A DNA stretch of 64,000 nucleotides, taken from Angustibacter luteus (GTDB lineage: Bacteria > Actinomycetota > Actinomycetes > Actinomycetales > Angustibacteraceae). Positions within the stretch are counted from its first letter, which is position 1. Each line of letters opens with the position of its first letter. Below are positions 1 to 64,000 of this stretch, one piece after another. Position numbers and translations under genes: made by a program. Below the pieces are notes generated by a model. That model saw only the letters and a list, made by a program, of their open reading frames with translations, did not search any database and had not been told where the DNA came from. The stretch is taken from the NCBI RefSeq assembly GCF_039541115.1, contig NZ_BAABFP010000005.1, forward strand, positions 372,001-436,000, written 5' to 3'.

Positions 1-131
1 CGCAGCTGATGAACCAGCGCCGTCCGGTGTACGAGCGCGTCGCGACGTTCACGGTGGACACCGCGGGTCGGGACAGCGTCGACGTCGCGGACGACGTGGT
101 GGCCGGCCTGCGCTCGGCGGAGTCGGCATGA
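1..131 (+). CDS. aroK: Shikimate kinase, 3' fragment (5' end outside window)
   Basis: Frame 3 reads [20 protein letters not shown]...SA*, the typical R-x-P-x-Y C-terminus; stop overlaps the aroB start (ATGA). Confidence 0.85.
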
Positions 132-1219
132 GCGCGGCGACCCGGATCACGGTGTCGGGGGAGCAGCCCTACGACGTCGTCGTGGGCGAGGGGCTGCTCG
201 GTGAGCTGCCCGCGCTGGTCGGCGACGGCGTCCAGCGCGTCCTGGTCGTCCACCCGAAGGCGTTGCGCGCCACCGGCGAGGCCGTCCGGGACGACCTGGC
301 GGGGCAGGGGTTCGAGGCCTACGTCGCGGAGGTCCCGGACGCCGAGGAGGCGAAGACCGCACAGGTGGCGGCGTTCCTGTGGGGCGTGCTCGGGCAGGCT
401 GGGTTCACTCGCAGCGACGCGCTGGTCGGCGTCGGCGGGGGAGCGGTCACCGACCTCACCGGGTTCGTCGCGGCGACGTGGCTGCGTGGCGTGCGGGTCG
501 TGCACGTGCCCACCACCTTGGCCGCGATGGTGGACGCGGCGGTCGGCGGCAAGACCGGCATCAACACCAGCGACGGGAAGAACCTGGTCGGGTCGTTCCA
601 CCCGCCGGCCGGGGTGCTGTGCGACCTGACGACCTTGGAGACGTTGCCACGCAACGACTTCGTGGCCGGTCTGGCCGAGGTCGTCAAGTGCGGCTTCATC
701 GCCGACCCGGTGATCCTGGACGTCGTCGAGGCGGACCCCGCCCGCGCGACGGACTGGCGATCGGCGTCGACCCGCGACCTGGTGGAGCGCAGCGTGCGGG
801 TCAAGGCGGACGTCGTCGGGCAGGACCTGCGCGAAGCGGGTCTGCGCGAGGTGCTGAACTACGGGCACACTTTCGGGCACGCGGTCGAGCACGTCGAGCG
901 GTTCGGCTGGCGGCACGGCGCCGCGGTCAGCGTGGGACTGGTCTATGCCGCGGAGCTGGCCCGGCTGGCCGGCCGCCTGGACGACGCCACCACGCAGCGG
1001 CACGTCGACGTGCTCCGCTCGCTGGGACTGCCCACGACGTACCGGCAGGACCGCTGGGAGCAGCTGCTGAGCGCGATGAGACGCGACAAGAAGGCCCGCG
1101 GCGACCTGCTGCGGTTCGTCGTCCTGGAGGGCGTGGGGCGTCCGGTGCGACTCGAGGGTCCCGACCCGTCGCTGCTGCACGCGGCGTACGCGGAGCTCGG
1201 CGCGGAGGAGGACCGGTAG
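128..1219 (+). CDS. aroB: 3-dehydroquinate synthase
   Basis: [42 protein letters not shown] motifs. Confidence 0.97.
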
Positions 1220-1300
1220 GATGGTCGGCGGCCCGCGAGGGCCGGACCTCGCCTGGCTCGCCCAGGCCACCGGGTACCCCATCGATAGAGAGCGGCTGCA

Positions 1301-1861
1301 GTGGCATCGACGAACGACCTCAAGAACGGCATGGTGCTCAACCTGGAGGGCCAGCTCTGGTCCGTGGTGGAGTTCCAGCACGTCAAGCCCGGCAAGGGCC
1401 CGGCGTTCGTCCGCACCAAGCTGAAGGCCGTGCTCTCCGGCAAGGTGGTCGACAAGACCTTCAACGCCGGCACGAAGGTCGAGACGGCCAACGTCGACAA
1501 GCGGGACATGCAGTACCTGTACAAGGACGGCGACGACTTCGTCTTCATGGACGGCGACACCTATGACCAGATCCACATCAGCGCCGCCACCGTGGGCTCC
1601 GCCGCCGACTTCATGCTCGAGAACCAGTCGGCCGTGGTGGCCCTGCACGACGGCACCCCGCTGTACGTCGAGCTGCCGACGTCCGTCGTCCTGGTGATCA
1701 CCTACACCGAGCCGGGCCTGCAGGGCGACCGCTCGACCGGAGGCACCAAGCCGGCCACCCTCGAGACCGGCGCGCAGATCGCCGTCCCGCTGTTCCTCGA
1801 GACCGGCACCAGGGTCAAGGTCGACACCCGCTCGGGTGACTACCTCGGCCGGGTGAACTGA
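1301..1861 (+). CDS. efp: Elongation factor P
   Basis: [14 protein letters not shown] loop; [16 protein letters not shown]. Confidence 0.98.
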
Positions 1862-1867
1862 GCCCAG

Positions 1868-2278
1868 GTGGCAGCGCGCACGAAGGCACGCAAGCGCGCG
1901 GTCGACGTCCTGTTCGAGGCCGACCAGCGGCGTCGCGACGCGGTGTCCCTGCTGGCGGACCGCATCGCGCAGGCTGACCCGCCGGTGCACGAGTACACGG
2001 TCACCCTCGTCGAGGGCGTCGTCGCCCAGCGCGAGCGGCTGGACGAGCTGATCTCGACGTACTCGCAGGGCTGGACGATCGACCGCATGCCGGCGGTCGA
2101 CCGGGCCCTGCTGCGGTTGGGGATCTGGGAGATCCTGTTCAACGACGACGTCCCGGACGCGGTGGCCGTCTCCGAGGCGGTCAACCTCGCCACGTCGCTG
2201 TCGACCGACGACTCACCCTCGTTCGTCAACGGACTGCTGAGCCGGGTGCTCGAGCTCAAGCCGACCATCGCCCTCTGA
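1868..2278 (+). CDS. nusB: Transcription antitermination factor NusB
   Basis: ARTKARKRA N-terminus, DRMPAVDRALLR, FVNGLL; efp-nusB synteny. Confidence 0.96.
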   Translation: MAARTKARKRAVDVLFEADQRRRDAVSLLADRIAQADPPVHEYTVTLVEGVVAQRERLDELISTYSQGWTIDRMPAVDRALLRLGIWEILFNDDVPDAVAVSEAVNLATSLSTDDSPSFVNGLLSRVLELKPTIAL

Positions 2279-2301
2279 GGGGCCGCAGCCAGGGAGTCAC
2301 C

Positions 2302-3768
2302 GTGCCGCAACCGCACGTCCGGTTCGAGCGGGACCCCGCCGACGTGCTGCGGCAGCTGCACGAGCTGCGCGCGCAGGACGTGCCGACCCACGGCGGTCGG
2401 GTGCTGGCGTACGTCTACGACCCCGGGGTGCCGGCCGTCGACGAGCTGGCGGCCGAGGCGAGCCGGATCGCCTTGCACGTCAACGGTCTGGACCCGACGG
2501 CCTTCCCGTCCGTCGCGCGGATGGAGGCGGACCTGGTGCGCCGGGCGCGCGACCTGCTCGGCGGGGACGACGAGGTCGTCGGCAGCGTCACCAGCGGGGG
2601 CACCGAGAGCTGCCTGCTCGCGGTCAAGACGGCCCGCGACGCCTGGCGGGCCGCCGGTGGTGAGGGCCGGGCGCAGCTGGTGCTGCCGGTCACGGCGCAC
2701 CCGGCCTTCCACAAGGCGGCGCACTACCTGGACCTCGAGGTGGTGCGGGTGCCGGTCGACGGGCCCACCGGCGCCGTGACCGCGGCGGCCGTCGACTCGG
2801 TGCTGGGACCCCGGGTCGCCCTGGTCGTGGTGTCGGCACCGTCCTACCCCTACGGCGTGCTGGATCCGGTCGCGGAGGTCGCCGGACTCGCTGCGGCGCA
2901 GGGGATCGCCTGCCACGTCGACGCCTGCATCGGCGGCTGGGTGCTGCCGTACACCGACGTCGAGCAGCCGTGGGACCTGTCCCTGCCCGGCGTGACCAGC
3001 CTGTCCGTGGACCTGCACAAGTATGGCTACGTGCCGAAAGGCGCCTCGCTGCTGCTGCACCGCGGGCGCGACCGGGCGCGGTTGCAGTCGTTCGCGCTGG
3101 CCTCCTGGCCGGGGTACGCCGTGGTGAACCCGTCGATGCTCGGCTCGAAGCCTGCCGCCCCGCTGGCGGCGGCATGGGCCGTCGCAGAGGCGTTGGGGGA
3201 CAGCGGTTACCGGGCTCTGGCCGGGCGGGCGCTGGCCGCGACGGCGCGGCTGGTGGAGGTCGCCCGGTCGATCCCGGGACTGCGGGTCGTCGGGGAACCG
3301 GCGGCCACCCTGTTCGCCGTCACCGCGGACCAGACGGTGCCCGTGGCTGAACGAGTCGACCCGCACCACCTGGCCGACGCGGCTCGGGCGCGGGGTTGGG
3401 TCATCCAGCCGCAGCCCGCCCTGCAGACGTCCGAGGGTTTGCTGCCGCGCACCGCCCACCTGACCGTCACCGCCGTGACGCTCGACGTGGTCGACGAGCT
3501 GGCCGGCGCCCTCGTCGCCGCCGCGGACGACGTCCGAGGTCGCGTTCCGGCGTCCGCAGATCCCGGTCTGATGGCCGCCGCGGCCCAGCTCGACCCGGCG
3601 ACCCTGGACGCCGCGACCGCGCAGGCGCTGCTGGGGGTGGCGGGACTCGAGTCCGGCGGCGCGCTACCGGCTGAGCTGGCTCCGCTGATGGCCCTGATCG
3701 AGCAGCTGCCGCCCGGCGTGACGGAGCGCCTGCTCACGGAGTACCTCGCCCGGCTCATCGAACCCTGA
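2302..3768 (+). CDS. PLP-dependent group II decarboxylase / sphingosine-1-phosphate lyase-like protein
   Basis: TSGGTES, AHPAFHKAAHY, HVDACIGG, SVDLHKYGY (PLP lysine). Confidence 0.85.
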   Translation: MPQPHVRFERDPADVLRQLHELRAQDVPTHGGRVLAYVYDPGVPAVDELAAEASRIALHVNGLDPTAFPSVARMEADLVRRARDLLGGDDEVVGSVTSGGTESCLLAVKTARDAWRAAGGEGRAQLVLPVTAHPAFHKAAHYLDLEVVRVPVDGPTGAVTAAAVDSVLGPRVALVVVSAPSYPYGVLDPVAEVAGLAAAQGIACHVDACIGGWVLPYTDVEQPWDLSLPGVTSLSVDLHKYGYVPKGASLLLHRGRDRARLQSFALASWPGYAVVNPSMLGSKPAAPLAAAWAVAEALGDSGYRALAGRALAATARLVEVARSIPGLRVVGEPAATLFAVTADQTVPVAERVDPHHLADAARARGWVIQPQPALQTSEGLLPRTAHLTVTAVTLDVVDELAGALVAAADDVRGRVPASADPGLMAAAAQLDPATLDAATAQALLGVAGLESGGALPAELAPLMALIEQLPPGVTERLLTEYLARLIEP

Positions 3769-3822
3769 GCCCACCCCGGTTGGTGTCGCGGCGCAACGCC
3801 ACTACGCAAGGAATGGAGTAAC

Positions 3823-3862
3823 GGCACGCAGTCCCAGGTAGGCGTACTTGGGACTGCGTGCC
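3823..3862. terminator. 18-bp hairpin between convergent genes, probable bidirectional terminator
   Basis: GGCACGCAGTCCCAGGTA-ggcg-TACTTGGGACTGCGTGCC with one G-T pair. Confidence 0.75.
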
Positions 3863-3884
3863 AACGGGCGCGGCGGTTCGGCGG

Positions 3885-4391
3885 TCAGAGGCGGTCGGTG
3901 CCACCCTCGACGGCACGACGAGCATCGGGGTCGAGCACGCCCCAGGAGATGAGCTCCTCGGCGAGCATGGCCGGCGGCATGTCGTAGATGACGGCCAGCG
4001 TGCGCAGGTCGTCCTGTCGGATCGACAGCACCTTGCCGTTGTAGTCGCCGCGCTGGGACTGGATCGTCGAGGCGTACCGGGCCAGCGGTCCGGCGCGCTC
4101 GGCGGGCACGTTGCTCAGCCGCTCGAGGTCGATGACCAGCCGCGGCGGGGCCTCGACGACGGACGAGCTGCCGGCGTCCGGCAGCAGCGCGGAGACGGGT
4201 ACCCCGTAGAAGTCGGCGAGCTCAGCCAGGCGCTGGACGGTTACGGCGCGGTCCCCGCGCTCGTAGGACCCGACGACGACGGCCTTCCACTTGCCCTCGG
4301 ACCGCTCCTCCACCCCGTGCAGGGACAGGCCCTGCTGGGTGCGGATCGCCCGCAGACGCGACCCGAGAGATCGGGCGTAGTCCGTCGACAT
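3885..4391 (-). CDS. bldD: BldD c-di-GMP-binding XRE-family regulator
   Basis: YARSLGSRLRAIRTQQGLSLHGVEE...WKAVVVGSYERGDRAVTVQRLAELADFYGVP; RGD-x8-RQDD motif; nusB-bldD-pyrR synteny; GAGGAG SD before ATG at 4391. Confidence 0.95.
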   Translation of the reverse strand: MSTDYARSLGSRLRAIRTQQGLSLHGVEERSEGKWKAVVVGSYERGDRAVTVQRLAELADFYGVPVSALLPDAGSSSVVEAPPRLVIDLERLSNVPAERAGPLARYASTIQSQRGDYNGKVLSIRQDDLRTLAVIYDMPPAMLAEELISWGVLDPDARRAVEGGTDRL

Positions 4392-4460
4392 CGGTACTCC
4401 TCGCTCTGACCCGGCCGGTCCACGGGCCGCTGACGCCGGGTCGTCAGCTGCCTCCATATG

Positions 4461-4475
4461 GTCACGGAGCGTAAC
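4461..4475. promoter_or_regulatory. BldD-box-like operator in the bldD promoter
   Basis: GTCACGGAGCGTAAC, one mismatch to NTNACNC(A/T)GNGTNAN; lies between TTGACG and GACCAT on the minus strand. Confidence 0.65.
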
Positions 4476-4533
4476 GGATCGCGTCAAGTCTGAACACGCG
4501 AACCGACCCGATTAGGCCCCGAATGGGTGCTAG

Positions 4534-6163
<1,630 letters not shown>

Positions 6164-6167
<4 letters not shown>

Positions 6168-7477
6168 GCTCGTACCTGCTGCGCGGCGTCCGGCCGCTCG
6201 GTGGTGACCCGACCGACCTGCTGCTGCGGGACGGCGTGATCGCGGCCATCGGCCCGGACCTCGGCTCCGACGCGGACGACGAGACCACGGTCGTGGACGG
6301 CGCCGGCCTGGTCGTGCTGCCCGGCCTGGTCGACCTGCACACCCACCTCCGCGAACCGGGACGCGAGGACGCGGAGACCGTCGAGTCCGGCACCCGGGCC
6401 GCGGCCGCTGGCGGCTTCACCGCCGTGCACGCCATGGCCAACACGGACCCGGTGGCCGACACCGCCGGGGTCGTGGAGCAGGTGTGGCGGCTCGGCCGCG
6501 AGGCCGGCTGGGTCGACGTGCGGCCCGTCGGTGCGGTCACGGTCGGGCTGGCCGGCGAGCGGCTGGCCGAGCTCGGTGCGATGGCGGACTCGGCCGCCCA
6601 GGTCCGGGTGTTCAGCGACGACGGGCACTGCGTGGACGACGCGGTCCTCATGCGCCGCGCCCTGGAGTACGTCAAGGCGTTCGACGGCGTCGTGGCCCAG
6701 CACGCCCAGGAGCCCCGGCTCACCGTGGGCGCGCAGATGCACGAGGGCGACGTGTCCGGGGTCCTCGGCCTGACCGGCTGGCCGGCGGTCGCGGAGGAGG
6801 CGATCATCGCCCGGGACGTGCTGCTGGCCGAGCACGTCGGCTCCCGGCTGCACGTCTGCCACGTGTCCACCGCGGGCTCGGTCGAGATCGTCCGGTGGGC
6901 GAAGTCGCGCGGGGTCGACGTCACGGCTGAGGTCACCCCGCACCACCTGGTGCTCACCGACGAGCTGGTCCGCACCTACGACCCCCGCTTCAAGGTCAAC
7001 CCGCCGCTGCGGTCGTCGTCCGACGTCGAGGCGCTGCGCGCGGCGCTGGCCGACGGCACCATCGACGCCGTCGCCACCGACCACGCCCCGCACCCCAGCG
7101 AGGACAAGGACTGCGAGTGGCTCGCCGCGGCCATGGGGATGACCGGGCTCGAGACGGCGCTCTCCGTGGTCATCGAGACCATGGTCGAGACCGGCCTGCT
7201 GGACTGGGCCGGGGTCGCGGACCGCATGTCCGTCCGTCCCTCCGCGATCGGCCGGGTCAGCGGCCACGGCCGCGCGATCGAGGTCGGCGAGCCGGCGAAC
7301 CTGACGCTGGTGGACCCGCAGGCCCGCTGGACGGTCGACCCCGCGCGGCAGCAGACGGCCAGCCGCAACACCCCGTTCGCCGGGCGCGAGATGCACGGCC
7401 GGGTGGTCGCGACCTTCCTGCGTGGTCGCGCCACCGTGCTGGAAGGCCAGCCGATCGAGCACCGGGAGCTCGTGTGA
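6164..7477 (+). CDS. pyrC: Dihydroorotase
   Basis: [27 protein letters not shown] overlaps the pyrB stop. Confidence 0.97.
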
Positions 7478-7989
7478 GCCGGGGGCCGGCGGTCGCCATC
7501 GTCGCCGTCCTGGTGCTGCTCGCCTGGGCCGGGATGTGGTGGGGCTGGCGTTCCCGTACCCGCCGCCAGCGCGACGTCCCCGCGCCGCCGGCGCCGTCGC
7601 AGGCGCTGGCCGACCGCACGGCGAACGAGGGCGTCGAGGCGACCTACGTGTCGACGACGGCGGCGAACGACTGGCTCGACCGGATCGCCGTGCACGGGCT
7701 CGGCGTCCGCAGCGACGCGCGGGTGCTGGCCACGGACGACGGCATCGCGGTCGTCCGCGAGGGCGCACCGGACCTGCTCGTCCCCGCCGTCGACCTGCGA
7801 GAGGTCCGGCGCGAGAGCGTGCGGGCCGGCAAGGCCGTGACCGGGCAGGGACTCCTGGTCTGGGACTGGGACCTGGGCGGCGCCACGGTGAGCACGGCGG
7901 TGGCGGCGCGGCACGACGGCGACCGGGACGCGCTCGAGCAGCAGATCAAGGCCCTCATCGACCAGCACCACCAGCAGGAGGCGAAGTGA
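7474..7989 (+). CDS. Conserved membrane-anchored protein of the actinobacterial pyr operon (Rv1382-like)
   Basis: N-terminal TM segment then [13 protein letters not shown]...[15 protein letters not shown] coupling on both sides. Confidence 0.8.
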
Positions 7990-9118
7990 CGCAGGCGCTG
8001 CTCGTCCTGGAGGACGGCCGCACGTTCCGCGGCGAACCGTTCGGGGCCACCGGCCGGTGCGTCGGTGAGGCGGTGTTCTCCACCGGGATGACCGGCTACC
8101 AGGAGACGCTGACCGACCCGAGCTACCACCGCCAGGTCGTCGTGCAGACCGCGCCGCACATCGGCAACACCGGCGTGAACGACGAGGACGGCGAGTCGTC
8201 GCGCATCTGGGTGTCCGGCTACGTCGTCCGCGACCCCTCCCCGCGCCCGTCCAGCTGGCGCTCTCGCCGCTCGCTCGGCGACGAGCTGGCCGCGCAGGGC
8301 GTCGTCGGCATCGCCGGCGTCGACACCCGGGCGCTGACCCGGCACCTGCGCGAGCGCGGGGCGATGCGCGCCGGGGTGTTCTCCGGCCCGGACGCCGAGC
8401 TGGCTGTCGCGGACCTGCTGGACGTCGTCCGGTCGGCTCCGCAGATGGCCGGGGCGGCGCTCGCCCAGGAGGTCTCCACCGACCAGCCCTACGTGGTGGA
8501 GCCGGTGGGGGACAAGCGGTTCACGGTGGTCGCGCTGGACCTCGGCATCAAGTCGATGACCCCGCAGCGGATGGCCGAGCACGGGATGCGCGTGCACGTG
8601 CTGCCGGCCGATGCCGGCATCGACGACGTGATCGCGCTCGAGCCGGACGGCGTGTTCTTCAGCAACGGCCCGGGGGACCCGGCCACCGCCGACCCGCAGG
8701 TGACGCTGCTGCGGGACGTGCTCGAACGGCGGATCCCGTTCTTCGGGATCTGCTTCGGCAACCAGCTGCTGGGTCGGGCCCTCGGGTTCGGCACCTACAA
8801 GCTGGGCTACGGCCACCGCGGCATCAACCAGCCGGTGATGGACCGCACGACGGGCAAGGTCGAGGTCACCGCGCACAACCACGGGTTCGCCGTGGACGCC
8901 CCCCGGGACGGCGAGTCGCAGACCCCGTTCGGCCGGGCCCGGGTGAGCCACGTGTGCCTGAACGACGACGTCGTCGAGGGCCTCGAGTGCCTGGACGTGC
9001 CGGCCTTCTCGGTGCAGTACCACCCGGAGGCTGCGGCCGGACCGCACGACGCGGCGTACCTGTTCGACCGGTTCGCCGACCTGATGACGCACGCCAGCGA
9101 CGAAGGGAAGGGCGCCTG

Positions 9119-9119
<1 letters not shown>
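7986..9119 (+). CDS. carA: Carbamoyl-phosphate synthase small subunit
   Basis: [35 protein letters not shown]. Confidence 0.98.
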
Positions 9120-12402
<3,283 letters not shown>

Positions 12403-12406
<4 letters not shown>

Positions 12407-13299
12407 GCGTGCCGTCCTCCCGCCGACCCGGGGGACCGGTCCAGGTCGCCGGGCGGATCATCTCCGTCCGTCGCGTGGGCGCCTACCAGCACCTGACGAT
12501 CCTGGCGCCGGGGGTGGCCGAGACGGCCCGGCCGGGCCAGTTCGTCGCCCTCGCGGTCGGCGGCGAGCGGACCGGCATGCTGCTGCGCCGCTCGTTCTCG
12601 ATCCACAAGGTCACGCCCACCGGGGTGTACGGCGGCACGGTCGACGTCGTGGTGGCCGACGCCGGTCGCGGCACGCACTGGCTGACCACCCGCGGGGTGG
12701 GTGAGCCGGTCGACGTCGTCGGCCCGCTGGGCCGGGCGTTCCCGCTGCCGAAGACGCCCGAGGCGTGCGTGCTGGTCGGCGGTGGCTACGGCACGGCGCC
12801 GCTGTTCTGGCTGGCGGACGTCCTGCGCGAGCGCGGCTGCCGGGTGGACATCATCCTGGGCGCGGCCAGCGAGGACCGGCTGTTCGGGGTGCTGGAGGCG
12901 CGGCGGTCGTCGACCACGTCGACCGTCACCACGGACGACGGCTCCGCCGGCACGAAGGGGCGGGTGACCAACGTCCTCGGCGAGGTGATCGACCGCGCCG
13001 ACGCGTCCGTCGTGTATGCCTGCGGCCCGATGGCCATGCTGCGCGCCGTGACCGACGTCGCCACCGCGCACGGCGCCGTCGCGCAGGTAGCGGTCGAGGA
13101 GTCGATGGCTTGCGGCATCGGCATCTGCATGACCTGCGTGATGCCGGTCGAGGGCCCGGACGGGCAGACCCGGATGCTGCGCTCCTGCGTCGAGGGACCG
13201 GTCTTCCGCGGTGACACGGTGCGCTGGGAGTCCTGGCAGGACGGCATCGGCCGGGTGCCCGACGACTGCGTCGGCGCGGCCGCGATGAGGAGCCACTGA
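12403..13299 (+). CDS. pyrK: Dihydroorotate dehydrogenase electron-transfer subunit
   Basis: [27 protein letters not shown]...C 2Fe-2S motif. Confidence 0.93.
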
Positions 13300-14279
13300 T
13301 GACGCTGGACGTCGCCACGGTCGACATGACGGCCCGGATCGGTTCGCTGACCCTGCCGAACCCGCTGATGACGGCCTCCGGCTGCGCCGCGGCGGGTCGC
13401 GAGCTGCACCAGTTCTTCGACGTGGGCGAGCTGGGGGCCGTGGTCACCAAGTCGGTGATGACGGCGCCGCGGTCCGGCCGGGACACCCCGCGGATGGCCG
13501 AGACGGACAGCGGCATGCTCAACTCGATCGGCCTGCAGGGCCCGGGGATCGACGCGTTCGTCGAGAAGGACCTGGCCTGGCTGCGCGAGGTCGGCGCCCG
13601 GGCGGTGGTGTCGATCGCCGGCAGCAGCGTGCAGGAGTTCCGCGACCTCGCCGCCCGGCTGGCGGACGAGCCCGGGGTAGCGGCCATCGAGGTCAACATC
13701 TCGTGCCCCAACGTCGCGAACCGCGGTCTGGTGTTCGCCTGCGAGCCGACGTCCGCGGCCTCCGTGGTCGCGGCCGTGCGCGCGGTGCTCCCGCCGACCA
13801 TCCCGCTGCTGGCCAAGCTCTCGCCGGACGTCACGGACATCGTGGAGATCGCCGCGGCCTGCGTGTCCGCCGGCGCGGACGGGCTGACGATGATCAACAC
13901 GTTGCTGGGCATCAGCATCGACGTCGACCGGATGCGCCCGCGGCTGGCCGGGCTCACCGGTGGGCTGAGCGGCCCGGCGGTCCGGCCGGTGGCAGTGCGG
14001 TGCATCTGGCAGGTGCAGGCCGCCATGCTCGCCGGGCGGCTGCCCACGGTTCCGATCGTGGGGGTCGGGGGAGTCCGGACCGGCCTCGACGCCCTGGAGC
14101 TGGTGCTGGCGGGGGCCTGCGCGGTCCAGGTCGGCACCGTCGCCTTCCACGACCCGAGCGCGCCCCTGCGGGTGCGGGACGAGCTCGCGAAGGCTGTGCA
14201 GGAGCGCGGTTTCAGCAGCTTCATGGATGCCGTCGGTCACGCCCATCGGGTGCTGGCCACAGCGGAGGGAACGCGATGA
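13299..14279 (+). CDS. pyrD: Dihydroorotate dehydrogenase class 1B catalytic subunit
   Basis: NPLMTASGC, MLNSIGLQGPG, EVNISCPN, GGLSGPA. Confidence 0.96.
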   Translation: MTLDVATVDMTARIGSLTLPNPLMTASGCAAAGRELHQFFDVGELGAVVTKSVMTAPRSGRDTPRMAETDSGMLNSIGLQGPGIDAFVEKDLAWLREVGARAVVSIAGSSVQEFRDLAARLADEPGVAAIEVNISCPNVANRGLVFACEPTSAASVVAAVRAVLPPTIPLLAKLSPDVTDIVEIAAACVSAGADGLTMINTLLGISIDVDRMRPRLAGLTGGLSGPAVRPVAVRCIWQVQAAMLAGRLPTVPIVGVGGVRTGLDALELVLAGACAVQVGTVAFHDPSAPLRVRDELAKAVQERGFSSFMDAVGHAHRVLATAEGTR

Positions 14280-15127
14280 TCGCACCGTTCGGGATCCGGT
14301 TGAGGTCCTTGATGAACAAGCGTGGGGCGCTCTGCGTCGGGATCGACCCGCACGCGTCGCTGCTGTCCGCCTGGGGCCTGGACGACGACGCCCGTGGTCT
14401 CGAGCGGTTCGCGATGACCTGCGTCGAGGCACTGGCCGGGCAGGTCGCCGTGCTGAAGCCGCAGTCCGCGTTCTTCGAGCGGCACGGCTCGGCCGGGGTC
14501 GCCGTGCTGGAGCGGGTCGTGCGCGAGGCCCGCGAGGCCGGCGCGCTGGTCATCACCGACGCCAAGCGCGGGGACATCGGCTCGACGATGACCGCCTACG
14601 CGCAGGCCTACCTCGACCAGTCCAGCCCTCTGGCGACGGACGCGCTCACGGTGAACCCGTACCTGGGCTACGAGTCACTGCGGCCGGCACTGGACCTGGC
14701 TGCGGCGCAACGGTGCGGCATCTTCGTGCTCGGCCTCACCTCGAACCCGGAGGCCGGCCAGGTACAGCACGCGGTCGGGCCGCAGGGGGGTTCGGTGGCG
14801 GCGGCGATCGTGGCCGGGGTGAGCGCCGACAACGCGGGCTGCCCCGACCTCGGCGACGTCGGGCTCGTCGTCGGCGCGACCATCGGCTCGGCGGTTACGG
14901 ACCTCGGGATCGACCTGGCCGCCAGCCACGCGCCACTGCTGGCGCCCGGGATCGGCGCGCAGGGTGCCGGTGCGGGCGAGCTCGCGAAGGTGTTCGGCGC
15001 GGCGGTCCGCAACGTGCTGCCCTCCTCGTCGCGCGAGGTGCTCGGTGCGGGGCCCTCGGTGACGGCGCTGCAGGACGCGGCCGACCGGACGCTGGACGCC
15101 TGCCGGGCCGTGCTGGGTGAGCCCTGA
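14276..15127 (+). CDS. pyrF: Orotidine-5'-phosphate decarboxylase
   Basis: LCVGIDPH, KPQSAFFE, DAKRGDIGST, LAPGIGAQG. Confidence 0.96.
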   Translation: MIAPFGIRLRSLMNKRGALCVGIDPHASLLSAWGLDDDARGLERFAMTCVEALAGQVAVLKPQSAFFERHGSAGVAVLERVVREAREAGALVITDAKRGDIGSTMTAYAQAYLDQSSPLATDALTVNPYLGYESLRPALDLAAAQRCGIFVLGLTSNPEAGQVQHAVGPQGGSVAAAIVAGVSADNAGCPDLGDVGLVVGATIGSAVTDLGIDLAASHAPLLAPGIGAQGAGAGELAKVFGAAVRNVLPSSSREVLGAGPSVTALQDAADRTLDACRAVLGEP

Positions 15128-15257
15128 CGAACCGCCAGACGTCGTCCGCCGGCCGAACTGCCGGGTCTCGTTGCCGCAGTGGGCGATGAGTCGCTAGGTT
15201 CTGACCCTGCCCGCAGCAAACCCTGGGGGCTCCGACCGACCCTCGAGGTGACGCATC

Positions 15258-15578
15258 GTGGCCCTGCCGCCCCTGACCCCGGAGCAGCGTCAGGCTGCGC
15301 TCGAGAAGGCTGCCGCGGCGCGCCGTGAGCGCGCGGAGGTCAAGAGCCGGCTGAAGCACGCGCAGGGCTCCCTGGAGGACGTGATCGTCGAGGGCCAGCG
15401 CAACGACGTGATCGGCAAGATGAAGGTCTCGGCGCTGCTCGAGGCCATGCCTGGGGTCGGCAAGGTGCGGGCCCGCCAGATCATGGACGAGCTGGCCATC
15501 TCGGAGAGCCGCCGGGTGCGCGGGCTGGGCTCCAAGCAGGCGTCCGCGCTCGTCGCGCGGTTCTCGACCGGATCGTGA
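15258..15578 (+). CDS. mihF: Actinobacterial integration host factor
   Basis: [46 protein letters not shown]. Confidence 0.96.
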
Positions 15579-16144
15579 GCGACGTCGCTCGACGTCGGCT
15601 CACGGTCCTCGCCGGCCCGACCGCGGTCGGCAAGGGCACGGTCTCGGCCTTCGTGCGCGACCAGTACCCGCAGGTCTGGCTCTCGGTGTCGGCGACGACC
15701 CGGTCGCCCCGCCCCGGCGAGGTGGACGGCGTGCACTACCACTTCGTGGACGACGCCCGGTTCGACGCGATGGTGGCCGGCGGCGAGCTGCTGGAGTGGG
15801 CAGTCGTGCACGGGAGGAACCGCTACGGCACGCCGCGCGGCCCGGTCGAGGCCGCCCTGGCGGCGGGCCAGGCCGCCCTGCTCGAGATCGACCTGCAGGG
15901 CGCTCGACAGGTCCGCGAGACGATGCCGCAGGCCCGCTTCGTCTTCCTCGCCCCGCCCAGCTGGGACGAGCTCGTGCGCCGGTTGGTGGGCCGTGGCACG
16001 GAGTCGGAGGAGGAGCGCGAGCGGCGGCTGCGCACGGCGCGCGAGGAGCTCGCGGCGGAGCCGGAGTTCGACGTGACGATCGTCAACGACGACGTGCAGC
16101 GGGCCAGCGCGGCGCTCGTGCAGCAGATGGGTCTCGCGATCTGA
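15575..16144 (+). CDS. gmk: Guanylate kinase
   Basis: [30 protein letters not shown]. Confidence 0.97.
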
Positions 16145-16192
16145 CACAATGGACGGTGGATCCGCCTGTACGTCGACGAAACGAGACTCTCC

Positions 16193-16456
16193 GTGTCCGG
16201 CACCATCGCTGTTCCCGAAGGCATCACGAACCCCCCGATCGACGACCTGCTGAAGGTCGCCGACTCGAAGTACGCCCTGGTCATCTACGGCGCCAAGCGC
16301 GCCCGTCAGATCAACGCCTACTACTCCCAGCTCGGCGAGGGCCTGCTCGAGTACGTCGGCCCGCTGGTCGAGACGCACGTGCACGAGAAGCCGCTGAGCA
16401 TCGCACTGCGCGAGATCAACGAGGGTCTGCTGACCTCCGAGCCTGCCGAGGCGTGA
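16193..16456 (+). CDS. rpoZ: RNA polymerase omega subunit
   Basis: [11 protein letters not shown]...[17 protein letters not shown]...[10 protein letters not shown]. Confidence 0.97.
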
Positions 16457-16487
16457 GCTGAACCAGGCTGGCGAACGCCCCCACGTC

Positions 16488-17714
16488 GTGCTCGGCGTCG
16501 GGGGTGGCATCGCCGCCTATAAGGTCGCCCACCTGCTGCGCCTGCTCACCGAGAGCGGTCACGACGTCCGGGTGGTCCCGACCCGGGCCGCGCTGGAGTT
16601 CGTGGGGGAGCCGACCTGGGCCGCGCTGTCCGGCCAACCCGTGCACACCGACGTCTGGCAGGACGTGCACGAGGTGCCGCACGTCCGGCTCGGCCGCGAC
16701 GCTGACCTCGTGGTCGTCGCGCCGGCCACGGCCGACCTGCTGGCTCGTGCGGCGCACGGGCTGGCGGACGACCTGCTGACCAACACCCTGCTGACGGCCC
16801 GGTGCCCCGTCCTGATGGCCCCGGCGATGCACACCGAGATGTGGGAGCACCCGGCCACGCAGGCCAACGTCCTGACGCTGCGCGACCGTGGCGTCGTCGT
16901 GCTTGACCCGGCGTCCGGCCGCTTGACCGGCGCCGACACCGGGCCGGGTCGGCTGCCCGAGCCCGAGCAGATCTTCGCGGCCTGCCGGGCGCTGCTGGGG
17001 TCCAGCCCCGCCGTCGCCACCCCGCAGGACCTGGCCGGGCGCACCGTGCTGGTGAGCGCCGGTGGGACGCGTGAGCCGCTGGACCCGGTGCGGTTCCTGG
17101 GCAACCGGTCGTCCGGCAAGCAGGGTTACGCGCTCGCCGCCGTCGCGGCGTCCCGCGGCGCCGACGTCGTCCTGGTCAGCTCGTCGTCGTTGCCCGACCC
17201 GGCCGGCGTCCGGGTGGTCCGGGTCGAGACGGCTGAGCAGCTGCGCACGGCGGTGCTGGCCGAGGCGCCCTCGGCGGACGTGGTCGTGATGGCCGCCGCC
17301 GTGGCCGACTTCCGACCGGCCCGGTTCACCGACCACAAGATCAAGAAGTCCGACGACGGCGGGTCGCCCGTGATCGAGCTGGTCCGCAACCCGGACATCC
17401 TGGCCGAGCTGGCGGCGCACCGGACCCGCCCGGGCCAGGTCGTGGTCGGTTTCGCGGCCGAGACCGGGGACGCGCAGGGCAGCGTGCTGGACCACGCGCG
17501 GGCCAAGCTGGCGCGCAAGGGCTGCGACCTCCTGGTGGTCAACGAGGTCGGCGTCGACAAGACCTTCGGGTCGGACGACAACACGGTCGTGGTGCTGGAC
17601 GCAGCCGGCGGCGAGCGGCCCGTCGAGCACGCGCTCGACCCCGGAACCAAGACCGAGGTCGCGGCCGGTGTCTGGAATGTGGTCACCCGCCGTCTCGCTG
17701 CGCGGGCGGGCTAG
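16488..17714 (+). CDS. coaBC: Phosphopantothenoylcysteine decarboxylase/ligase; start uncertain, possibly CTG at 16458
   Basis: GGGIAAYK, APATAD, PAMHTEMW, GGTREPLDPVRFLGNRSSGKQG, GFAAET. Confidence 0.95.
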   Translation: MLGVGGGIAAYKVAHLLRLLTESGHDVRVVPTRAALEFVGEPTWAALSGQPVHTDVWQDVHEVPHVRLGRDADLVVVAPATADLLARAAHGLADDLLTNTLLTARCPVLMAPAMHTEMWEHPATQANVLTLRDRGVVVLDPASGRLTGADTGPGRLPEPEQIFAACRALLGSSPAVATPQDLAGRTVLVSAGGTREPLDPVRFLGNRSSGKQGYALAAVAASRGADVVLVSSSSLPDPAGVRVVRVETAEQLRTAVLAEAPSADVVVMAAAVADFRPARFTDHKIKKSDDGGSPVIELVRNPDILAELAAHRTRPGQVVVGFAAETGDAQGSVLDHARAKLARKGCDLLVVNEVGVDKTFGSDDNTVVVLDAAGGERPVEHALDPGTKTEVAAGVWNVVTRRLAARAG

Positions 17715-17783
17715 ACTCATCGATCGCGGCCTCGACCGATGAGCCGCGCCAGCCAGCAGCCGCTGCATCCGAGGAGATTGCCT

Positions 17784-18989
17784 GTGTCGTCCTTGCGCTT
17801 GTTCACGTCCGAGTCCGTCACCGAGGGCCACCCGGACAAGATCTGTGACCAGATCAGCGACGCGATCCTGGACGCCATGCTCGCTGACGACCCGCGCAGC
17901 CGGGTCGCGGTCGAGACGATGGTCACGACGGGCCTCGTGCACGTCGCCGGGGAGGTGACGACGTCGTCCTACGTGGACATCCCCCGGATCGTGCGCGACA
18001 CCGTGCTGCGGATCGGCTACGACTCCTCCACCAAGGGCTTCGACGGCAACTCCTGCGGCGTCGAGGTCTCGATCGGCGCGCAGTCCCCGGACATCGCCCA
18101 GGGCGTCGACGACGCGTACGAGCGCCGCGCGGAGGGCACCATCGACCCGCTGGACGCCCAGGGCGCCGGCGACCAGGGCCTGATGTTCGGTTACGCCTGC
18201 ACCGACACCCCCGAGCTGATGCCGCTGCCGATCTTCCTGGCGCACCGGCTGGCCGAGCGGCTGACCGAGGTCCGCGTGTCCGGTGAGCTCGCCTACCTGC
18301 GCCCGGACGGCAAGACCCAGGTGACCATCGGCTACGAAGGCGACCGCGCGGTGCGGCTCGACACGGTCGTGCTGTCCACGCAGCACGCCGCGGACATCTC
18401 GCTGGAGGGCATGCTCACGCCCGACATCGAGGCCGACGTCGTCAAGCCGGTGCTGTCCCAGATCGACTTCGACCTGGACACCTCCTCGACCCGCCTGCTG
18501 GTCAATCCGACGGGCCGGTTCGAGATCGGCGGCCCGATGGGCGACGCGGGCCTGACCGGCCGCAAGATCATCGTCGACACCTACGGCGGCATGGCCCGGC
18601 ACGGCGGCGGCGCGTTCAGCGGCAAGGACCCGTCGAAGGTCGACCGCTCGGCCGCCTACGCGATGCGCTGGGTCGCCAAGAACGTGGTCGCGGCCGGCCT
18701 GGCGTCCCGCTGCGAGGCGCAGGTCGCCTACGCGATCGGCAAGGCGCACCCGGTGGGCCTGTACGTCGAGACGTTCGGCACCGAGCAGGTCGACCCGGCC
18801 GCGATCGGCAAGGCGATCAGCGAGGTCTTCGACCTGCGCCCCGCCGCGATCATCCGCGACCTCGACCTGCTGCGGCCGATCTACGCCCGCACCGCGGCCT
18901 ACGGCCACTTCGGTCGTACGGACGCCGACGGCTTCACCTGGGAGCGCACCGACCGGGTCGACGCGCTCAAGGCCGCCGTCGGCGCCTGA
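17784..18989 (+). CDS. metK: S-adenosylmethionine synthetase
   Basis: [36 protein letters not shown] before GTG 17784. Confidence 0.99.
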
Positions 18990-19007
18990 GCCCCGCTGGC
19001 CGCTGGG

Positions 19008-19421
19008 TCAGCCCTGCCCGGGGATCACGATCTCCTGGATCGCCCACGAGTTGCCGTCGGGGTCGCTGAAGTAGAGGAAGCGACCCCACGGCTGCTCGTC
19101 GACGTCACCGACCTCGATGCCCCGGGCGAGCAGCACCTCCCGCGCGGCGTCGGCGTCCCCGACGACCATCTGCAGACCCTGCTGGCTGCCCGGCTCCATC
19201 TGGGTGATGCCGATCCCGAGGCAGATCGAGCAGGCCGACCCCGGCGGGGTGAGCTGCACGAAACGCAGCCCCTCGTGCACGGTCTGGTCGTGGTCGGCGT
19301 TGAACCCGGCGCGCACGTAGAACTCCTTGGCGCGGTCCACGTCGGTGACCGGGACGGGGATCAGCTCGAGCCTCATCTGCAGCGCGCTCGTCGGGCCCGT
19401 CGTGGTGCTCGTGGTCGTCAT
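19008..19421 (-). CDS. VOC/glyoxalase family protein
   Basis: VPVTDVDRAKEFY, FVQLTPPGS, FSDPDGNSW. Confidence 0.9.
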   Translation of the reverse strand: MTTTSTTTGPTSALQMRLELIPVPVTDVDRAKEFYVRAGFNADHDQTVHEGLRFVQLTPPGSACSICLGIGITQMEPGSQQGLQMVVGDADAAREVLLARGIEVGDVDEQPWGRFLYFSDPDGNSWAIQEIVIPGQG

Positions 19422-19469
19422 GGTGCCTCCTCGGTCGTCGTTCTCGGCTGCTCTCCACGCTACGAGCCA

Positions 19470-19492
19470 TAGCGGTCAGGTTCTGTCCGCTA
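19470..19492. promoter_or_regulatory. Palindromic operator, probable binding site of the WYL regulator
   Basis: TAGCGGTCAG-gtt-CTGTCCGCTA, 10-bp arms with one mismatch, between the divergent VOC and WYL genes. Confidence 0.75.
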
Positions 19493-19512
19493 GCGGATCT
19501 AGTCTGGTCCGC

Positions 19513-20466
19513 ATGTCGACGAGCGCGCGGATGCTCGAGCTGCTGTCGCTGCTGCAGACGCACCGCTACTGGCCGGGTGCCGAGCTGGCGGGCCGGCTCG
19601 AGGTGAGCCCGCGCACCCTGCGCCGGGACGTCGAGCGGCTGCGCGACCTCGGCTACCCGGTTGATGCCGGGCGCGGCGTGGGCGGCGGCTACCAGCTCAG
19701 AGCGGGCGCGACGCTGCCCCCGATGCTGCTGGATGCCGACGAGGCCGTCGCCGTCGCCGTCGCGCTGCGCACCGCAGCAGCGGGTTCGGTGGCGGGCATC
19801 GACCAGGCCGCGCTCGGCGCACTGGCCAAGATCGTCCAGGTCATGCCCCCGCCGCTGCGCCGCCGGGTGGACGCGATCCAGGAGTACACCGTGCCGGCGG
19901 CCACGTCCGGCCCGGCCGTGCAGGCCGGGGACCTGACGGTGCTGGCCCAGGCCTGCCGGGACGGCGAGCGGGTCTCCTTCCAGTACCGGGCGCGCGAGCG
20001 TGAACCCGGCCCGAGGTCCGTCGACCCGCACCGCCTGGTGGCAGTGGGCCGGCGCTGGTACCTGCTCGGGTGGGACGTCGACCGGGCCGACTGGCGCACG
20101 TTCCGGCTGGACCGGCTCTCACGCAGTGCCCCGTCGGGCGCTCGCTTCCGTCCGCGGGCGATCCCGGGCGGCGACGCCGCCGAGTTCGTCCGGACCGCCA
20201 TCGCGTCGCGGCCCCGGCTGGACGTGCTGGTCGAGCTCGCCGCGCCGGCCGACCAGGTGCGGGCGGCGGTCGGTGGCTGGGGGACCCTCGAGCCGGTGGA
20301 CGACCAGACGTGCCGGCTGCACGTGCAGGCGGACTCCTTCGACTGGGTGGTGCTGCTGCTCGCCGTCACGGGTGCGGAGTTCACGGTGGTTCGTCCCGCC
20401 GAGCTCGTCGGGCACCTCGAGCACACGGCGCGGCGCCTGCTGCGGGGGACCGGCGGGGCGCGCTGA
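19513..20466 (+). CDS. YafY-family HTH-WYL-WCX transcriptional regulator
   Basis: ELAGRLEVSPRTLRRDVERLRDLGYPV; RRWYLLGWD...RTFRLDR; TAGTCT 7 nt before ATG. Confidence 0.92.
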   Translation: MSTSARMLELLSLLQTHRYWPGAELAGRLEVSPRTLRRDVERLRDLGYPVDAGRGVGGGYQLRAGATLPPMLLDADEAVAVAVALRTAAAGSVAGIDQAALGALAKIVQVMPPPLRRRVDAIQEYTVPAATSGPAVQAGDLTVLAQACRDGERVSFQYRAREREPGPRSVDPHRLVAVGRRWYLLGWDVDRADWRTFRLDRLSRSAPSGARFRPRAIPGGDAAEFVRTAIASRPRLDVLVELAAPADQVRAAVGGWGTLEPVDDQTCRLHVQADSFDWVVLLLAVTGAEFTVVRPAELVGHLEHTARRLLRGTGGAR

Positions 20467-20491
20467 CGGCGGTGTCGGGTAGGAATACCCC

Positions 20492-22612
20492 GTGACCACG
20501 GCGGAGCAGAGCGAGGGGGACGACCAGCTCGCCCTCGTTCCGGCTCCGCGGGCCGCGGCCAGGGCGGCCGCTCGCAAGCGGGCCGCCAAGCCACCACCCG
20601 GCCTGGCGGAGGTCGACCCGGTGGCGGAGGTCGTGGTCGACGTCCCGCTGGCGCACCTGGACCGGCGGTTCGAGTACTCCGTCCCGGCGCCGCTCGCCGA
20701 CACGGCCGTGCCCGGTGCGCGGGTCAAGGTCCGCTTCGCCGGGCAGGACCTGGACGGCTTCGTCGTGGTGCGCAAGCCGGCTGCGGAGCACGCGGGACGG
20801 CTCAGCCCCCTGCGGCGCGTCGTCTCACCCGAGCCGGTGCTCGGCGAGCAGCTGCTGTGGCTGTGCCGGGCGGTCGCGGACCGCTGGGCCGGCACGCTCG
20901 GCGACGTCCTGAGACTGGCCGTCCCGCCGCGGCACGCGCAGGCGGAGGCCGAGGAGTCGGCGCCGGCCGTTCGCGCCGCTCCGGCTCCGGTGCCGGACCC
21001 GACCGTGTGGTCCCGCTACGCCGGTGGCAGCGCGTTCCTCGACCGGGTCGCGTCGGGCGCCGCGCCGCGGGCGGCGTGGACCGCCACCCCGTCGGCCGGC
21101 GAGGACGCGCTGGACTGGCCGCACGCGATCGCGGTCGCCGCGGCGACCGCCGCGGCCGCGGGCCGTGGTGCCCTGGTCGTGCTCCCGGACACCCGCGACG
21201 TCGCGCGGGTGGACCATGCCCTGCGGGCCGTGGACCCTGCCAGCGACCACGTCGTGCTGACCGCCGACCTCGGGCCGAAGGTTCGCTACCGGGCCTGGCT
21301 GCGCGCCGCTCGTGGGCACGCCCGGGTCGTGGTCGGGACGCGCGCGGCGATGTTCGCGCCGGTGCAGGACCTCGGACTGGTGGTCTGCTGGGACGACGGT
21401 GACGACCTGCACGCTGAGCCGCACGCGCCGTACCCGCACGTGCGCGAGGTGCTCGCGCTGCGGGCCGGCCAGGACTCCGCCGCCGCGCTGTTCGGGGGGT
21501 TCGTCCGGACCGCCGAGGTCGAGCGGATGGTGCGGGCCGGCTGGGCCCGACCGATCGAGGTGGGCGCGACCGAGCTGCGCCGGGCGGCCCCGCGGGTGCT
21601 GCTGGCCGGCGAGGGCCACGAACCCGAGCGCGACCCCGGCGCCGCGTCGGCCCGCCTGCCGTCCATCGCCTGGCGGACGGCGTCCGCGGCCCTGGCGACC
21701 TCCCCGGTGCTGGTCCAGGTGCCGCGCCGCGGCTACGTGCCGGCACTGGCCTGCCAGAGCTGTCGGACGCCGGCGCACTGCCGTTCCTGCCACGGGCCGT
21801 TGGCGTTGCCCGACGGCCAGGGCGCGCCACGCTGCCGGTGGTGCGGCGTCAGCGACCCGAGCTGGACCTGCCCGGAGTGCGGCGAGCGGCGGCTGCGCTC
21901 AGTCGTGGTCGGTGCCCGACGGACTGCGGAGGAGCTGGGGCGCGCCTTCCCGGGGGTCCCGGTGGTCACCAGCGGCGGGGGTGCCGTGGTCGCCCAGGTG
22001 CCGGACCGCCCGGCCCTGGTCATCGCCACCCCGGGCGCCGAGCCGGTCGCCCACGGCGGCTACGGCGCGGCGCTGCTGCTCGACCCGTGGGCGCTGCTGG
22101 GCCGCAGCGACCTGCGCGCGTCGGAGGAGGCGCTGCGGCGCTGGGTGAACGCCGCTGCGCTGGTCCGCAGCAGCGACCGGGGTGGGGTCGTCGTCCTGGG
22201 TGGGCCGGGTGGGCTGCCCCCGGTCGAGGCGCTGGTCCGCTGGGCGCCGACCTGGCACAGCGCGCGCGAGCTGGAGGCGCGGCAGTCCCTCGGCTTCCCG
22301 CCGGCCCGCACGGTGGCCACGCTCACCGGTCCGGCGTCCGCCGTCGAGGACCTGGTCGTCTCGGCCCAGCTGGGTCCGGACGTCGAGGTGCTGGGCCCCG
22401 TCGCGATCCCGGCCCAGGTGGGAGGCCGCCCCGGTCGGGCCGCCGGCCGGGTCTCGGACGTCGACGAACCGGTGGTGCGCATCCTCTTGCGGACCACGCC
22501 GTCGCAGCGCGAGGCGCTGAGCTCGGCGCTGCGCGCCTCCGCGGCGGTCCGCAGCGCCGCCAAGCGGGCCGGCAGCGTCCGGGTCCAGGTCGACCCGCTG
22601 GACCTGGTGTAG
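20492..22612 (+). CDS. priA: Primosomal protein N'
   Basis: N-terminal 3'-binding domain (HLDRRFEY...V.VRFAG), VGTRAAMFAP, PRRGY, four CxxC pairs, RVQVDP end. Confidence 0.93.
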   Translation: MTTAEQSEGDDQLALVPAPRAAARAAARKRAAKPPPGLAEVDPVAEVVVDVPLAHLDRRFEYSVPAPLADTAVPGARVKVRFAGQDLDGFVVVRKPAAEHAGRLSPLRRVVSPEPVLGEQLLWLCRAVADRWAGTLGDVLRLAVPPRHAQAEAEESAPAVRAAPAPVPDPTVWSRYAGGSAFLDRVASGAAPRAAWTATPSAGEDALDWPHAIAVAAATAAAAGRGALVVLPDTRDVARVDHALRAVDPASDHVVLTADLGPKVRYRAWLRAARGHARVVVGTRAAMFAPVQDLGLVVCWDDGDDLHAEPHAPYPHVREVLALRAGQDSAAALFGGFVRTAEVERMVRAGWARPIEVGATELRRAAPRVLLAGEGHEPERDPGAASARLPSIAWRTASAALATSPVLVQVPRRGYVPALACQSCRTPAHCRSCHGPLALPDGQGAPRCRWCGVSDPSWTCPECGERRLRSVVVGARRTAEELGRAFPGVPVVTSGGGAVVAQVPDRPALVIATPGAEPVAHGGYGAALLLDPWALLGRSDLRASEEALRRWVNAAALVRSSDRGGVVVLGGPGGLPPVEALVRWAPTWHSARELEARQSLGFPPARTVATLTGPASAVEDLVVSAQLGPDVEVLGPVAIPAQVGGRPGRAAGRVSDVDEPVVRILLRTTPSQREALSSALRASAAVRSAAKRAGSVRVQVDPLDLV

Positions 22613-22620
22613 GCGGCCTC

Positions 22621-22662
22621 GCTACGGCTACGGCTACGGCAACGGCTGTGGCTACGGTTGCG
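22621..22662. repeat. Degenerate hexamer tandem repeat (GCTACG)n, about 7 units
   Basis: gctacg gctacg gctacg gcaacg gctgtg gctacg gttgcg. Confidence 0.6.
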
Positions 22663-22873
22663 GCACGGGCGGGGTCGGGCAGACCATCCGGCGCCGCCCG
22701 GCGTCCTGGGTCCAGGTGTGGGCCGACATCGGCGAGCCGCACACCGGGCAGGCGAACTCGGGGTCGGCGGCTGCCGTCGGCTCCTGGCTGGCCGGTCCCA
22801 GCTCCGCGGGGCCGAGGAACCGGAACAGGAAGGCGTACACCCGGGCCCCGAACCACGGTCGCTCCTGCGTCAC
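22652..22873 (-). CDS. Small (73 aa) putative metal-binding protein
   Basis: GAGGAG SD before GTG; CPVCGSPMSAH...C motif; fills the priA-def gap. Confidence 0.65.
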   Translation of the reverse strand: MTQERPWFGARVYAFLFRFLGPAELGPASQEPTAAADPEFACPVCGSPMSAHTWTQDAGRRRMVCPTPPVPQP

Positions 22874-23010
22874 CTGTCGCTCCTCGACCTGGGCGGGTCC
22901 GCGACCCGCGTCGGGTTCGAGTCTGTCACCGCCGCGCCCGTACACTGCCGGGTGGCGGAACGCAGGGTCCGCCGATGCCGACGTCGCCGACCAGACGAGG
23001 ACCGCCAGCC

Positions 23011-23556
23011 GTGTCGATCCAGGACATCCGCCTGTTCGGGGACCCCGTGCTGCGCACGCCCGCGCTCGAGGTCATCGACTTCGACAAGGAGCTGCGCCAG
23101 CTCGTCAAGGACCTCACCGACACCATGTGCGACGCCCCCGGCGTCGGCCTGGCCGCCCCGCAGATCGGCGTCGGGCTGCGCGTCTTCACGTACTGGGTGG
23201 ACGACGAGCTCGGCCACCTGGTCAACCCCAGCCTGGACCTGTCCTCGGAGCAGCAGGACGGCGACGAGGGCTGCCTGTCCTTGCCCGGCCTGGCGTTCGA
23301 CACCCCCCGGGCGCTGCGCGTCGTGGCCAAGGGCCAGAACATGCACGGCGAGCCGGTGGTGATCGAGGGCTCCGAGCTGCTCGCCCGGTGCATCCAGCAC
23401 GAGACCGACCACCTGGACGGCATCCTGTTCATCGACCGGCTCGACCGCGAGCAGCGCAAGATGGCCATGAAGGCGATCCGGGACGCCGACTGGGCCGGTC
23501 TGTCCGCGCCCGTGCTCAAGGTGAGCCCGCACGCCACCTTCGGCAAGGCGCTGTAG
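23011..23556 (+). CDS. def: Peptide deformylase
   Basis: [24 protein letters not shown]. Confidence 0.98.
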
Positions 23557-23560
23557 GCGC

Positions 23561-24508
23561 GTGCGCCTCGTCTTCGCGGGCACCCCGGACGCCGCCGTCC
23601 CGGCCCTGCGCGCCGTGCTGGCGTCGTCCCACGAGGTGGTCGCCGTGGTCACTCGGCCCGACGCCCCCGCCGGTCGCGGTCGCCGGCTCGCCGCGTCCCC
23701 GGTGGGCGAGCTCGCCGCCGAGGCCGGCCTCGAGGTGCTCAAGCCGCAGCGGCCGCGCGAGCCCGAGTTCCTGGCCCGGCTCACCGAGCTCGCGCCCGAC
23801 TGCTGCCCGGTCGTCGCCTACGGCGCCCTGCTGCCGCAGCCGGTGCTGGACGTCCCGCGGCACGGCTGGGTGAACCTGCACTTCTCGCTGCTACCGGCGT
23901 GGCGAGGCGCGGCACCGGTGCAGCGGGCGCTGATGGCCGGCGACCAGGTGACCGGCGCCAGCACCTTCCGGCTCGAGGCCGGGATGGACACCGGGCCGGT
24001 ATTCGGCGTGATGACCGAGACGGTGCGCCCCCGCGACACCAGCGGTGACCTGCTCGCCCGACTCGCCGAGGCCGGCGCGGGTCTGCTGGTCGCCACCCTG
24101 GACGCCATCGAGGAGGGGACCGTCAACCCGCAGCCGCAGCCGGCCGAGGGCGTCAGCCTCGCCCCCAAGGTCGAGGTCGCCGACGCCCAGGTGGACTGGA
24201 CGGCCCCGGCGAGCCGCGTGGACCGGCTGGTCCGGGCGTGCACCCCGGCCCCCGGCGCCTGGACGACGTTCGGCGGCGAGCGCCTCAAGCTCGGCCCGGT
24301 CGAGCCGGTGAGCGTCGCCGACGACGGCCCGCTGGCCGCGGGAGTGCTTCAGGTCACCCGCCGTGACGTCCTGGTGGGTACCGGCTCGACGCCGGTCCGG
24401 CTGGGCAGCGTGCAACCCCCGGGCAAGCGCCCCATGGCGGCCGCGGACTGGGCGCGCGGCGCCCGGCTGGAGTCCGGCCGGCAGCTCGGGCCCGAGGCCG
24501 ACCGGTGA
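23561..24508 (+). CDS. fmt: Methionyl-tRNA formyltransferase
   Basis: [29 protein letters not shown]. Confidence 0.97.
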
Positions 24509-25932
24509 CGCCGCCGCCGCGCCGCCGCTCGGCCCAGCGGCCCGCCGAACGCGCTCGGCGCGCCGACCCGGCCCGCCAGGCCGCGTTCGACACGCTGCGG
24601 GCCGTGGCCACCGAGGACGCCTACGCCAACCTGGTGCTGCCGGGCCTGCTGCGGGAGCGCCGGATCACCGGACGGGACGCCGGCTTCGCCACCGAGCTCG
24701 CCTACGGCACCCTGCGGATGCAGGGCCTGTACGACGCCGTGCTGGCCGAGTGCTGCACCCGCCCGCTGGACGAGCTGGACGACGGGCTGCTGGACGCTCT
24801 GCGGCTCGGCGCGCACCAGCTGCTGGGCATGCGCGTCCCCCCGCACGCCGCCGTCAGCGAGACGGTCGCACTGGTCCGCCACCAGGTCGGTCACGGTCCC
24901 GGCGGCCTGGCCAACGCCGTCCTGCGCAGGGTCGGCGAGCGCGACGTCGACGCCTGGGTCGCGCAGCTCGCGCCCGACGCGGCGACGGACCCGCAGGGGC
25001 ACCTGGCGCTCGCGCACAGCCACCCGCTGTGGGTGGTCCGGGCCTTCCGTGAGGCACTGGCCGGGCGCGGGGTGCCGGCCGAGCGGCTGGACGACGAGCT
25101 CGCCGACCTGCTCGCCGCGGACAACGCCGCGCCCGAGGTCACCCTGGTGGCCCGGCCCGGCCTGACTGAGCCGGAGGAGCTGCTGGCCGCCGGCGGCACG
25201 GCGGGTCGCTGGTCGCCGTACGCCGTGCGCTGGCCGGCCGGGGACCCCGGGCAGCTCGCTGCGGTCCGCGAGGGCCGGGCCGGCGTGCAGGACGAGGGCA
25301 GCCAGCTGGTCGCGCTCGCCTTGGCCGATGCCCCGCTCGACGGACGCGATGAGCGCTGGCTCGACCTGTGCGCGGGGCCGGGCGGCAAGGCCGCGCTGCT
25401 CGGGGCGCTCGGTGCCCGTCGGGGTGCGTCGTTGACCGCGGTCGAGCTGGCCCCGCACCGAGCGGACCTGGTCCGGCACGCGGTGGCCGCGTTGGGAGAC
25501 GCCGTCGACGTGCGGGCCGCCGACGGGCGCGCCCTCGGTGAGCAGGAGCCGGCGGCGTACGACCGGGTGCTGGTCGACGTCCCGTGCAGCGGGCTCGGTG
25601 CGCTGCGCCGCCGGGCCGAGGCGCGCTGGCGCCGGACCCCGGCCGACCTGGCCACGCTCGCGCCGCTGCAGCGAGCCTTGCTGGCGAGCGCGCTGGACGC
25701 CGTTCGGCCCGGTGGCGTCGTCGCCTACGTCACCTGCTCGCCGCACGTCGCGGAGACCCGCCTCGTGGTCGACGACGTCCTGCGCACGCGTCCCGACGTC
25801 GAGCTGCTGGACGCGGTGCCGCTGGTCGACGCACCGGACACCTCAACGCTCGAGGGCTCCGGGACCGTCCAGCTGTGGCCGCACCGGCACGGCACCGACG
25901 CGATGTTCCTCGCGCTGCTCCGCCGCCGCTGA
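24505..25932 (+). CDS. rsmB: 16S rRNA m5C967 methyltransferase (RsmB/Sun)
   Basis: NusB-like N-terminal domain; [27 protein letters not shown]. Confidence 0.94.
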
Positions 25933-27195
25933 GGCCTCGTCGTCCGGCCGGGGCTGGTCGTCCGGCACCCAGACGGTGCTGGCCAGGACGCCGAACAGCA
26001 GGTACCCGACGCCCTGCCAGGCGATCACGGCGATGATGCCGGCCGTCCCGCCGACCAGCGTCGGGAGCAGGCCGGCCGCGGCCGCGCCGACCAGCATGCC
26101 CGCCGACTGCAGGGCCAGCACGGTGCCCAGGACCCGCCCGCGGTGGGCGTCCAGGGTCGCGTGCTGCAGCAGCGTCGTGGCGCCGGCGACGACCGCGGCG
26201 CCGGGCAGGCCCACCACGATCATCAGCACCACGGCGGGTCCGACGTGCGCCCAGGCGATCGGGTACAGGAAGAGCGAGAGGTCGACCAGGCCGAACACCG
26301 CCGCGCCCCAGCCGAAGAGCCTCGCCGGGCGCAGCCGGTCGCCGTACCCGGCGACGAGCAGCCCACCCGCGATGCCCCCGATCGCCTGGACGCCGACGAC
26401 GAGTCCGTAGCCCTGCGGCCCGCCGTGCAGGACGTCGAGCACGAAGGGGGCGAACAATGTGCCCATGATCCCCTCGCCTACCGCGGTCACGACGGTGAAG
26501 GCGAGCAGGATGCGCAGGGTCCGGCTGCCGGCGGCGATCCGCAGACCGGCCCGCCACTCGTGCCACCACGGGACGCCGCCGACGACCTCCTCCGTGAGGG
26601 CCACCGGGTTGCCGCGCCCAGCGCCGCGCACCAGCACGACCAGCGTGGCGGCGGCCACGAAGCTCGCCACGTCCACCAGGGTCACTGCGACGATGCCGCC
26701 CCAGGCGGCGGCCACGCCGCCGAGCCCGGCGCCGACCAGCCGCGCGACGGACCCGGCCTGCGCGTTCAACGCGTTCGCGGACACGAGCCGCTCGGGGGGC
26801 ACCAGCAGGGGCACCAGCGCCTGCTCGGCGGGCACACTCAGCAGCTCGAGGACGGCCTGGACGCCGGCCACGGCGTACAGCAGCCACAGGGTGCCGCCGC
26901 CGTGCACCGCCAGCAGGGGGAGCAGGGTCACGGCGTGGGCCACGAGGGTCACGACCAGCACGCGCCGCCGGTCCCAGCGGTCCACCAGCACGCCAGCGGG
27001 GGAGGCCAGCAACATCTGCGGCACCACCGAGACGACGAGCATGCCGGCGGTCGCCACGGTGGACCCGGTCAGGTCGTAGACCAGGTACATGAGGCCGACG
27101 GTGAGCACGTAGTCACCCGTCCGGGACACGAGTCCGGCCGCGAGCAGCGCCCGGTAGTCCCGGTGCTCCACCAGCAGCCGCCAGATCGCTCTCAC
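25843..27195 (-). CDS. MFS transporter (H+ antiporter / MFS_3-like)
   Basis: GVLVDRWDRRR motif A; about 12 hydrophobic segments; AAGGAG SD. Confidence 0.9.
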   Translation of the reverse strand: MRAIWRLLVEHRDYRALLAAGLVSRTGDYVLTVGLMYLVYDLTGSTVATAGMLVVSVVPQMLLASPAGVLVDRWDRRRVLVVTLVAHAVTLLPLLAVHGGGTLWLLYAVAGVQAVLELLSVPAEQALVPLLVPPERLVSANALNAQAGSVARLVGAGLGGVAAAWGGIVAVTLVDVASFVAAATLVVLVRGAGRGNPVALTEEVVGGVPWWHEWRAGLRIAAGSRTLRILLAFTVVTAVGEGIMGTLFAPFVLDVLHGGPQGYGLVVGVQAIGGIAGGLLVAGYGDRLRPARLFGWGAAVFGLVDLSLFLYPIAWAHVGPAVVLMIVVGLPGAAVVAGATTLLQHATLDAHRGRVLGTVLALQSAGMLVGAAAAGLLPTLVGGTAGIIAVIAWQGVGYLLFGVLASTVWVPDDQPRPDDEASAAAEQREEHRVGAVPVRPQLDGPGALER

Positions 27196-27208
27196 CGTCG
27201 CTCCTTCG

Positions 27209-27247
27209 AGATATATCGCGAGTCGGAGAACAAGATATATCGCGAGT
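27209..27247. promoter_or_regulatory. Tandem 15-bp direct repeat with palindromic core, putative operator of the MFS gene
   Basis: AGATATATCGCGAGT at 27209-27223 and 27233-27247. Confidence 0.7.
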
Positions 27248-27295
27248 TGCCAGGACTGGCAAGGACTCGTGCCCAGGGATCGCTAGGCTCGCCGC

Positions 27296-27958
27296 GTGGC
27301 CCTGCAGATCTCGCCGAGCATCCTGAACTCCGACTTCGCCAACCTCGAGTCCGAGCTGGCGCGCATCGCCGACGCCGACTGGGCGCACGTGGACGTCATG
27401 GACAACCACTTCGTGCCGAACCTGACCCTCGGGCTGCCGGTGGTGGAGGCCCTGGCCAAGATCAGCCCGGTGCCGATCGACACGCACCTGATGATCGAGG
27501 ACCCGGACCGCTGGGCCCCCGGCTACGCAGAGGCTGGCGCGGCCAGCGTCACCTTCCACGCCGAGGCCGCCGCGGCGCCGGTGCGGCTGGCTCGCGAGCT
27601 GCGCCGCCTCGGCGCCCGGGCCGGTCTGGCGCTCAAGCCCGCCACCCCCGTCGAGCCGTTCCTGGACCTGCTGCCCGAGCTGGACATGCTGCTGGTGATG
27701 ACCGTCGAGCCCGGTTTCGGCGGCCAGACCTTCCTGGACGTCACGCTGCCCAAGATCCGGCGCGCCCGGCGGGCGATCCGGGACAGCGGGCTGGACGTCT
27801 GGCTGCAGGTGGACGGCGGCGTCACCACCGAGACCATCGAGCGGGCGGCGGACGCCGGTGCCGACGTGTTCGTCGCCGGGTCGGCCGTCTACGGGGCGCC
27901 CGACGCGGCGGCGCAGATCGCCCTGCTGCGCGAGCGTGCCGCGGCTCACACCCACTGA
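27296..27958 (+). CDS. rpe: Ribulose-phosphate 3-epimerase
   Basis: [33 protein letters not shown]. Confidence 0.98.
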
Positions 27959-28000
27959 TCTTTCGCCAGCGGGGGATAGGGCTAGACTCACCGCAGCACA

Positions 28001-28129
28001 CGCGTGCTCCGGGGTCGGTGAAATTCCGAGCCGGCGGTGACAGTCCGCGACCCGACCGCAGCCAGCGGCCGGTTGACCTGGTGGAACTCCAGGACCGACG
28101 GTGAGAGTCCGGATGGGAGGAGACACGCG
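28001..28129 (+). ncRNA. FMN riboswitch (RFN element)
   Basis: CCGGGGTCGGTGAAATTCCGAGCCGGCGGTGACAGTCCGCGA...GACGGTGAGAGTCCGGATGGGAGG; upstream of the rib operon; TAGACT -10 at 27983. Confidence 0.96.
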
Positions 28130-28270
28130 GCGTCGCAGGCGCTTTGCGTCGGTGGCGCCGTCGGCGCGCGAGCCCGAAGCCGGGCCGCACACCGACGTGA
28201 CGACGAGGGATCACTCTCTCGTGGTCGACCCCGGAGCCCGCCCCGAACGGCGAGGCGAGAGGGGTCCCAG

Positions 28271-29299
28271 GTGAGTGACATCGACGTCGCGATGGCCCGC
28301 GCTCTGCTGCTGGCGCGCCGAGGGCCCTCGAGCGACCCCAACCCGCGGGTCGGCTGCGTCGTCCTGGACGACGCCGGCGAGGTGGTCGGTGAGGGCTGGC
28401 ACGAAGGCGCCGGCAGCCCGCACGCCGAGGTGGCCGCGCTCGCCCGGGCCGGCACCGCCGCGCACGGCGGCACCGCCGTCGTCACCCTGGAACCGTGCGG
28501 GCACACCGGTCGCACCGGTCCGTGCACCGCTGCGCTCATCACGGCCGGCGTGGCACGCGTCGTCTTCGCGCGGCCCGACGCCAACCCGGACGCCGCCGGC
28601 GGGGCGCAGCGGCTGCGCGCGGCGGGCATCCACGTCAGCCAGATCGAGGACCTCGGACTGCGCACCGAAGCCGACGCGCTGGTCGCCCGCTGGCAGCAGG
28701 CCCAGGACCTCGGCCGCCCGGTCGTCACCTGGAAGTTCGCCTCGACCCTGGACGGGCGAGGCGCCGCCGCCGACGGCACCAGCCAGTGGATCACCGGAGC
28801 GCCCGCGCGCCAGGACGTGCACGACCTGCGCGCCGACGCCGACACCATCCTGGTCGGGACCGGCACCGCCTGGACCGACGACCCGCGGCTGACCGTCCGG
28901 GACCGCCGCGGCGCCGACCGGCCGCAGCAGCCGCGCCGGGCTGTGATGGGCCTGCGCGGACTGCGGCCCGGCAGCGTGCTCGAGCGGACCGGCGCGACCG
29001 TGCTGGACACCCGCTGCCCGCACGAGGCACTGCGGCGGCTTTGGGCGCTGGGCAGCCGGCACGTCTGGCTCGAGGGCGGTGCGACCCTGGCCGCGGTGTT
29101 CTGGCAGGCCCGCCTGGTCGACCACGTCGTCGCCTACGTCGCGCCGGCCTTCCTCGGGCTCGGCGCGCCGGCCGTGGCCGACCTCGGCATCGGCTCCATC
29201 GACGCCATCGCCCGGCTCCGGCTCGACGACGTCACCCGGCTGGGCGACGACCTGCGCCTGATGCTCACCCCCACCCCCGACCCCACCGAGGGAGCCTGA
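28271..29299 (+). CDS. ribD: Bifunctional riboflavin deaminase/reductase
   Basis: PNPRVGCV, HAE, TLEPCGHTGRTGPC, SQWIT, EGG. Confidence 0.96.
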   Translation: MSDIDVAMARALLLARRGPSSDPNPRVGCVVLDDAGEVVGEGWHEGAGSPHAEVAALARAGTAAHGGTAVVTLEPCGHTGRTGPCTAALITAGVARVVFARPDANPDAAGGAQRLRAAGIHVSQIEDLGLRTEADALVARWQQAQDLGRPVVTWKFASTLDGRGAAADGTSQWITGAPARQDVHDLRADADTILVGTGTAWTDDPRLTVRDRRGADRPQQPRRAVMGLRGLRPGSVLERTGATVLDTRCPHEALRRLWALGSRHVWLEGGATLAAVFWQARLVDHVVAYVAPAFLGLGAPAVADLGIGSIDAIARLRLDDVTRLGDDLRLMLTPTPDPTEGA

Positions 29300-29928
29300 T
29301 GTTCACCGGGATCGTCGAGGAGCTCGGGGAGGTCGTCGCGCTGGAGCACGGCGCCGACTCCGCCCGCCTCACCGTGCACGGACCGTTGGTGACCTCGGAC
29401 GCGCTGCCCGGTGCGTCCATCGCGGTGAACGGCGTCTGCCTGACCGTCGTCGGCGAGCCCACCGACGGCGGTTTCACCGTCGACGTGATGGCGCAGACCT
29501 TGCGGCACAGCGCGCTCGGTGACCTGGTGCCCGGTTCGCCGGTGAACCTGGAGCGCGCGATGGCCGCCGACGGGCGGTTCGGCGGGCACGTCGTCCAGGG
29601 GCACGTCGACGGCACCGCCGTCGTGGTCCGTCGCGAGCCCGGTGACCGCTGGGAGGTGGTGACCATCTCGCTGCCGCCGCACCTGGCCCGCTACCTGGTG
29701 CCGCAGGGGTCGATCACCGTGGACGGCGTCTCGCTGACCGTCAGCGCGCTCGACGACGAGGCCGGCACCTTCTCGGTGTCGCTGATCCCCACCACGCTCG
29801 AGCTCACCACGCTCGGACGTCGCGCGGTGGGCGACCCGGTCAACCTCGAGGTCGACGTCCTCGCCAAGTACGTGCACCGCCTGCTCACGAACCGCAACGC
29901 GACCCTGGAGACACCGTGGACTTCATGA
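29299..29928 (+). CDS. ribE: Riboflavin synthase
   Basis: MFTGIVEE, SIAVNGVCLT, GGHVVQGHVD, VNLEVD. Confidence 0.97.
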   Translation: MFTGIVEELGEVVALEHGADSARLTVHGPLVTSDALPGASIAVNGVCLTVVGEPTDGGFTVDVMAQTLRHSALGDLVPGSPVNLERAMAADGRFGGHVVQGHVDGTAVVVRREPGDRWEVVTISLPPHLARYLVPQGSITVDGVSLTVSALDDEAGTFSVSLIPTTLELTTLGRRAVGDPVNLEVDVLAKYVHRLLTNRNATLETPWTS

Positions 29929-30605
29929 ACGACCTGCTCGCGGCGCACCTGACCATCGCCGGTCACCCCATCGCCTGGAGCGAGATCATCGGCAACGTCT
30001 TCGGGCTCGCCTCCGCGATCCTGGGCATGCGCCGCAAGGTGTGGGCCTGGCCGGTCGGGATCATCGGCAACGTCCTGCTGTTCCTGGTGTTCACCGGCGC
30101 CGCCTACGGCTCCGAGAGCGGGCACACGCTCTACGGGCAGGCCGGTCGCCAGGTGTTCTTCATCATCACCAGCGTCTACGGCTGGTGGCGCTGGCAGCAG
30201 CACAAGGAGCACGACCCGAACGGCGTCGCCGTCGAGCCGCGGTGGGCGACCTGGCGCGAGCGGGCCGTCGTCGGTGTGCTGTGGCTGGCCGGCGTGGCGA
30301 TCCTGACCCCCATCTTCCGCTCCCTCGGCTCGTACGACCCGGTCTGGGCGGACGCGTGGATCTTCGTCGGCTCGATGGTCGCCACCTACGCGATGGCGCG
30401 AGGATGGGTCGACTTCTGGCTCTGCTGGATCGCCGTCGACATCGTCGGGGTGCCGGTGCTGGTGCGGGCGCACTTCTACCCCTCCGCGGTGCTGTACGCC
30501 GTGTACGCCGGGTTCGTGATCTGGGGCTTCGTGGTGTGGCTGCGGCTGGCTCGCGCCTCCACGGACGAGGCCGCGGCCGGCGCCGCCGAGAGGGTGCCCT
30601 CATGA
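29916..30605 (+). CDS. PnuC-family riboflavin transporter (RibM-like)
   Basis: WAWPVG, YGWWRW, WIAVD motifs; located within the rib operon. Confidence 0.88.
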   Translation: MDFMNDLLAAHLTIAGHPIAWSEIIGNVFGLASAILGMRRKVWAWPVGIIGNVLLFLVFTGAAYGSESGHTLYGQAGRQVFFIITSVYGWWRWQQHKEHDPNGVAVEPRWATWRERAVVGVLWLAGVAILTPIFRSLGSYDPVWADAWIFVGSMVATYAMARGWVDFWLCWIAVDIVGVPVLVRAHFYPSAVLYAVYAGFVIWGFVVWLRLARASTDEAAAGAAERVPS

Positions 30606-31882
30606 CGGGCGGCGGGCTGGCGCTCGGGCTGGCCACCGTCGAGGCGGCGCTGGACGAGCTGCGCCGCGGCCGTCCGGTCCTCGTCGTCGACGACGCCGAC
30701 CGGGAGAACGAGGGCGACGTCGTGCTGGCCGCCGAGCACGCCACCGCGCAGTGGCTCGCCTGGACCGTCCGGCACACCTCGGGCTACCTGTGCGCGCCGA
30801 TGCCGGCGGACTGGGCGGACCGGCTCGCTCTGCCGCCGATGGTCGCCCAGAACGAGGACTCCCTGCGCACCGCGTACACGGTGTCGGTGGACGCTCGCGA
30901 GGGCGTCACGACCGGGATCAGTGCGGCCGACCGCGCTCACACGCTGCGGGTGCTCGCGGACCCGGCGACGACGGCCGCGGACCTGGTCCGTCCCGGGCAC
31001 GTCCTGCCGTTGCGGGCCCGCGCCGGGGGAGTGCTGGAGCGGGCCGGGCACACGGAGGCGGCCGTCGACCTGTGCCGGCTGGCCGGACTGGCACCGGTCG
31101 CGGTGATCGGCGAGCTCGTGCAGGAGGACGGCACGATGACCCGGCTCCCCGGCGTCCTCGAGCTCGGACGTCGGCACGACCTGCTGACGATCAGCATCGC
31201 CGACCTGGCGAGCTGGCGCCGTGCCCAGGGTGACGAGGGTTCGCCCGCGGCGCCGCACGGTGACGTCCAGCGCGTACGGCGCGTCGCGTCCAGCGTGCTG
31301 CCCACCCGGCACGGCGAGCTCACGGTGCACGGCTACCGCGACCTGGTGACCGGTGCCGAGCACGTCGCGCTGGTCAGCGGCGACCCGACGTCGCCCGGCG
31401 CCGTCGTCCGGCTGCACTCGGAGTGCCTGACCGGCGACGCGTTCGGGTCGCTGCGCTGCGACTGCGGTGCCCAGCTGGACGCCGCGCTGGGGGAGATCAC
31501 CCGGCACGGCGGTGCCGTGGTCTACCTGCGCGACCACGAGGGCCGCGGGATCGGTCTGCTGCCCAAGCTCGCGGCCTACGCGCTGCAGGACGCCGGCCGC
31601 GACACGGTCGAGGCGAACCTCGAGCTCGGCCTGCCGGCCGACGCCCGCGACTACGCGGCCGGGGCCGCAGTGCTGCGCGACCTCGGTGTCGTCGAGGTGC
31701 GGCTGCTGACCAACAACCCGGACAAGGTCGCCGGTCTCGAGCGGGCCGGGATCGTCGTGCGCGAGCGGTTGGCGCTACGGGCCGGCTGGTCCCAGCACAA
31801 CGCCGCCTACCTCGACACCAAGCGCCAGCGCTTCGGGCACGACCTGCCGTCGCGTTCCGGCCAGCACCGCGAGTCCGCATGA
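30602..31882 (+). CDS. ribBA: DHBP synthase / GTP cyclohydrolase II
   Basis: [24 protein letters not shown]...RCDC, LTNNPDK. Confidence 0.97.
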
Positions 31883-32382
31883 GCGGCCACGGCTCGCCCA
31901 CGCTCACCGTCGACGGGTCCGGGCTGCGGGTCGCGGTGGTGGCCGCGAGCTGGCACGAGCCGGTGATGGACGGCCTGCTGGACGGCGCCCGCCGAGCCCT
32001 GGCTGACTCCGGCGTGGAGCAGTCGCTCACGCTGCGCGTCCCGGGCACCTTCGAGCTGCCGGTCGCAGCATCCCGCCTGGCCGGGGCCGGGTTCGACGCG
32101 GTGGTCGCGCTCGGCGTCGTGGTCCGCGGCGGCACTCCGCACTTCGAGTACGTCTGCCAGGCCGCGACGTCCGGGCTCACCGACGTGGCGGTGCGCACCG
32201 GCGTCCCGGTCGGCTTCGGAGTGCTCACCTGCGACGACGACAAACAGGCGCTGGACCGCGCCGGTCTTCCCGGCTCGCACGAGGACAAGGGCTACGAGGC
32301 GACGGTGGCGGCGATCAGCACGGCGCTCACGTTGCGAGACGTCCGGCTGCCCGAGACGTCGTCGCCCGTCGGCGCCCCGTAG
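31879..32382 (+). CDS. ribH: Lumazine synthase
   Basis: [32 protein letters not shown]. Confidence 0.97.
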
Positions 32383-32393
32383 GCTGACCGACC

Positions 32394-32657
32394 GTGAAGA
32401 GCTTCGACGCCCTGTTCGACGAGCTGAGCGAGAAGGCCCGGTCCCGCCCCGCGGGCTCGCGCACTGTCGCCGAGCTCGACGCGGGCGTGCACGCCATCGG
32501 CAAGAAGGTCGTCGAGGAGGCGGCCGAGGTGTGGATGGCCGCCGAGCACGAGAGCCCGGAGCGGGCGGCGGAGGAGATCAGCCAGCTGCTGTACCACCTG
32601 CAGGTGCTGATGCTCGACCGCGGCCTCACCCTGCAGGATGTGTACGCGCATCTGTGA
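32394..32657 (+). CDS. hisE: Phosphoribosyl-ATP diphosphatase
   Basis: [19 protein letters not shown]. Confidence 0.96.
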
Positions 32658-32709
32658 GCGGCGGCCCCGCCCTCGCCAGAGCCGTTCACCTTCTCGCTAG
32701 GAGCCACTG

Positions 32710-33555
32710 ATGCTGCGCATCGCCGTACCGAACAAGGGGTCGCTGTCCGAGGCCGCCACCGACATGCTGCGCGAGAGCGGGTACCGCCAGCGGTCGAGCA
32801 GCCACGACCTCGTGCTGTCCGACCCGGACAACGACGTGGAGTTCTTCTACCTGCGACCGCGCGACATCGCGGTGTACGTCGGGTCGGGGACGCTCGACGT
32901 GGGGCTGACCGGGCGTGACCTGCTCCTCGACTCCGGCGCCCAGGCGCAGGAGATCCTGCCGCTCGGCTTCGGCCGCTCGACGTTCCGGTTCGCGGCGCCG
33001 CCCGGGGTGGCCGGCTCGGTCGCGGACCTGGGCGGTCTGCGGGTCGCGACGTCCTACGCCGGCCTGCTGGAGCGGCACCTGGCCGGGCACGACGTGCAGG
33101 CGGACATCGTCCGGCTGGACGGTGCGGTCGAGTCGTCGGTCGGCCTGGGCGTCGCGGACGTCGTCGCGGACGTCGTGCAGACCGGCAGCACGCTCAAGGC
33201 GGCCGGGCTGGCGGTCTTCGGCGACCCGATCCTGGAGTCCGAGGCCGTGCTGATCCGGCGCACCGACGCGGAGGACGACCCGGCGGTCGGGGTGCTGACC
33301 CGCAGGTTGCAGGGTGTCCTCACGGCCCGCCGCTACGTGATGATGGACTACGACGTCCGCGTCGAGCTGGTCGAGAAGGCCTGCGCGCTGACGCCAGGGC
33401 TCGAGTCGCCGACCGTGAGCCCGTTGCACGACAAGGGATGGGTGGCGGTGCGGTCCATGGTCCCGAGAGCGACGACGAACCAGGTGATGGACGACCTGTA
33501 CGACCTGGGCGCGCGGGCCATCCTGGTCACCGACATCCACGCCTGCCGGCTGTAG
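32710..33555 (+). CDS. hisG: ATP phosphoribosyltransferase (long form)
   Basis: [36 protein letters not shown]. Confidence 0.98.
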
Positions 33556-33561
33556 GGGCCC

Positions 33562-34002
33562 ATGAGCGCGATCGGCGATCCCTACGCCACGTTCCGGCCC
33601 CGCCGGGGACGCCGGGTCGCCTGGGTCGTCGCGGCCATGTCGGTGACGCTGTTCGGCGCCCTGGCCCTGGTCGTCCCGAGCACCGGCTCCGCCGGCTGGT
33701 CGGTCGCGGACTCGTTGCTGCTGTGGGGTTTCGGCTGGCTCGTCGCGGTGGCCATGTGGCGGTTCGCCCGGCTCGAGGCCGTCCCCTCCGAGCGCGGCAT
33801 CGTCGTGCGGAACGTGCTGCTCACCCGGGACCTGACCTGGTCGGAGATCGGCGGGGTGCGGTTCGGCAGCGGGGACGCCTGGGCGTGGCTCGACCTCAAG
33901 GACGGCGACGAGGTGGCCGTCATGGCGATCCAGCGCTCGGACGGTGACGACGCGCGCCGGGCCGCCTCCCGGCTCATGGCCCTCGTGCAGGTGAACGCGT
34001 GA
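33562..34002 (+). CDS. Membrane PH-domain protein
   Basis: Two TM segments followed by GIVVRN...W..I...MAIQ; usual position after hisG in actinobacteria. Confidence 0.8.
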   Translation: MSAIGDPYATFRPRRGRRVAWVVAAMSVTLFGALALVVPSTGSAGWSVADSLLLWGFGWLVAVAMWRFARLEAVPSERGIVVRNVLLTRDLTWSEIGGVRFGSGDAWAWLDLKDGDEVAVMAIQRSDGDDARRAASRLMALVQVNA

Positions 34003-34598
34003 GCAGCGACGATGCGGACGCCGCTGCCGCCGATCCTGGCGGTGTCGTCGGGATCGTCCTGGCGGCCGGGGCGGGGCGACGCTTCGGCGGCCCGAAGGCG
34101 TTGGCCACCCTGGACGGCAGGCGGCTGGTGGACCGCGCCGTCGCCACCCTGCGGGCGGGGGGGTGCGCGGACGTGATCGCGGTCGCCGGTGCCGTCCCGC
34201 TGCGCGACGTCGACGCCGAGGTCGCCACGAACGTGAACTGGCCCCGCGGCATGGCGTCGTCGCTGCAGGTCGGGCTCGCCGCGGCTCAGGCCGGACCCTG
34301 GTCGACGGCGGTGCTGCTGCTCGTGGACCAGCCGTGGATCGGCCCGCAGGCGGTGCGGCGGCTGATCGCGGCGCGCGCGGCGGGAGCGCGCTGTGCGCAG
34401 GCCGAGTACGACGGCGTGCCGGGGCACCCGGTGCTGTTCGCGCGGGAGTGCTGGGCGGACGTCGGCGCGGCGGCCCGGGGCGACCAGGGCGCGCGGGTGT
34501 GGCTGCGCACGCACCCGGACGAGGTGAGCGCGGTGGACTGCGCCGGGACCGGCGACCCGCGTGACGTCGACCGGCCGCAGGACCTGCTCGACAGCTGA
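33999..34598 (+). CDS. MocA/MobA-like nucleotidyltransferase, probable Moco cytidylyltransferase
   Basis: LAAGAGRRFGGPKAL, GMASSL, LVDQP, GHPVLF, GDQGAR, DVDRP. Confidence 0.85.
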   Translation: MSSDDADAAAADPGGVVGIVLAAGAGRRFGGPKALATLDGRRLVDRAVATLRAGGCADVIAVAGAVPLRDVDAEVATNVNWPRGMASSLQVGLAAAQAGPWSTAVLLLVDQPWIGPQAVRRLIAARAAGARCAQAEYDGVPGHPVLFARECWADVGAAARGDQGARVWLRTHPDEVSAVDCAGTGDPRDVDRPQDLLDS

Positions 34599-34656
34599 GC
34601 GGGAACGACCTGCGGCCCGGGCGCGTTGAGCAACAGCCGCCGACGCAGGGAGTGCC

Positions 34657-35295
34657 GTGACCCAGGAAATCGCCACCGAGATCGACCGCCAGCTCGACGT
34701 CCTGGTGGGCAAGGGGTACCCGGCCCTGGCCGGGCTCGGCGAAGGGGAGTTCCGCGCGCTGGCCGACCCGGTGCGGGTGGCCGCGGCCGATGTCGTCCCG
34801 GCGGCGCCGAGCGAGCAGCAGGTGACGTTCCTGCTGGTCACCACCCGGGACGTCGTCCCGGCCGAGGACGCGATGCCGCTGACGACTCTGCTGGGCAGCA
34901 CCAAGCCGGGGGTGGTGGACCGCAACCACGGCGACGGTGACCTGGCCGGGTACCTACCCATCGACGCGGTCCGCCTCCCCGCGGCCCGGCTCTACGCGCT
35001 GGTGGACGTCGAGCGCGGGGAGGAGTTCTGCGACGTCCGCCCGCAGGACGCCCTGCCGGTGGTGCTCGGCCGCGGCCGCACTCCGCTGACCATCGACGAG
35101 GGCGTGGCCCTGGTGACCCAGTTCCCGCAGGTGCTGCAGACGAACAGGTGCTTCATGCTGTCCGGCTCGCGGCGGCACGACAAGCGGGTGCCGGCGCTGT
35201 GGATCGGGCAGGGAGCGCCGAAGCTCGGCTGGTGCTGGGACGGCAACCCGCACTCCTGGCTGGGCACCGCGTCGGTCGGCCGGCGCCTGGGGTGA
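34657..35295 (+). CDS. Conserved hypothetical protein (DUF5701-like)
   Basis: RTPLTIDEG, GSRRHDKRVPALW, PKLGWCWDGNPHSWLG; family assigned from memory. Confidence 0.65.
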   Translation: MTQEIATEIDRQLDVLVGKGYPALAGLGEGEFRALADPVRVAAADVVPAAPSEQQVTFLLVTTRDVVPAEDAMPLTTLLGSTKPGVVDRNHGDGDLAGYLPIDAVRLPAARLYALVDVERGEEFCDVRPQDALPVVLGRGRTPLTIDEGVALVTQFPQVLQTNRCFMLSGSRRHDKRVPALWIGQGAPKLGWCWDGNPHSWLGTASVGRRLG

Positions 35296-35320
35296 ACCGA
35301 ACGGCGCGCCGACCCGTGTC
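35293..35320 (+). promoter_or_regulatory. SigL-type ECF promoter (autoregulatory)
   Basis: TGAACC-N16-CGTGTC directly upstream of the ECF sigma gene. Confidence 0.8.
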
Positions 35321-35371
35321 AGCAGCGAGATGATCAGGACGCAGCAGGCCGGCGGTCGACCAGGAGAGGCG

Positions 35372-35875
35372 ATGGCGCAGACGGACAGCGAGCTCATGCG
35401 TGCGCTGCACGACGAGCACGCGGGTGCGCTGTGGGCGTTCGTGGTCCGGCTGACCGGGGACAGGATGCAGGCCCAGGACATCGTGCAGGAGACGCTGCTG
35501 CGGGCCTGGAAGCACCCGGAGGTCCTCGACCCGTCGCGGGGCTCGCCGCGCGGCTGGCTGTACACCGTGGCCCGGCGGCTGGTCGTGGACGACTGGCGGA
35601 CGAAGCGGTCGCGGGTCGAGTCGCTGCCGGGCACGCTGCCGGAACGGGGTCAGGACGACACCGACCAGATGCTGCAGTCCTGGGTGGTCGCCGACGCGCT
35701 GCGCCAGCTCAGCCTGGACCACCGGGCCGTACTGGTCGAGTGCTACTTCCGCGGGCGGTCGGTCGCGGACGCGGCGCGGGTGCTGGGTATCCCCGAAGGA
35801 ACCGTGAAGTCGCGGGCGCACTACGCCTTGCTGCGGTTGCGCGTGGCCCTGCAGGAGATGGGGGTGAGCCGGTGA
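35372..35875 (+). CDS. sigL: ECF sigma factor (SigL-like)
   Basis: DIVQETLLRAWKHPEVL, GWLYTVARR, GIPEGTVKSRAHYAL; GGAGAGG SD. Confidence 0.88.
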   Translation: MAQTDSELMRALHDEHAGALWAFVVRLTGDRMQAQDIVQETLLRAWKHPEVLDPSRGSPRGWLYTVARRLVVDDWRTKRSRVESLPGTLPERGQDDTDQMLQSWVVADALRQLSLDHRAVLVECYFRGRSVADAARVLGIPEGTVKSRAHYALLRLRVALQEMGVSR

Positions 35876-36600
35876 GCGACAGCTACGAGACGTGGGCCGG
35901 GCCGTACGTGCTCGGCGCCCTGTCGCCGAGCGAGCGCGACGAGTTCGCCCGTCACCTGACCGGCTGCCCGCCGTGCAGCGAGGTGGTCGCCGAGCTCGCC
36001 GGGCTGCCCGGGCTGCTGTCCCGGGTGCCGGCCTCGGTCGTCGCGGAGCTGTCCGGCGAGTCCGGTCCGGACGGCGAGGAGGTCGTCCCACCGCTGCCGG
36101 ACACGCTGCTGCCGAACCTGCTGCGCGAGGCCCGCCGGCGCCGGCGGGGCCTGGTCGCGCTGGCCGTCGCGGGTCTGGCCGCGGCCGTGGTCGGCGTCCT
36201 CGTCGCGGTCGGGGCGGCGACCGCACCGGACCACCCGAGCAGCCCGACCGCCCCGACCCAGGTCGCCGGCTCGACGATGCAGCCCGCACCCGGGGTCCCG
36301 AGCAGCGCCCCGATCAGCGCGACCGTCGCCCTGACCAAGGTCGGCTGGGGGACCCGCCTGGACCTGGCCTGCGAGTACGAGGACTACGGGCGCGGTGACA
36401 CGGCGTACGCGCTGGTCGTGGTGGACCGCGCGGGTCAGGTGCAGCAGGTCGGCACCTGGAACGCCATCCCCGGCAAGCTCATCCACATGAGCTCGGGCAC
36501 GGCTCTGGACGCCGCGGACATCGCGGCCGTGCAGGTGCGCACGGTGAGCGGGCGCACGGTGCTGAACCTGGACCACCCGACGGCCGCGGTCACCGGGTGA
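35872..36600 (+). CDS. Membrane-bound ZAS anti-sigma factor (RslA-like)
   Basis: YVLGAL, HLTGCPPC (HxxxCxxC), one TM segment, WGTRLDLAC. Confidence 0.88.
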   Translation: MSDSYETWAGPYVLGALSPSERDEFARHLTGCPPCSEVVAELAGLPGLLSRVPASVVAELSGESGPDGEEVVPPLPDTLLPNLLREARRRRRGLVALAVAGLAAAVVGVLVAVGAATAPDHPSSPTAPTQVAGSTMQPAPGVPSSAPISATVALTKVGWGTRLDLACEYEDYGRGDTAYALVVVDRAGQVQQVGTWNAIPGKLIHMSSGTALDAADIAAVQVRTVSGRTVLNLDHPTAAVTG

Positions 36601-36628
36601 TCCGGGGTCGCTGATCCGGGGTAGCTGA

Positions 36629-37879
36629 TCAGGGGGTTCGGGTGCGTCCCGGCCGCAGCATGAACGCGGCGGCGCCCTGCGGGACCAGCAGCACGAGCAG
36701 CATGGCGAACGGCACCTGGTAGCTGCCGGTGGCGTCCCGCAGGGCACCGATCACGGTCGGGCTCAGCGACGCGACGGAGTAGGACACCAGGAAGACCATG
36801 GCCGACAGCCGCGCGCTGGCCGCCGGGCTGACCGAGTAGTCGGAGAACAGCACGAGCCCGAGCGCGAAGCCCGACCCGAGTCCCAGGCCGACCAGGCCCA
36901 CCCAGATCCACGGGGCGGCGTCCGGGGCGACGAGCATGCCGCCCACGCCGAGGGCGACGGCGACCACCGAGCAGAGCAGCATGGGACGCCGGTCCGGCAG
37001 CCGGTGCGCCACCACCGGTGCGGCGACGCCCGAGACCACCTGCGTCGCGCTGAACACCGCCAGCAGCAGGCCGGCGTCGGTCGCCGTCCAGCCGTGCGAC
37101 TCGTAGAAGGGTGCGATCCAGGCCAGCTGACCGTAGAACTGCCAGGACTGCAGGGACATGTAGACGACGACGAGCCAGGCGGTCGTGTACCGCCACGGCA
37201 GGGGCAACCGGGTCTCGGCAGGTTCGTCGACGGCTCGGCGGTGCCGGTTGGCTCGGCGGCCGACCGGCCAGCAGAACGCGAGCGCGACCACCGCGAACAG
37301 CCCCCAGAACGCGAGCGACTGGGGCCAGGAGCCGAACGCGTCCGCCAGGGGCACGCTCAGCGCGGACGCCGCAGCCGCGCCGCCCATCATGGCGAGCATG
37401 TAGCCGGCGGTGACCAGCGCCACGTGCTCGCTGAAGAACTCCTTGATGATGCCCGGCGTGATGGTCCCCCCCACGGCGATGCCGAAGCCGGCCAGCAGGG
37501 TGCCCAGGTAGAGCAGCGGGACGTGCTCGCCGCCCAGGCGCAGGGTGCTGCCGACGGCCAGCACCGCCAGGGCGGCGGCGACCGCCGACTCACGGCCCCA
37601 CCGGTGCGCCATCCGCTGCGCGACCGGCGCGAAGACCCCCATGCACAGCACGGGCAGGGTGGTCAGCGCGCCCGTCCAGGTGCGGTTGAGGTCGAGGTCG
37701 GCGCCGATCCGCTCGACCAGCGGCGGCAGGCTGGTGATGGCCAGGCGCAGGTTGAGCGCGACCAGCAGGACCGTGACCAGCATGAGCACTGAGCCGTGGA
37801 GGGCGTCGCGGTGCTGGGCGTCGGGGTGCGGGGTTCGGCCCGGACGGGTCGAACCGGCGTCGGCGGGGCGGGTGCTCAC
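36629..37879 (-). CDS. MFS transporter, CynX/NimT-like
   Basis: ALNLRLAITSLPPL, LTTLPVLC, PGIIKEFF, SLQSWQFY. Confidence 0.85.
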   Translation of the reverse strand: MSTRPADAGSTRPGRTPHPDAQHRDALHGSVLMLVTVLLVALNLRLAITSLPPLVERIGADLDLNRTWTGALTTLPVLCMGVFAPVAQRMAHRWGRESAVAAALAVLAVGSTLRLGGEHVPLLYLGTLLAGFGIAVGGTITPGIIKEFFSEHVALVTAGYMLAMMGGAAAASALSVPLADAFGSWPQSLAFWGLFAVVALAFCWPVGRRANRHRRAVDEPAETRLPLPWRYTTAWLVVVYMSLQSWQFYGQLAWIAPFYESHGWTATDAGLLLAVFSATQVVSGVAAPVVAHRLPDRRPMLLCSVVAVALGVGGMLVAPDAAPWIWVGLVGLGLGSGFALGLVLFSDYSVSPAASARLSAMVFLVSYSVASLSPTVIGALRDATGSYQVPFAMLLVLLVPQGAAAFMLRPGRTRTP

Positions 37880-38991
37880 TGGTCGACCCTGTCAGGTGGC
37901 GTCTCGCCGGCCGAGGTCGGGATGGCGGCCCGGGCGGCGTCCGCGTCCAGCCCGGTCAGCTCGAGCAGGTCGACGACCATGGAGCGCACCTGGGCGAGGA
38001 CCACGTCGTCGGACAGCGAGGTCCCGACCGGGACCGCGGCGGACTCCCGCGCGACCTGCTGGAGGAGCTCGCGCGAGTCGTCGGGGTCGCGCCGGTCCTC
38101 GAGGTCCGCCGCGATGGCCTCGATGACGTCTGCGAGGCGGCCGAGCAGGGTGAGGATGCGTGGGTCCAGCTGCTCGTGGCGGCGCACCACGACGGTGACC
38201 CGGCGCAGGAGCACGCGACCGTTGCGGACCGCCCGGTCCAGCATCACGGACAGCGCGGACATGGCCAGCAGGTCGCTGCGGTGCCCGCGGCGCCACGGTG
38301 AGGAGCGGGCGATGGACAGCCCGTCGTAGGCGGCGGCCTGGACGTCGGCGAGCTGGCCTTCGCTGTTGCGCGCCCGGGCGAGCGTCGCGTAGGCCAGCTC
38401 CTCGTCCTGCTCGCGCACCGCCCGGACCGTGTCGTGGCACCAGGCGGCGAGCTCGCGCAGCACCGAGGCGGCCTCCTGCCGGGGGCGGCGCAGCGGCGAG
38501 CCCGGCACCACGGCGGCGGCGACCAGGGCGACGATCCCGCCGCAGACGGCGTCCAGCCAACGGCCCAGCCCGGCGACCGGGCCGGGCGCCAGGGTCGCCA
38601 CGATGGCGGACTGCACACCGGCCTGGGTGACCAGCAGGGGTCCGGCGTCCAGCAGCAGCGCCAGCGTCATCGCCAGGCCGACCACCACGAAGACCTGGAT
38701 GGCACCGACGCCGAAGACCTCGACGAACAGGTCCCCGACGAGCACGCCCAGGGCGACCCCGACGGTGACCTCGGCGACCCGCTGCAGCCGCTGCTGGTAG
38801 CTCAGGCCGAGCGAGACGATGGCGGCGACCGGCGCGAAGAACGGCTGGCGGTGGCCGAGCGCGTAGCGGGCGAGCAGCCAGGCCACCGCGGCGGCGGTCG
38901 CGCACTGCGCGAGGTGCCAGCCGTACCGGCGCAGCAGGGTGACCCGGTCCGACCAGCTGGCCGCCGCGCGCTGCCCTACCCGTGAAGCCAC
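37876..38991 (-). CDS. FUSC / aromatic acid exporter family protein
   Basis: QCATAAAVAW, PFFAPVAA, GVALG, LDRAVRNGRVL. Confidence 0.82.
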   Translation of the reverse strand: MASRVGQRAAASWSDRVTLLRRYGWHLAQCATAAAVAWLLARYALGHRQPFFAPVAAIVSLGLSYQQRLQRVAEVTVGVALGVLVGDLFVEVFGVGAIQVFVVVGLAMTLALLLDAGPLLVTQAGVQSAIVATLAPGPVAGLGRWLDAVCGGIVALVAAAVVPGSPLRRPRQEAASVLRELAAWCHDTVRAVREQDEELAYATLARARNSEGQLADVQAAAYDGLSIARSSPWRRGHRSDLLAMSALSVMLDRAVRNGRVLLRRVTVVVRRHEQLDPRILTLLGRLADVIEAIAADLEDRRDPDDSRELLQQVARESAAVPVGTSLSDDVVLAQVRSMVVDLLELTGLDADAARAAIPTSAGETPPDRVDQ

Positions 38992-39012
38992 GCCCCCCAG
39001 CCTCCCGCGACC

Positions 39013-40461
39013 TCAGCCGGTGCGCTCGGCCAGCCCCTGCAGGGCCTGGGTGAAGCACTCCTGCGGCGGGCTGACCAGGCCGGCGCCGACCTGTCCGGTC
39101 CCCGCGACGCGCCCGGCCATGCCCGTGTTGATCACGGGCAGGATCGACGTCCGGACCACGGCGGTGACGTCGATGCCGGTCGGTGTGCCGCGGAAGCCCA
39201 GCACCGGGATCTGGTAGATCGGGTGCTCGCCCAGCGTGATGTCGTACATCCGCCGGGTAGTGGCCAGGGCGTCGTCCGCCTCGCCGCCGACGAACTTCAC
39301 GATGGCGGGCGCGGCGGCCATCGCGAACCCGCCGATGCCGCCCGTCTCGGTGATGGCCGAGTCGCCGATGTCGGGATTGGCGTCGTCGGGGCCGAAGTCG
39401 CCCAGGAACAGCCCCTGCGGGGTGTTCGCCGGGGCGGTGAACCAGTCGTCGCCGGTGCCGGAGACCTGGATGCCGAAGTCGGTGCCGTTGCGGGCCATCG
39501 CGACCACGAGGGTCGAGCCGGGGACGTCGCGACCGGCGTCCAGGGCGAGCTTGCAGGCGGGCATGACGAGGTTCAGGAAGAAGTGGTCGTTCCCGTTGCA
39601 GAACCGGACCACGTCCGCGACGTCGGACGGCGGGGCGCCCAGGTCCAGCAGCTCGGGCACCAGCTCGCGGACCAGCATCATGGTGCCGGCCCGGTTGCGG
39701 TTGTGGCCCTCGTCGCCCATCTGCAGCATCTGCGCCACGATTGCGCGGATGTCCAGCGGTCCCGCGCGCTCGACACGGCGGCGGACGGCCTGCTGCAGCA
39801 GCGGCCCGAGCACCGCGGACATCCAGCGCAGCCGGTCGATCACGTCGGGCCCGTACGCGCCGTACCGCAGCACCTTGCCGAGGCCCTCGTTCAGCGTGCA
39901 GAACGCGGTGCCGCCGTGCACCGGATCACGCAGCACGAAACCCCACTGGGACGGGGAGATGACCCCGGCCATCGGACCGACCGCCGCGTGGTGGTGGCAC
40001 GAGTCCAGTGAGATGCCTTCTCCCGAAAGAGCCTGTCCCGCAACGAGTCCAGCCTCGGCGTCGGCGGGGTCGCCGGCGAGGCCCTCGAGCACCATCGCGC
40101 CGATCAGGGCGCCGCGCAGGGGCCCGGAGGCCCGTTCGAAGTCGATGGGCGGCCCGGCGTGCAGGAACGAGCCAGGGCGCAGGCCCAGCGCCTGGGAAGC
40201 CGGGACGACGTCCACCAGCTCGGCGCCGGCCGCGAGCACCCGGGACAGTGCGGTCGCGTTCGCTGTGACGCGCCGCGGGTCGGTCAGCACGGCACCCAGC
40301 TGGGCGGGCACCTCGGCGCCGCCCAGCGGGGGCCGCCAGTCGACCCGGTGCACATCGACCGCCTGCGCGCTCAGGGCGTCGGCGAGCAGGTCGACGCCAG
40401 CGGTGACCACGGACGTCGGGGCGTCGGTCAGCAGGCCCCGCAGGTCGCTCAGGCCGGTCAC
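39013..40461 (-). CDS. DUF1116 protein (YlbE/AllG/YahG-like)
   Basis: LHAGPP, CHHHAAVGPMAG, NEGLGKVLRYGAY, MGDEGHNRN, DHFFLNL, ARNG, DIGDSAITETGG, INTGMA. Confidence 0.9.
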   Translation of the reverse strand: MTGLSDLRGLLTDAPTSVVTAGVDLLADALSAQAVDVHRVDWRPPLGGAEVPAQLGAVLTDPRRVTANATALSRVLAAGAELVDVVPASQALGLRPGSFLHAGPPIDFERASGPLRGALIGAMVLEGLAGDPADAEAGLVAGQALSGEGISLDSCHHHAAVGPMAGVISPSQWGFVLRDPVHGGTAFCTLNEGLGKVLRYGAYGPDVIDRLRWMSAVLGPLLQQAVRRRVERAGPLDIRAIVAQMLQMGDEGHNRNRAGTMMLVRELVPELLDLGAPPSDVADVVRFCNGNDHFFLNLVMPACKLALDAGRDVPGSTLVVAMARNGTDFGIQVSGTGDDWFTAPANTPQGLFLGDFGPDDANPDIGDSAITETGGIGGFAMAAAPAIVKFVGGEADDALATTRRMYDITLGEHPIYQIPVLGFRGTPTGIDVTAVVRTSILPVINTGMAGRVAGTGQVGAGLVSPPQECFTQALQGLAERTG

Positions 40462-41984
40462 GACGCCTCCTCGGGCCGGACGAGCGCCGCGGCGGCCCGG
40501 GCTGCGGCAGCGTTGGACAGGTACACGTCGGCGCCGGCCGCCGCCAGCCGCTGCGCCTGGTCGTCGCGGCCCTGCGGGTCGCCGGTCGTCCCGGTCAGCG
40601 ACACCACGACGGCAAGGGCCCGGCCGGCCGCACCGGCCGCGGCCCGGGCCGCCGCGATCGCCGGGGCCAGCTCGATCGCCGGGTCCGGGTGCGCACCGTG
40701 GCCGAGGACGACGTCCAGCAGCACGGCACCGACCCGCGGGTCGGCCGCCTCCCGGGCCAGCCGCTGGTCGCGCAGCGACGGGTCGATCATCGGGTGCGCT
40801 CGACCCTGGGTCAGCGCGTCGTCGCCGAAGTCGACCATGGCGTGGGCGGTGCCGGCGTCCCAGCGGCCGTCCCCGCGCACGTCCAGCGCGAGCTCGGTCG
40901 ACAGCGGGATGTTCGACCGGATCGGGCCCAGCCGCTCCGCGGCCACCAGCATCGCCTCGTCGCACAGGGTGCCGCCGCAGAACAGACCGCGCAGTGCGCG
41001 GCCGGGGGAGCGTGGCTGGGCGTCGGGCGCACGCCACACCGGCCACGTGACGCCGGTGACGCCGAGCCGGTCGAGCGTCGCCGTCGCCACCTCGGTGAGG
41101 TCGCGGCGTCCGGCACCCAGCGTCGCCCACTCGACGGCGACGTCCAGACCGCCGACGAGCTCCTGCAGGTCGTCCAGCACGCCCGGGTCGGCGGGCTTGC
41201 TCACCAGCACGACGAGCTCGGTCGCGTCGTCGCCGGCCAGCGCGGTCAGCGCCTGCCGGGCGGACCGTCCGCCGACCGCCGCGCTCAGGTCGCGCCCCCC
41301 GAGGCCCAGGCAGTGCCGGACGCCCACCCCGGCGTGGTCCAGCAGCGCCATCAGGTGCTGGGCGCCGGTGCCGGACGCCGCCACCAGGGAGACCGGCCCC
41401 GGCTGGACGACGTTCGCGAACCCGAGGCCCAGCCCGCCGAGCACCGCGGTCCCGCAGTCCGGGCCCATCACCAGCACGTCGTGCTCGGCGGCGGCGTCCT
41501 TCAGGGCCACCTCCTGCGGGACGCTCACGTTGTCGCTGAACACCAGGACGCTCGACCCGGCCGTGATCGCGTCCATCGCCTCAGCGACGGCGGACGGGCC
41601 GGGCACCGAGACCACGACCACCGGGGCCGGGCTGCGCCGCAGGGCGACGCCGGTGGTGCGGGCCGGTTCGAGCGTGCTGGAACCGACGGTCGACACCGCC
41701 GGAGCCAGGGCCGTGACCAGGGCCGCCAGCGCGTCCTGCACCGCGGAGTCGTCGTCCGCCCGGAGCGCGACCACCAGGTCCGCGGGCGCCGTGCCCTCGG
41801 GAACGACGAAACCCATGCCGGCGAGGACCTCGACGTTCAGCGGGGTGGCCATCGCGACCTGCGCCGCCTGGACCCCGGGCACGTCCGCCACCCTGCGGCT
41901 GACCTGCAGCAGGGTCACGGAGTCGTGGTAGGCCCCGCTGCGGACCTCGACGTGCTCGACTCGCTCCATGCCGGCAGGGCTCAT
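40458..41984 (-). CDS. fdrA: FdrA family acyl-CoA-synthetase-like protein (AllF-like)
   Basis: YHDSVTLL, MATPLN, FSDNV, MGPDCGT, ASGTG, GGRDLS, GLFCGGTLC, TQGRAHPMIDP, DVVLGHGAHPDP. Confidence 0.9.
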   Translation of the reverse strand: MSPAGMERVEHVEVRSGAYHDSVTLLQVSRRVADVPGVQAAQVAMATPLNVEVLAGMGFVVPEGTAPADLVVALRADDDSAVQDALAALVTALAPAVSTVGSSTLEPARTTGVALRRSPAPVVVVSVPGPSAVAEAMDAITAGSSVLVFSDNVSVPQEVALKDAAAEHDVLVMGPDCGTAVLGGLGLGFANVVQPGPVSLVAASGTGAQHLMALLDHAGVGVRHCLGLGGRDLSAAVGGRSARQALTALAGDDATELVVLVSKPADPGVLDDLQELVGGLDVAVEWATLGAGRRDLTEVATATLDRLGVTGVTWPVWRAPDAQPRSPGRALRGLFCGGTLCDEAMLVAAERLGPIRSNIPLSTELALDVRGDGRWDAGTAHAMVDFGDDALTQGRAHPMIDPSLRDQRLAREAADPRVGAVLLDVVLGHGAHPDPAIELAPAIAAARAAAGAAGRALAVVVSLTGTTGDPQGRDDQAQRLAAAGADVYLSNAAAARAAAALVRPEEAS

Positions 41985-42763
41985 GCGGCCAGCCTGCCCC
42001 ATCGCACGGACGCGACCAGGTCGGCGCCGGCCAGGGTGGCCGCCCCCGAGCTGGCGCCGAGCGCCCGCACGGCCGCGCGGTTCCCCTCGGTCGGCCGGTG
42101 CAGGGCCCGGACGACGACGCGCGTCGCCAACCCACCGGCGGCGTGCCGCAGCAGCTCCGCGGACAGCGGCGTCGTCCGGGCAGCGGCCGCAGCGGTGACG
42201 GCCCGGCCCACCTGGTCCAGCACCGCTGCGCCCGGACCCGGCCGGGCCTGCGCGGCCAGCAGCAGGCCGGCCACCGCGTCGTCGGCGGCCGGGGTCGATC
42301 CCGGCCCGCGGCCGAGCACACCGCACAGCAGATCGGCCGTGGCGGGCGCGTCGTGCTCGGCGAGCGCGCTGACCGCGGCTCGCAGGGCCCGCCAGGTCAC
42401 CGCGTCGAGGCCACCGGGGTCCGCCGGACGTGGCGAGGCAGGCCCTGGCTCGCGGGGGAGCACCCGGGCCGGCGACCACCAGCGGCTGACCTGCACCCAG
42501 CACGACGGGAGCTGCAGCCCGAAGCTGTTGATCATGACCTCGTCCCCGACCACGACAGCACCGGCCGCGACGACCGTGGCCAACGCGGGGGCCAGCACAG
42601 CGCAGGGCAACGACGCGGGGCCGGGATGGAGGTCCAGCACGAGGAGTCGCGGGCCGGGCAACGCCACGGAGACCGCGCCAGAGCCGACCCGCACCACCTG
42701 GCCCGTCCCGCCGCCGAACGCGTCGAGCAGGGCGGTGCTGCCCGCACCCGCCACCAAGCCCAT
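41981..42763 (-). CDS. DUF2877 protein (YlbF/AllH-like)
   Basis: LGRGPGSTPAADD, RTTPLS, GASSG motifs; ATGA-coupled to fdrA. Confidence 0.82.
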   Translation of the reverse strand: MGLVAGAGSTALLDAFGGGTGQVVRVGSGAVSVALPGPRLLVLDLHPGPASLPCAVLAPALATVVAAGAVVVGDEVMINSFGLQLPSCWVQVSRWWSPARVLPREPGPASPRPADPGGLDAVTWRALRAAVSALAEHDAPATADLLCGVLGRGPGSTPAADDAVAGLLLAAQARPGPGAAVLDQVGRAVTAAAAARTTPLSAELLRHAAGGLATRVVVRALHRPTEGNRAAVRALGASSGAATLAGADLVASVRWGRLAA

Positions 42764-42797
42764 GACGCGACGCTACCGAGCACCTAGGCTGCCCCCC

Positions 42798-44408
42798 ATG
42801 ACGAGAGTTGCCGAAGATCGCCTCATCCTCGGGTCCGGGTTGCCGAGGGACGACGAGCGACCTTCCACGTACGGCATCTCGGTCCGCGAGGCCCTCGACC
42901 TCCCGGCGCTCGCCGGGACCCAGGTGCTCGCCGGTGCCACCGGGCTCGGCCGGCACGTCCTGCGGCTCGGCGTCTGGGAGACCCCGGACGTCCTGCCGTT
43001 CACCCGCGAGGACGAGCTCCTGGTCACCACCGGGTACCCGCTGCTCGAGCGGCGCGACGAGCTGGCCGACCGGTTCGCAGAGCTCGCCGAGGCCGGCGTG
43101 GTGGCCGTCGCGGTGAAGCTCGGCGCCTACGTGGAGTCCCTGCCGGCCGACGTCCTGGAGCGGGCCGACCGCATCGGCCTGCCGGTGCTGGCGCTGCCCG
43201 CGGCGGTCTCGCTGGACGACGTGCTCAACCAGGTGCTCAGCGCGGTCCTCGGCCGCCAGGCCGCCCTGCTCGCCCGCAGCGAGGAGATCCACCGCGCCCT
43301 CGTCCAGGTCGTCCTGGGCGGCGGAGGACTGCCCGAGGTGGCCAACGCCATCGCCGACGGACTCGGGCTGTCGGTCCTGGTGACCAGCCCGACCGGTCAG
43401 GTCCTGGCCGAGGCCGGCCCGCCGACGTCCGCCGACCAGTCCGACGACCAGGTCGAGGTCCCGATCGTGGCGGGCGGGATGTCGCACGGCACCGTCGTGG
43501 CGCTGTCCCGCAGTGGGCCCATCGACCCCCCGGACGTGCACGCCCTGGAGCGCGCCGCCGTCGTCTGCGCCCTCGTCGCCGTCAAGCAGCAGGCCGTCAG
43601 CGCCGTCGAGGAGCGCTACCAGGCGGACTTCCTGCGCGACGTCCTGCTCGGCCGGTTCGACGACAGCGAAGCCGCGGTCCGGCACGGCGCGTCGCTCGGC
43701 TGGCAGCTGGACCGCCCGCTCGTCGTGGTGACGGCCCAGCCGGACAGCGACCCGCGACCGGGCGCGGCACGCGAGCCGGTCACCGACCGGATGGCCAGCG
43801 CCTGGCGCGCGCACCTGCGGACCCGGGACCCGCGGGCGGCCGTGTGCGGGTTCGCCTCCGAGGTGGTCGCCCTCGTCGGAGCGCCCGGGGACGGCGACGT
43901 CGAGCGGCTCGTCCGCGACCTGACGGCGGCCGTCCGCGAGCCGGGTGCGGCCAGCGGAGGGCGGCGCGGGTTCACCGTGGGCGTGAGCCGGGTGGTGACC
44001 GGGATCGCCGGTCTGGCCGTGGCGTACGAGCAGTCGCGCACCTGCGTCCGGGTCTCCCGGCAGGTGCACGGACCCGGTGGAGTCGCGCACTTCGACCGGC
44101 TCGGGGTGCACCGGCTGCTCAGCCTGGTGCCCGACAGCCACGAGCTGCGCACCTTCCTCGACGAGACGCTGAAGGAGCTGGCGAAGCCGACCGCCGAGGC
44201 GCGGGACCTGCGGCGCACCCTGGAGGCGCTGCTGGACACCAACCTGAACGTCGCCGAGACCGCCCGCCGGCTGCACTTCCACTACAACACGCTGCGCTAC
44301 CGGATCGGCAAGCTCGAGCGCATCCTCGGACCGTTCACCGAGGACGCCGACCTGCGGCTGGACCTGGCCCTGGCGCTGCGCATCATGCCGATGCGCGGAC
44401 TCGGCTGA
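42798..44408 (+). CDS. PucR/CdaR-family transcriptional regulator
   Basis: N-terminal PucR domain (VLAGATGL, ELLVTTG); C-terminal HTH TARRLHFHYNTLRYRI. Confidence 0.93.
   Translation: MTRVAEDRLILGSGLPRDDERPSTYGISVREALDLPALAGTQVLAGATGLGRHVLRLGVWETPDVLPFTREDELLVTTGYPLLERRDELADRFAELAEAGVVAVAVKLGAYVESLPADVLERADRIGLPVLALPAAVSLDDVLNQVLSAVLGRQAALLARSEEIHRALVQVVLGGGGLPEVANAIADGLGLSVLVTSPTGQVLAEAGPPTSADQSDDQVEVPIVAGGMSHGTVVALSRSGPIDPPDVHALERAAVVCALVAVKQQAVSAVEERYQADFLRDVLLGRFDDSEAAVRHGASLGWQLDRPLVVVTAQPDSDPRPGAAREPVTDRMASAWRAHLRTRDPRAAVCGFASEVVALVGAPGDGDVERLVRDLTAAVREPGAASGGRRGFTVGVSRVVTGIAGLAVAYEQSRTCVRVSRQVHGPGGVAHFDRLGVHRLLSLVPDSHELRTFLDETLKELAKPTAEARDLRRTLEALLDTNLNVAETARRLHFHYNTLRYRIGKLERILGPFTEDADLRLDLALALRIMPMRGLG
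42799..42814 (-). promoter_or_regulatory. Putative regulon operator, copy 1 (-51..-36 of the DUF2877 start)
   Basis: TCGGCAACTCTCGTCA, 23 nt upstream of TAGCGT -10. Confidence 0.6.
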
Positions 44409-44466
44409 CCGATCGTTCGGCGCCGCCTCCCACGCCTGGACCTCACCTCGCGCCATGCTGACCCCA

Positions 44467-44482
44467 CGTGACGCGGGTCACA
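44467..44482. promoter_or_regulatory. CRP/GlxR-like site upstream of the permease
   Basis: CGTGA-cgcggg-TCACA versus consensus TGTGA-N6-TCACA. Confidence 0.5.
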
Positions 44483-44522
44483 CGGCTCGCGTCGTCCGGT
44501 CAAGGGCCGAGAGGACACGCGC

Positions 44523-45983
44523 ATGGCGATCGGATGGACTCTGCACGGCGACGGCAAGACGCTCGCCCCCGGTGAGGTCGTCGCTCCGAACGAACGGTTG
44601 TCGTGGGGCCGGACCGTAGGCCTGGGCGCCCAGCACGTCGTCGCCATGTTCGGCGCGACGTTCGTCTTCCCGCTGATCATGGGACTCAACCCCCAGCTCG
44701 CGATCCTGATGAGCGGCGTCGCGACGATCTGCTTCCTGCTCATCGTGAACGGCAAGGTGCCCAGCTACCTGGGCACGTCGGCGTCGTTCGTCGGCGGCGT
44801 CGCCGCGATCCGCGCCCAGGGCGGGAACTCGGCGCAGGTCACCGGCTCGATCCTGGTGGCGGGCGCGGTCCTGGCCCTGGTCGGCGTGATCATCCACTTC
44901 GCGGGTTCCCGGGTCATCTACAAGGTCCTGCCGCCGGCGGTGACCGGCGCCGTCGTCATGCTCATCGGCTTCAACCTGGCGCCCGTCGTGGCCCAGATCT
45001 ACTGGCCGCAGGACCAGTGGATCGGGCTGATCGTGATGACGGCGGTGATCGCGATGAGCGTCGGTCTGCGCGGGTTCGCCGGGCGCATCTCGATCTTCCT
45101 CGGCCTGGTGCTCGGCTTCGTGCTGTCCTGGCTGTTCGACAAGGGCTTCGGGCAGATCACGTCCTACGACGCGAGCGCCGGCAAGGTGACCACGCACTGG
45201 CGGGTGAACCTGGACACCGTCGTGTCGTCGAACACGCACTGGTTCGGCTTCCCGCCCAAGTCGGACACGGCGGCCGGCATCGTGGGCTACCACCTGCCCG
45301 AGTTCAAGTGGGCGTTCGTGCTCCTGGTCCTTCCGGCGGTCATCGCCCTGATCGCCGAGAACACGGGGCACGTCAAGGCGGTGGCCGAGATGACCCGGAC
45401 GGACCTGGACCCGGTGATGGGCCGCGCCATCGCCGCCGACGGCTTCGGCACCGTCCTCGCCAGCGCGGTCGGCGGCAGCCCGACGACCACCTACGCAGAG
45501 AACATCGGCGTCATGGCGGCGACCCGGGTCTACTCGACGGCTGCGTACTTCGTAGCGGCGGCGGTCGCGATCCTGTTCGGCTTCTCCCCGAAGTTCGGCG
45601 CCCTGGTCTCGGCGACGCCCGGCGGTGTGCTCGGCGGGATCACCGTCGTGCTCTACGGGATGATCGGCCTGCTCGGCGCCAAGATCTGGAAGGAGAACAA
45701 CGTCGACTTCGGGAACCCGATCAACCTGGTCCCGATCGCCGCGGGCATCATCATCGCCATCGGTGACGTGAGCCTGAAGATCACCGACTCGTTCACCCTG
45801 TCGGGCATCGCGTTCGGCACGATCGTCACGATCCTCGCCTACCACATGGCCCACGCGCTGGCCCCCGCTCATCTCCGGGAGGCCGCCGACCACGGCCAGT
45901 CGATCGACGAGGGCCCGTCGCTGGTGCTGAACGACCCGGGCATGTACGTGGAGGGCGATGACGACGGACGTCACCGCGGGTGA
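44523..45983 (+). CDS. NCS2 uracil/xanthine permease (UraA/RutG-like)
   Basis: QHVVAMFGAT, PSYLGTSASF, ENTGH, TTTYAENIGV (UraA-type signature). Confidence 0.92.
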   Translation: MAIGWTLHGDGKTLAPGEVVAPNERLSWGRTVGLGAQHVVAMFGATFVFPLIMGLNPQLAILMSGVATICFLLIVNGKVPSYLGTSASFVGGVAAIRAQGGNSAQVTGSILVAGAVLALVGVIIHFAGSRVIYKVLPPAVTGAVVMLIGFNLAPVVAQIYWPQDQWIGLIVMTAVIAMSVGLRGFAGRISIFLGLVLGFVLSWLFDKGFGQITSYDASAGKVTTHWRVNLDTVVSSNTHWFGFPPKSDTAAGIVGYHLPEFKWAFVLLVLPAVIALIAENTGHVKAVAEMTRTDLDPVMGRAIAADGFGTVLASAVGGSPTTTYAENIGVMAATRVYSTAAYFVAAAVAILFGFSPKFGALVSATPGGVLGGITVVLYGMIGLLGAKIWKENNVDFGNPINLVPIAAGIIIAIGDVSLKITDSFTLSGIAFGTIVTILAYHMAHALAPAHLREAADHGQSIDEGPSLVLNDPGMYVEGDDDGRHRG

Positions 45984-45999
45984 TCGGCAACTCCTGACG
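45984..45999 (+). promoter_or_regulatory. Putative regulon operator, copy 2 (-51..-36 of the FAD subunit start)
   Basis: TCGGCAACTCCTGACG, 23 nt upstream of CAAGAT -10. Confidence 0.6.
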
Positions 46000-46034
46000 A
46001 CGCAGCCCGCTGGTTCACAGGGCAAGATCGGCCC

Positions 46035-46886
46035 ATGAAGCCCGCGCCGTTCACCTACCACCGGCCGGCCGGCCTGGACGAGGCGCTGGACGTCCTCGAC
46101 CAGGTCGGCTCGGACGGCAAGGTGCTGGCTGGTGGGCAGAGCCTGCTGCCGCTGCTGTCCATGCGGCTGGCCGCGCCCGCGCACCTGGTGGACGTCAACC
46201 ACCTGCCCGGGCTGGACGTCGTCGAGGTCACGGCGGACGTCGTCCGCTGTGGTGCGCTGGTGCGGCACACCGACCTGCTGCGCCACCCCGCTGCCTTCGA
46301 CGCCCAGCCGCTGCTGCGGCGGGCGCTGCAGCACGTGGCGCACCCCACCATCCGCAACCGCGGCACGACCGTGGGCAGCATCTGCCACGCCGACCCGGCG
46401 GCCGAGATGCCGGCGGTGACCCTGCTCCTGGGCGGAACGCTGGTGGTGCGCTCACGGCGCGGCGAGCGGCGGATCGCGGCAGCGGACCTGTTCGCCGGGC
46501 CGTTGGAGACGACGCTGGCCACGGACGAGCTCGCGGTGGCCGTCGAGTGGCCGGTGACGGCGCCGAGGGAGAGCACCGCGATCGTCGAGGTCTCGCGCCG
46601 GCACGGCGACTACGCCGTGTGCGGTGTCGCGGCGCAGGTCCGGGTCGACGAGGACGGCACCGTGCGGGCAGCGCGCGCGGTCTACGTCTCGATGGGACTG
46701 ACCCCGCCGGTGCTCGACCTGACCGGAGCCGTTGCGGGGCAACACGTCGAGCGCGCGGACTGGGCCGGGGCCGCGGCGCTGGCCACCGAGCAGCTGGAGC
46801 CCGAGGCGGACATCCACGCCAGCGCCGACTACCGGCGTCACCTGGCCGGTGTGCTGACCCGGCGCGCGTTCGAGGAAGCAGGGTGA
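46035..46886 (+). CDS. Molybdenum hydroxylase FAD-binding subunit (CoxM/XdhB-like)
   Basis: MKPAPFTYHRP, LAGGQSL, IRNRGTTVGS..HADPAAE, RRHGDYA. Confidence 0.93.
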   Translation: MKPAPFTYHRPAGLDEALDVLDQVGSDGKVLAGGQSLLPLLSMRLAAPAHLVDVNHLPGLDVVEVTADVVRCGALVRHTDLLRHPAAFDAQPLLRRALQHVAHPTIRNRGTTVGSICHADPAAEMPAVTLLLGGTLVVRSRRGERRIAAADLFAGPLETTLATDELAVAVEWPVTAPRESTAIVEVSRRHGDYAVCGVAAQVRVDEDGTVRAARAVYVSMGLTPPVLDLTGAVAGQHVERADWAGAAALATEQLEPEADIHASADYRRHLAGVLTRRAFEEAG

Positions 46887-46893
46887 TCCGGCC

Positions 46894-47399
<506 letters not shown>

Positions 47400-47403
<4 letters not shown>

Positions 47404-49847
47404 CGACCAAGCTGTTCGGGGAGCGGGTCGCCCGGGTCGAGGACCCACGGCTGCTGACGGGCGGTGGCCGCTACCTGGACGACCTCGGTCGCGGTGCGCT
47501 GGCCGCGGCGTTCGTCCGGAGCCCGCACGCGCACGCGAGGGTGCTGGACGTCGACGTGACCGGTGCGCTGGACGTCGAGGGCGTCGTCGCGATCTACACC
47601 TGGGAGGACCTGGCCGCGGCCGACGAGGCCGAGGGCACCCGGGTCAGCGAACCGCTACCGCTGCTCATCCCGCACCCGGCGCTGCACGCCGGCCGGACGC
47701 CCTACGCGTTGGCGAAGGACGAGGTGAACCACGTCGGCGAGGCGATCGTGATGGTCGTGGCCAGCGACCGCTACGTCGCCGAGGACGCCTGCCAGGCGAT
47801 TGTCGTCCGGTACGAGTACCTGGACCCGGTGGTCGGGATCGAGGTGTCCCGGCGGGCCGAGCGGTTGGTGCACGACGACGTCCCGGACAACGTGGCAGCG
47901 CACCTGCTGCAGCAGACCGTCGGGGACGACGCGCTGCTCGAGGCCACGATGGCTTCGGCCCCGCACGTGCTGGAGCTCGAGCTGGACATCGAGCGCAGCG
48001 CCTCGATGCCCATGGAGGGCAAGGGGGTGCTGGCCCGGTGGGACCTGGAGGAGCAGTCCCTTCGGGTGCACACCTCCACCCAGGCGTCGACCTCCGTACG
48101 CGCGGCCGTCGCGGCCAAGCTCGCCCTGCCGCTGAACAGGGTGCACTGCATCGCACCCGACGTCGGCGGCGGTTTCGGCGTGAAGATCGTGCACCCGTGG
48201 CCGGAGGAGGTGTTGGTGCCGTGGGCGGCGAAGCGGCTCGCGGCGTCCGGGCTGGGCACCGCCGTGAAGTGGACCGAGGACCGGCGCGAGCACTTCATCT
48301 CCAGCGCGCACGAACGCGGCCAGCTGCAACAGATCCGGGTCGGGTTCGACGACGACGGCCACCTGCTCGCCCTCGACGTGAAGTTCTGGCACGACAACGG
48401 CGCGTACACCCCGTACGGGATCATCGTGCCGATCATCACGTCGACCCAGCTGCTCGGGCCGTACAAACCGAAGGTGTACCGGTGCGAGTTCTGGTCGCTC
48501 TACACCAACACCGTCATCGTCACGCCGTACCGCGGCGCCGGCCGGCCGCAGGCGGTCTTCGCGATGGAGCGGACGATGGACGCCATCGCCGCCGAGCTGG
48601 GCCTGGACCGCACGGTGGTCCGTGAGCGGAACTTCATCCAGCCCGACGAGATGCCCTACGACCACCACCTGACGTTCCAGGACGGCCGGCCGCTCGTCTA
48701 CGACTCCGGTGACTTCCCGGCGTCCCTGGCCAAGCTCAAGGCGTTGGTCGGCTGGGACGACTTCGCCGACTACCGCGACCGGCTGCGCCAGGACGGGCGC
48801 CGCGTCGGCCTCGGCCTGGCCTGCTACGTCGAGGGCACCGGGGTCGGCCCGTACGAGGGCGCGCACGTGGTCGTCGAGACCAGCGGGCAGGTCAAGGTCG
48901 CCACCGGGCTGACCACCCAGGGGCAGGGGCACTACACGGCGTTCGCGCAGATCGTGGCCGACGAGCTCGGGGTGCCGATGGCGGACGTCGAGATCGTCAC
49001 GGGCGACACCCGGCGGTTCCCGTACGCGGTCGGCACGTTCGCCTCGCGCGCGGCGGTGATGAGCGGTTCCGCGATCGCCGCGGCGTCGCGGATCGTGCGG
49101 GCCAAGGCGCTGCGGATCGCCGCCGAGGCGCTCGAGGTCTCCGAGGACGACCTGGAGATCGTCGACGGGGTGGCGCGGGTGAAGGGTGCCCCGGCGACCC
49201 GGATGCCGCTGGGCACGATCGCGGTGCTGTCCAACCCCCTGCGGTACGCGTTCGACGACGCGGCCCGCGCCGCGACCCAGTTCGCGGTCGGAGCGGCCAA
49301 CAAGGTGCCGGTGCCGGACGGCGAGGCGCCGGGCCTGGAGGGCACCGGGTACTACTCGCCGGAGCGGTCCACGTTCGCGAACGGCATGCACGCCGTGGTC
49401 GTGGAGACGGACCAGGAGACCGCCGAGATCCGGATCCTGCGCTACTGCGTGGTGCACGACTGCGGCAAGCTGATCAACCCGCTCATCGTCGAGGGGCAGA
49501 TCCACGGCGGCGTGGCGCAGGGCGTCGGCGGGGCGCTCTACGAGCGGATGGAGTACGACGAGTTCGGTCAGCTGCTCAACGCGTCGTACATGGACTTCCT
49601 GATGCCCTACGCGACGGAGGTGCCCCGCACCATCGAGGTCGACCACCTCGAGACGCCGTCCCCGCTGAACCCGCTGGGAATCAAGGGTGCGGGGGAGGCC
49701 GGCGTCATCCCCGGCGCTGCCGCGATCGCCGCCGCCATCGAGGACGCCGAGGGGTTCGTGATCACCCGGATGCCGATCAGCCCGAGCGAGCTGTTCGCGC
49801 TGCGTCGCGAGCACGACAGCCAGCCACCTGGAGAGGAAACCCTATGA
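47400..49847 (+). CDS. Molybdenum hydroxylase large subunit, candidate uracil/thymine dehydrogenase
   Basis: GGGFGVK, PYRGAGRPQA, QGQGH.T, FASRA, GQIHGG, KGAGEAG; substrate inferred from context. Confidence 0.92.
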
Positions 49848-50464
49848 AGGTCAACGGATCCGCCGTCCTGCACGCCGAGCGGCAGCGGGTCTACGACGCG
49901 CTCAACGACCCGGCGGTACTCGGCGGGGCGATCCCGGGCTGCCAGTCGCTGGTCGCCCTGGGGGAGGACCGCTACCGGATGAGCGTGACCGCAGGGGTGG
50001 CGTCCATCAAGGGCACCTACGACGGTGAGGTGCAGCTCAGCGACCAGCGGGCCCCGGGGTCGTTCACCATGCGTGCCAAGGGATCCGGCGCTCCCGGCAC
50101 CGTGGACGCGACCTGCCGGGTGACCCTCACCGAGGGGGACGACGGCACGACCACGCTCGAGTACGACGCGGACGCGGTGGTCGGCGGCGTGGTCGGGGGA
50201 GTGGGTCAGCGGATGCTGACCGGCGTCGCGAAGAAGATGGCCGGTCAGTTCTTCGGCAACGTGGACGACGTGCTGACCGGCCGAAGGCCGGCGGTGACCA
50301 CGGAAGCGGCGAGCGAAGCGAGCCGGCCCCTCGCCGGCACGACGCGGCCTGCCCCGGCAGGCCCCGCCCAGTCCCGCACCTCACCCCTGGCCGCCGCGCT
50401 CGTCGGCGCGGCGATCGCGCTGGCCGGCGTCGCCCTCGGCTGGGCGATCGCCCGGGGGCGTTGA
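49844..50464 (+). CDS. CoxG/SRPBCC protein with C-terminal membrane anchor
   Basis: LNDPAVL..AIPGC, GGVGQRM, terminal hydrophobic helix. Confidence 0.88.
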   Translation: MKVNGSAVLHAERQRVYDALNDPAVLGGAIPGCQSLVALGEDRYRMSVTAGVASIKGTYDGEVQLSDQRAPGSFTMRAKGSGAPGTVDATCRVTLTEGDDGTTTLEYDADAVVGGVVGGVGQRMLTGVAKKMAGQFFGNVDDVLTGRRPAVTTEAASEASRPLAGTTRPAPAGPAQSRTSPLAAALVGAAIALAGVALGWAIARGR

Positions 50465-50465
50465 G

Positions 50466-51404
50466 GTGCGCGCGTTCACGGCGGCCGCCGTGCAGCTCGC
50501 GCCCGACCCGTCGTCGCTGACCCCGGACAGCATCGCCGGCAACTGCGCCCGGGCCGCGGACTGGGTGCGGCGTTGCGCCCAGCAGACGGGGGCCGAGCTG
50601 GTGGTGCTGCCCGAGACGGCGTCGACCGGCTTCACCCCGGGCATCGGCCCGGACGCGTTGTGGGACCTGGTCTCCGCCGTCCCGGGGCCGGTGACGGAAC
50701 CGCTCCAGGAGGCGGCCCAGGCCACGGGCTCGCACGTCGTGTGGGGCACCTACGAGCGCGGACCCGAGCGCGGCACCGTCTACAACGCGTCGGTGCTCAT
50801 CGGTCCGGACGGCGGCGTGCTCGGCGTCTACCGCAAGACGCAGCCCTTCTGCACCGAGGACGTGGCCCGCGGGGGGTGGGTCACCCCGGGCGACTCGGTG
50901 ACCGTGACGGACACCGAGCTGGGCCGGATCGGCATGGCCATCTGCTTCGACGGCGACTTCCCCGAGCTGTGGCGGATCCAGGCCGTGCAGGGCGCGGAGG
51001 TGATCGTGCGGCCGTCGGCGCTGCTGCGCTCGGCCGACATCGCCGAGCTGACCAGCCGGGCTCGCGCCTACGACAACCACGTCTACGTGGTCGCGGCCAA
51101 CGCGACCGGCACCGACCCGGCGGGCGTGCACTACTTCGGCAACAGCCACATCGTGGACCCGACCTCGCACACGGTGGCGCGTGCGGCCAGCCACGAGTGC
51201 TGGGTCACGGCGCGGCTCGACCCGGCCACGGCGATGGCGTCACTGACGCCGGGGAGCTCGGTGCCCCAGTCGTTCGACCACCTCGCCGAGCGCAACCTGG
51301 ACGTGATCCGGCGGTACGCCGACGACCTGCAGGCCCCCGCGAGGTCGTCCTTCCCGCACGGCGCACCGCACGCGGCGACGGAGGACCCGGCGGACCGACC
51401 GTGA
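50466..51404 (+). CDS. Nitrilase-family carbon-nitrogen hydrolase
   Basis: E-K-C triad: LPE, YRK, ICFDGDFPE; SRARAYDN. Confidence 0.92.
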   Translation: MRAFTAAAVQLAPDPSSLTPDSIAGNCARAADWVRRCAQQTGAELVVLPETASTGFTPGIGPDALWDLVSAVPGPVTEPLQEAAQATGSHVVWGTYERGPERGTVYNASVLIGPDGGVLGVYRKTQPFCTEDVARGGWVTPGDSVTVTDTELGRIGMAICFDGDFPELWRIQAVQGAEVIVRPSALLRSADIAELTSRARAYDNHVYVVAANATGTDPAGVHYFGNSHIVDPTSHTVARAASHECWVTARLDPATAMASLTPGSSVPQSFDHLAERNLDVIRRYADDLQAPARSSFPHGAPHAATEDPADRP

Positions 51405-53497
51405 CCCCCTCGGCGGCCAGCAGGCGGGTGCGGATCGGCATCGACACCGGCGGCACGTTCACGGACGTGGTCGCGGTGGACGAGGACTCGGGCGAGATCG
51501 TGACGACCAAGACGCCGTCCACGCCGGTCGACCCGGCCGAGGGCTTCCTGGCCGGCATCGACAAGGTGCTCGCCGTGATGGGGCTGGACGGCACGGCAGT
51601 GAGCGCGGTCAGCCACGGCACCACCGTGGCGACCAACAAGCTGCTCGAGGGCAAGGTGGAGAACCTCGGGTTCATCACCACCGAGGGTTACCGGCACGTG
51701 CTGGAGATCGCCCGGCAGTCGGTGCCGGACGGCTACGGCAACTCCTACTTCTGGGTCAAGCCCCCGCGGATCGTGCCGGCCGACCGGGTGCGCACCGTGG
51801 GTGGCCGGCTGGCCGTGGACGGCAGCGAGGTCCGCCCCTTCGACGAGGCCGACGCCGTGGCCGCGGCCCGGTTCTTCCGCGACCTCGGGATCTCGACCAT
51901 CGGGGTCTGCTTCCTGCACTCCTACGCTGACCCGCGGCACGAGCTCGCGATGCGCGACGTGCTCGCCCGCGAGCACCCGGACGCGACGGTGAGCATCTCC
52001 AGCGAGGTGCTGCGCGAGTACCGCGAGTACGAGCGCAGCGTGACGACCCTGGTGGACGCCGCGGTGAAACCCAACATCCGCCGCTACGTCGAGAACATCG
52101 GACGCCGGCTCGCCGACTACGCCCACGGCGCGAGCGTGCCGTTCTACGTGATGAAGTCCAACGGCGGCGTGCTGTCCGCCGCGGAGGTCGTGCACCAGCC
52201 GATCACCACGGTGCTGTCCGGTCCGGCGGCCGGCGCGCTCGGCGCCGCGGTGGTCGCCCGCGCGGCCGGAGTGGACCGGGTGCTGACGTGCGACGGGGGT
52301 GGCACGTCGACCGACGTCACGGTCGTGGTGGGCGGCCGGCCCGCGCTCACCACCGAGGGCACGGTCGGGGCCTATCCGAGCAAGATCCCGATGATCGACG
52401 TCGTGACCGTGGGTGCCGGCGGAGGGTCCATCGCCTGGGTGACCCCGGAGGGCACCCTCAAGGTCGGCCCTCAGTCGGCCGGCGCCGACCCCGGCCCGGT
52501 CTGCTACGGCCGCGGCGGCACGGAGCCCACGATCACCGACGCCCACCTGGTCCTCGGCCGCATCCCGGCCCACCTGCTCGGCGGGGAGGTCCCGCTGGAC
52601 GCCGACGCCGCCCAGGCAGCGGTGGCCGGGCTGGCTGGTCGACTCGGCCTCGAGCCCGCCGCCTGCGCCAACGGCATCCTGGAGATCTCGGCCTGGAACC
52701 AGGCGAACGCCCTGCGGCAGATCTCGGTCAAGCGCGGGCTCGACGTCCGGGACTTCACCCTGGTCACGTTCGGCGGGTCCGGGTCGCTGCTGGCCTGCCG
52801 GCTGGTGGACGTGCTCGGTCTGGACGGCGTCCTGGTGCCGCCGGACCCGGGCAACCTGTCGGCGTACGGGCTGCTCACCGTCGACGTCCGCAACGACTAC
52901 GTGCGGACGGCGGTGGCCCGGCAGACCCGGCTGGACCACCAGCGGATGGACGGCATCGTCACCGAGCTCACCGCGCAGGCCGACGAGGCGCTTGCCCGCG
53001 AGGGCTTCGCTCCGGCCGACCGCAGGTTCGAGCGCACCGCTGATGTCCGGTACTACGGCCAGGCCTTCGAGGTCCGAGTCACCGTGCCGGACGGACCGGT
53101 CGACGACGCGCTGACCGCGCGGGTCGCCGAGCAGTTCCACGACGAGCACCGCGCGCTCTACGGCTACGACCTGCGCACCGACGTGCGGCAGGAGGTCGAG
53201 TGGGTGAACCTGCGGGTCACGGGCGTCGGCCCCATCCGCACCCCGGAGCTGCCCGAGGCGGCACCCGGCACGGGTGCGCAGGTGGCCCGCACGGGCACCC
53301 GGCGCGCCGACTTCGGCGACGGCTGGTGCGAGGCCGTGCTCTACGACCGGGCGCGGCTCGGCGCCGGCGACGTGGTGTCCGGCCCCGCCGTGATCGAGGA
53401 GTTCGGCTCGACGGTCCCGCTACACCCCGGCTTCCGCGCTGAGGTCGACGCCCACCGGAACCTGCGGATCACCCGGACCGGGGGGAGCCCGTCATGA
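51401..53497 (+). CDS. Hydantoinase A / 5-oxoprolinase family ATP-binding subunit
   Basis: GIDTGGTFTD, HGTTVATN, SGPAAG, DGGGTSTD, GAGGGS, SAGADPGP. Confidence 0.93.
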   Translation: MTPSAASRRVRIGIDTGGTFTDVVAVDEDSGEIVTTKTPSTPVDPAEGFLAGIDKVLAVMGLDGTAVSAVSHGTTVATNKLLEGKVENLGFITTEGYRHVLEIARQSVPDGYGNSYFWVKPPRIVPADRVRTVGGRLAVDGSEVRPFDEADAVAAARFFRDLGISTIGVCFLHSYADPRHELAMRDVLAREHPDATVSISSEVLREYREYERSVTTLVDAAVKPNIRRYVENIGRRLADYAHGASVPFYVMKSNGGVLSAAEVVHQPITTVLSGPAAGALGAAVVARAAGVDRVLTCDGGGTSTDVTVVVGGRPALTTEGTVGAYPSKIPMIDVVTVGAGGGSIAWVTPEGTLKVGPQSAGADPGPVCYGRGGTEPTITDAHLVLGRIPAHLLGGEVPLDADAAQAAVAGLAGRLGLEPAACANGILEISAWNQANALRQISVKRGLDVRDFTLVTFGGSGSLLACRLVDVLGLDGVLVPPDPGNLSAYGLLTVDVRNDYVRTAVARQTRLDHQRMDGIVTELTAQADEALAREGFAPADRRFERTADVRYYGQAFEVRVTVPDGPVDDALTARVAEQFHDEHRALYGYDLRTDVRQEVEWVNLRVTGVGPIRTPELPEAAPGTGAQVARTGTRRADFGDGWCEAVLYDRARLGAGDVVSGPAVIEEFGSTVPLHPGFRAEVDAHRNLRITRTGGSPS

Positions 53498-55443
53498 GCG
53501 GCATGCGGCAGCACCCGTTCGGCTACCGGCTCACCGAGGTCCCGGCGTCCGACGTCGACCCCGTTCTGGTCGAGATCGTCGAGGGCTACCTGGCCAGCGT
53601 CGAGATGGAGGTCGAGACCGCCATCGCGCGGACCTCTCGCTCACCCATGATCAGGGACGCGCACGACTTCCGGGCCGGCATCCACGACCGGCACCTGCGC
53701 AAGCTCACCGGACGCTCGTACTCGGCCCTCGTGCACCCGATCGCCCGGGACTTTCCGCCGGAGACGATGCGGCCCGGCGACGTGTTCTTCCACAACGACG
53801 TCTACGAGTCCGAGGGCGGGATCGGGCACCTGCCGGACCTGTGCGTGACCGTGCCGGTGTTCGCCGCCGACGCCGCCGGCGAGCCGTCCGTCGTGGCCTT
53901 CGTGCAGGCCTTCGGGCACCACGACGACATCGGCGGTGCGGTGCCGGGTTCCATGCCGTCCAACGCCACCAGCGTGTTCGCCGAGGGTCTGATGGTGCCG
54001 CCGATCCGGTTGTGGGACGCGGGGGTGCCGAACGCGGCGGCGCTGCGGATCATGACCCGGAACTCGCGGATGCCCGAGTCGCTGGCCGCGGACCTGGACG
54101 CCGAGTGCAGCGCCTGCCTGATGGGGGCCCGGCGGCTGGGCGAGCTGTTCGACCGGTACGGCGTGGACACGGTCGAGGCGACGTTCGACGCGATCCTGGA
54201 CAACACCACGGCGACGTACCGGCGCGAGATCCTGTCCAAGATCCCGGTGGGGCAGTACGTGTGGGAGGACTACGCCGAGCACGACGGCGTGGAGGAGCCC
54301 AGGCTGCACACCCAGCGCATCACGCTGACCCGCACGGCCGCCGACGACCCGGACGGCGAGCGGCTGGTCATCGACTTCACCGGGACCGGACCGCAGGCCC
54401 GCGGACCCATCAACCACTGCGGCGACTACGCCGAGGGCACCTTCCTGAAGAAGTGGCTCGCGCCGATCCTGCGCAACCTGGCCGACTCCCCGCAGCGGAT
54501 GGCCGAGCTCGACGTCAACGAGGGGGTCGTCCCGCTGATCGAGATGCGCTTCCCGGAACCTGGGACGCTGCTGACGCCGATCTTCCCGGCGCCCACCAAC
54601 GCGCGCACCTTCGTCATCCTGCGGCTGCTCGGTGTCCTGGCCGGGGTCGTCGCCAAGGCGGTGGACGGCCAGATGCCCGCCGACCAGGAGACGATCCGCT
54701 ACACCGGCGTCTACGGCGATGACCTCGAGGGCAATCCCTACCTGATGCGCGAGGTGCTGGGTGGCGGGTCCGGTGGGCGGCCGCACGGCGACGGGGAGGA
54801 CACCATCCACGTCGTCCCGGACAGCCGCAACCTGCCGACCGAGTTCACCGAGAGCCGGTTCCCGTTCCGGGTCGAGTCGCTGGGGCTGGCCGTCGACTCC
54901 GGCGGGGCCGGCCTGCACCGGGGCGGGCTCGGTTACGACAAGCAGATCCGGATGCTGCGCGACGGGCACTTCATGTCCATCGCGGACCGCTCGATCCTGG
55001 CCTGCTGGGGAGTGCGCGGCGGCCAGGCCGGTCAGCCCTTCTCCGTGACGGTGGACGTCGGGGGCCCCAACGAGCGCGAGGTGGACGCCCTGGCCGATGC
55101 CGAGCCGGTGCAGGCGGGGGAGCTGATCCGGATCCGGACGACGGGCGGTGGCGGTTGGGGTGACCCGCTGGAGCGGGCCGCGGCGGACGTCGTCCGCGAC
55201 GTGCGCTGGGGCAAGGTGTCCATCGCGGGCGCCGCCCGTGACTACGGCGTGGTGCTCACCGGATCCGCGGACGACCCCGAGCTCGACGCGGCAGGCACTC
55301 AAGCGATGCGGCAGCAGCGCCGGCAGGCGCGACCGGCCGAGGCGCCGTTCTTCGACCGCGGGCCCGGCTACGCACGGCTCAGCGGCGGCGCGACGAGCGC
55401 CGAGGTGGACTGGGTGGAGCCGGCTGAGCCCTCTGACGGCTAG
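53494..55443 (+). CDS. Hydantoinase B / 5-oxoprolinase family subunit
   Basis: GHLPD, GHHDDIGGAVPGS, EGL..PP, DSGGAG..RGGLG, TGGGGWGDP. Confidence 0.93.
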   Translation: MSGMRQHPFGYRLTEVPASDVDPVLVEIVEGYLASVEMEVETAIARTSRSPMIRDAHDFRAGIHDRHLRKLTGRSYSALVHPIARDFPPETMRPGDVFFHNDVYESEGGIGHLPDLCVTVPVFAADAAGEPSVVAFVQAFGHHDDIGGAVPGSMPSNATSVFAEGLMVPPIRLWDAGVPNAAALRIMTRNSRMPESLAADLDAECSACLMGARRLGELFDRYGVDTVEATFDAILDNTTATYRREILSKIPVGQYVWEDYAEHDGVEEPRLHTQRITLTRTAADDPDGERLVIDFTGTGPQARGPINHCGDYAEGTFLKKWLAPILRNLADSPQRMAELDVNEGVVPLIEMRFPEPGTLLTPIFPAPTNARTFVILRLLGVLAGVVAKAVDGQMPADQETIRYTGVYGDDLEGNPYLMREVLGGGSGGRPHGDGEDTIHVVPDSRNLPTEFTESRFPFRVESLGLAVDSGGAGLHRGGLGYDKQIRMLRDGHFMSIADRSILACWGVRGGQAGQPFSVTVDVGGPNEREVDALADAEPVQAGELIRIRTTGGGGWGDPLERAAADVVRDVRWGKVSIAGAARDYGVVLTGSADDPELDAAGTQAMRQQRRQARPAEAPFFDRGPGYARLSGGATSAEVDWVEPAEPSDG

Positions 55444-56291
55444 GCGTACTGCTTCACGAACCCCAGGGCGGTGTCGGCCACCTCGCGCCAACCGCTGTCG
55501 ATGGTCAGCGCGTGGCCGCGGTTCGCGATCTCGACGAACTCGGTGACGCCCTCGTTGCGCTTCTGCTTCTTGAAGGCGGCGTTCGAGATCGCGTGCGGGA
55601 CGGTGTGGTCCTGCTCGCCGCCGATGATCAGCAGGGGGCCGCGGTCGGGGTTCTTGCTCTTGACCTTGGCCTGGGTCCAGGGGTTGAGGTTCGCGCTGGC
55701 GGCCTGGAACAGGGGTGCGCCGGGGGCGGGGACGGCGAACGCGTCGTACAGCTCCTTCGCCTCGTCCTCGCTGACCGCGTTCGCGAAGGCGTACCGGAAC
55801 TGCTCGTAGGTGAGCGGGACGGCACGGTGCTTGTTGGCGGGGTTGGTCAGCACGGGGCTGGAGGCACGCAGCGCCGAGATGGGCAGCGGCAGCACGCCAC
55901 GGAACGGGGCCGGCGAGATGGACACGGTGGCCGCGGACAGGCCGCGCCCGGCGACCATCTGGGCCAGCAGGCCGCCGAACGAGTGCCCCACGACGGCGGG
56001 CTTCTGCTCCAGCAGCGCGATCACGGCCGCGTAGTGGTCGGCGACCTGCCCGACGGTCTTGTTCGCGAACACCTCGGGGTGCGCGTTGGCCTCCTCGACG
56101 GTCTCCGGGTCGTCCGGCCAGCCGGGGCTGACGGCGGCGTAGCCGGCCTCCTCGAACACGGCGGCCCAGCGGTCCCAGCTGCTGGGCAGCAGCCAGAGCC
56201 CGTGGATGAAGACGACGGGACGGCGGCCGGCGGCGTTGGCGGCCTCGACCTGGTCGAGGGTGGACTGCGGGATCAAGGACTCCGTGGCCAT
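55440..56291 (-). CDS. Alpha/beta hydrolase
   Basis: FIHGLW, GHSFGG nucleophile elbow, DHTVP, RGH. Confidence 0.9.
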   Translation of the reverse strand: MATESLIPQSTLDQVEAANAAGRRPVVFIHGLWLLPSSWDRWAAVFEEAGYAAVSPGWPDDPETVEEANAHPEVFANKTVGQVADHYAAVIALLEQKPAVVGHSFGGLLAQMVAGRGLSAATVSISPAPFRGVLPLPISALRASSPVLTNPANKHRAVPLTYEQFRYAFANAVSEDEAKELYDAFAVPAPGAPLFQAASANLNPWTQAKVKSKNPDRGPLLIIGGEQDHTVPHAISNAAFKKQKRNEGVTEFVEIANRGHALTIDSGWREVADTALGFVKQYA

Positions 56292-56432
56292 GCGAGCGCT
56301 CCCAGGGATTGGTGGGCCGAGCAGCACGTGCGGTCCATAGGGACGCTATCGGCGCGTGCGGACCCTGTGAAGATCATGTGCGGCAGCGTCTCACCGACCG
56401 GTACGCACGGGCTCACCCGTGATGATGGGGTG

Positions 56433-57179
56433 GTGCCGTTCACCGTCTCCCACGTCGTCGCCGTCCTGCCGCTGCGACGTGTGCCGTGGCTGCCGACCTC
56501 CGCGCTCGTGATCGGGTCGATGGCGCCGGACAGCCCGTCGATGGTCGGGGCGTTGCGGTGGCGCGACAGCACGCACACGTTGGCAGGCGCCATGACGACC
56601 GACGTGGCCATCACGGCCGTCGGCTGCGTGCTCTGGGCCTGGGTGCTGCGGCCCGTGGTGGCCGACCTCGTGCCTGCCCTCGCGGCGCGGTGGCGGCCTT
56701 CGGTGCAGCCGCGCCGACCGCTCGTCGTGCAAGGACTGCTCTGGTACCTGGCCGCGGCGATCGGCTGCCTCACCCACGTCGTGTGGGACGCCTTCACCCA
56801 CCCTGGTGGCGCGGAGGGCGGTTGGATCCCGCTGGACGGCGTGAACGCGCACACCTACGCGCAGCTGCAGCTGCTGTCCAGCGTGCTGGGAATCGTGATC
56901 CTGGCGTGGTGGACGGCGCGTTGGTGGCGTGCCCACCCGCCGATCGCCCACTCCGAGCCCGGCACCCCCGCCGTCCGGCACCGGCGCAGCGCCGTGGCCC
57001 TGGTCGTGGTGGCCGCCGGCGCGCTCTGGGCAGCGACGGACCGGGCGCTGACCGGCGGACGGGCCGGGCAGCAGGTCCTGGTCGACCTCGGGTTCGGCGC
57101 CCTGGCCGGGGCGCTGGTCGGTGCGCTCCTCGTCGCGGTCGTGTACCGGTTGACGCTGTTGCGCGGCCGCTCGACCTAG
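56433..57179 (+). CDS. DUF4184 family membrane protein
   Basis: MPFTVSH...GSMAPD...THVVWDAFTH. Confidence 0.85.
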   Translation: MPFTVSHVVAVLPLRRVPWLPTSALVIGSMAPDSPSMVGALRWRDSTHTLAGAMTTDVAITAVGCVLWAWVLRPVVADLVPALAARWRPSVQPRRPLVVQGLLWYLAAAIGCLTHVVWDAFTHPGGAEGGWIPLDGVNAHTYAQLQLLSSVLGIVILAWWTARWWRAHPPIAHSEPGTPAVRHRRSAVALVVVAAGALWAATDRALTGGRAGQQVLVDLGFGALAGALVGALLVAVVYRLTLLRGRST

Positions 57180-57745
57180 AGCGTGCCGGTGTCGAGCAGG
57201 ACGTCGGCCTGTCCGGCGGTGCCCTCGCGCGCGAAGTGCGCGTCCTCCTGGTCGGCCCACTGCCGCCAGTGCGGCCGGTAGCTCTCGCCGTCGCGGTCGA
57301 TGGCACGCCGGAACCTCACGTCCTCGGGCGCCTGCACCCAGACCAGCACCGACAGGAACGGCCGGCAGACCGCTGCGCCCGCCCCGCACCCCTCCACCAC
57401 CATCGTCGCGGCGCAGGGAATCTGGTAGGCCTCGCCGTCGGACTCAGTGACCCAGTCGTAGCGGCGCAAGGTCGCCGAGTCGCCCATCGACACTGGTCGC
57501 AGCACGCCGTCGACGAGCCGGGTGACGCCGTCCTCCAGGCCGTCCCAGCCCGGGTAGACGTCGTCCAGCCGGACGACCGGGGCGTCGTCCAACGCTGCGC
57601 CCAGGCGCCGGGCGAACGACGACTTGCCCGCGCCGCTGCGCCCGTCCACGGCGATCACCCGCGTCGGACCGGTGCGGGCCGGCGCCCCTGGGAGCAGGGC
57701 CAGGACGGCCGCGATCGCCGGCTCGACATCCGTGGCGCGCAGCAT
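57176..57745 (-). CDS. P-loop kinase (uridine kinase-like / AAA)
   Basis: IAVDGRSGAGKS, DDVYPGW, RRYDW, VVEG. Confidence 0.8.
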   Translation of the reverse strand: MLRATDVEPAIAAVLALLPGAPARTGPTRVIAVDGRSGAGKSSFARRLGAALDDAPVVRLDDVYPGWDGLEDGVTRLVDGVLRPVSMGDSATLRRYDWVTESDGEAYQIPCAATMVVEGCGAGAAVCRPFLSVLVWVQAPEDVRFRRAIDRDGESYRPHWRQWADQEDAHFAREGTAGQADVLLDTGTL

Positions 57746-57779
57746 CGGGACACTGTGCCACGCGCACTACGCTCGCCCG

Positions 57780-58988
57780 ATGGAATCCACGCCGCCCGCA
57801 GGGCCTCTGGCCGGGCTCGTCGTCGTCGACCTCACCCGAGCGCTGGCCGGACCGCACGCGGCGATGATGCTGGGCGACCTCGGCGCCCGTGTCATCAAGG
57901 TCGAGTCGCCGGGGCACGGTGACGACACCCGCGGGTGGGGACCGCCCTTCGTCACCGGGCCCGATGCCGGGACCGACCCAGCGGCTGAGCGGCAGTCGAC
58001 GTACTTCCTGTCCTGCAACCGGAACAAGGAGTCCCTGGCGCTCGACCTGAAGTCCGACGACGGCCGGGACACGCTGACCGCGCTCGTCCAGCGGGCCGAC
58101 GTGCTGTTGGAGAACTTCCGGACCGGCGTGCTGGATCGGCTCGGGTTCAGCACCGAGCGGCTGCTCGAGCTCAACCCTCGCCTGGTCGTGCTGTCCATCA
58201 GCGGCTTCGGCCACGACGGCCCGGAGGGTGGCCGGGCCGGCTACGACCAGATCGCGCAGGGCGAGGCGGGCCTGATGTCCCTGACCGGCGCCGGGCCGGA
58301 CGACCCGCAGCGGGTGGGGGTCCCGATCGGGGACCTCCTCGCCGGCATGTGGGGCGGCTACGGAGTGCTGGCCGCGCTGCTGGAGCGCGAGCGCACAGGG
58401 CTCGGCCAGGTCGTCCGGACGTCGTTGCTGGCCGGCATCATCGGCGTGCACGCCTTCCAGGGGACCCGGTACACCGTCGCCGGCGAGGTCGGCCGGGCGG
58501 CCGGGAACCACCACCCCTCGATCTGCCCGTACGGCCTGTTCCACTGCCGGGACGGGGCGGTGCAGATCTCGGTCGGCAGCGAGGGCCTGTGGCGGCGGCT
58601 CTGCGCGGAGTTCGGCCTCGACCCGACCGCAGCGGGCATGGCGAGCAACCCGGAGCGGGTGCACCATCGCGAGGCAGTCATCGCCGCCATCGAGGCCGCC
58701 TTCACTGACCTGGACGCCGACCCGCTGCTCGCTCGGCTGGCCGCGGCGGGCATCCCGGCCGGGCGGGTGCGCACGCTGGACGAGGTGTACGCCTGGGACC
58801 AAACCCGCAGCCAAGGGCTGCTGGTCGATGTCGAGCACCCCACCCTGGGCGCGCTGACCCTGCCCGGCCCGCCGCTGCGGTTCTTCGCCGCCGACGGCGA
58901 GGAGACGACCAAACGCCAGCACGCGGCGCCGCCCCTGCTCGACGCCGACGCCGAGTCGGTGCGCGCCTGGCTGGTGAGCGAATCCTGA
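57780..58988 (+). CDS. Class III CoA-transferase (CaiB/BaiF)
   Basis: AGPHAAMMLGDLGARVIKVE, NRNKES, ENFR, ISGFG, GYD. Confidence 0.93.
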   Translation: MESTPPAGPLAGLVVVDLTRALAGPHAAMMLGDLGARVIKVESPGHGDDTRGWGPPFVTGPDAGTDPAAERQSTYFLSCNRNKESLALDLKSDDGRDTLTALVQRADVLLENFRTGVLDRLGFSTERLLELNPRLVVLSISGFGHDGPEGGRAGYDQIAQGEAGLMSLTGAGPDDPQRVGVPIGDLLAGMWGGYGVLAALLERERTGLGQVVRTSLLAGIIGVHAFQGTRYTVAGEVGRAAGNHHPSICPYGLFHCRDGAVQISVGSEGLWRRLCAEFGLDPTAAGMASNPERVHHREAVIAAIEAAFTDLDADPLLARLAAAGIPAGRVRTLDEVYAWDQTRSQGLLVDVEHPTLGALTLPGPPLRFFAADGEETTKRQHAAPPLLDADAESVRAWLVSES

Positions 58989-59007
58989 CCAAACAACGGC
59001 ACGGCGC

Positions 59008-59023
59008 TGGCGAGTGCTCGCCA
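59008..59023 (+). promoter_or_regulatory. Putative regulon operator, copy 3 (-51..-36 of the carbamate kinase start)
   Basis: TGGCGAG-tg-CTCGCCA palindrome, 23 nt upstream of TAGGTT -10. Confidence 0.55.
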
Positions 59024-59058
59024 TGACGGGCGCCGCCGGGCTCGCCTAGGTTCACGGT

Positions 59059-60012
59059 GTGCGAGTACTCGTCGCCCTGGGTGGCAACGCGATGACCGCC
59101 GCGGACGGCTCGGCCAGCCCGCAGGCGCAGATCGAGGCCGTCCGCGAGGCCATGGAGCCGGTGGCCGACCTGGTCGCCAGCGGTCACGAGGTCGTCCTCA
59201 CCCACGGCAACGGGCCGCAGGTGGGCAACCTGCTGGTGAAGAACGAGCTCGCCGCGGCCGTGGTGCCGCCGGTCCCGCTGGACTGGTGCGGCGCCCAGAC
59301 CCAGGCAACGATCGGCTTCGTCGTCCTCAACGCCCTGGAGGTGGCGTTGCGACGGCGCGGCTTGCGACGACCCGCGGCTGCCCTGGTGACGCGCACGCGC
59401 GTCGACGGTGCCGACCCCGGCTTCACGACCCCGACCAAGCCGATCGGCCGCTACCTGACCGTCGACGAGGCACAGGTGCTGGTCGGTCACGGCCAGACCT
59501 GGCAGGACCGCGGTGAGCGTGGCTGGCGGCGCGTCGTCGCCTCCCCGGAGCCGCTGGAGATCCTGGACGCCGAACCGGCCCGTGCCCTCGTCGACTCCGG
59601 CTACGTGGTGGTGGCCGGCGGCGGCGGTGGCATCCCGTGCATCGTCGAGCCCGACGGCTCGATCCGCGGAGTCGAGGCCGTCATCGACAAGGACCTCTCG
59701 GCGGCGCTCCTCGGCCGCGCCCTTCAGGTTGATGTGCTGGTGATCGCCACCGACGTCGAGGCGGTCGCCACCGGATTCGGGTCGCCGAACCAGAGGTCGC
59801 TCGGTGCGGTCGACGTCGCCGAGCTGCGGGCGCTGGCCGAGGCGGGGGAGTTCGCCAGTGGCTCCATGGGCCCGAAGGTCGAGGCGGTCTGCCGGTTCGT
59901 CGAGTCGGGCGGCTCCCGGGCCGCCATCTGCAACCTGCACCAGATCGCCGCCGCCGCTGCGGGCGAGGCGGGAACCGTCGTCCAGCCAACTGCCGCAACC
60001 AGCGAGGAGTAG
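59059..60012 (+). CDS. arcC: Carbamate kinase
   Basis: [50 protein letters not shown]. Confidence 0.96.
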
Positions 60013-60016
60013 CTCC

Positions 60017-61156
60017 ATGCCGCAGGCCATCGAGGTCCGCAAGGTGCCCATCGGTTCCGTGAGCGACGCGAGCGGGCTCGCTGAGCTGATCGACGCCGGG
60101 GTGATGGACGCCGACCGCGTCGTCGCCGTCATCGGGAAGACCGAGGGCAACGGTGGGGTCAACGACTACACCAGGATCATCGCCGACCGGGCCTTCCGCG
60201 AGGTGCTCGTGGACAAGGGCACCCGCTCGGCGGACGAGGTGAGCCAGGTGCCCATCGTCTGGTCGGGCGGGACGGACGGCGTGATCAGTCCGCACGCCAC
60301 AGTGTTCGCCACGGTGCCGGACGGCGAGCAGGTGCAGACCGACGAGCCCCGGCTCACCGTCGGCTTCGCGATGAGCGAGGTGCTGGCCCCGGAGGACATC
60401 GGCCGGGTGGCCATGGTCAGCAAGGTGGCGGACGCCGTCCGCATCGCGATGCAGCGGGCGGGCATCACCGATGTCGCGGACGTGCACTACGTGCAGACCA
60501 AGACGCCGCTGCTGACCATCCACACCATCCGCGACGCGAAGTCTCGCGGCGAGAGCGTGTGGACCGAGCACACCCACGAGTCGATGGACCTGTCCAACGG
60601 CTGCACGGCGCTCGGCATCGCGGTGGCCCTGGGGGAGATCGAGATGCCCACCGACGCCGACGTCATGCACGACCGGTCGCTGTACTCGTCCGTGGCCTCG
60701 TGCTCCTCGGGCGTCGAGCTGGACCAGGCCCAGGTCGTCGTCGTGGGCAATGCCCGCGGAGTGGGTGGGCGCTACCGCATCGGCCACTCGGTCATGCGGG
60801 ACGCGCTGGACGCCGACGGCATCTGGTCGGCCATCAAGGACGCCGGGCTCGAGCTCCCCGAGCGGGCGCACCACAGCGACCTGGACGGCCGGCTGGTCAA
60901 CGTGTTCCTCAAGTGCGAGGTCTCCCAGGACGGCGTGGTGCGCGGGCGCCGCAACGCCATGCTGGACGACTCGGACGTGCACTGGCACCGCCAGATCAAG
61001 TCGTGCGTCGGCGGGGTCACGGCCGCGGTGACCGGTGACCCGGCTGTCTTCGTGTCGGTCTCGGCGGCGCACCAGGGCCCGGACGGTGGCGGCCCCGTCG
61101 CGGCCATCGTCGACCTGGGAGACGAGCCCACCGGCTACCGGCCACCGACCCTGTAG
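60017..61156 (+). CDS. bar: Barbiturase (AtzD/barbiturase ring-opening amidohydrolase family)
   Basis: [48 protein letters not shown]; barbiturase-type signatures, very like the Rhodococcus enzyme as I recall it. Confidence 0.92.
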
Positions 61157-61259
61157 CCGCAGGGTCCGCCATCACGAGGCGTCGGACAGATCTCGGTCTG
61201 GTCGGCGGCCGCGGGAAGAGCCACCAGCCGGTGCAGGAGCACCCACTAGGCTGGCGGAC

Positions 61260-62030
61260 GTGAGCCTGGCCGTCCGCGTGATCCCCTGCCTGGACGTCGA
61301 CGCGGGTCGCGTCGTCAAGGGCGTGAACTTCGAGCAGCTGCGCGATGCCGGGGATCCGGTCGAGCTCGCTCGGCGCTACGACGCCGAGGGTGCCGACGAG
61401 CTGACCTTCCTGGACGTGACCGCCTCCAGCGATGACCGCAGCACGACCTACGACGTCGTGTCGCGCACCGCCGAGGAGGTCTTCATCCCACTGACCGTCG
61501 GCGGCGGGGTGCGCTCGGTCGCCGACGTCGACCGCCTGCTGCGAGCCGGTGCCGACAAGGTGGGCATCAACACCGCGGCCATCGAGCGGCCGACCCTGAT
61601 CGCCGAGGTGGCGGACCGGTTCGGCGCCCAGGTGCTGGTGCTCAGCGTCGATGCGCGTCGTACCCGTCCGGGGACCACGACGGACTCCGGTTTCGAGGTC
61701 ACCACCCGGGGCGGCCGTCAGGGCACAGGGATCGACGCGGTGCACTGGGCGGCCCGCGCCGCTGAGCTGGGCGCGGGGGAGATCCTGCTCAACGCGATGG
61801 ACGCGGACGGCACCACGCAGGGCTTCGACCTCGAGCTGATCGAGCTGGTGCGCCGGGAGGTGACGGTGCCACTGGTCGCGAGCGGCGGTGCGGGCACGGC
61901 GCGGCACTTCGTCGAGGCGGTGGCGTCCGGCGCGGACGCCGTGCTCGCGGCCAGCGTCTTCCACTTCGAGCGGCTGCGCGTGCGCGAGGTGAAGGCCGCC
62001 ATCAGCGACGCGGGCTACCCGGTCCGCTGA
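61260..62030 (+). CDS. hisF: Imidazole glycerol phosphate synthase subunit
   Basis: [41 protein letters not shown]. Confidence 0.98.
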
Positions 62031-62073
62031 CCCACCCTGCGGGGTACGAGCGCCGATCGGCCGAGCCGGGGCC

Positions 62074-62706
62074 TCAGAACCCGGACGACGACGCGCGGAG
62101 CCGCTCGATCGCGTCGTTCGGCCCGTCCAGGTCCACCTGCGCGACGTCCCGCCTCCCGAAGACGAAGAGCAGGAGCTCGGCGGGCGGGCCCTCGACCCGC
62201 ACGCTCGGGTGCCCGCGCTTGCCCGTCGCCCGGCCGTGGGCCGGCGCGACCAGCTCGACGCCGACGTCGCAACTGCGCAGCGCGAGCTTGCCGGCCAGGC
62301 CGCAGGCCTTCCACAGCGCCTGCTCGAAGTCAGGGTGCAGCACTCGGGGCTTCCAGTCGGGCTGGGCCCGGCGCACGTCCTCGTGGTGCACGAAGAACTC
62401 GGCGGTGTTGGTGGCCTCGTCCAGGACCCTCCACCGCGCCGGGTTCCACGCGGGGGGACCGCTGCGGACCTGCTCGACGAGCTCGTCCCAGGGCTGCGCG
62501 GCCAGCTCGCCCTGGACGGCCGTGGTGTGCGCGGACAGGCCGGGGATGTAGAGACCGGCCTGGGCGTCCGGGCGCCGCTCGCGCAGGACCAGGTGGGCGG
62601 CCAGGTCGCTGGAGTTCCAGCCCTCGCACAGGGTCGGTGCGTCCGGGCCGGTCTGCAGGAACGTCTCGCACAGGGCCAGGCGCTCCGTGCGGGCGTGGGT
62701 GCTCAT
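62074..62706 (-). CDS. TIGR03085-like DinB/MDMPI superfamily metal-binding protein
   Basis: APTLCEGW...LAAHLVLRERRPD, EFFVHHEDVRRA. Confidence 0.88.
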   Translation of the reverse strand: MSTHARTERLALCETFLQTGPDAPTLCEGWNSSDLAAHLVLRERRPDAQAGLYIPGLSAHTTAVQGELAAQPWDELVEQVRSGPPAWNPARWRVLDEATNTAEFFVHHEDVRRAQPDWKPRVLHPDFEQALWKACGLAGKLALRSCDVGVELVAPAHGRATGKRGHPSVRVEGPPAELLLFVFGRRDVAQVDLDGPNDAIERLRASSSGF

Positions 62707-62785
62707 GCCCCGATCCTCGCATCCGGACCTGTCGGTCGCTCGTGAGAGGCTGGTGGCCGTCCGATCGCCTACCGGAAGTGAGCCC

Positions 62786-64000
62786 GTGGAGACCCGCCCC
62801 TACACCTTGCGTCGCGGTCTGCACGTGCTCGGCCAGGGCATCCGTCGCGTCCCGGGGATCTTCGCCCTGGCGGTGGTCGGCAGCGCGCTCTACGGCGTCA
62901 TGACCGCTGGGACGGCGTGGGCTCTCGGCCGCGTGACGAGCGAGGTGATCACGCCGGCGTTCAGCTCGGGGCAGATCGACGTCAGCGAGCTCGCGGCGGG
63001 TGCCGGCCTGATGGCCGCCGTGGCGCTGCTGCTGACCACGGGCGTGATCATGCGGCGGATCGCCGCCGGGTTCGCCGTCTACGACCTGGGGGCGATCTAC
63101 CGCCGCCGGGTTACCGCGCAGTACCTGCGACTGCCGCTGTCCTGGCACGGCCGGCACCCGACCGGGCAGCTGCTGTCCAACGCCAACGCGGACGTCGAGG
63201 CGACCTGGCAGGTGTTCGCGCCCTTGCCCATGGCGATCGGCGTGGTCGTGATGCTGGCGGTCGCGGCGGTGTCGATGGTCCTGGCCGACCCGGTGCTCGC
63301 CCTGATCGGCTTCTGCGTCTTCCCGCTGGTCTTCCTGGTCAACGTCGTGTTCCAGCGCTGGATGTCCCCGCGGGTGACCCGGGCGCAGCAGCTGCGGGCC
63401 GACGTGTCCGACGTGGCGCACGAGAGCTTCGACGGCGCGATGGTCGTCAAGGCCATGGGCCGCGAGCTGGCCGAGACCGAGCGCTTCACCGTCGTGTCGC
63501 AGCAGCTGCGGAACGCGAACGTCTCGGTGGGCCGCACCCGCGGCGTCTTCGACCCGATCATCGAGGCCATCCCGAACCTCGGGACGCTCGCGGTGCTAGC
63601 CGTCGGCACCGCCCAGGTCGCCTCCGGGGCGACGACGGCGGCCACTGTCGTCCAGGTCGCCTACCTGTTCTCCTTGCTGGGTTTCCCGGTGCGCGCACTC
63701 GGCTGGGTTCTCGGCGAGCTGCCGCGCAGCGTCGTCGGCTGGGACCGCGTGCAGTCGGTGCTGGACGCCGAGGGCGGCCTGACCTACGGCGACCGCACCC
63801 TGCCCAGGGACGGCGCGGCCGAGCTGGAGCTGCACGGGGTCTCGTTCGCGCACCAGGACGCCGCGGGCGAGCGGGTGCCGGTGCTGCACGACGTGGACCT
63901 GTCGGCCGAGCCGGGTCGCACTGTGGCGTTGGTCGGGGCGACGGGCTCTGGCAAGTCCACGTTGACGGCCCTCGTGACGCGGCTCGCCGACCCTGACTCG
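62786..64000 (+). CDS. ABC exporter, fused TMD-NBD (3' end outside window)
   Basis: My translation from GTG 62786 gives METRPYTLRRGL..., TM helices, TGQLLSNANAD, and Walker A GATGSGKST near 63935. Confidence 0.88.
   Translation, partial: METRPYTLRRGLHVLGQGIRRVPGIFALAVVGSALYGVMTAGTAWALGRVTSEVITPAFSSGQIDVSELAAGAGLMAAVALLLTTGVIMRRIAAGFAVYDLGAIYRRRVTAQYLRLPLSWHGRHPTGQLLSNANADVEATWQVFAPLPMAIGVVVMLAVAAVSMVLADPVLALIGFCVFPLVFLVNVVFQRWMSPRVTRAQQLRADVSDVAHESFDGAMVVKAMGRELAETERFTVVSQQLRNANVSVGRTRGVFDPIIEAIPNLGTLAVLAVGTAQVASGATTAATVVQVAYLFSLLGFPVRALGWVLGELPRSVVGWDRVQSVLDAEGGLTYGDRTLPRDGAAELELHGVSFAHQDAAGERVPVLHDVDLSAEPGRTVALVGATGSGKSTLTALVTRLADPDS

Follow-up and report, generated by a model that had tools for sequence, protein, structure and literature searches.

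The question raised by this locus of Angustibacter luteus is whether a barbiturase, a molybdenum (Mo) hydroxylase, a three-gene AllFGH-type module and a carbamate kinase (ArcC) make up one pathway, and whether the ureide released by the barbiturase would end as urea or as carbamoyl phosphate and ATP. The genes lie at positions 39013 to 61156 of the window, the whole stretch of 64,000 nucleotides that was analyzed. In the classical oxidative route, uracil/thymine dehydrogenase, barbiturase, and ureidomalonase lead to urea and malonate (Soong et al., 2001, 2002, as cited in PMC3758960 and PMC4051656). In E. coli, AllF-AllG-AllH is described as an experimentally characterized oxamic transcarbamylase, encoded with the carbamate kinase AllK (allFGHK; Kim and Kim, 2024, PMC11326118). 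Every gene named in the initial annotation of the locus was found in its assigned place, and the features considered here are the following.

39013..40461, minus strand: AllG (DUF1116/YlbE-type), putative carbamoyltransferase subunit (PF06545, 317 bits)
40458..41984, minus strand: AllF (FdrA-type, succinyl-CoA-synthetase-alpha-like) subunit (PF00549)
41981..42763, minus strand: AllH (DUF2877/YlbF-type) subunit, first in the H-F-G operon (PF11392, 56.5 bits)
42798..44408, plus strand: PucR-family regulator, ATG start at 42798 (PF07905, PF17853, PF13556)
44523..45983, plus strand: NCS2 nucleobase permease, RutG/UraA-like (PF00860, 248 bits)
46035..46886, plus strand: Mo hydroxylase FAD subunit, candidate uracil/thymine dehydrogenase (PF00941, PF03450)
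46894..47403, plus strand: Mo hydroxylase 2Fe-2S subunit (PF01799, PF00111)
47400..49847, plus strand: Mo hydroxylase large (molybdopterin) subunit (PF01315, PF02738, PF20256)
49844..50464, plus strand: CoxG-family protein (PF06240)
50466..51404, plus strand: CN-hydrolase (nitrilase-superfamily amidase) in the "amidase slot", candidate malonamidase (PF00795, 158.5 bits)
51401..53497, plus strand: HyuA, ATP-dependent hydantoinase/oxoprolinase A subunit (PF05378, PF01968, PF19278)
53494..55443, plus strand: HyuB, hydantoinase/oxoprolinase B subunit (PF02538, 448.9 bits)
57780..58988, plus strand: family III CoA-transferase, candidate for malonate activation (PF02515, 383.9 bits)
59059..60012, plus strand: carbamate kinase, ArcC/AllK type (NF009007, TIGR00746)
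60017..61156, plus strand: barbiturase (PF09663, 476 bits)

The PucR regulator, the CN-hydrolase, HyuA/HyuB (51401-55443), and the CoA-transferase were absent from the earlier gene list, as were an alpha/beta hydrolase, a DUF4184 protein, and a P-loop kinase in the same span.

The description of AllH, AllF, and AllG as a coupled trio is borne out: the genes are translationally coupled, with an ATGA overlap (AllH/AllF) and a GTGA overlap (AllF/AllG). The GTG start of AllG at 40461 overlaps the AllF stop and has GAGGAGG upstream. AllG is 47% identical to E. coli YlbE (E = 1e-124), AllF 37% to FdrA (E = 2e-75), and AllH 37% to YlbF over 105 aa; against the NCBIfam FdrA subfamily model AllF scores 366.6 bits, below the cut-off of 433. 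AllG is longer at its N-terminus by about 60 residues, which have a single, non-significant match (E = 0.67), to the C-terminal tail of FdrA from E. coli. PucR is divergent from AllH, with a 34-nt spacer, and holds this position in 8 of the 9 islands fetched from relatives; AllH precedes AllF in all nine and also in the divergent genome G196. In an AllG tree, barbiturase-linked copies group in a clade (support 100/99) that includes neither E. coli AllG nor the paralogues found in other contexts.

At the other end of the island, the barbiturase, a single-copy gene in this genome, matches the solved structure PDB 5HWE, "Barbiturase", with E = 1.6e-203 over residues 1-368, and matches cyanuric acid hydrolases with E = 1.4e-94 or weaker. 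The carbamate kinase, the only one in the genome, scores 304.6 bits with NF009007 (cut-off 266) and 342.9 bits with TIGR00746, and is 41% identical to E. coli YbcF/AllK. It ends at 60012 and the barbiturase ATG lies at 60017, which confirms the reported 4-nt spacing. In 70 of 80 loci ArcC immediately precedes barbiturase, and in five of the ten exceptions the sequence upstream is shorter than 500 bases. A gene of the ADI family, located on a different contig, might also feed this sole carbamate kinase, which counts against the reading preferred below.

Between these ends lie the candidate genes for uptake and oxidation of the base. The best NCBIfam models for the permease are TIGR03616 RutG, at 331 bits, and uracil permease, at 248.7 bits; neither score reaches the cut-off of its model. 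The Mo hydroxylase large subunit scores 1473.7 bits against NF040766, "CODH_aero_grp5"; its orthologues (at least 69% identity) occur in 87 of 401 genomes of the class, 84 of which also have barbiturase. Of nine islands covered in full, eight have CoxG after the large subunit. For the CoA-transferase, succinate-glutarate and oxalate CoA-transferases are the best NCBIfam models, all below cut-off.

Profiling of co-occurrence, suggested with the initial annotation, gave a strong signal. AllG is present in all 50 other barbiturase genomes; 45 of them carry the two genes on one contig, 44 have them no more than 50 kb apart (median 25 kb), and in 43 AllG lies upstream of barbiturase on the opposite strand. 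Among the 401 genomes of the class sample, 88 have both barbiturase and the AllG clade, three have barbiturase only, three the AllG clade only (all less than 85% complete), and 307 neither; in 82 the Mo large subunit accompanies barbiturase and AllG. The linkage of barbiturase and AllG is not due to chance given these counts, which overstate independence since related genomes are kin. The six genomes of the sample with cyanuric-acid-hydrolase-like proteins have no AllG. The island is conserved among actinobacteria: the nine fetched islands share the order AllG, AllF, AllH / PucR, permease, Mo hydroxylase, CoxG, amidase, HyuAB, ArcC, Bar. In G196, AllH-AllF-AllG-x-ArcC is divergent from permease-Bar-Mo hydroxylase, in about 13 kb total, and its Mo hydroxylase belongs to a different lineage (29% identity); this cluster contains neither HyuAB nor an amidase. 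A further genome, G419 (100% complete), counts against the reading preferred below: barbiturase and the Mo hydroxylase orthologue are present there, but AllG is missing and no ArcC adjoins the barbiturase.

The reported lack of urease, ureidomalonase, and allantoin genes in the window is confirmed and applies genome-wide as well (marker-gene completeness 100%): there are no matches to urease alpha, uricase, or OHCU decarboxylase, and models for AllC, allantoinase, and AllD find only sub-threshold or fragmentary ones. The amidase-signature family has a single match in the genome, on another contig. Among 50 barbiturase genomes, urease alpha was not found in 38, a scarcity that parallels the urease-negative distribution reported for AllFGH in enterics (PMC11326118); its presence in the other 12 is a point against phosphorolysis. 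The analysis directly establishes what the genes are, their coupling in operons, the conservation of their order, and their co-occurrence, as well as the lack of urease and allantoin-pathway genes. That Mo hydroxylase, barbiturase, AllFGH-type trio, and carbamate kinase constitute one pathway, as originally proposed, is strongly supported because synteny is conserved and co-occurrence near-perfect, and because this genome lacks urease and an allantoin route; what the proposal overlooked is HyuA/HyuB and the amidase slot.

The best reading, to which we assign a probability of about 0.58 from genomic context, is phosphorolysis of ureidomalonate to malonamate and carbamoyl phosphate, followed by ATP synthesis; as part of the same explanation, the island would be a regulon for the oxidative breakdown of pyrimidines (uracil and perhaps thymine) with a PucR-type regulator. 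We infer the substrate of every step past barbiturase, and uracil as substrate of the Mo hydroxylase. The base would be imported by the NCS2 permease and hydroxylated at C6 by the three-subunit Mo hydroxylase, with CoxG, to barbiturate, which barbiturase would open to ureidomalonate, an N-acylurea. The barbiturase-linked AllH-AllF-AllG clade would then move the carbamoyl group to phosphate, giving malonamate and carbamoyl phosphate, on the model of E. coli AllFGH with oxalurate, which is one carbon shorter. Carbamate kinase would yield ATP, NH3, and CO2; the slot amidase (here the CN-hydrolase) would free the second NH3 from malonamate, and malonate would be activated by the CoA-transferase. 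Trio and kinase thus probably turn the urea-like end of the ring into ATP and ammonia rather than urea, and the main gain, if so, is probably that both nitrogens are recovered as ammonia with no need for urease, one ATP coming on top. No description of barbiturase coupled to an AllFGH-type carbamoyl-phosphate route was found in the literature.

HyuAB has no role in this scheme. The nearest PDB entry to HyuA is N-methylhydantoinase 7HK5 (E = 1.2e-137), a relative that hydrolyzes ATP. Of 80 loci, 40 have HyuA no more than 10 kb from barbiturase and 50 have HyuB, which in compact islands is directly upstream of ArcC; most relatives conserve a HyuA-HyuB-ArcC-Bar operon. Given this conservation, the pathway first described as energy-conserving may be ATP-neutral: if HyuAB is on the main path, it would cancel the ATP gain.

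Four compact islands were checked for the amidase slot, between CoxG and HyuA (G045, G047, G007, and G023), and all have an amidase-signature enzyme there. The occupant of the slot could be a malonamidase or the classical urea-forming ureidomalonase, and the PDB neighbors of the amidase-signature enzyme do not discriminate between these functions. If it is the ureidomalonase, hydrolysis to urea (or NH3 and CO2) and malonate would be the main path and AllHFG with ArcC would serve a different ureide, such as the product formed when HyuAB, in an ATP-dependent reaction, opens the ring of a second cyclic ureide, for example a 5-substituted barbiturate or a hydantoin. An amidase in a conserved slot, N-carbamoyl amidohydrolases among the relatives of the CN-hydrolase, the conservation of the cyclic-ureide-hydrolase-like HyuAB beside ArcC-Bar, and the products given in the literature cited in PMC3758960 all speak for this. 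It is nevertheless unlikely, since the G196 cluster has Bar, Mo hydroxylase, AllHFG, and ArcC but neither HyuAB nor amidase, urease is missing here and in most relatives, and ArcC is tied to Bar. AllHFG might instead act on a derivative of the barbiturase product, for instance acetylurea formed by decarboxylation, releasing acetamide and carbamoyl phosphate, with the slot enzyme an aliphatic amidase. Aliphatic amidase is indeed the best NCBIfam model for the CN-hydrolase (104.6 bits, far below the cut-off of 427), and compact islands carry no malonate-specific gene, the CoA-transferase being near barbiturase in just 34 of 80 loci. This seems rather unlikely, as no decarboxylase was recognized in the island and the nearest solved structure to the CN-hydrolase is the omega-amidase Nit2 (E = 2.3e-28). 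The substrates of Nit2 are dicarboxylate monoamides, and malonamate is a compound of this class.

Two further alternatives concern the starting compound. The substrate of the Mo hydroxylase and the barbiturase-clade enzyme may be some other heterocycle, natural or xenobiotic, with carbamoyl phosphate formed downstream by the same logic: no characterized ortholog exists for the Mo hydroxylase, which bears a CO dehydrogenase name, G196 uses a different lineage, and the permease misses the RutG and UraA cut-offs. We consider this unlikely, given that the barbiturase matches the solved enzyme near-identically over its full length and pyrimidine carriers are the best permease models. Actinomycetes, moreover, are the classical hosts for oxidation of uracil to barbiturate. 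Finally, family membership would allow the trio to be an ordinary oxalurate-specific oxamate carbamoyltransferase of purine/allantoin catabolism that just happens to be close to a pyrimidine locus, and purine catabolism also uses PucR-type regulators and Mo hydroxylases. The missing purine and allantoin genes, a clade that tracks barbiturase (88 versus 3 and 3), and its separation from E. coli AllG make this hardly credible.

Phosphorolysis of ureidomalonate would place the island close to E. coli allFGHK, with the same subunit families (FdrA-type, DUF1116, DUF2877) and kinase at the identities above, a tightly coupled operon, a urease-negative organism, and a proposed chemistry of N-acylurea plus Pi to amide plus carbamoyl phosphate, then ATP. 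It differs in gene order (H-F-G versus F-G-H), in a kinase 16 kb away beside barbiturase rather than inside the operon, in lacking allECD or allantoin context, in its separate AllG clade, and in a predicted substrate one CH2 longer. The reported E. coli kinetics, with carbamoyl phosphate and oxamate (KM for oxamate 36.9 mM; PMC11326118), count against the reading. With the classical pathway the island shares the barbiturase and, in its conserved Mo hydroxylase, candidate genes for the upstream dehydrogenase; the proposed last step, phosphorolysis instead of hydrolysis, sets it apart, as do a genome without urease and a lone amidase-signature enzyme on another contig.

OTC-fold modules, described for the arginine and agmatine deiminase pathways and for YgeW-YqeA in reductive urate degradation (bioRxiv 10.1101/2025.05.19.654654), likewise pass a carbamoyl group to phosphate and on to ADP via carbamate kinase, but their transcarbamylase fold is unrelated and their substrates are N-carbamoyl amines rather than N-acylureas. 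In comammox Nitrospira and ammonia-oxidizing archaea, allFGHK is reported to adjoin biuret and triuret hydrolase genes (PMC12625717); there, as here, an AllFGH-type module with carbamate kinase has been recruited beside ureide-making enzymes, with BiuH/TrtA as partner instead of barbiturase. A similar cassette, isochorismatase-AllF-AllG-amino-acid kinase, occurs in one of the genomes compared (G097), and its AllG (51% identity) falls outside the barbiturase-linked clade.

The gene set that the initial annotation noted at 39013-61156 is present there: Pfam and NCBIfam scans of coding frames chosen by third-position G+C, with start codons and gene junctions read straight from the sequence, return the same gene content and junctions and so confirm that observation. 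Four items absent from the earlier list are added, namely a PucR regulator, a CN-hydrolase, the HyuAB pair and a CoA-transferase. The genome is that of an actinomycete (4.16 Mb, 73% G+C, 100% complete by marker genes), and the window upstream of about 36 kb carries housekeeping genes (aroB, efp, nusB, pyr genes, coaBC, metK, priA, fmt, rsmB, rpe, ribD, hisE, and hisG).

Genes of the island and the gene that follows it (window positions, strand, assignment)
39013-40461, minus: AllG (DUF1116; PF06545)
40458-41984, minus: AllF (FdrA type; PF00549)
41981-42763, minus: AllH (DUF2877; PF11392)
42798-44408, plus: PucR regulator, divergent, 34 nt from the AllH start
44523-45983, plus: NCS2 permease; best models RutG and uracil permease, each under its cut-off
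46035-46886, plus: Mo hydroxylase FAD subunit (PF00941/PF03450)
46894-47403, plus: Mo hydroxylase 2Fe-2S subunit (PF01799/PF00111)
47400-49847, plus: Mo hydroxylase large subunit (PF01315/PF02738/PF20256)
49844-50464, plus: CoxG
50466-51404, plus: CN-hydrolase (nitrilase superfamily)
51401-53497, plus: HyuA (PF05378, PF01968, PF19278; full-length family match)
53494-55443, plus: HyuB (PF02538; full-length family match)
55440-56327, minus: alpha/beta hydrolase (variable insert)
56331-57179, plus: DUF4184/Zn-PLC-like (variable insert; detected by frame plot only)
57176-57745, minus: P-loop kinase, PRK06547 type (variable insert)
57780-58988, plus: family III CoA-transferase
59059-60012, plus: carbamate kinase ArcC
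60017-61156, plus: AtzD-family gene (barbiturase), starting 4 nt past the carbamate kinase
61260-62030: hisF, the next gene after the island

AllH, AllF, and AllG are linked through ATGA and GTGA start/stop overlaps, and GAGGAGG precedes the AllG start. The variable insert (55440-57745) sits between HyuB and the CoA-transferase; of the 80 loci considered below, 15 have a homologue of its P-loop kinase close to barbiturase. A MobA-like nucleotidyltransferase (PF12804, 33999-34598), encoded some 12 kb before the Mo hydroxylase genes, may be a cytidylyl- or guanylyl-transferase maturing the Mo cofactor. The 10-mer GAGTTGCCGA turns up again, in reverse-complement form, in the spacers between AllH and PucR and between the permease and the Mo hydroxylase; it was considered as a shared PucR operator and dropped because copies of the 8-mer at its core are dispersed over coding regions of the window and of all nine islands fetched from other genomes.

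The AtzD-family protein matches PF09663 over profile positions 1-358, which is full-length (476.4 bits), and TIGR02714 at 593.9 bits. Its best match among all PDB sequences is 5HWE, 'Barbiturase' (E 1.6e-203, 678.9 bits, residues 1-368), against E 1.4e-94 at best for cyanuric acid hydrolases. The NCBIfam AtzD equivalog model is passed as well (474.5 bits, cut-off 360), so this model fails to separate barbiturase from cyanuric acid hydrolase activity. At the residue 32 positions after the conserved lysine, the two hydrolase alignments compared have arginine in 5T13 and 6BUM, and asparagine in the query and 5HWE. One study describes the second substrate-binding arginine, Arg188 of the Azorhizobium cyanuric acid hydrolase, as replaced by glutamine in the barbiturase subgroup (PMC4051656); the matching position in the query and 5HWE is asparagine rather than the glutamine named there. 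On these sequence comparisons, the gene at 60017-61156 can be placed in the barbiturase subgroup.

All three subunit types of AllFGH (FdrA-type, DUF1116, and DUF2877) occur in the window. Compared by BLASTP with the experimentally characterised allFGHK region of E. coli K-12, AllG is 47% identical (E 1e-124), AllF 37% (E 2e-75), and AllH 37% over 105 residues (E 3e-10), and the carbamate kinase is 41% identical to that of the same region. AllF scores 366.6 bits with the NCBIfam FdrA subfamily model, under the cut-off of 433; the carbamate kinase passes NF009007 (304.6 bits, cut-off 266) and falls slightly under the TIGR00746 equivalog cut-off (342.9 bits, cut-off 358.25). The N terminus of AllG extends about 60 residues beyond that of E. 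coli YlbE. That this extension corresponds to the C-terminal tail of E. coli FdrA was tried and rejected, the sole alignment (28% over 39 residues, E 0.67) being correctly positioned and non-significant.

In the E. coli work, purified AllF-AllG-AllH interconverts oxalurate plus Pi and oxamate plus carbamoyl phosphate, allK is next in the same operon, and among enterics AllFGH occurs in urease-negative species (PMC11326118). The Angustibacter island resembles this system in part. Whereas the E. coli kinase shares an operon with the trio, ArcC of the window is 16 kb from AllHFG in the operon set of the other strand; despite that distance the two share one conserved island, and they are contiguous in genome G196, described below. 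The allantoin context of E. coli AllFGH (allB, allC, allE, and allD, with oxalurate supply) is not seen in the Angustibacter genome. No urease alpha is found there either, which parallels the urease-negative enterics that have AllFGH.

The initial annotation had recognised no urease or allantoin-pathway gene in the window, and this extends to the whole genome. Urease alpha, uricase, and OHCU decarboxylase have no match in it; AllC reaches at best 175.6 bits (cut-off 597.75), allantoinase 238.9 bits (cut-off 357.85; this match falls at window 6191-7450, among the row of pyr genes), and Ldh_2/AllD a 38.9-bit fragment only. The genome has no carbamate kinase other than that beside barbiturase, and the amidase-signature family is represented by a single gene on another contig (531 bits), presumably gatA. 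A gene of the arginine-deiminase family (PF02274, 378 bits) lies on another contig as well (G000:C4:297568-298665). Urease alpha is found in 12 of 50 related genomes, many of which are metagenome-assembled and of unknown completeness.

The genomic association anticipated between barbiturase, the trio, and carbamate kinase is borne out. A scan using one genome per species yields 80 loci with barbiturase at 83-92% identity, spanning several actinomycete orders and including Nocardioidaceae, Intrasporangiaceae, Cryptosporangium, Pseudonocardia, Nakamurella, and Jiangellales. By tblastn over 10 kb on each side, carbamate kinase is directly upstream of barbiturase in 70 of the 80 loci, and five of the other ten have less than 500 bases of upstream sequence; HyuB, HyuA, and the CoA-transferase are nearby in 50, 40, and 34 loci, respectively. 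Within that distance AllF, AllG, and AllH are found at none of the 80 loci. Searching the whole genomes behind 50 of these loci returns AllG in 50/50: in 45 of them it is on one contig with barbiturase, in 44 the two genes are less than 50 kb apart (11-49 kb, median 25 kb), and in 43 AllG has the placement seen in the window, upstream and on the other strand. Nine fully fetched islands have a common order, AllG, AllF, AllH / PucR, permease, FAD, FeS, Mo, CoxG, slot, HyuA, HyuB, ArcC, Bar (barbiturase), in which 'slot' denotes the single gene between CoxG and HyuA; AllH is verified by Pfam in all nine.

In an even sample of the class Actinomycetes (401 genomes, 174 genera), the barbiturase clade (at least 68% identity) and the linked AllG clade (at least 60%) are each found in 91 genomes, with both in 88, barbiturase only in three (G087, G410, and G419), AllG only in three (G086, G226, and G445, all less than 85% complete), and neither in 307, counts that overstate independence because the genomes are kin. 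Five of the genomes with both are flagged as unpublished (G353, G085, G422, G073, and G056), and excluding them leaves 83/396. Six genomes have only cyanuric-acid-hydrolase-like homologues (37-43% identity), and all six are without AllG. Of the 87/401 genomes with an orthologue of the Mo large subunit (at least 69% identity), 84 carry barbiturase as well; the other three genomes are incomplete, one of them (G064) being flagged as unpublished. Barbiturase, AllG, and the Mo large subunit are together in 82/401. A genuine exception is G419, which is 100% complete and has barbiturase and the Mo orthologue without AllG or an adjacent ArcC; the genes flanking its barbiturase (G419:C19, L110/L111) encode a glutamine-synthetase-like protein, a P450, and another Mo hydroxylase, the second in this genome.

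A second architecture is found in G196, where a compact cluster of about 13 kb (G196:C2:244000-272000, L115/L116) has AllH-AllF-AllG-(150 aa)-ArcC divergent from permease-x-Bar-FAD-FeS-Mo. The copies are more divergent (barbiturase 71% identity, AllG about 58-60%), the Mo hydroxylase is of a different lineage (29% identity to that of the window), and the cluster contains neither HyuAB nor an amidase. The 150-aa protein has no Pfam match, and the permease is split across two frames. This arrangement suggests that the core consists of barbiturase, AllHFG, ArcC, and a Mo hydroxylase, to which HyuAB and the amidase would be accessory.

The most economical reading of the island is a seven-step scheme in which we infer every substrate. 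The base would be taken up and oxidised by the Mo hydroxylase to barbiturate, which barbiturase would convert to ureidomalonate; AllHFG would then phosphorolyse ureidomalonate, an N-acylurea, to malonamate and carbamoyl phosphate, from which ArcC would produce ATP, NH3, and CO2. The slot amidase would hydrolyse malonamate, and the CoA-transferase would activate the resulting malonate. What the sequences show directly is the identity of the genes, their coupling in operons, synteny, co-occurrence, and the lack of urease and allantoin genes. In the boldest reading of these data, about one fifth of the sampled Actinomycetes genomes would have all genes of an oxidative pyrimidine pathway that is independent of urease and as yet undescribed, in which the 'CODH group 5' Mo hydroxylase would be the long-sought uracil/thymine dehydrogenase, the dedicated AllHFG clade a ureidomalonate (malonamate) carbamoyltransferase yielding ATP via carbamate kinase, and the conserved HyuAB a new ATP-driven opener of a second cyclic ureide that barbiturase refuses, for example 5-methylbarbiturate formed from thymine. 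On a wider view, enzymes of the AllFGH type would be a general N-acylurea phosphorylase module, its separate clades having been recruited to oxalurate, to ureides of the biuret type, and to ureides derived from barbiturate. To this joint reading we give a probability of about 35%.

The known part of the proposal is the AllFGH-AllK module; new are the predicted substrate and the predicted ending of the oxidative pyrimidine pathway. No paper linking barbiturase to AllFGH or carbamate kinase was found in the full-text literature covered, a body that does not extend to subscription journals and supplements. If the reading is true, the textbook pathway gains a second, probably commoner, ending, in which the ureido group is released not as urea but as carbamoyl phosphate, with a yield of ATP and two ammonia. 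Use of uracil nitrogen by actinomycetes that are urease-negative could then be accounted for, and the AllFGH family, whose identification is recent, would acquire a second substrate and could be regarded as N-acylurea phosphorylases in general. Candidate genes for uracil/thymine dehydrogenase would become available, and a likely NCBIfam misnomer, CO dehydrogenase for the large subunit, would be put right.

All three Mo hydroxylase subunits (FAD, 2Fe-2S, and molybdopterin) are matched, and the large subunit scores 1473.7 bits with NF040766 (cut-off 950), whose NCBIfam name is 'aerobic carbon-monoxide dehydrogenase large subunit' (group 5). The CODH active-site loop motif starts with AY[RG], a tripeptide absent from the Mo large subunit of the window, and the CO dehydrogenase name is probably wrong for the barbiturase-linked clade. 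We know of no sequence-defined family or assigned sequence for uracil/thymine dehydrogenase; the Mo hydroxylase is a candidate for this activity by its co-occurrence with barbiturase in 84 of the 87 orthologue-bearing genomes.

The slot enzyme can be read in two ways. In the window it is a CN-hydrolase whose nearest PDB relative is the omega-amidase Nit2 (E 2.3e-28), an enzyme that acts on monoamides of dicarboxylates, whereas in the four compact islands checked it is an amidase-signature enzyme (L083:13965-15359, L085:15120-16622, L097:15330-17060, and L090:14930-16705), which looks like non-orthologous displacement. The amidase-signature enzyme, with urethanases, GatA, aryl acylamidase, and AtzE as PDB neighbours and malonamidase E2 only at about 1e-22, could be a classical ureidomalonase, and the PDB neighbours of both kinds do not discriminate between malonamidase and ureidomalonase. 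HyuAB, which is directly upstream of and co-operonic with ArcC-Bar in most related islands, is without a place in any described pyrimidine pathway or in the proposed scheme. The nearest PDB entry is the ATP-dependent N-methylhydantoinase 7HK5 (E 1.2e-137), and the NCBIfam caprolactamase models score below their cut-offs. Speculatively, the ring opened by HyuAB may be that of another cyclic ureide, for instance the 5-methylbarbiturate that thymine would give; were HyuAB on the main path, the route would be ATP-neutral rather than ATP-yielding.

The AllG tree bears on whether AllHFG of the island acts on ureidomalonate, as proposed, or on oxalurate as in E. coli. In this 15-row tree, ten barbiturase-linked AllG sequences form one clade (100/99 support), separate from E. 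coli AllG and four actinomycete paralogues, which hints at a substrate differing from oxalurate. The paralogues stand in other contexts. That of G097 is in a cassette of isochorismatase-AllF-AllG-amino-acid-kinase, recalling the co-location of allFGHK with biuH/trtA reported in nitrifiers (PMC12625717), and that of G137 clusters with nitrile hydratase, ComA, and AIR-synthase-like genes. The two paralogues of G182 (44% and 38% identity; L102:8841-11831 and L103:8965-11711) each adjoin a glutamine-synthetase-like gene, and no AllF is seen beside them in the scanned flanks, which suggests that DUF1116 proteins can act outside the AllF-AllG pairing. One of these two loci is also near a C26 gamma-glutamyl hydrolase and a cytosine/purine permease.
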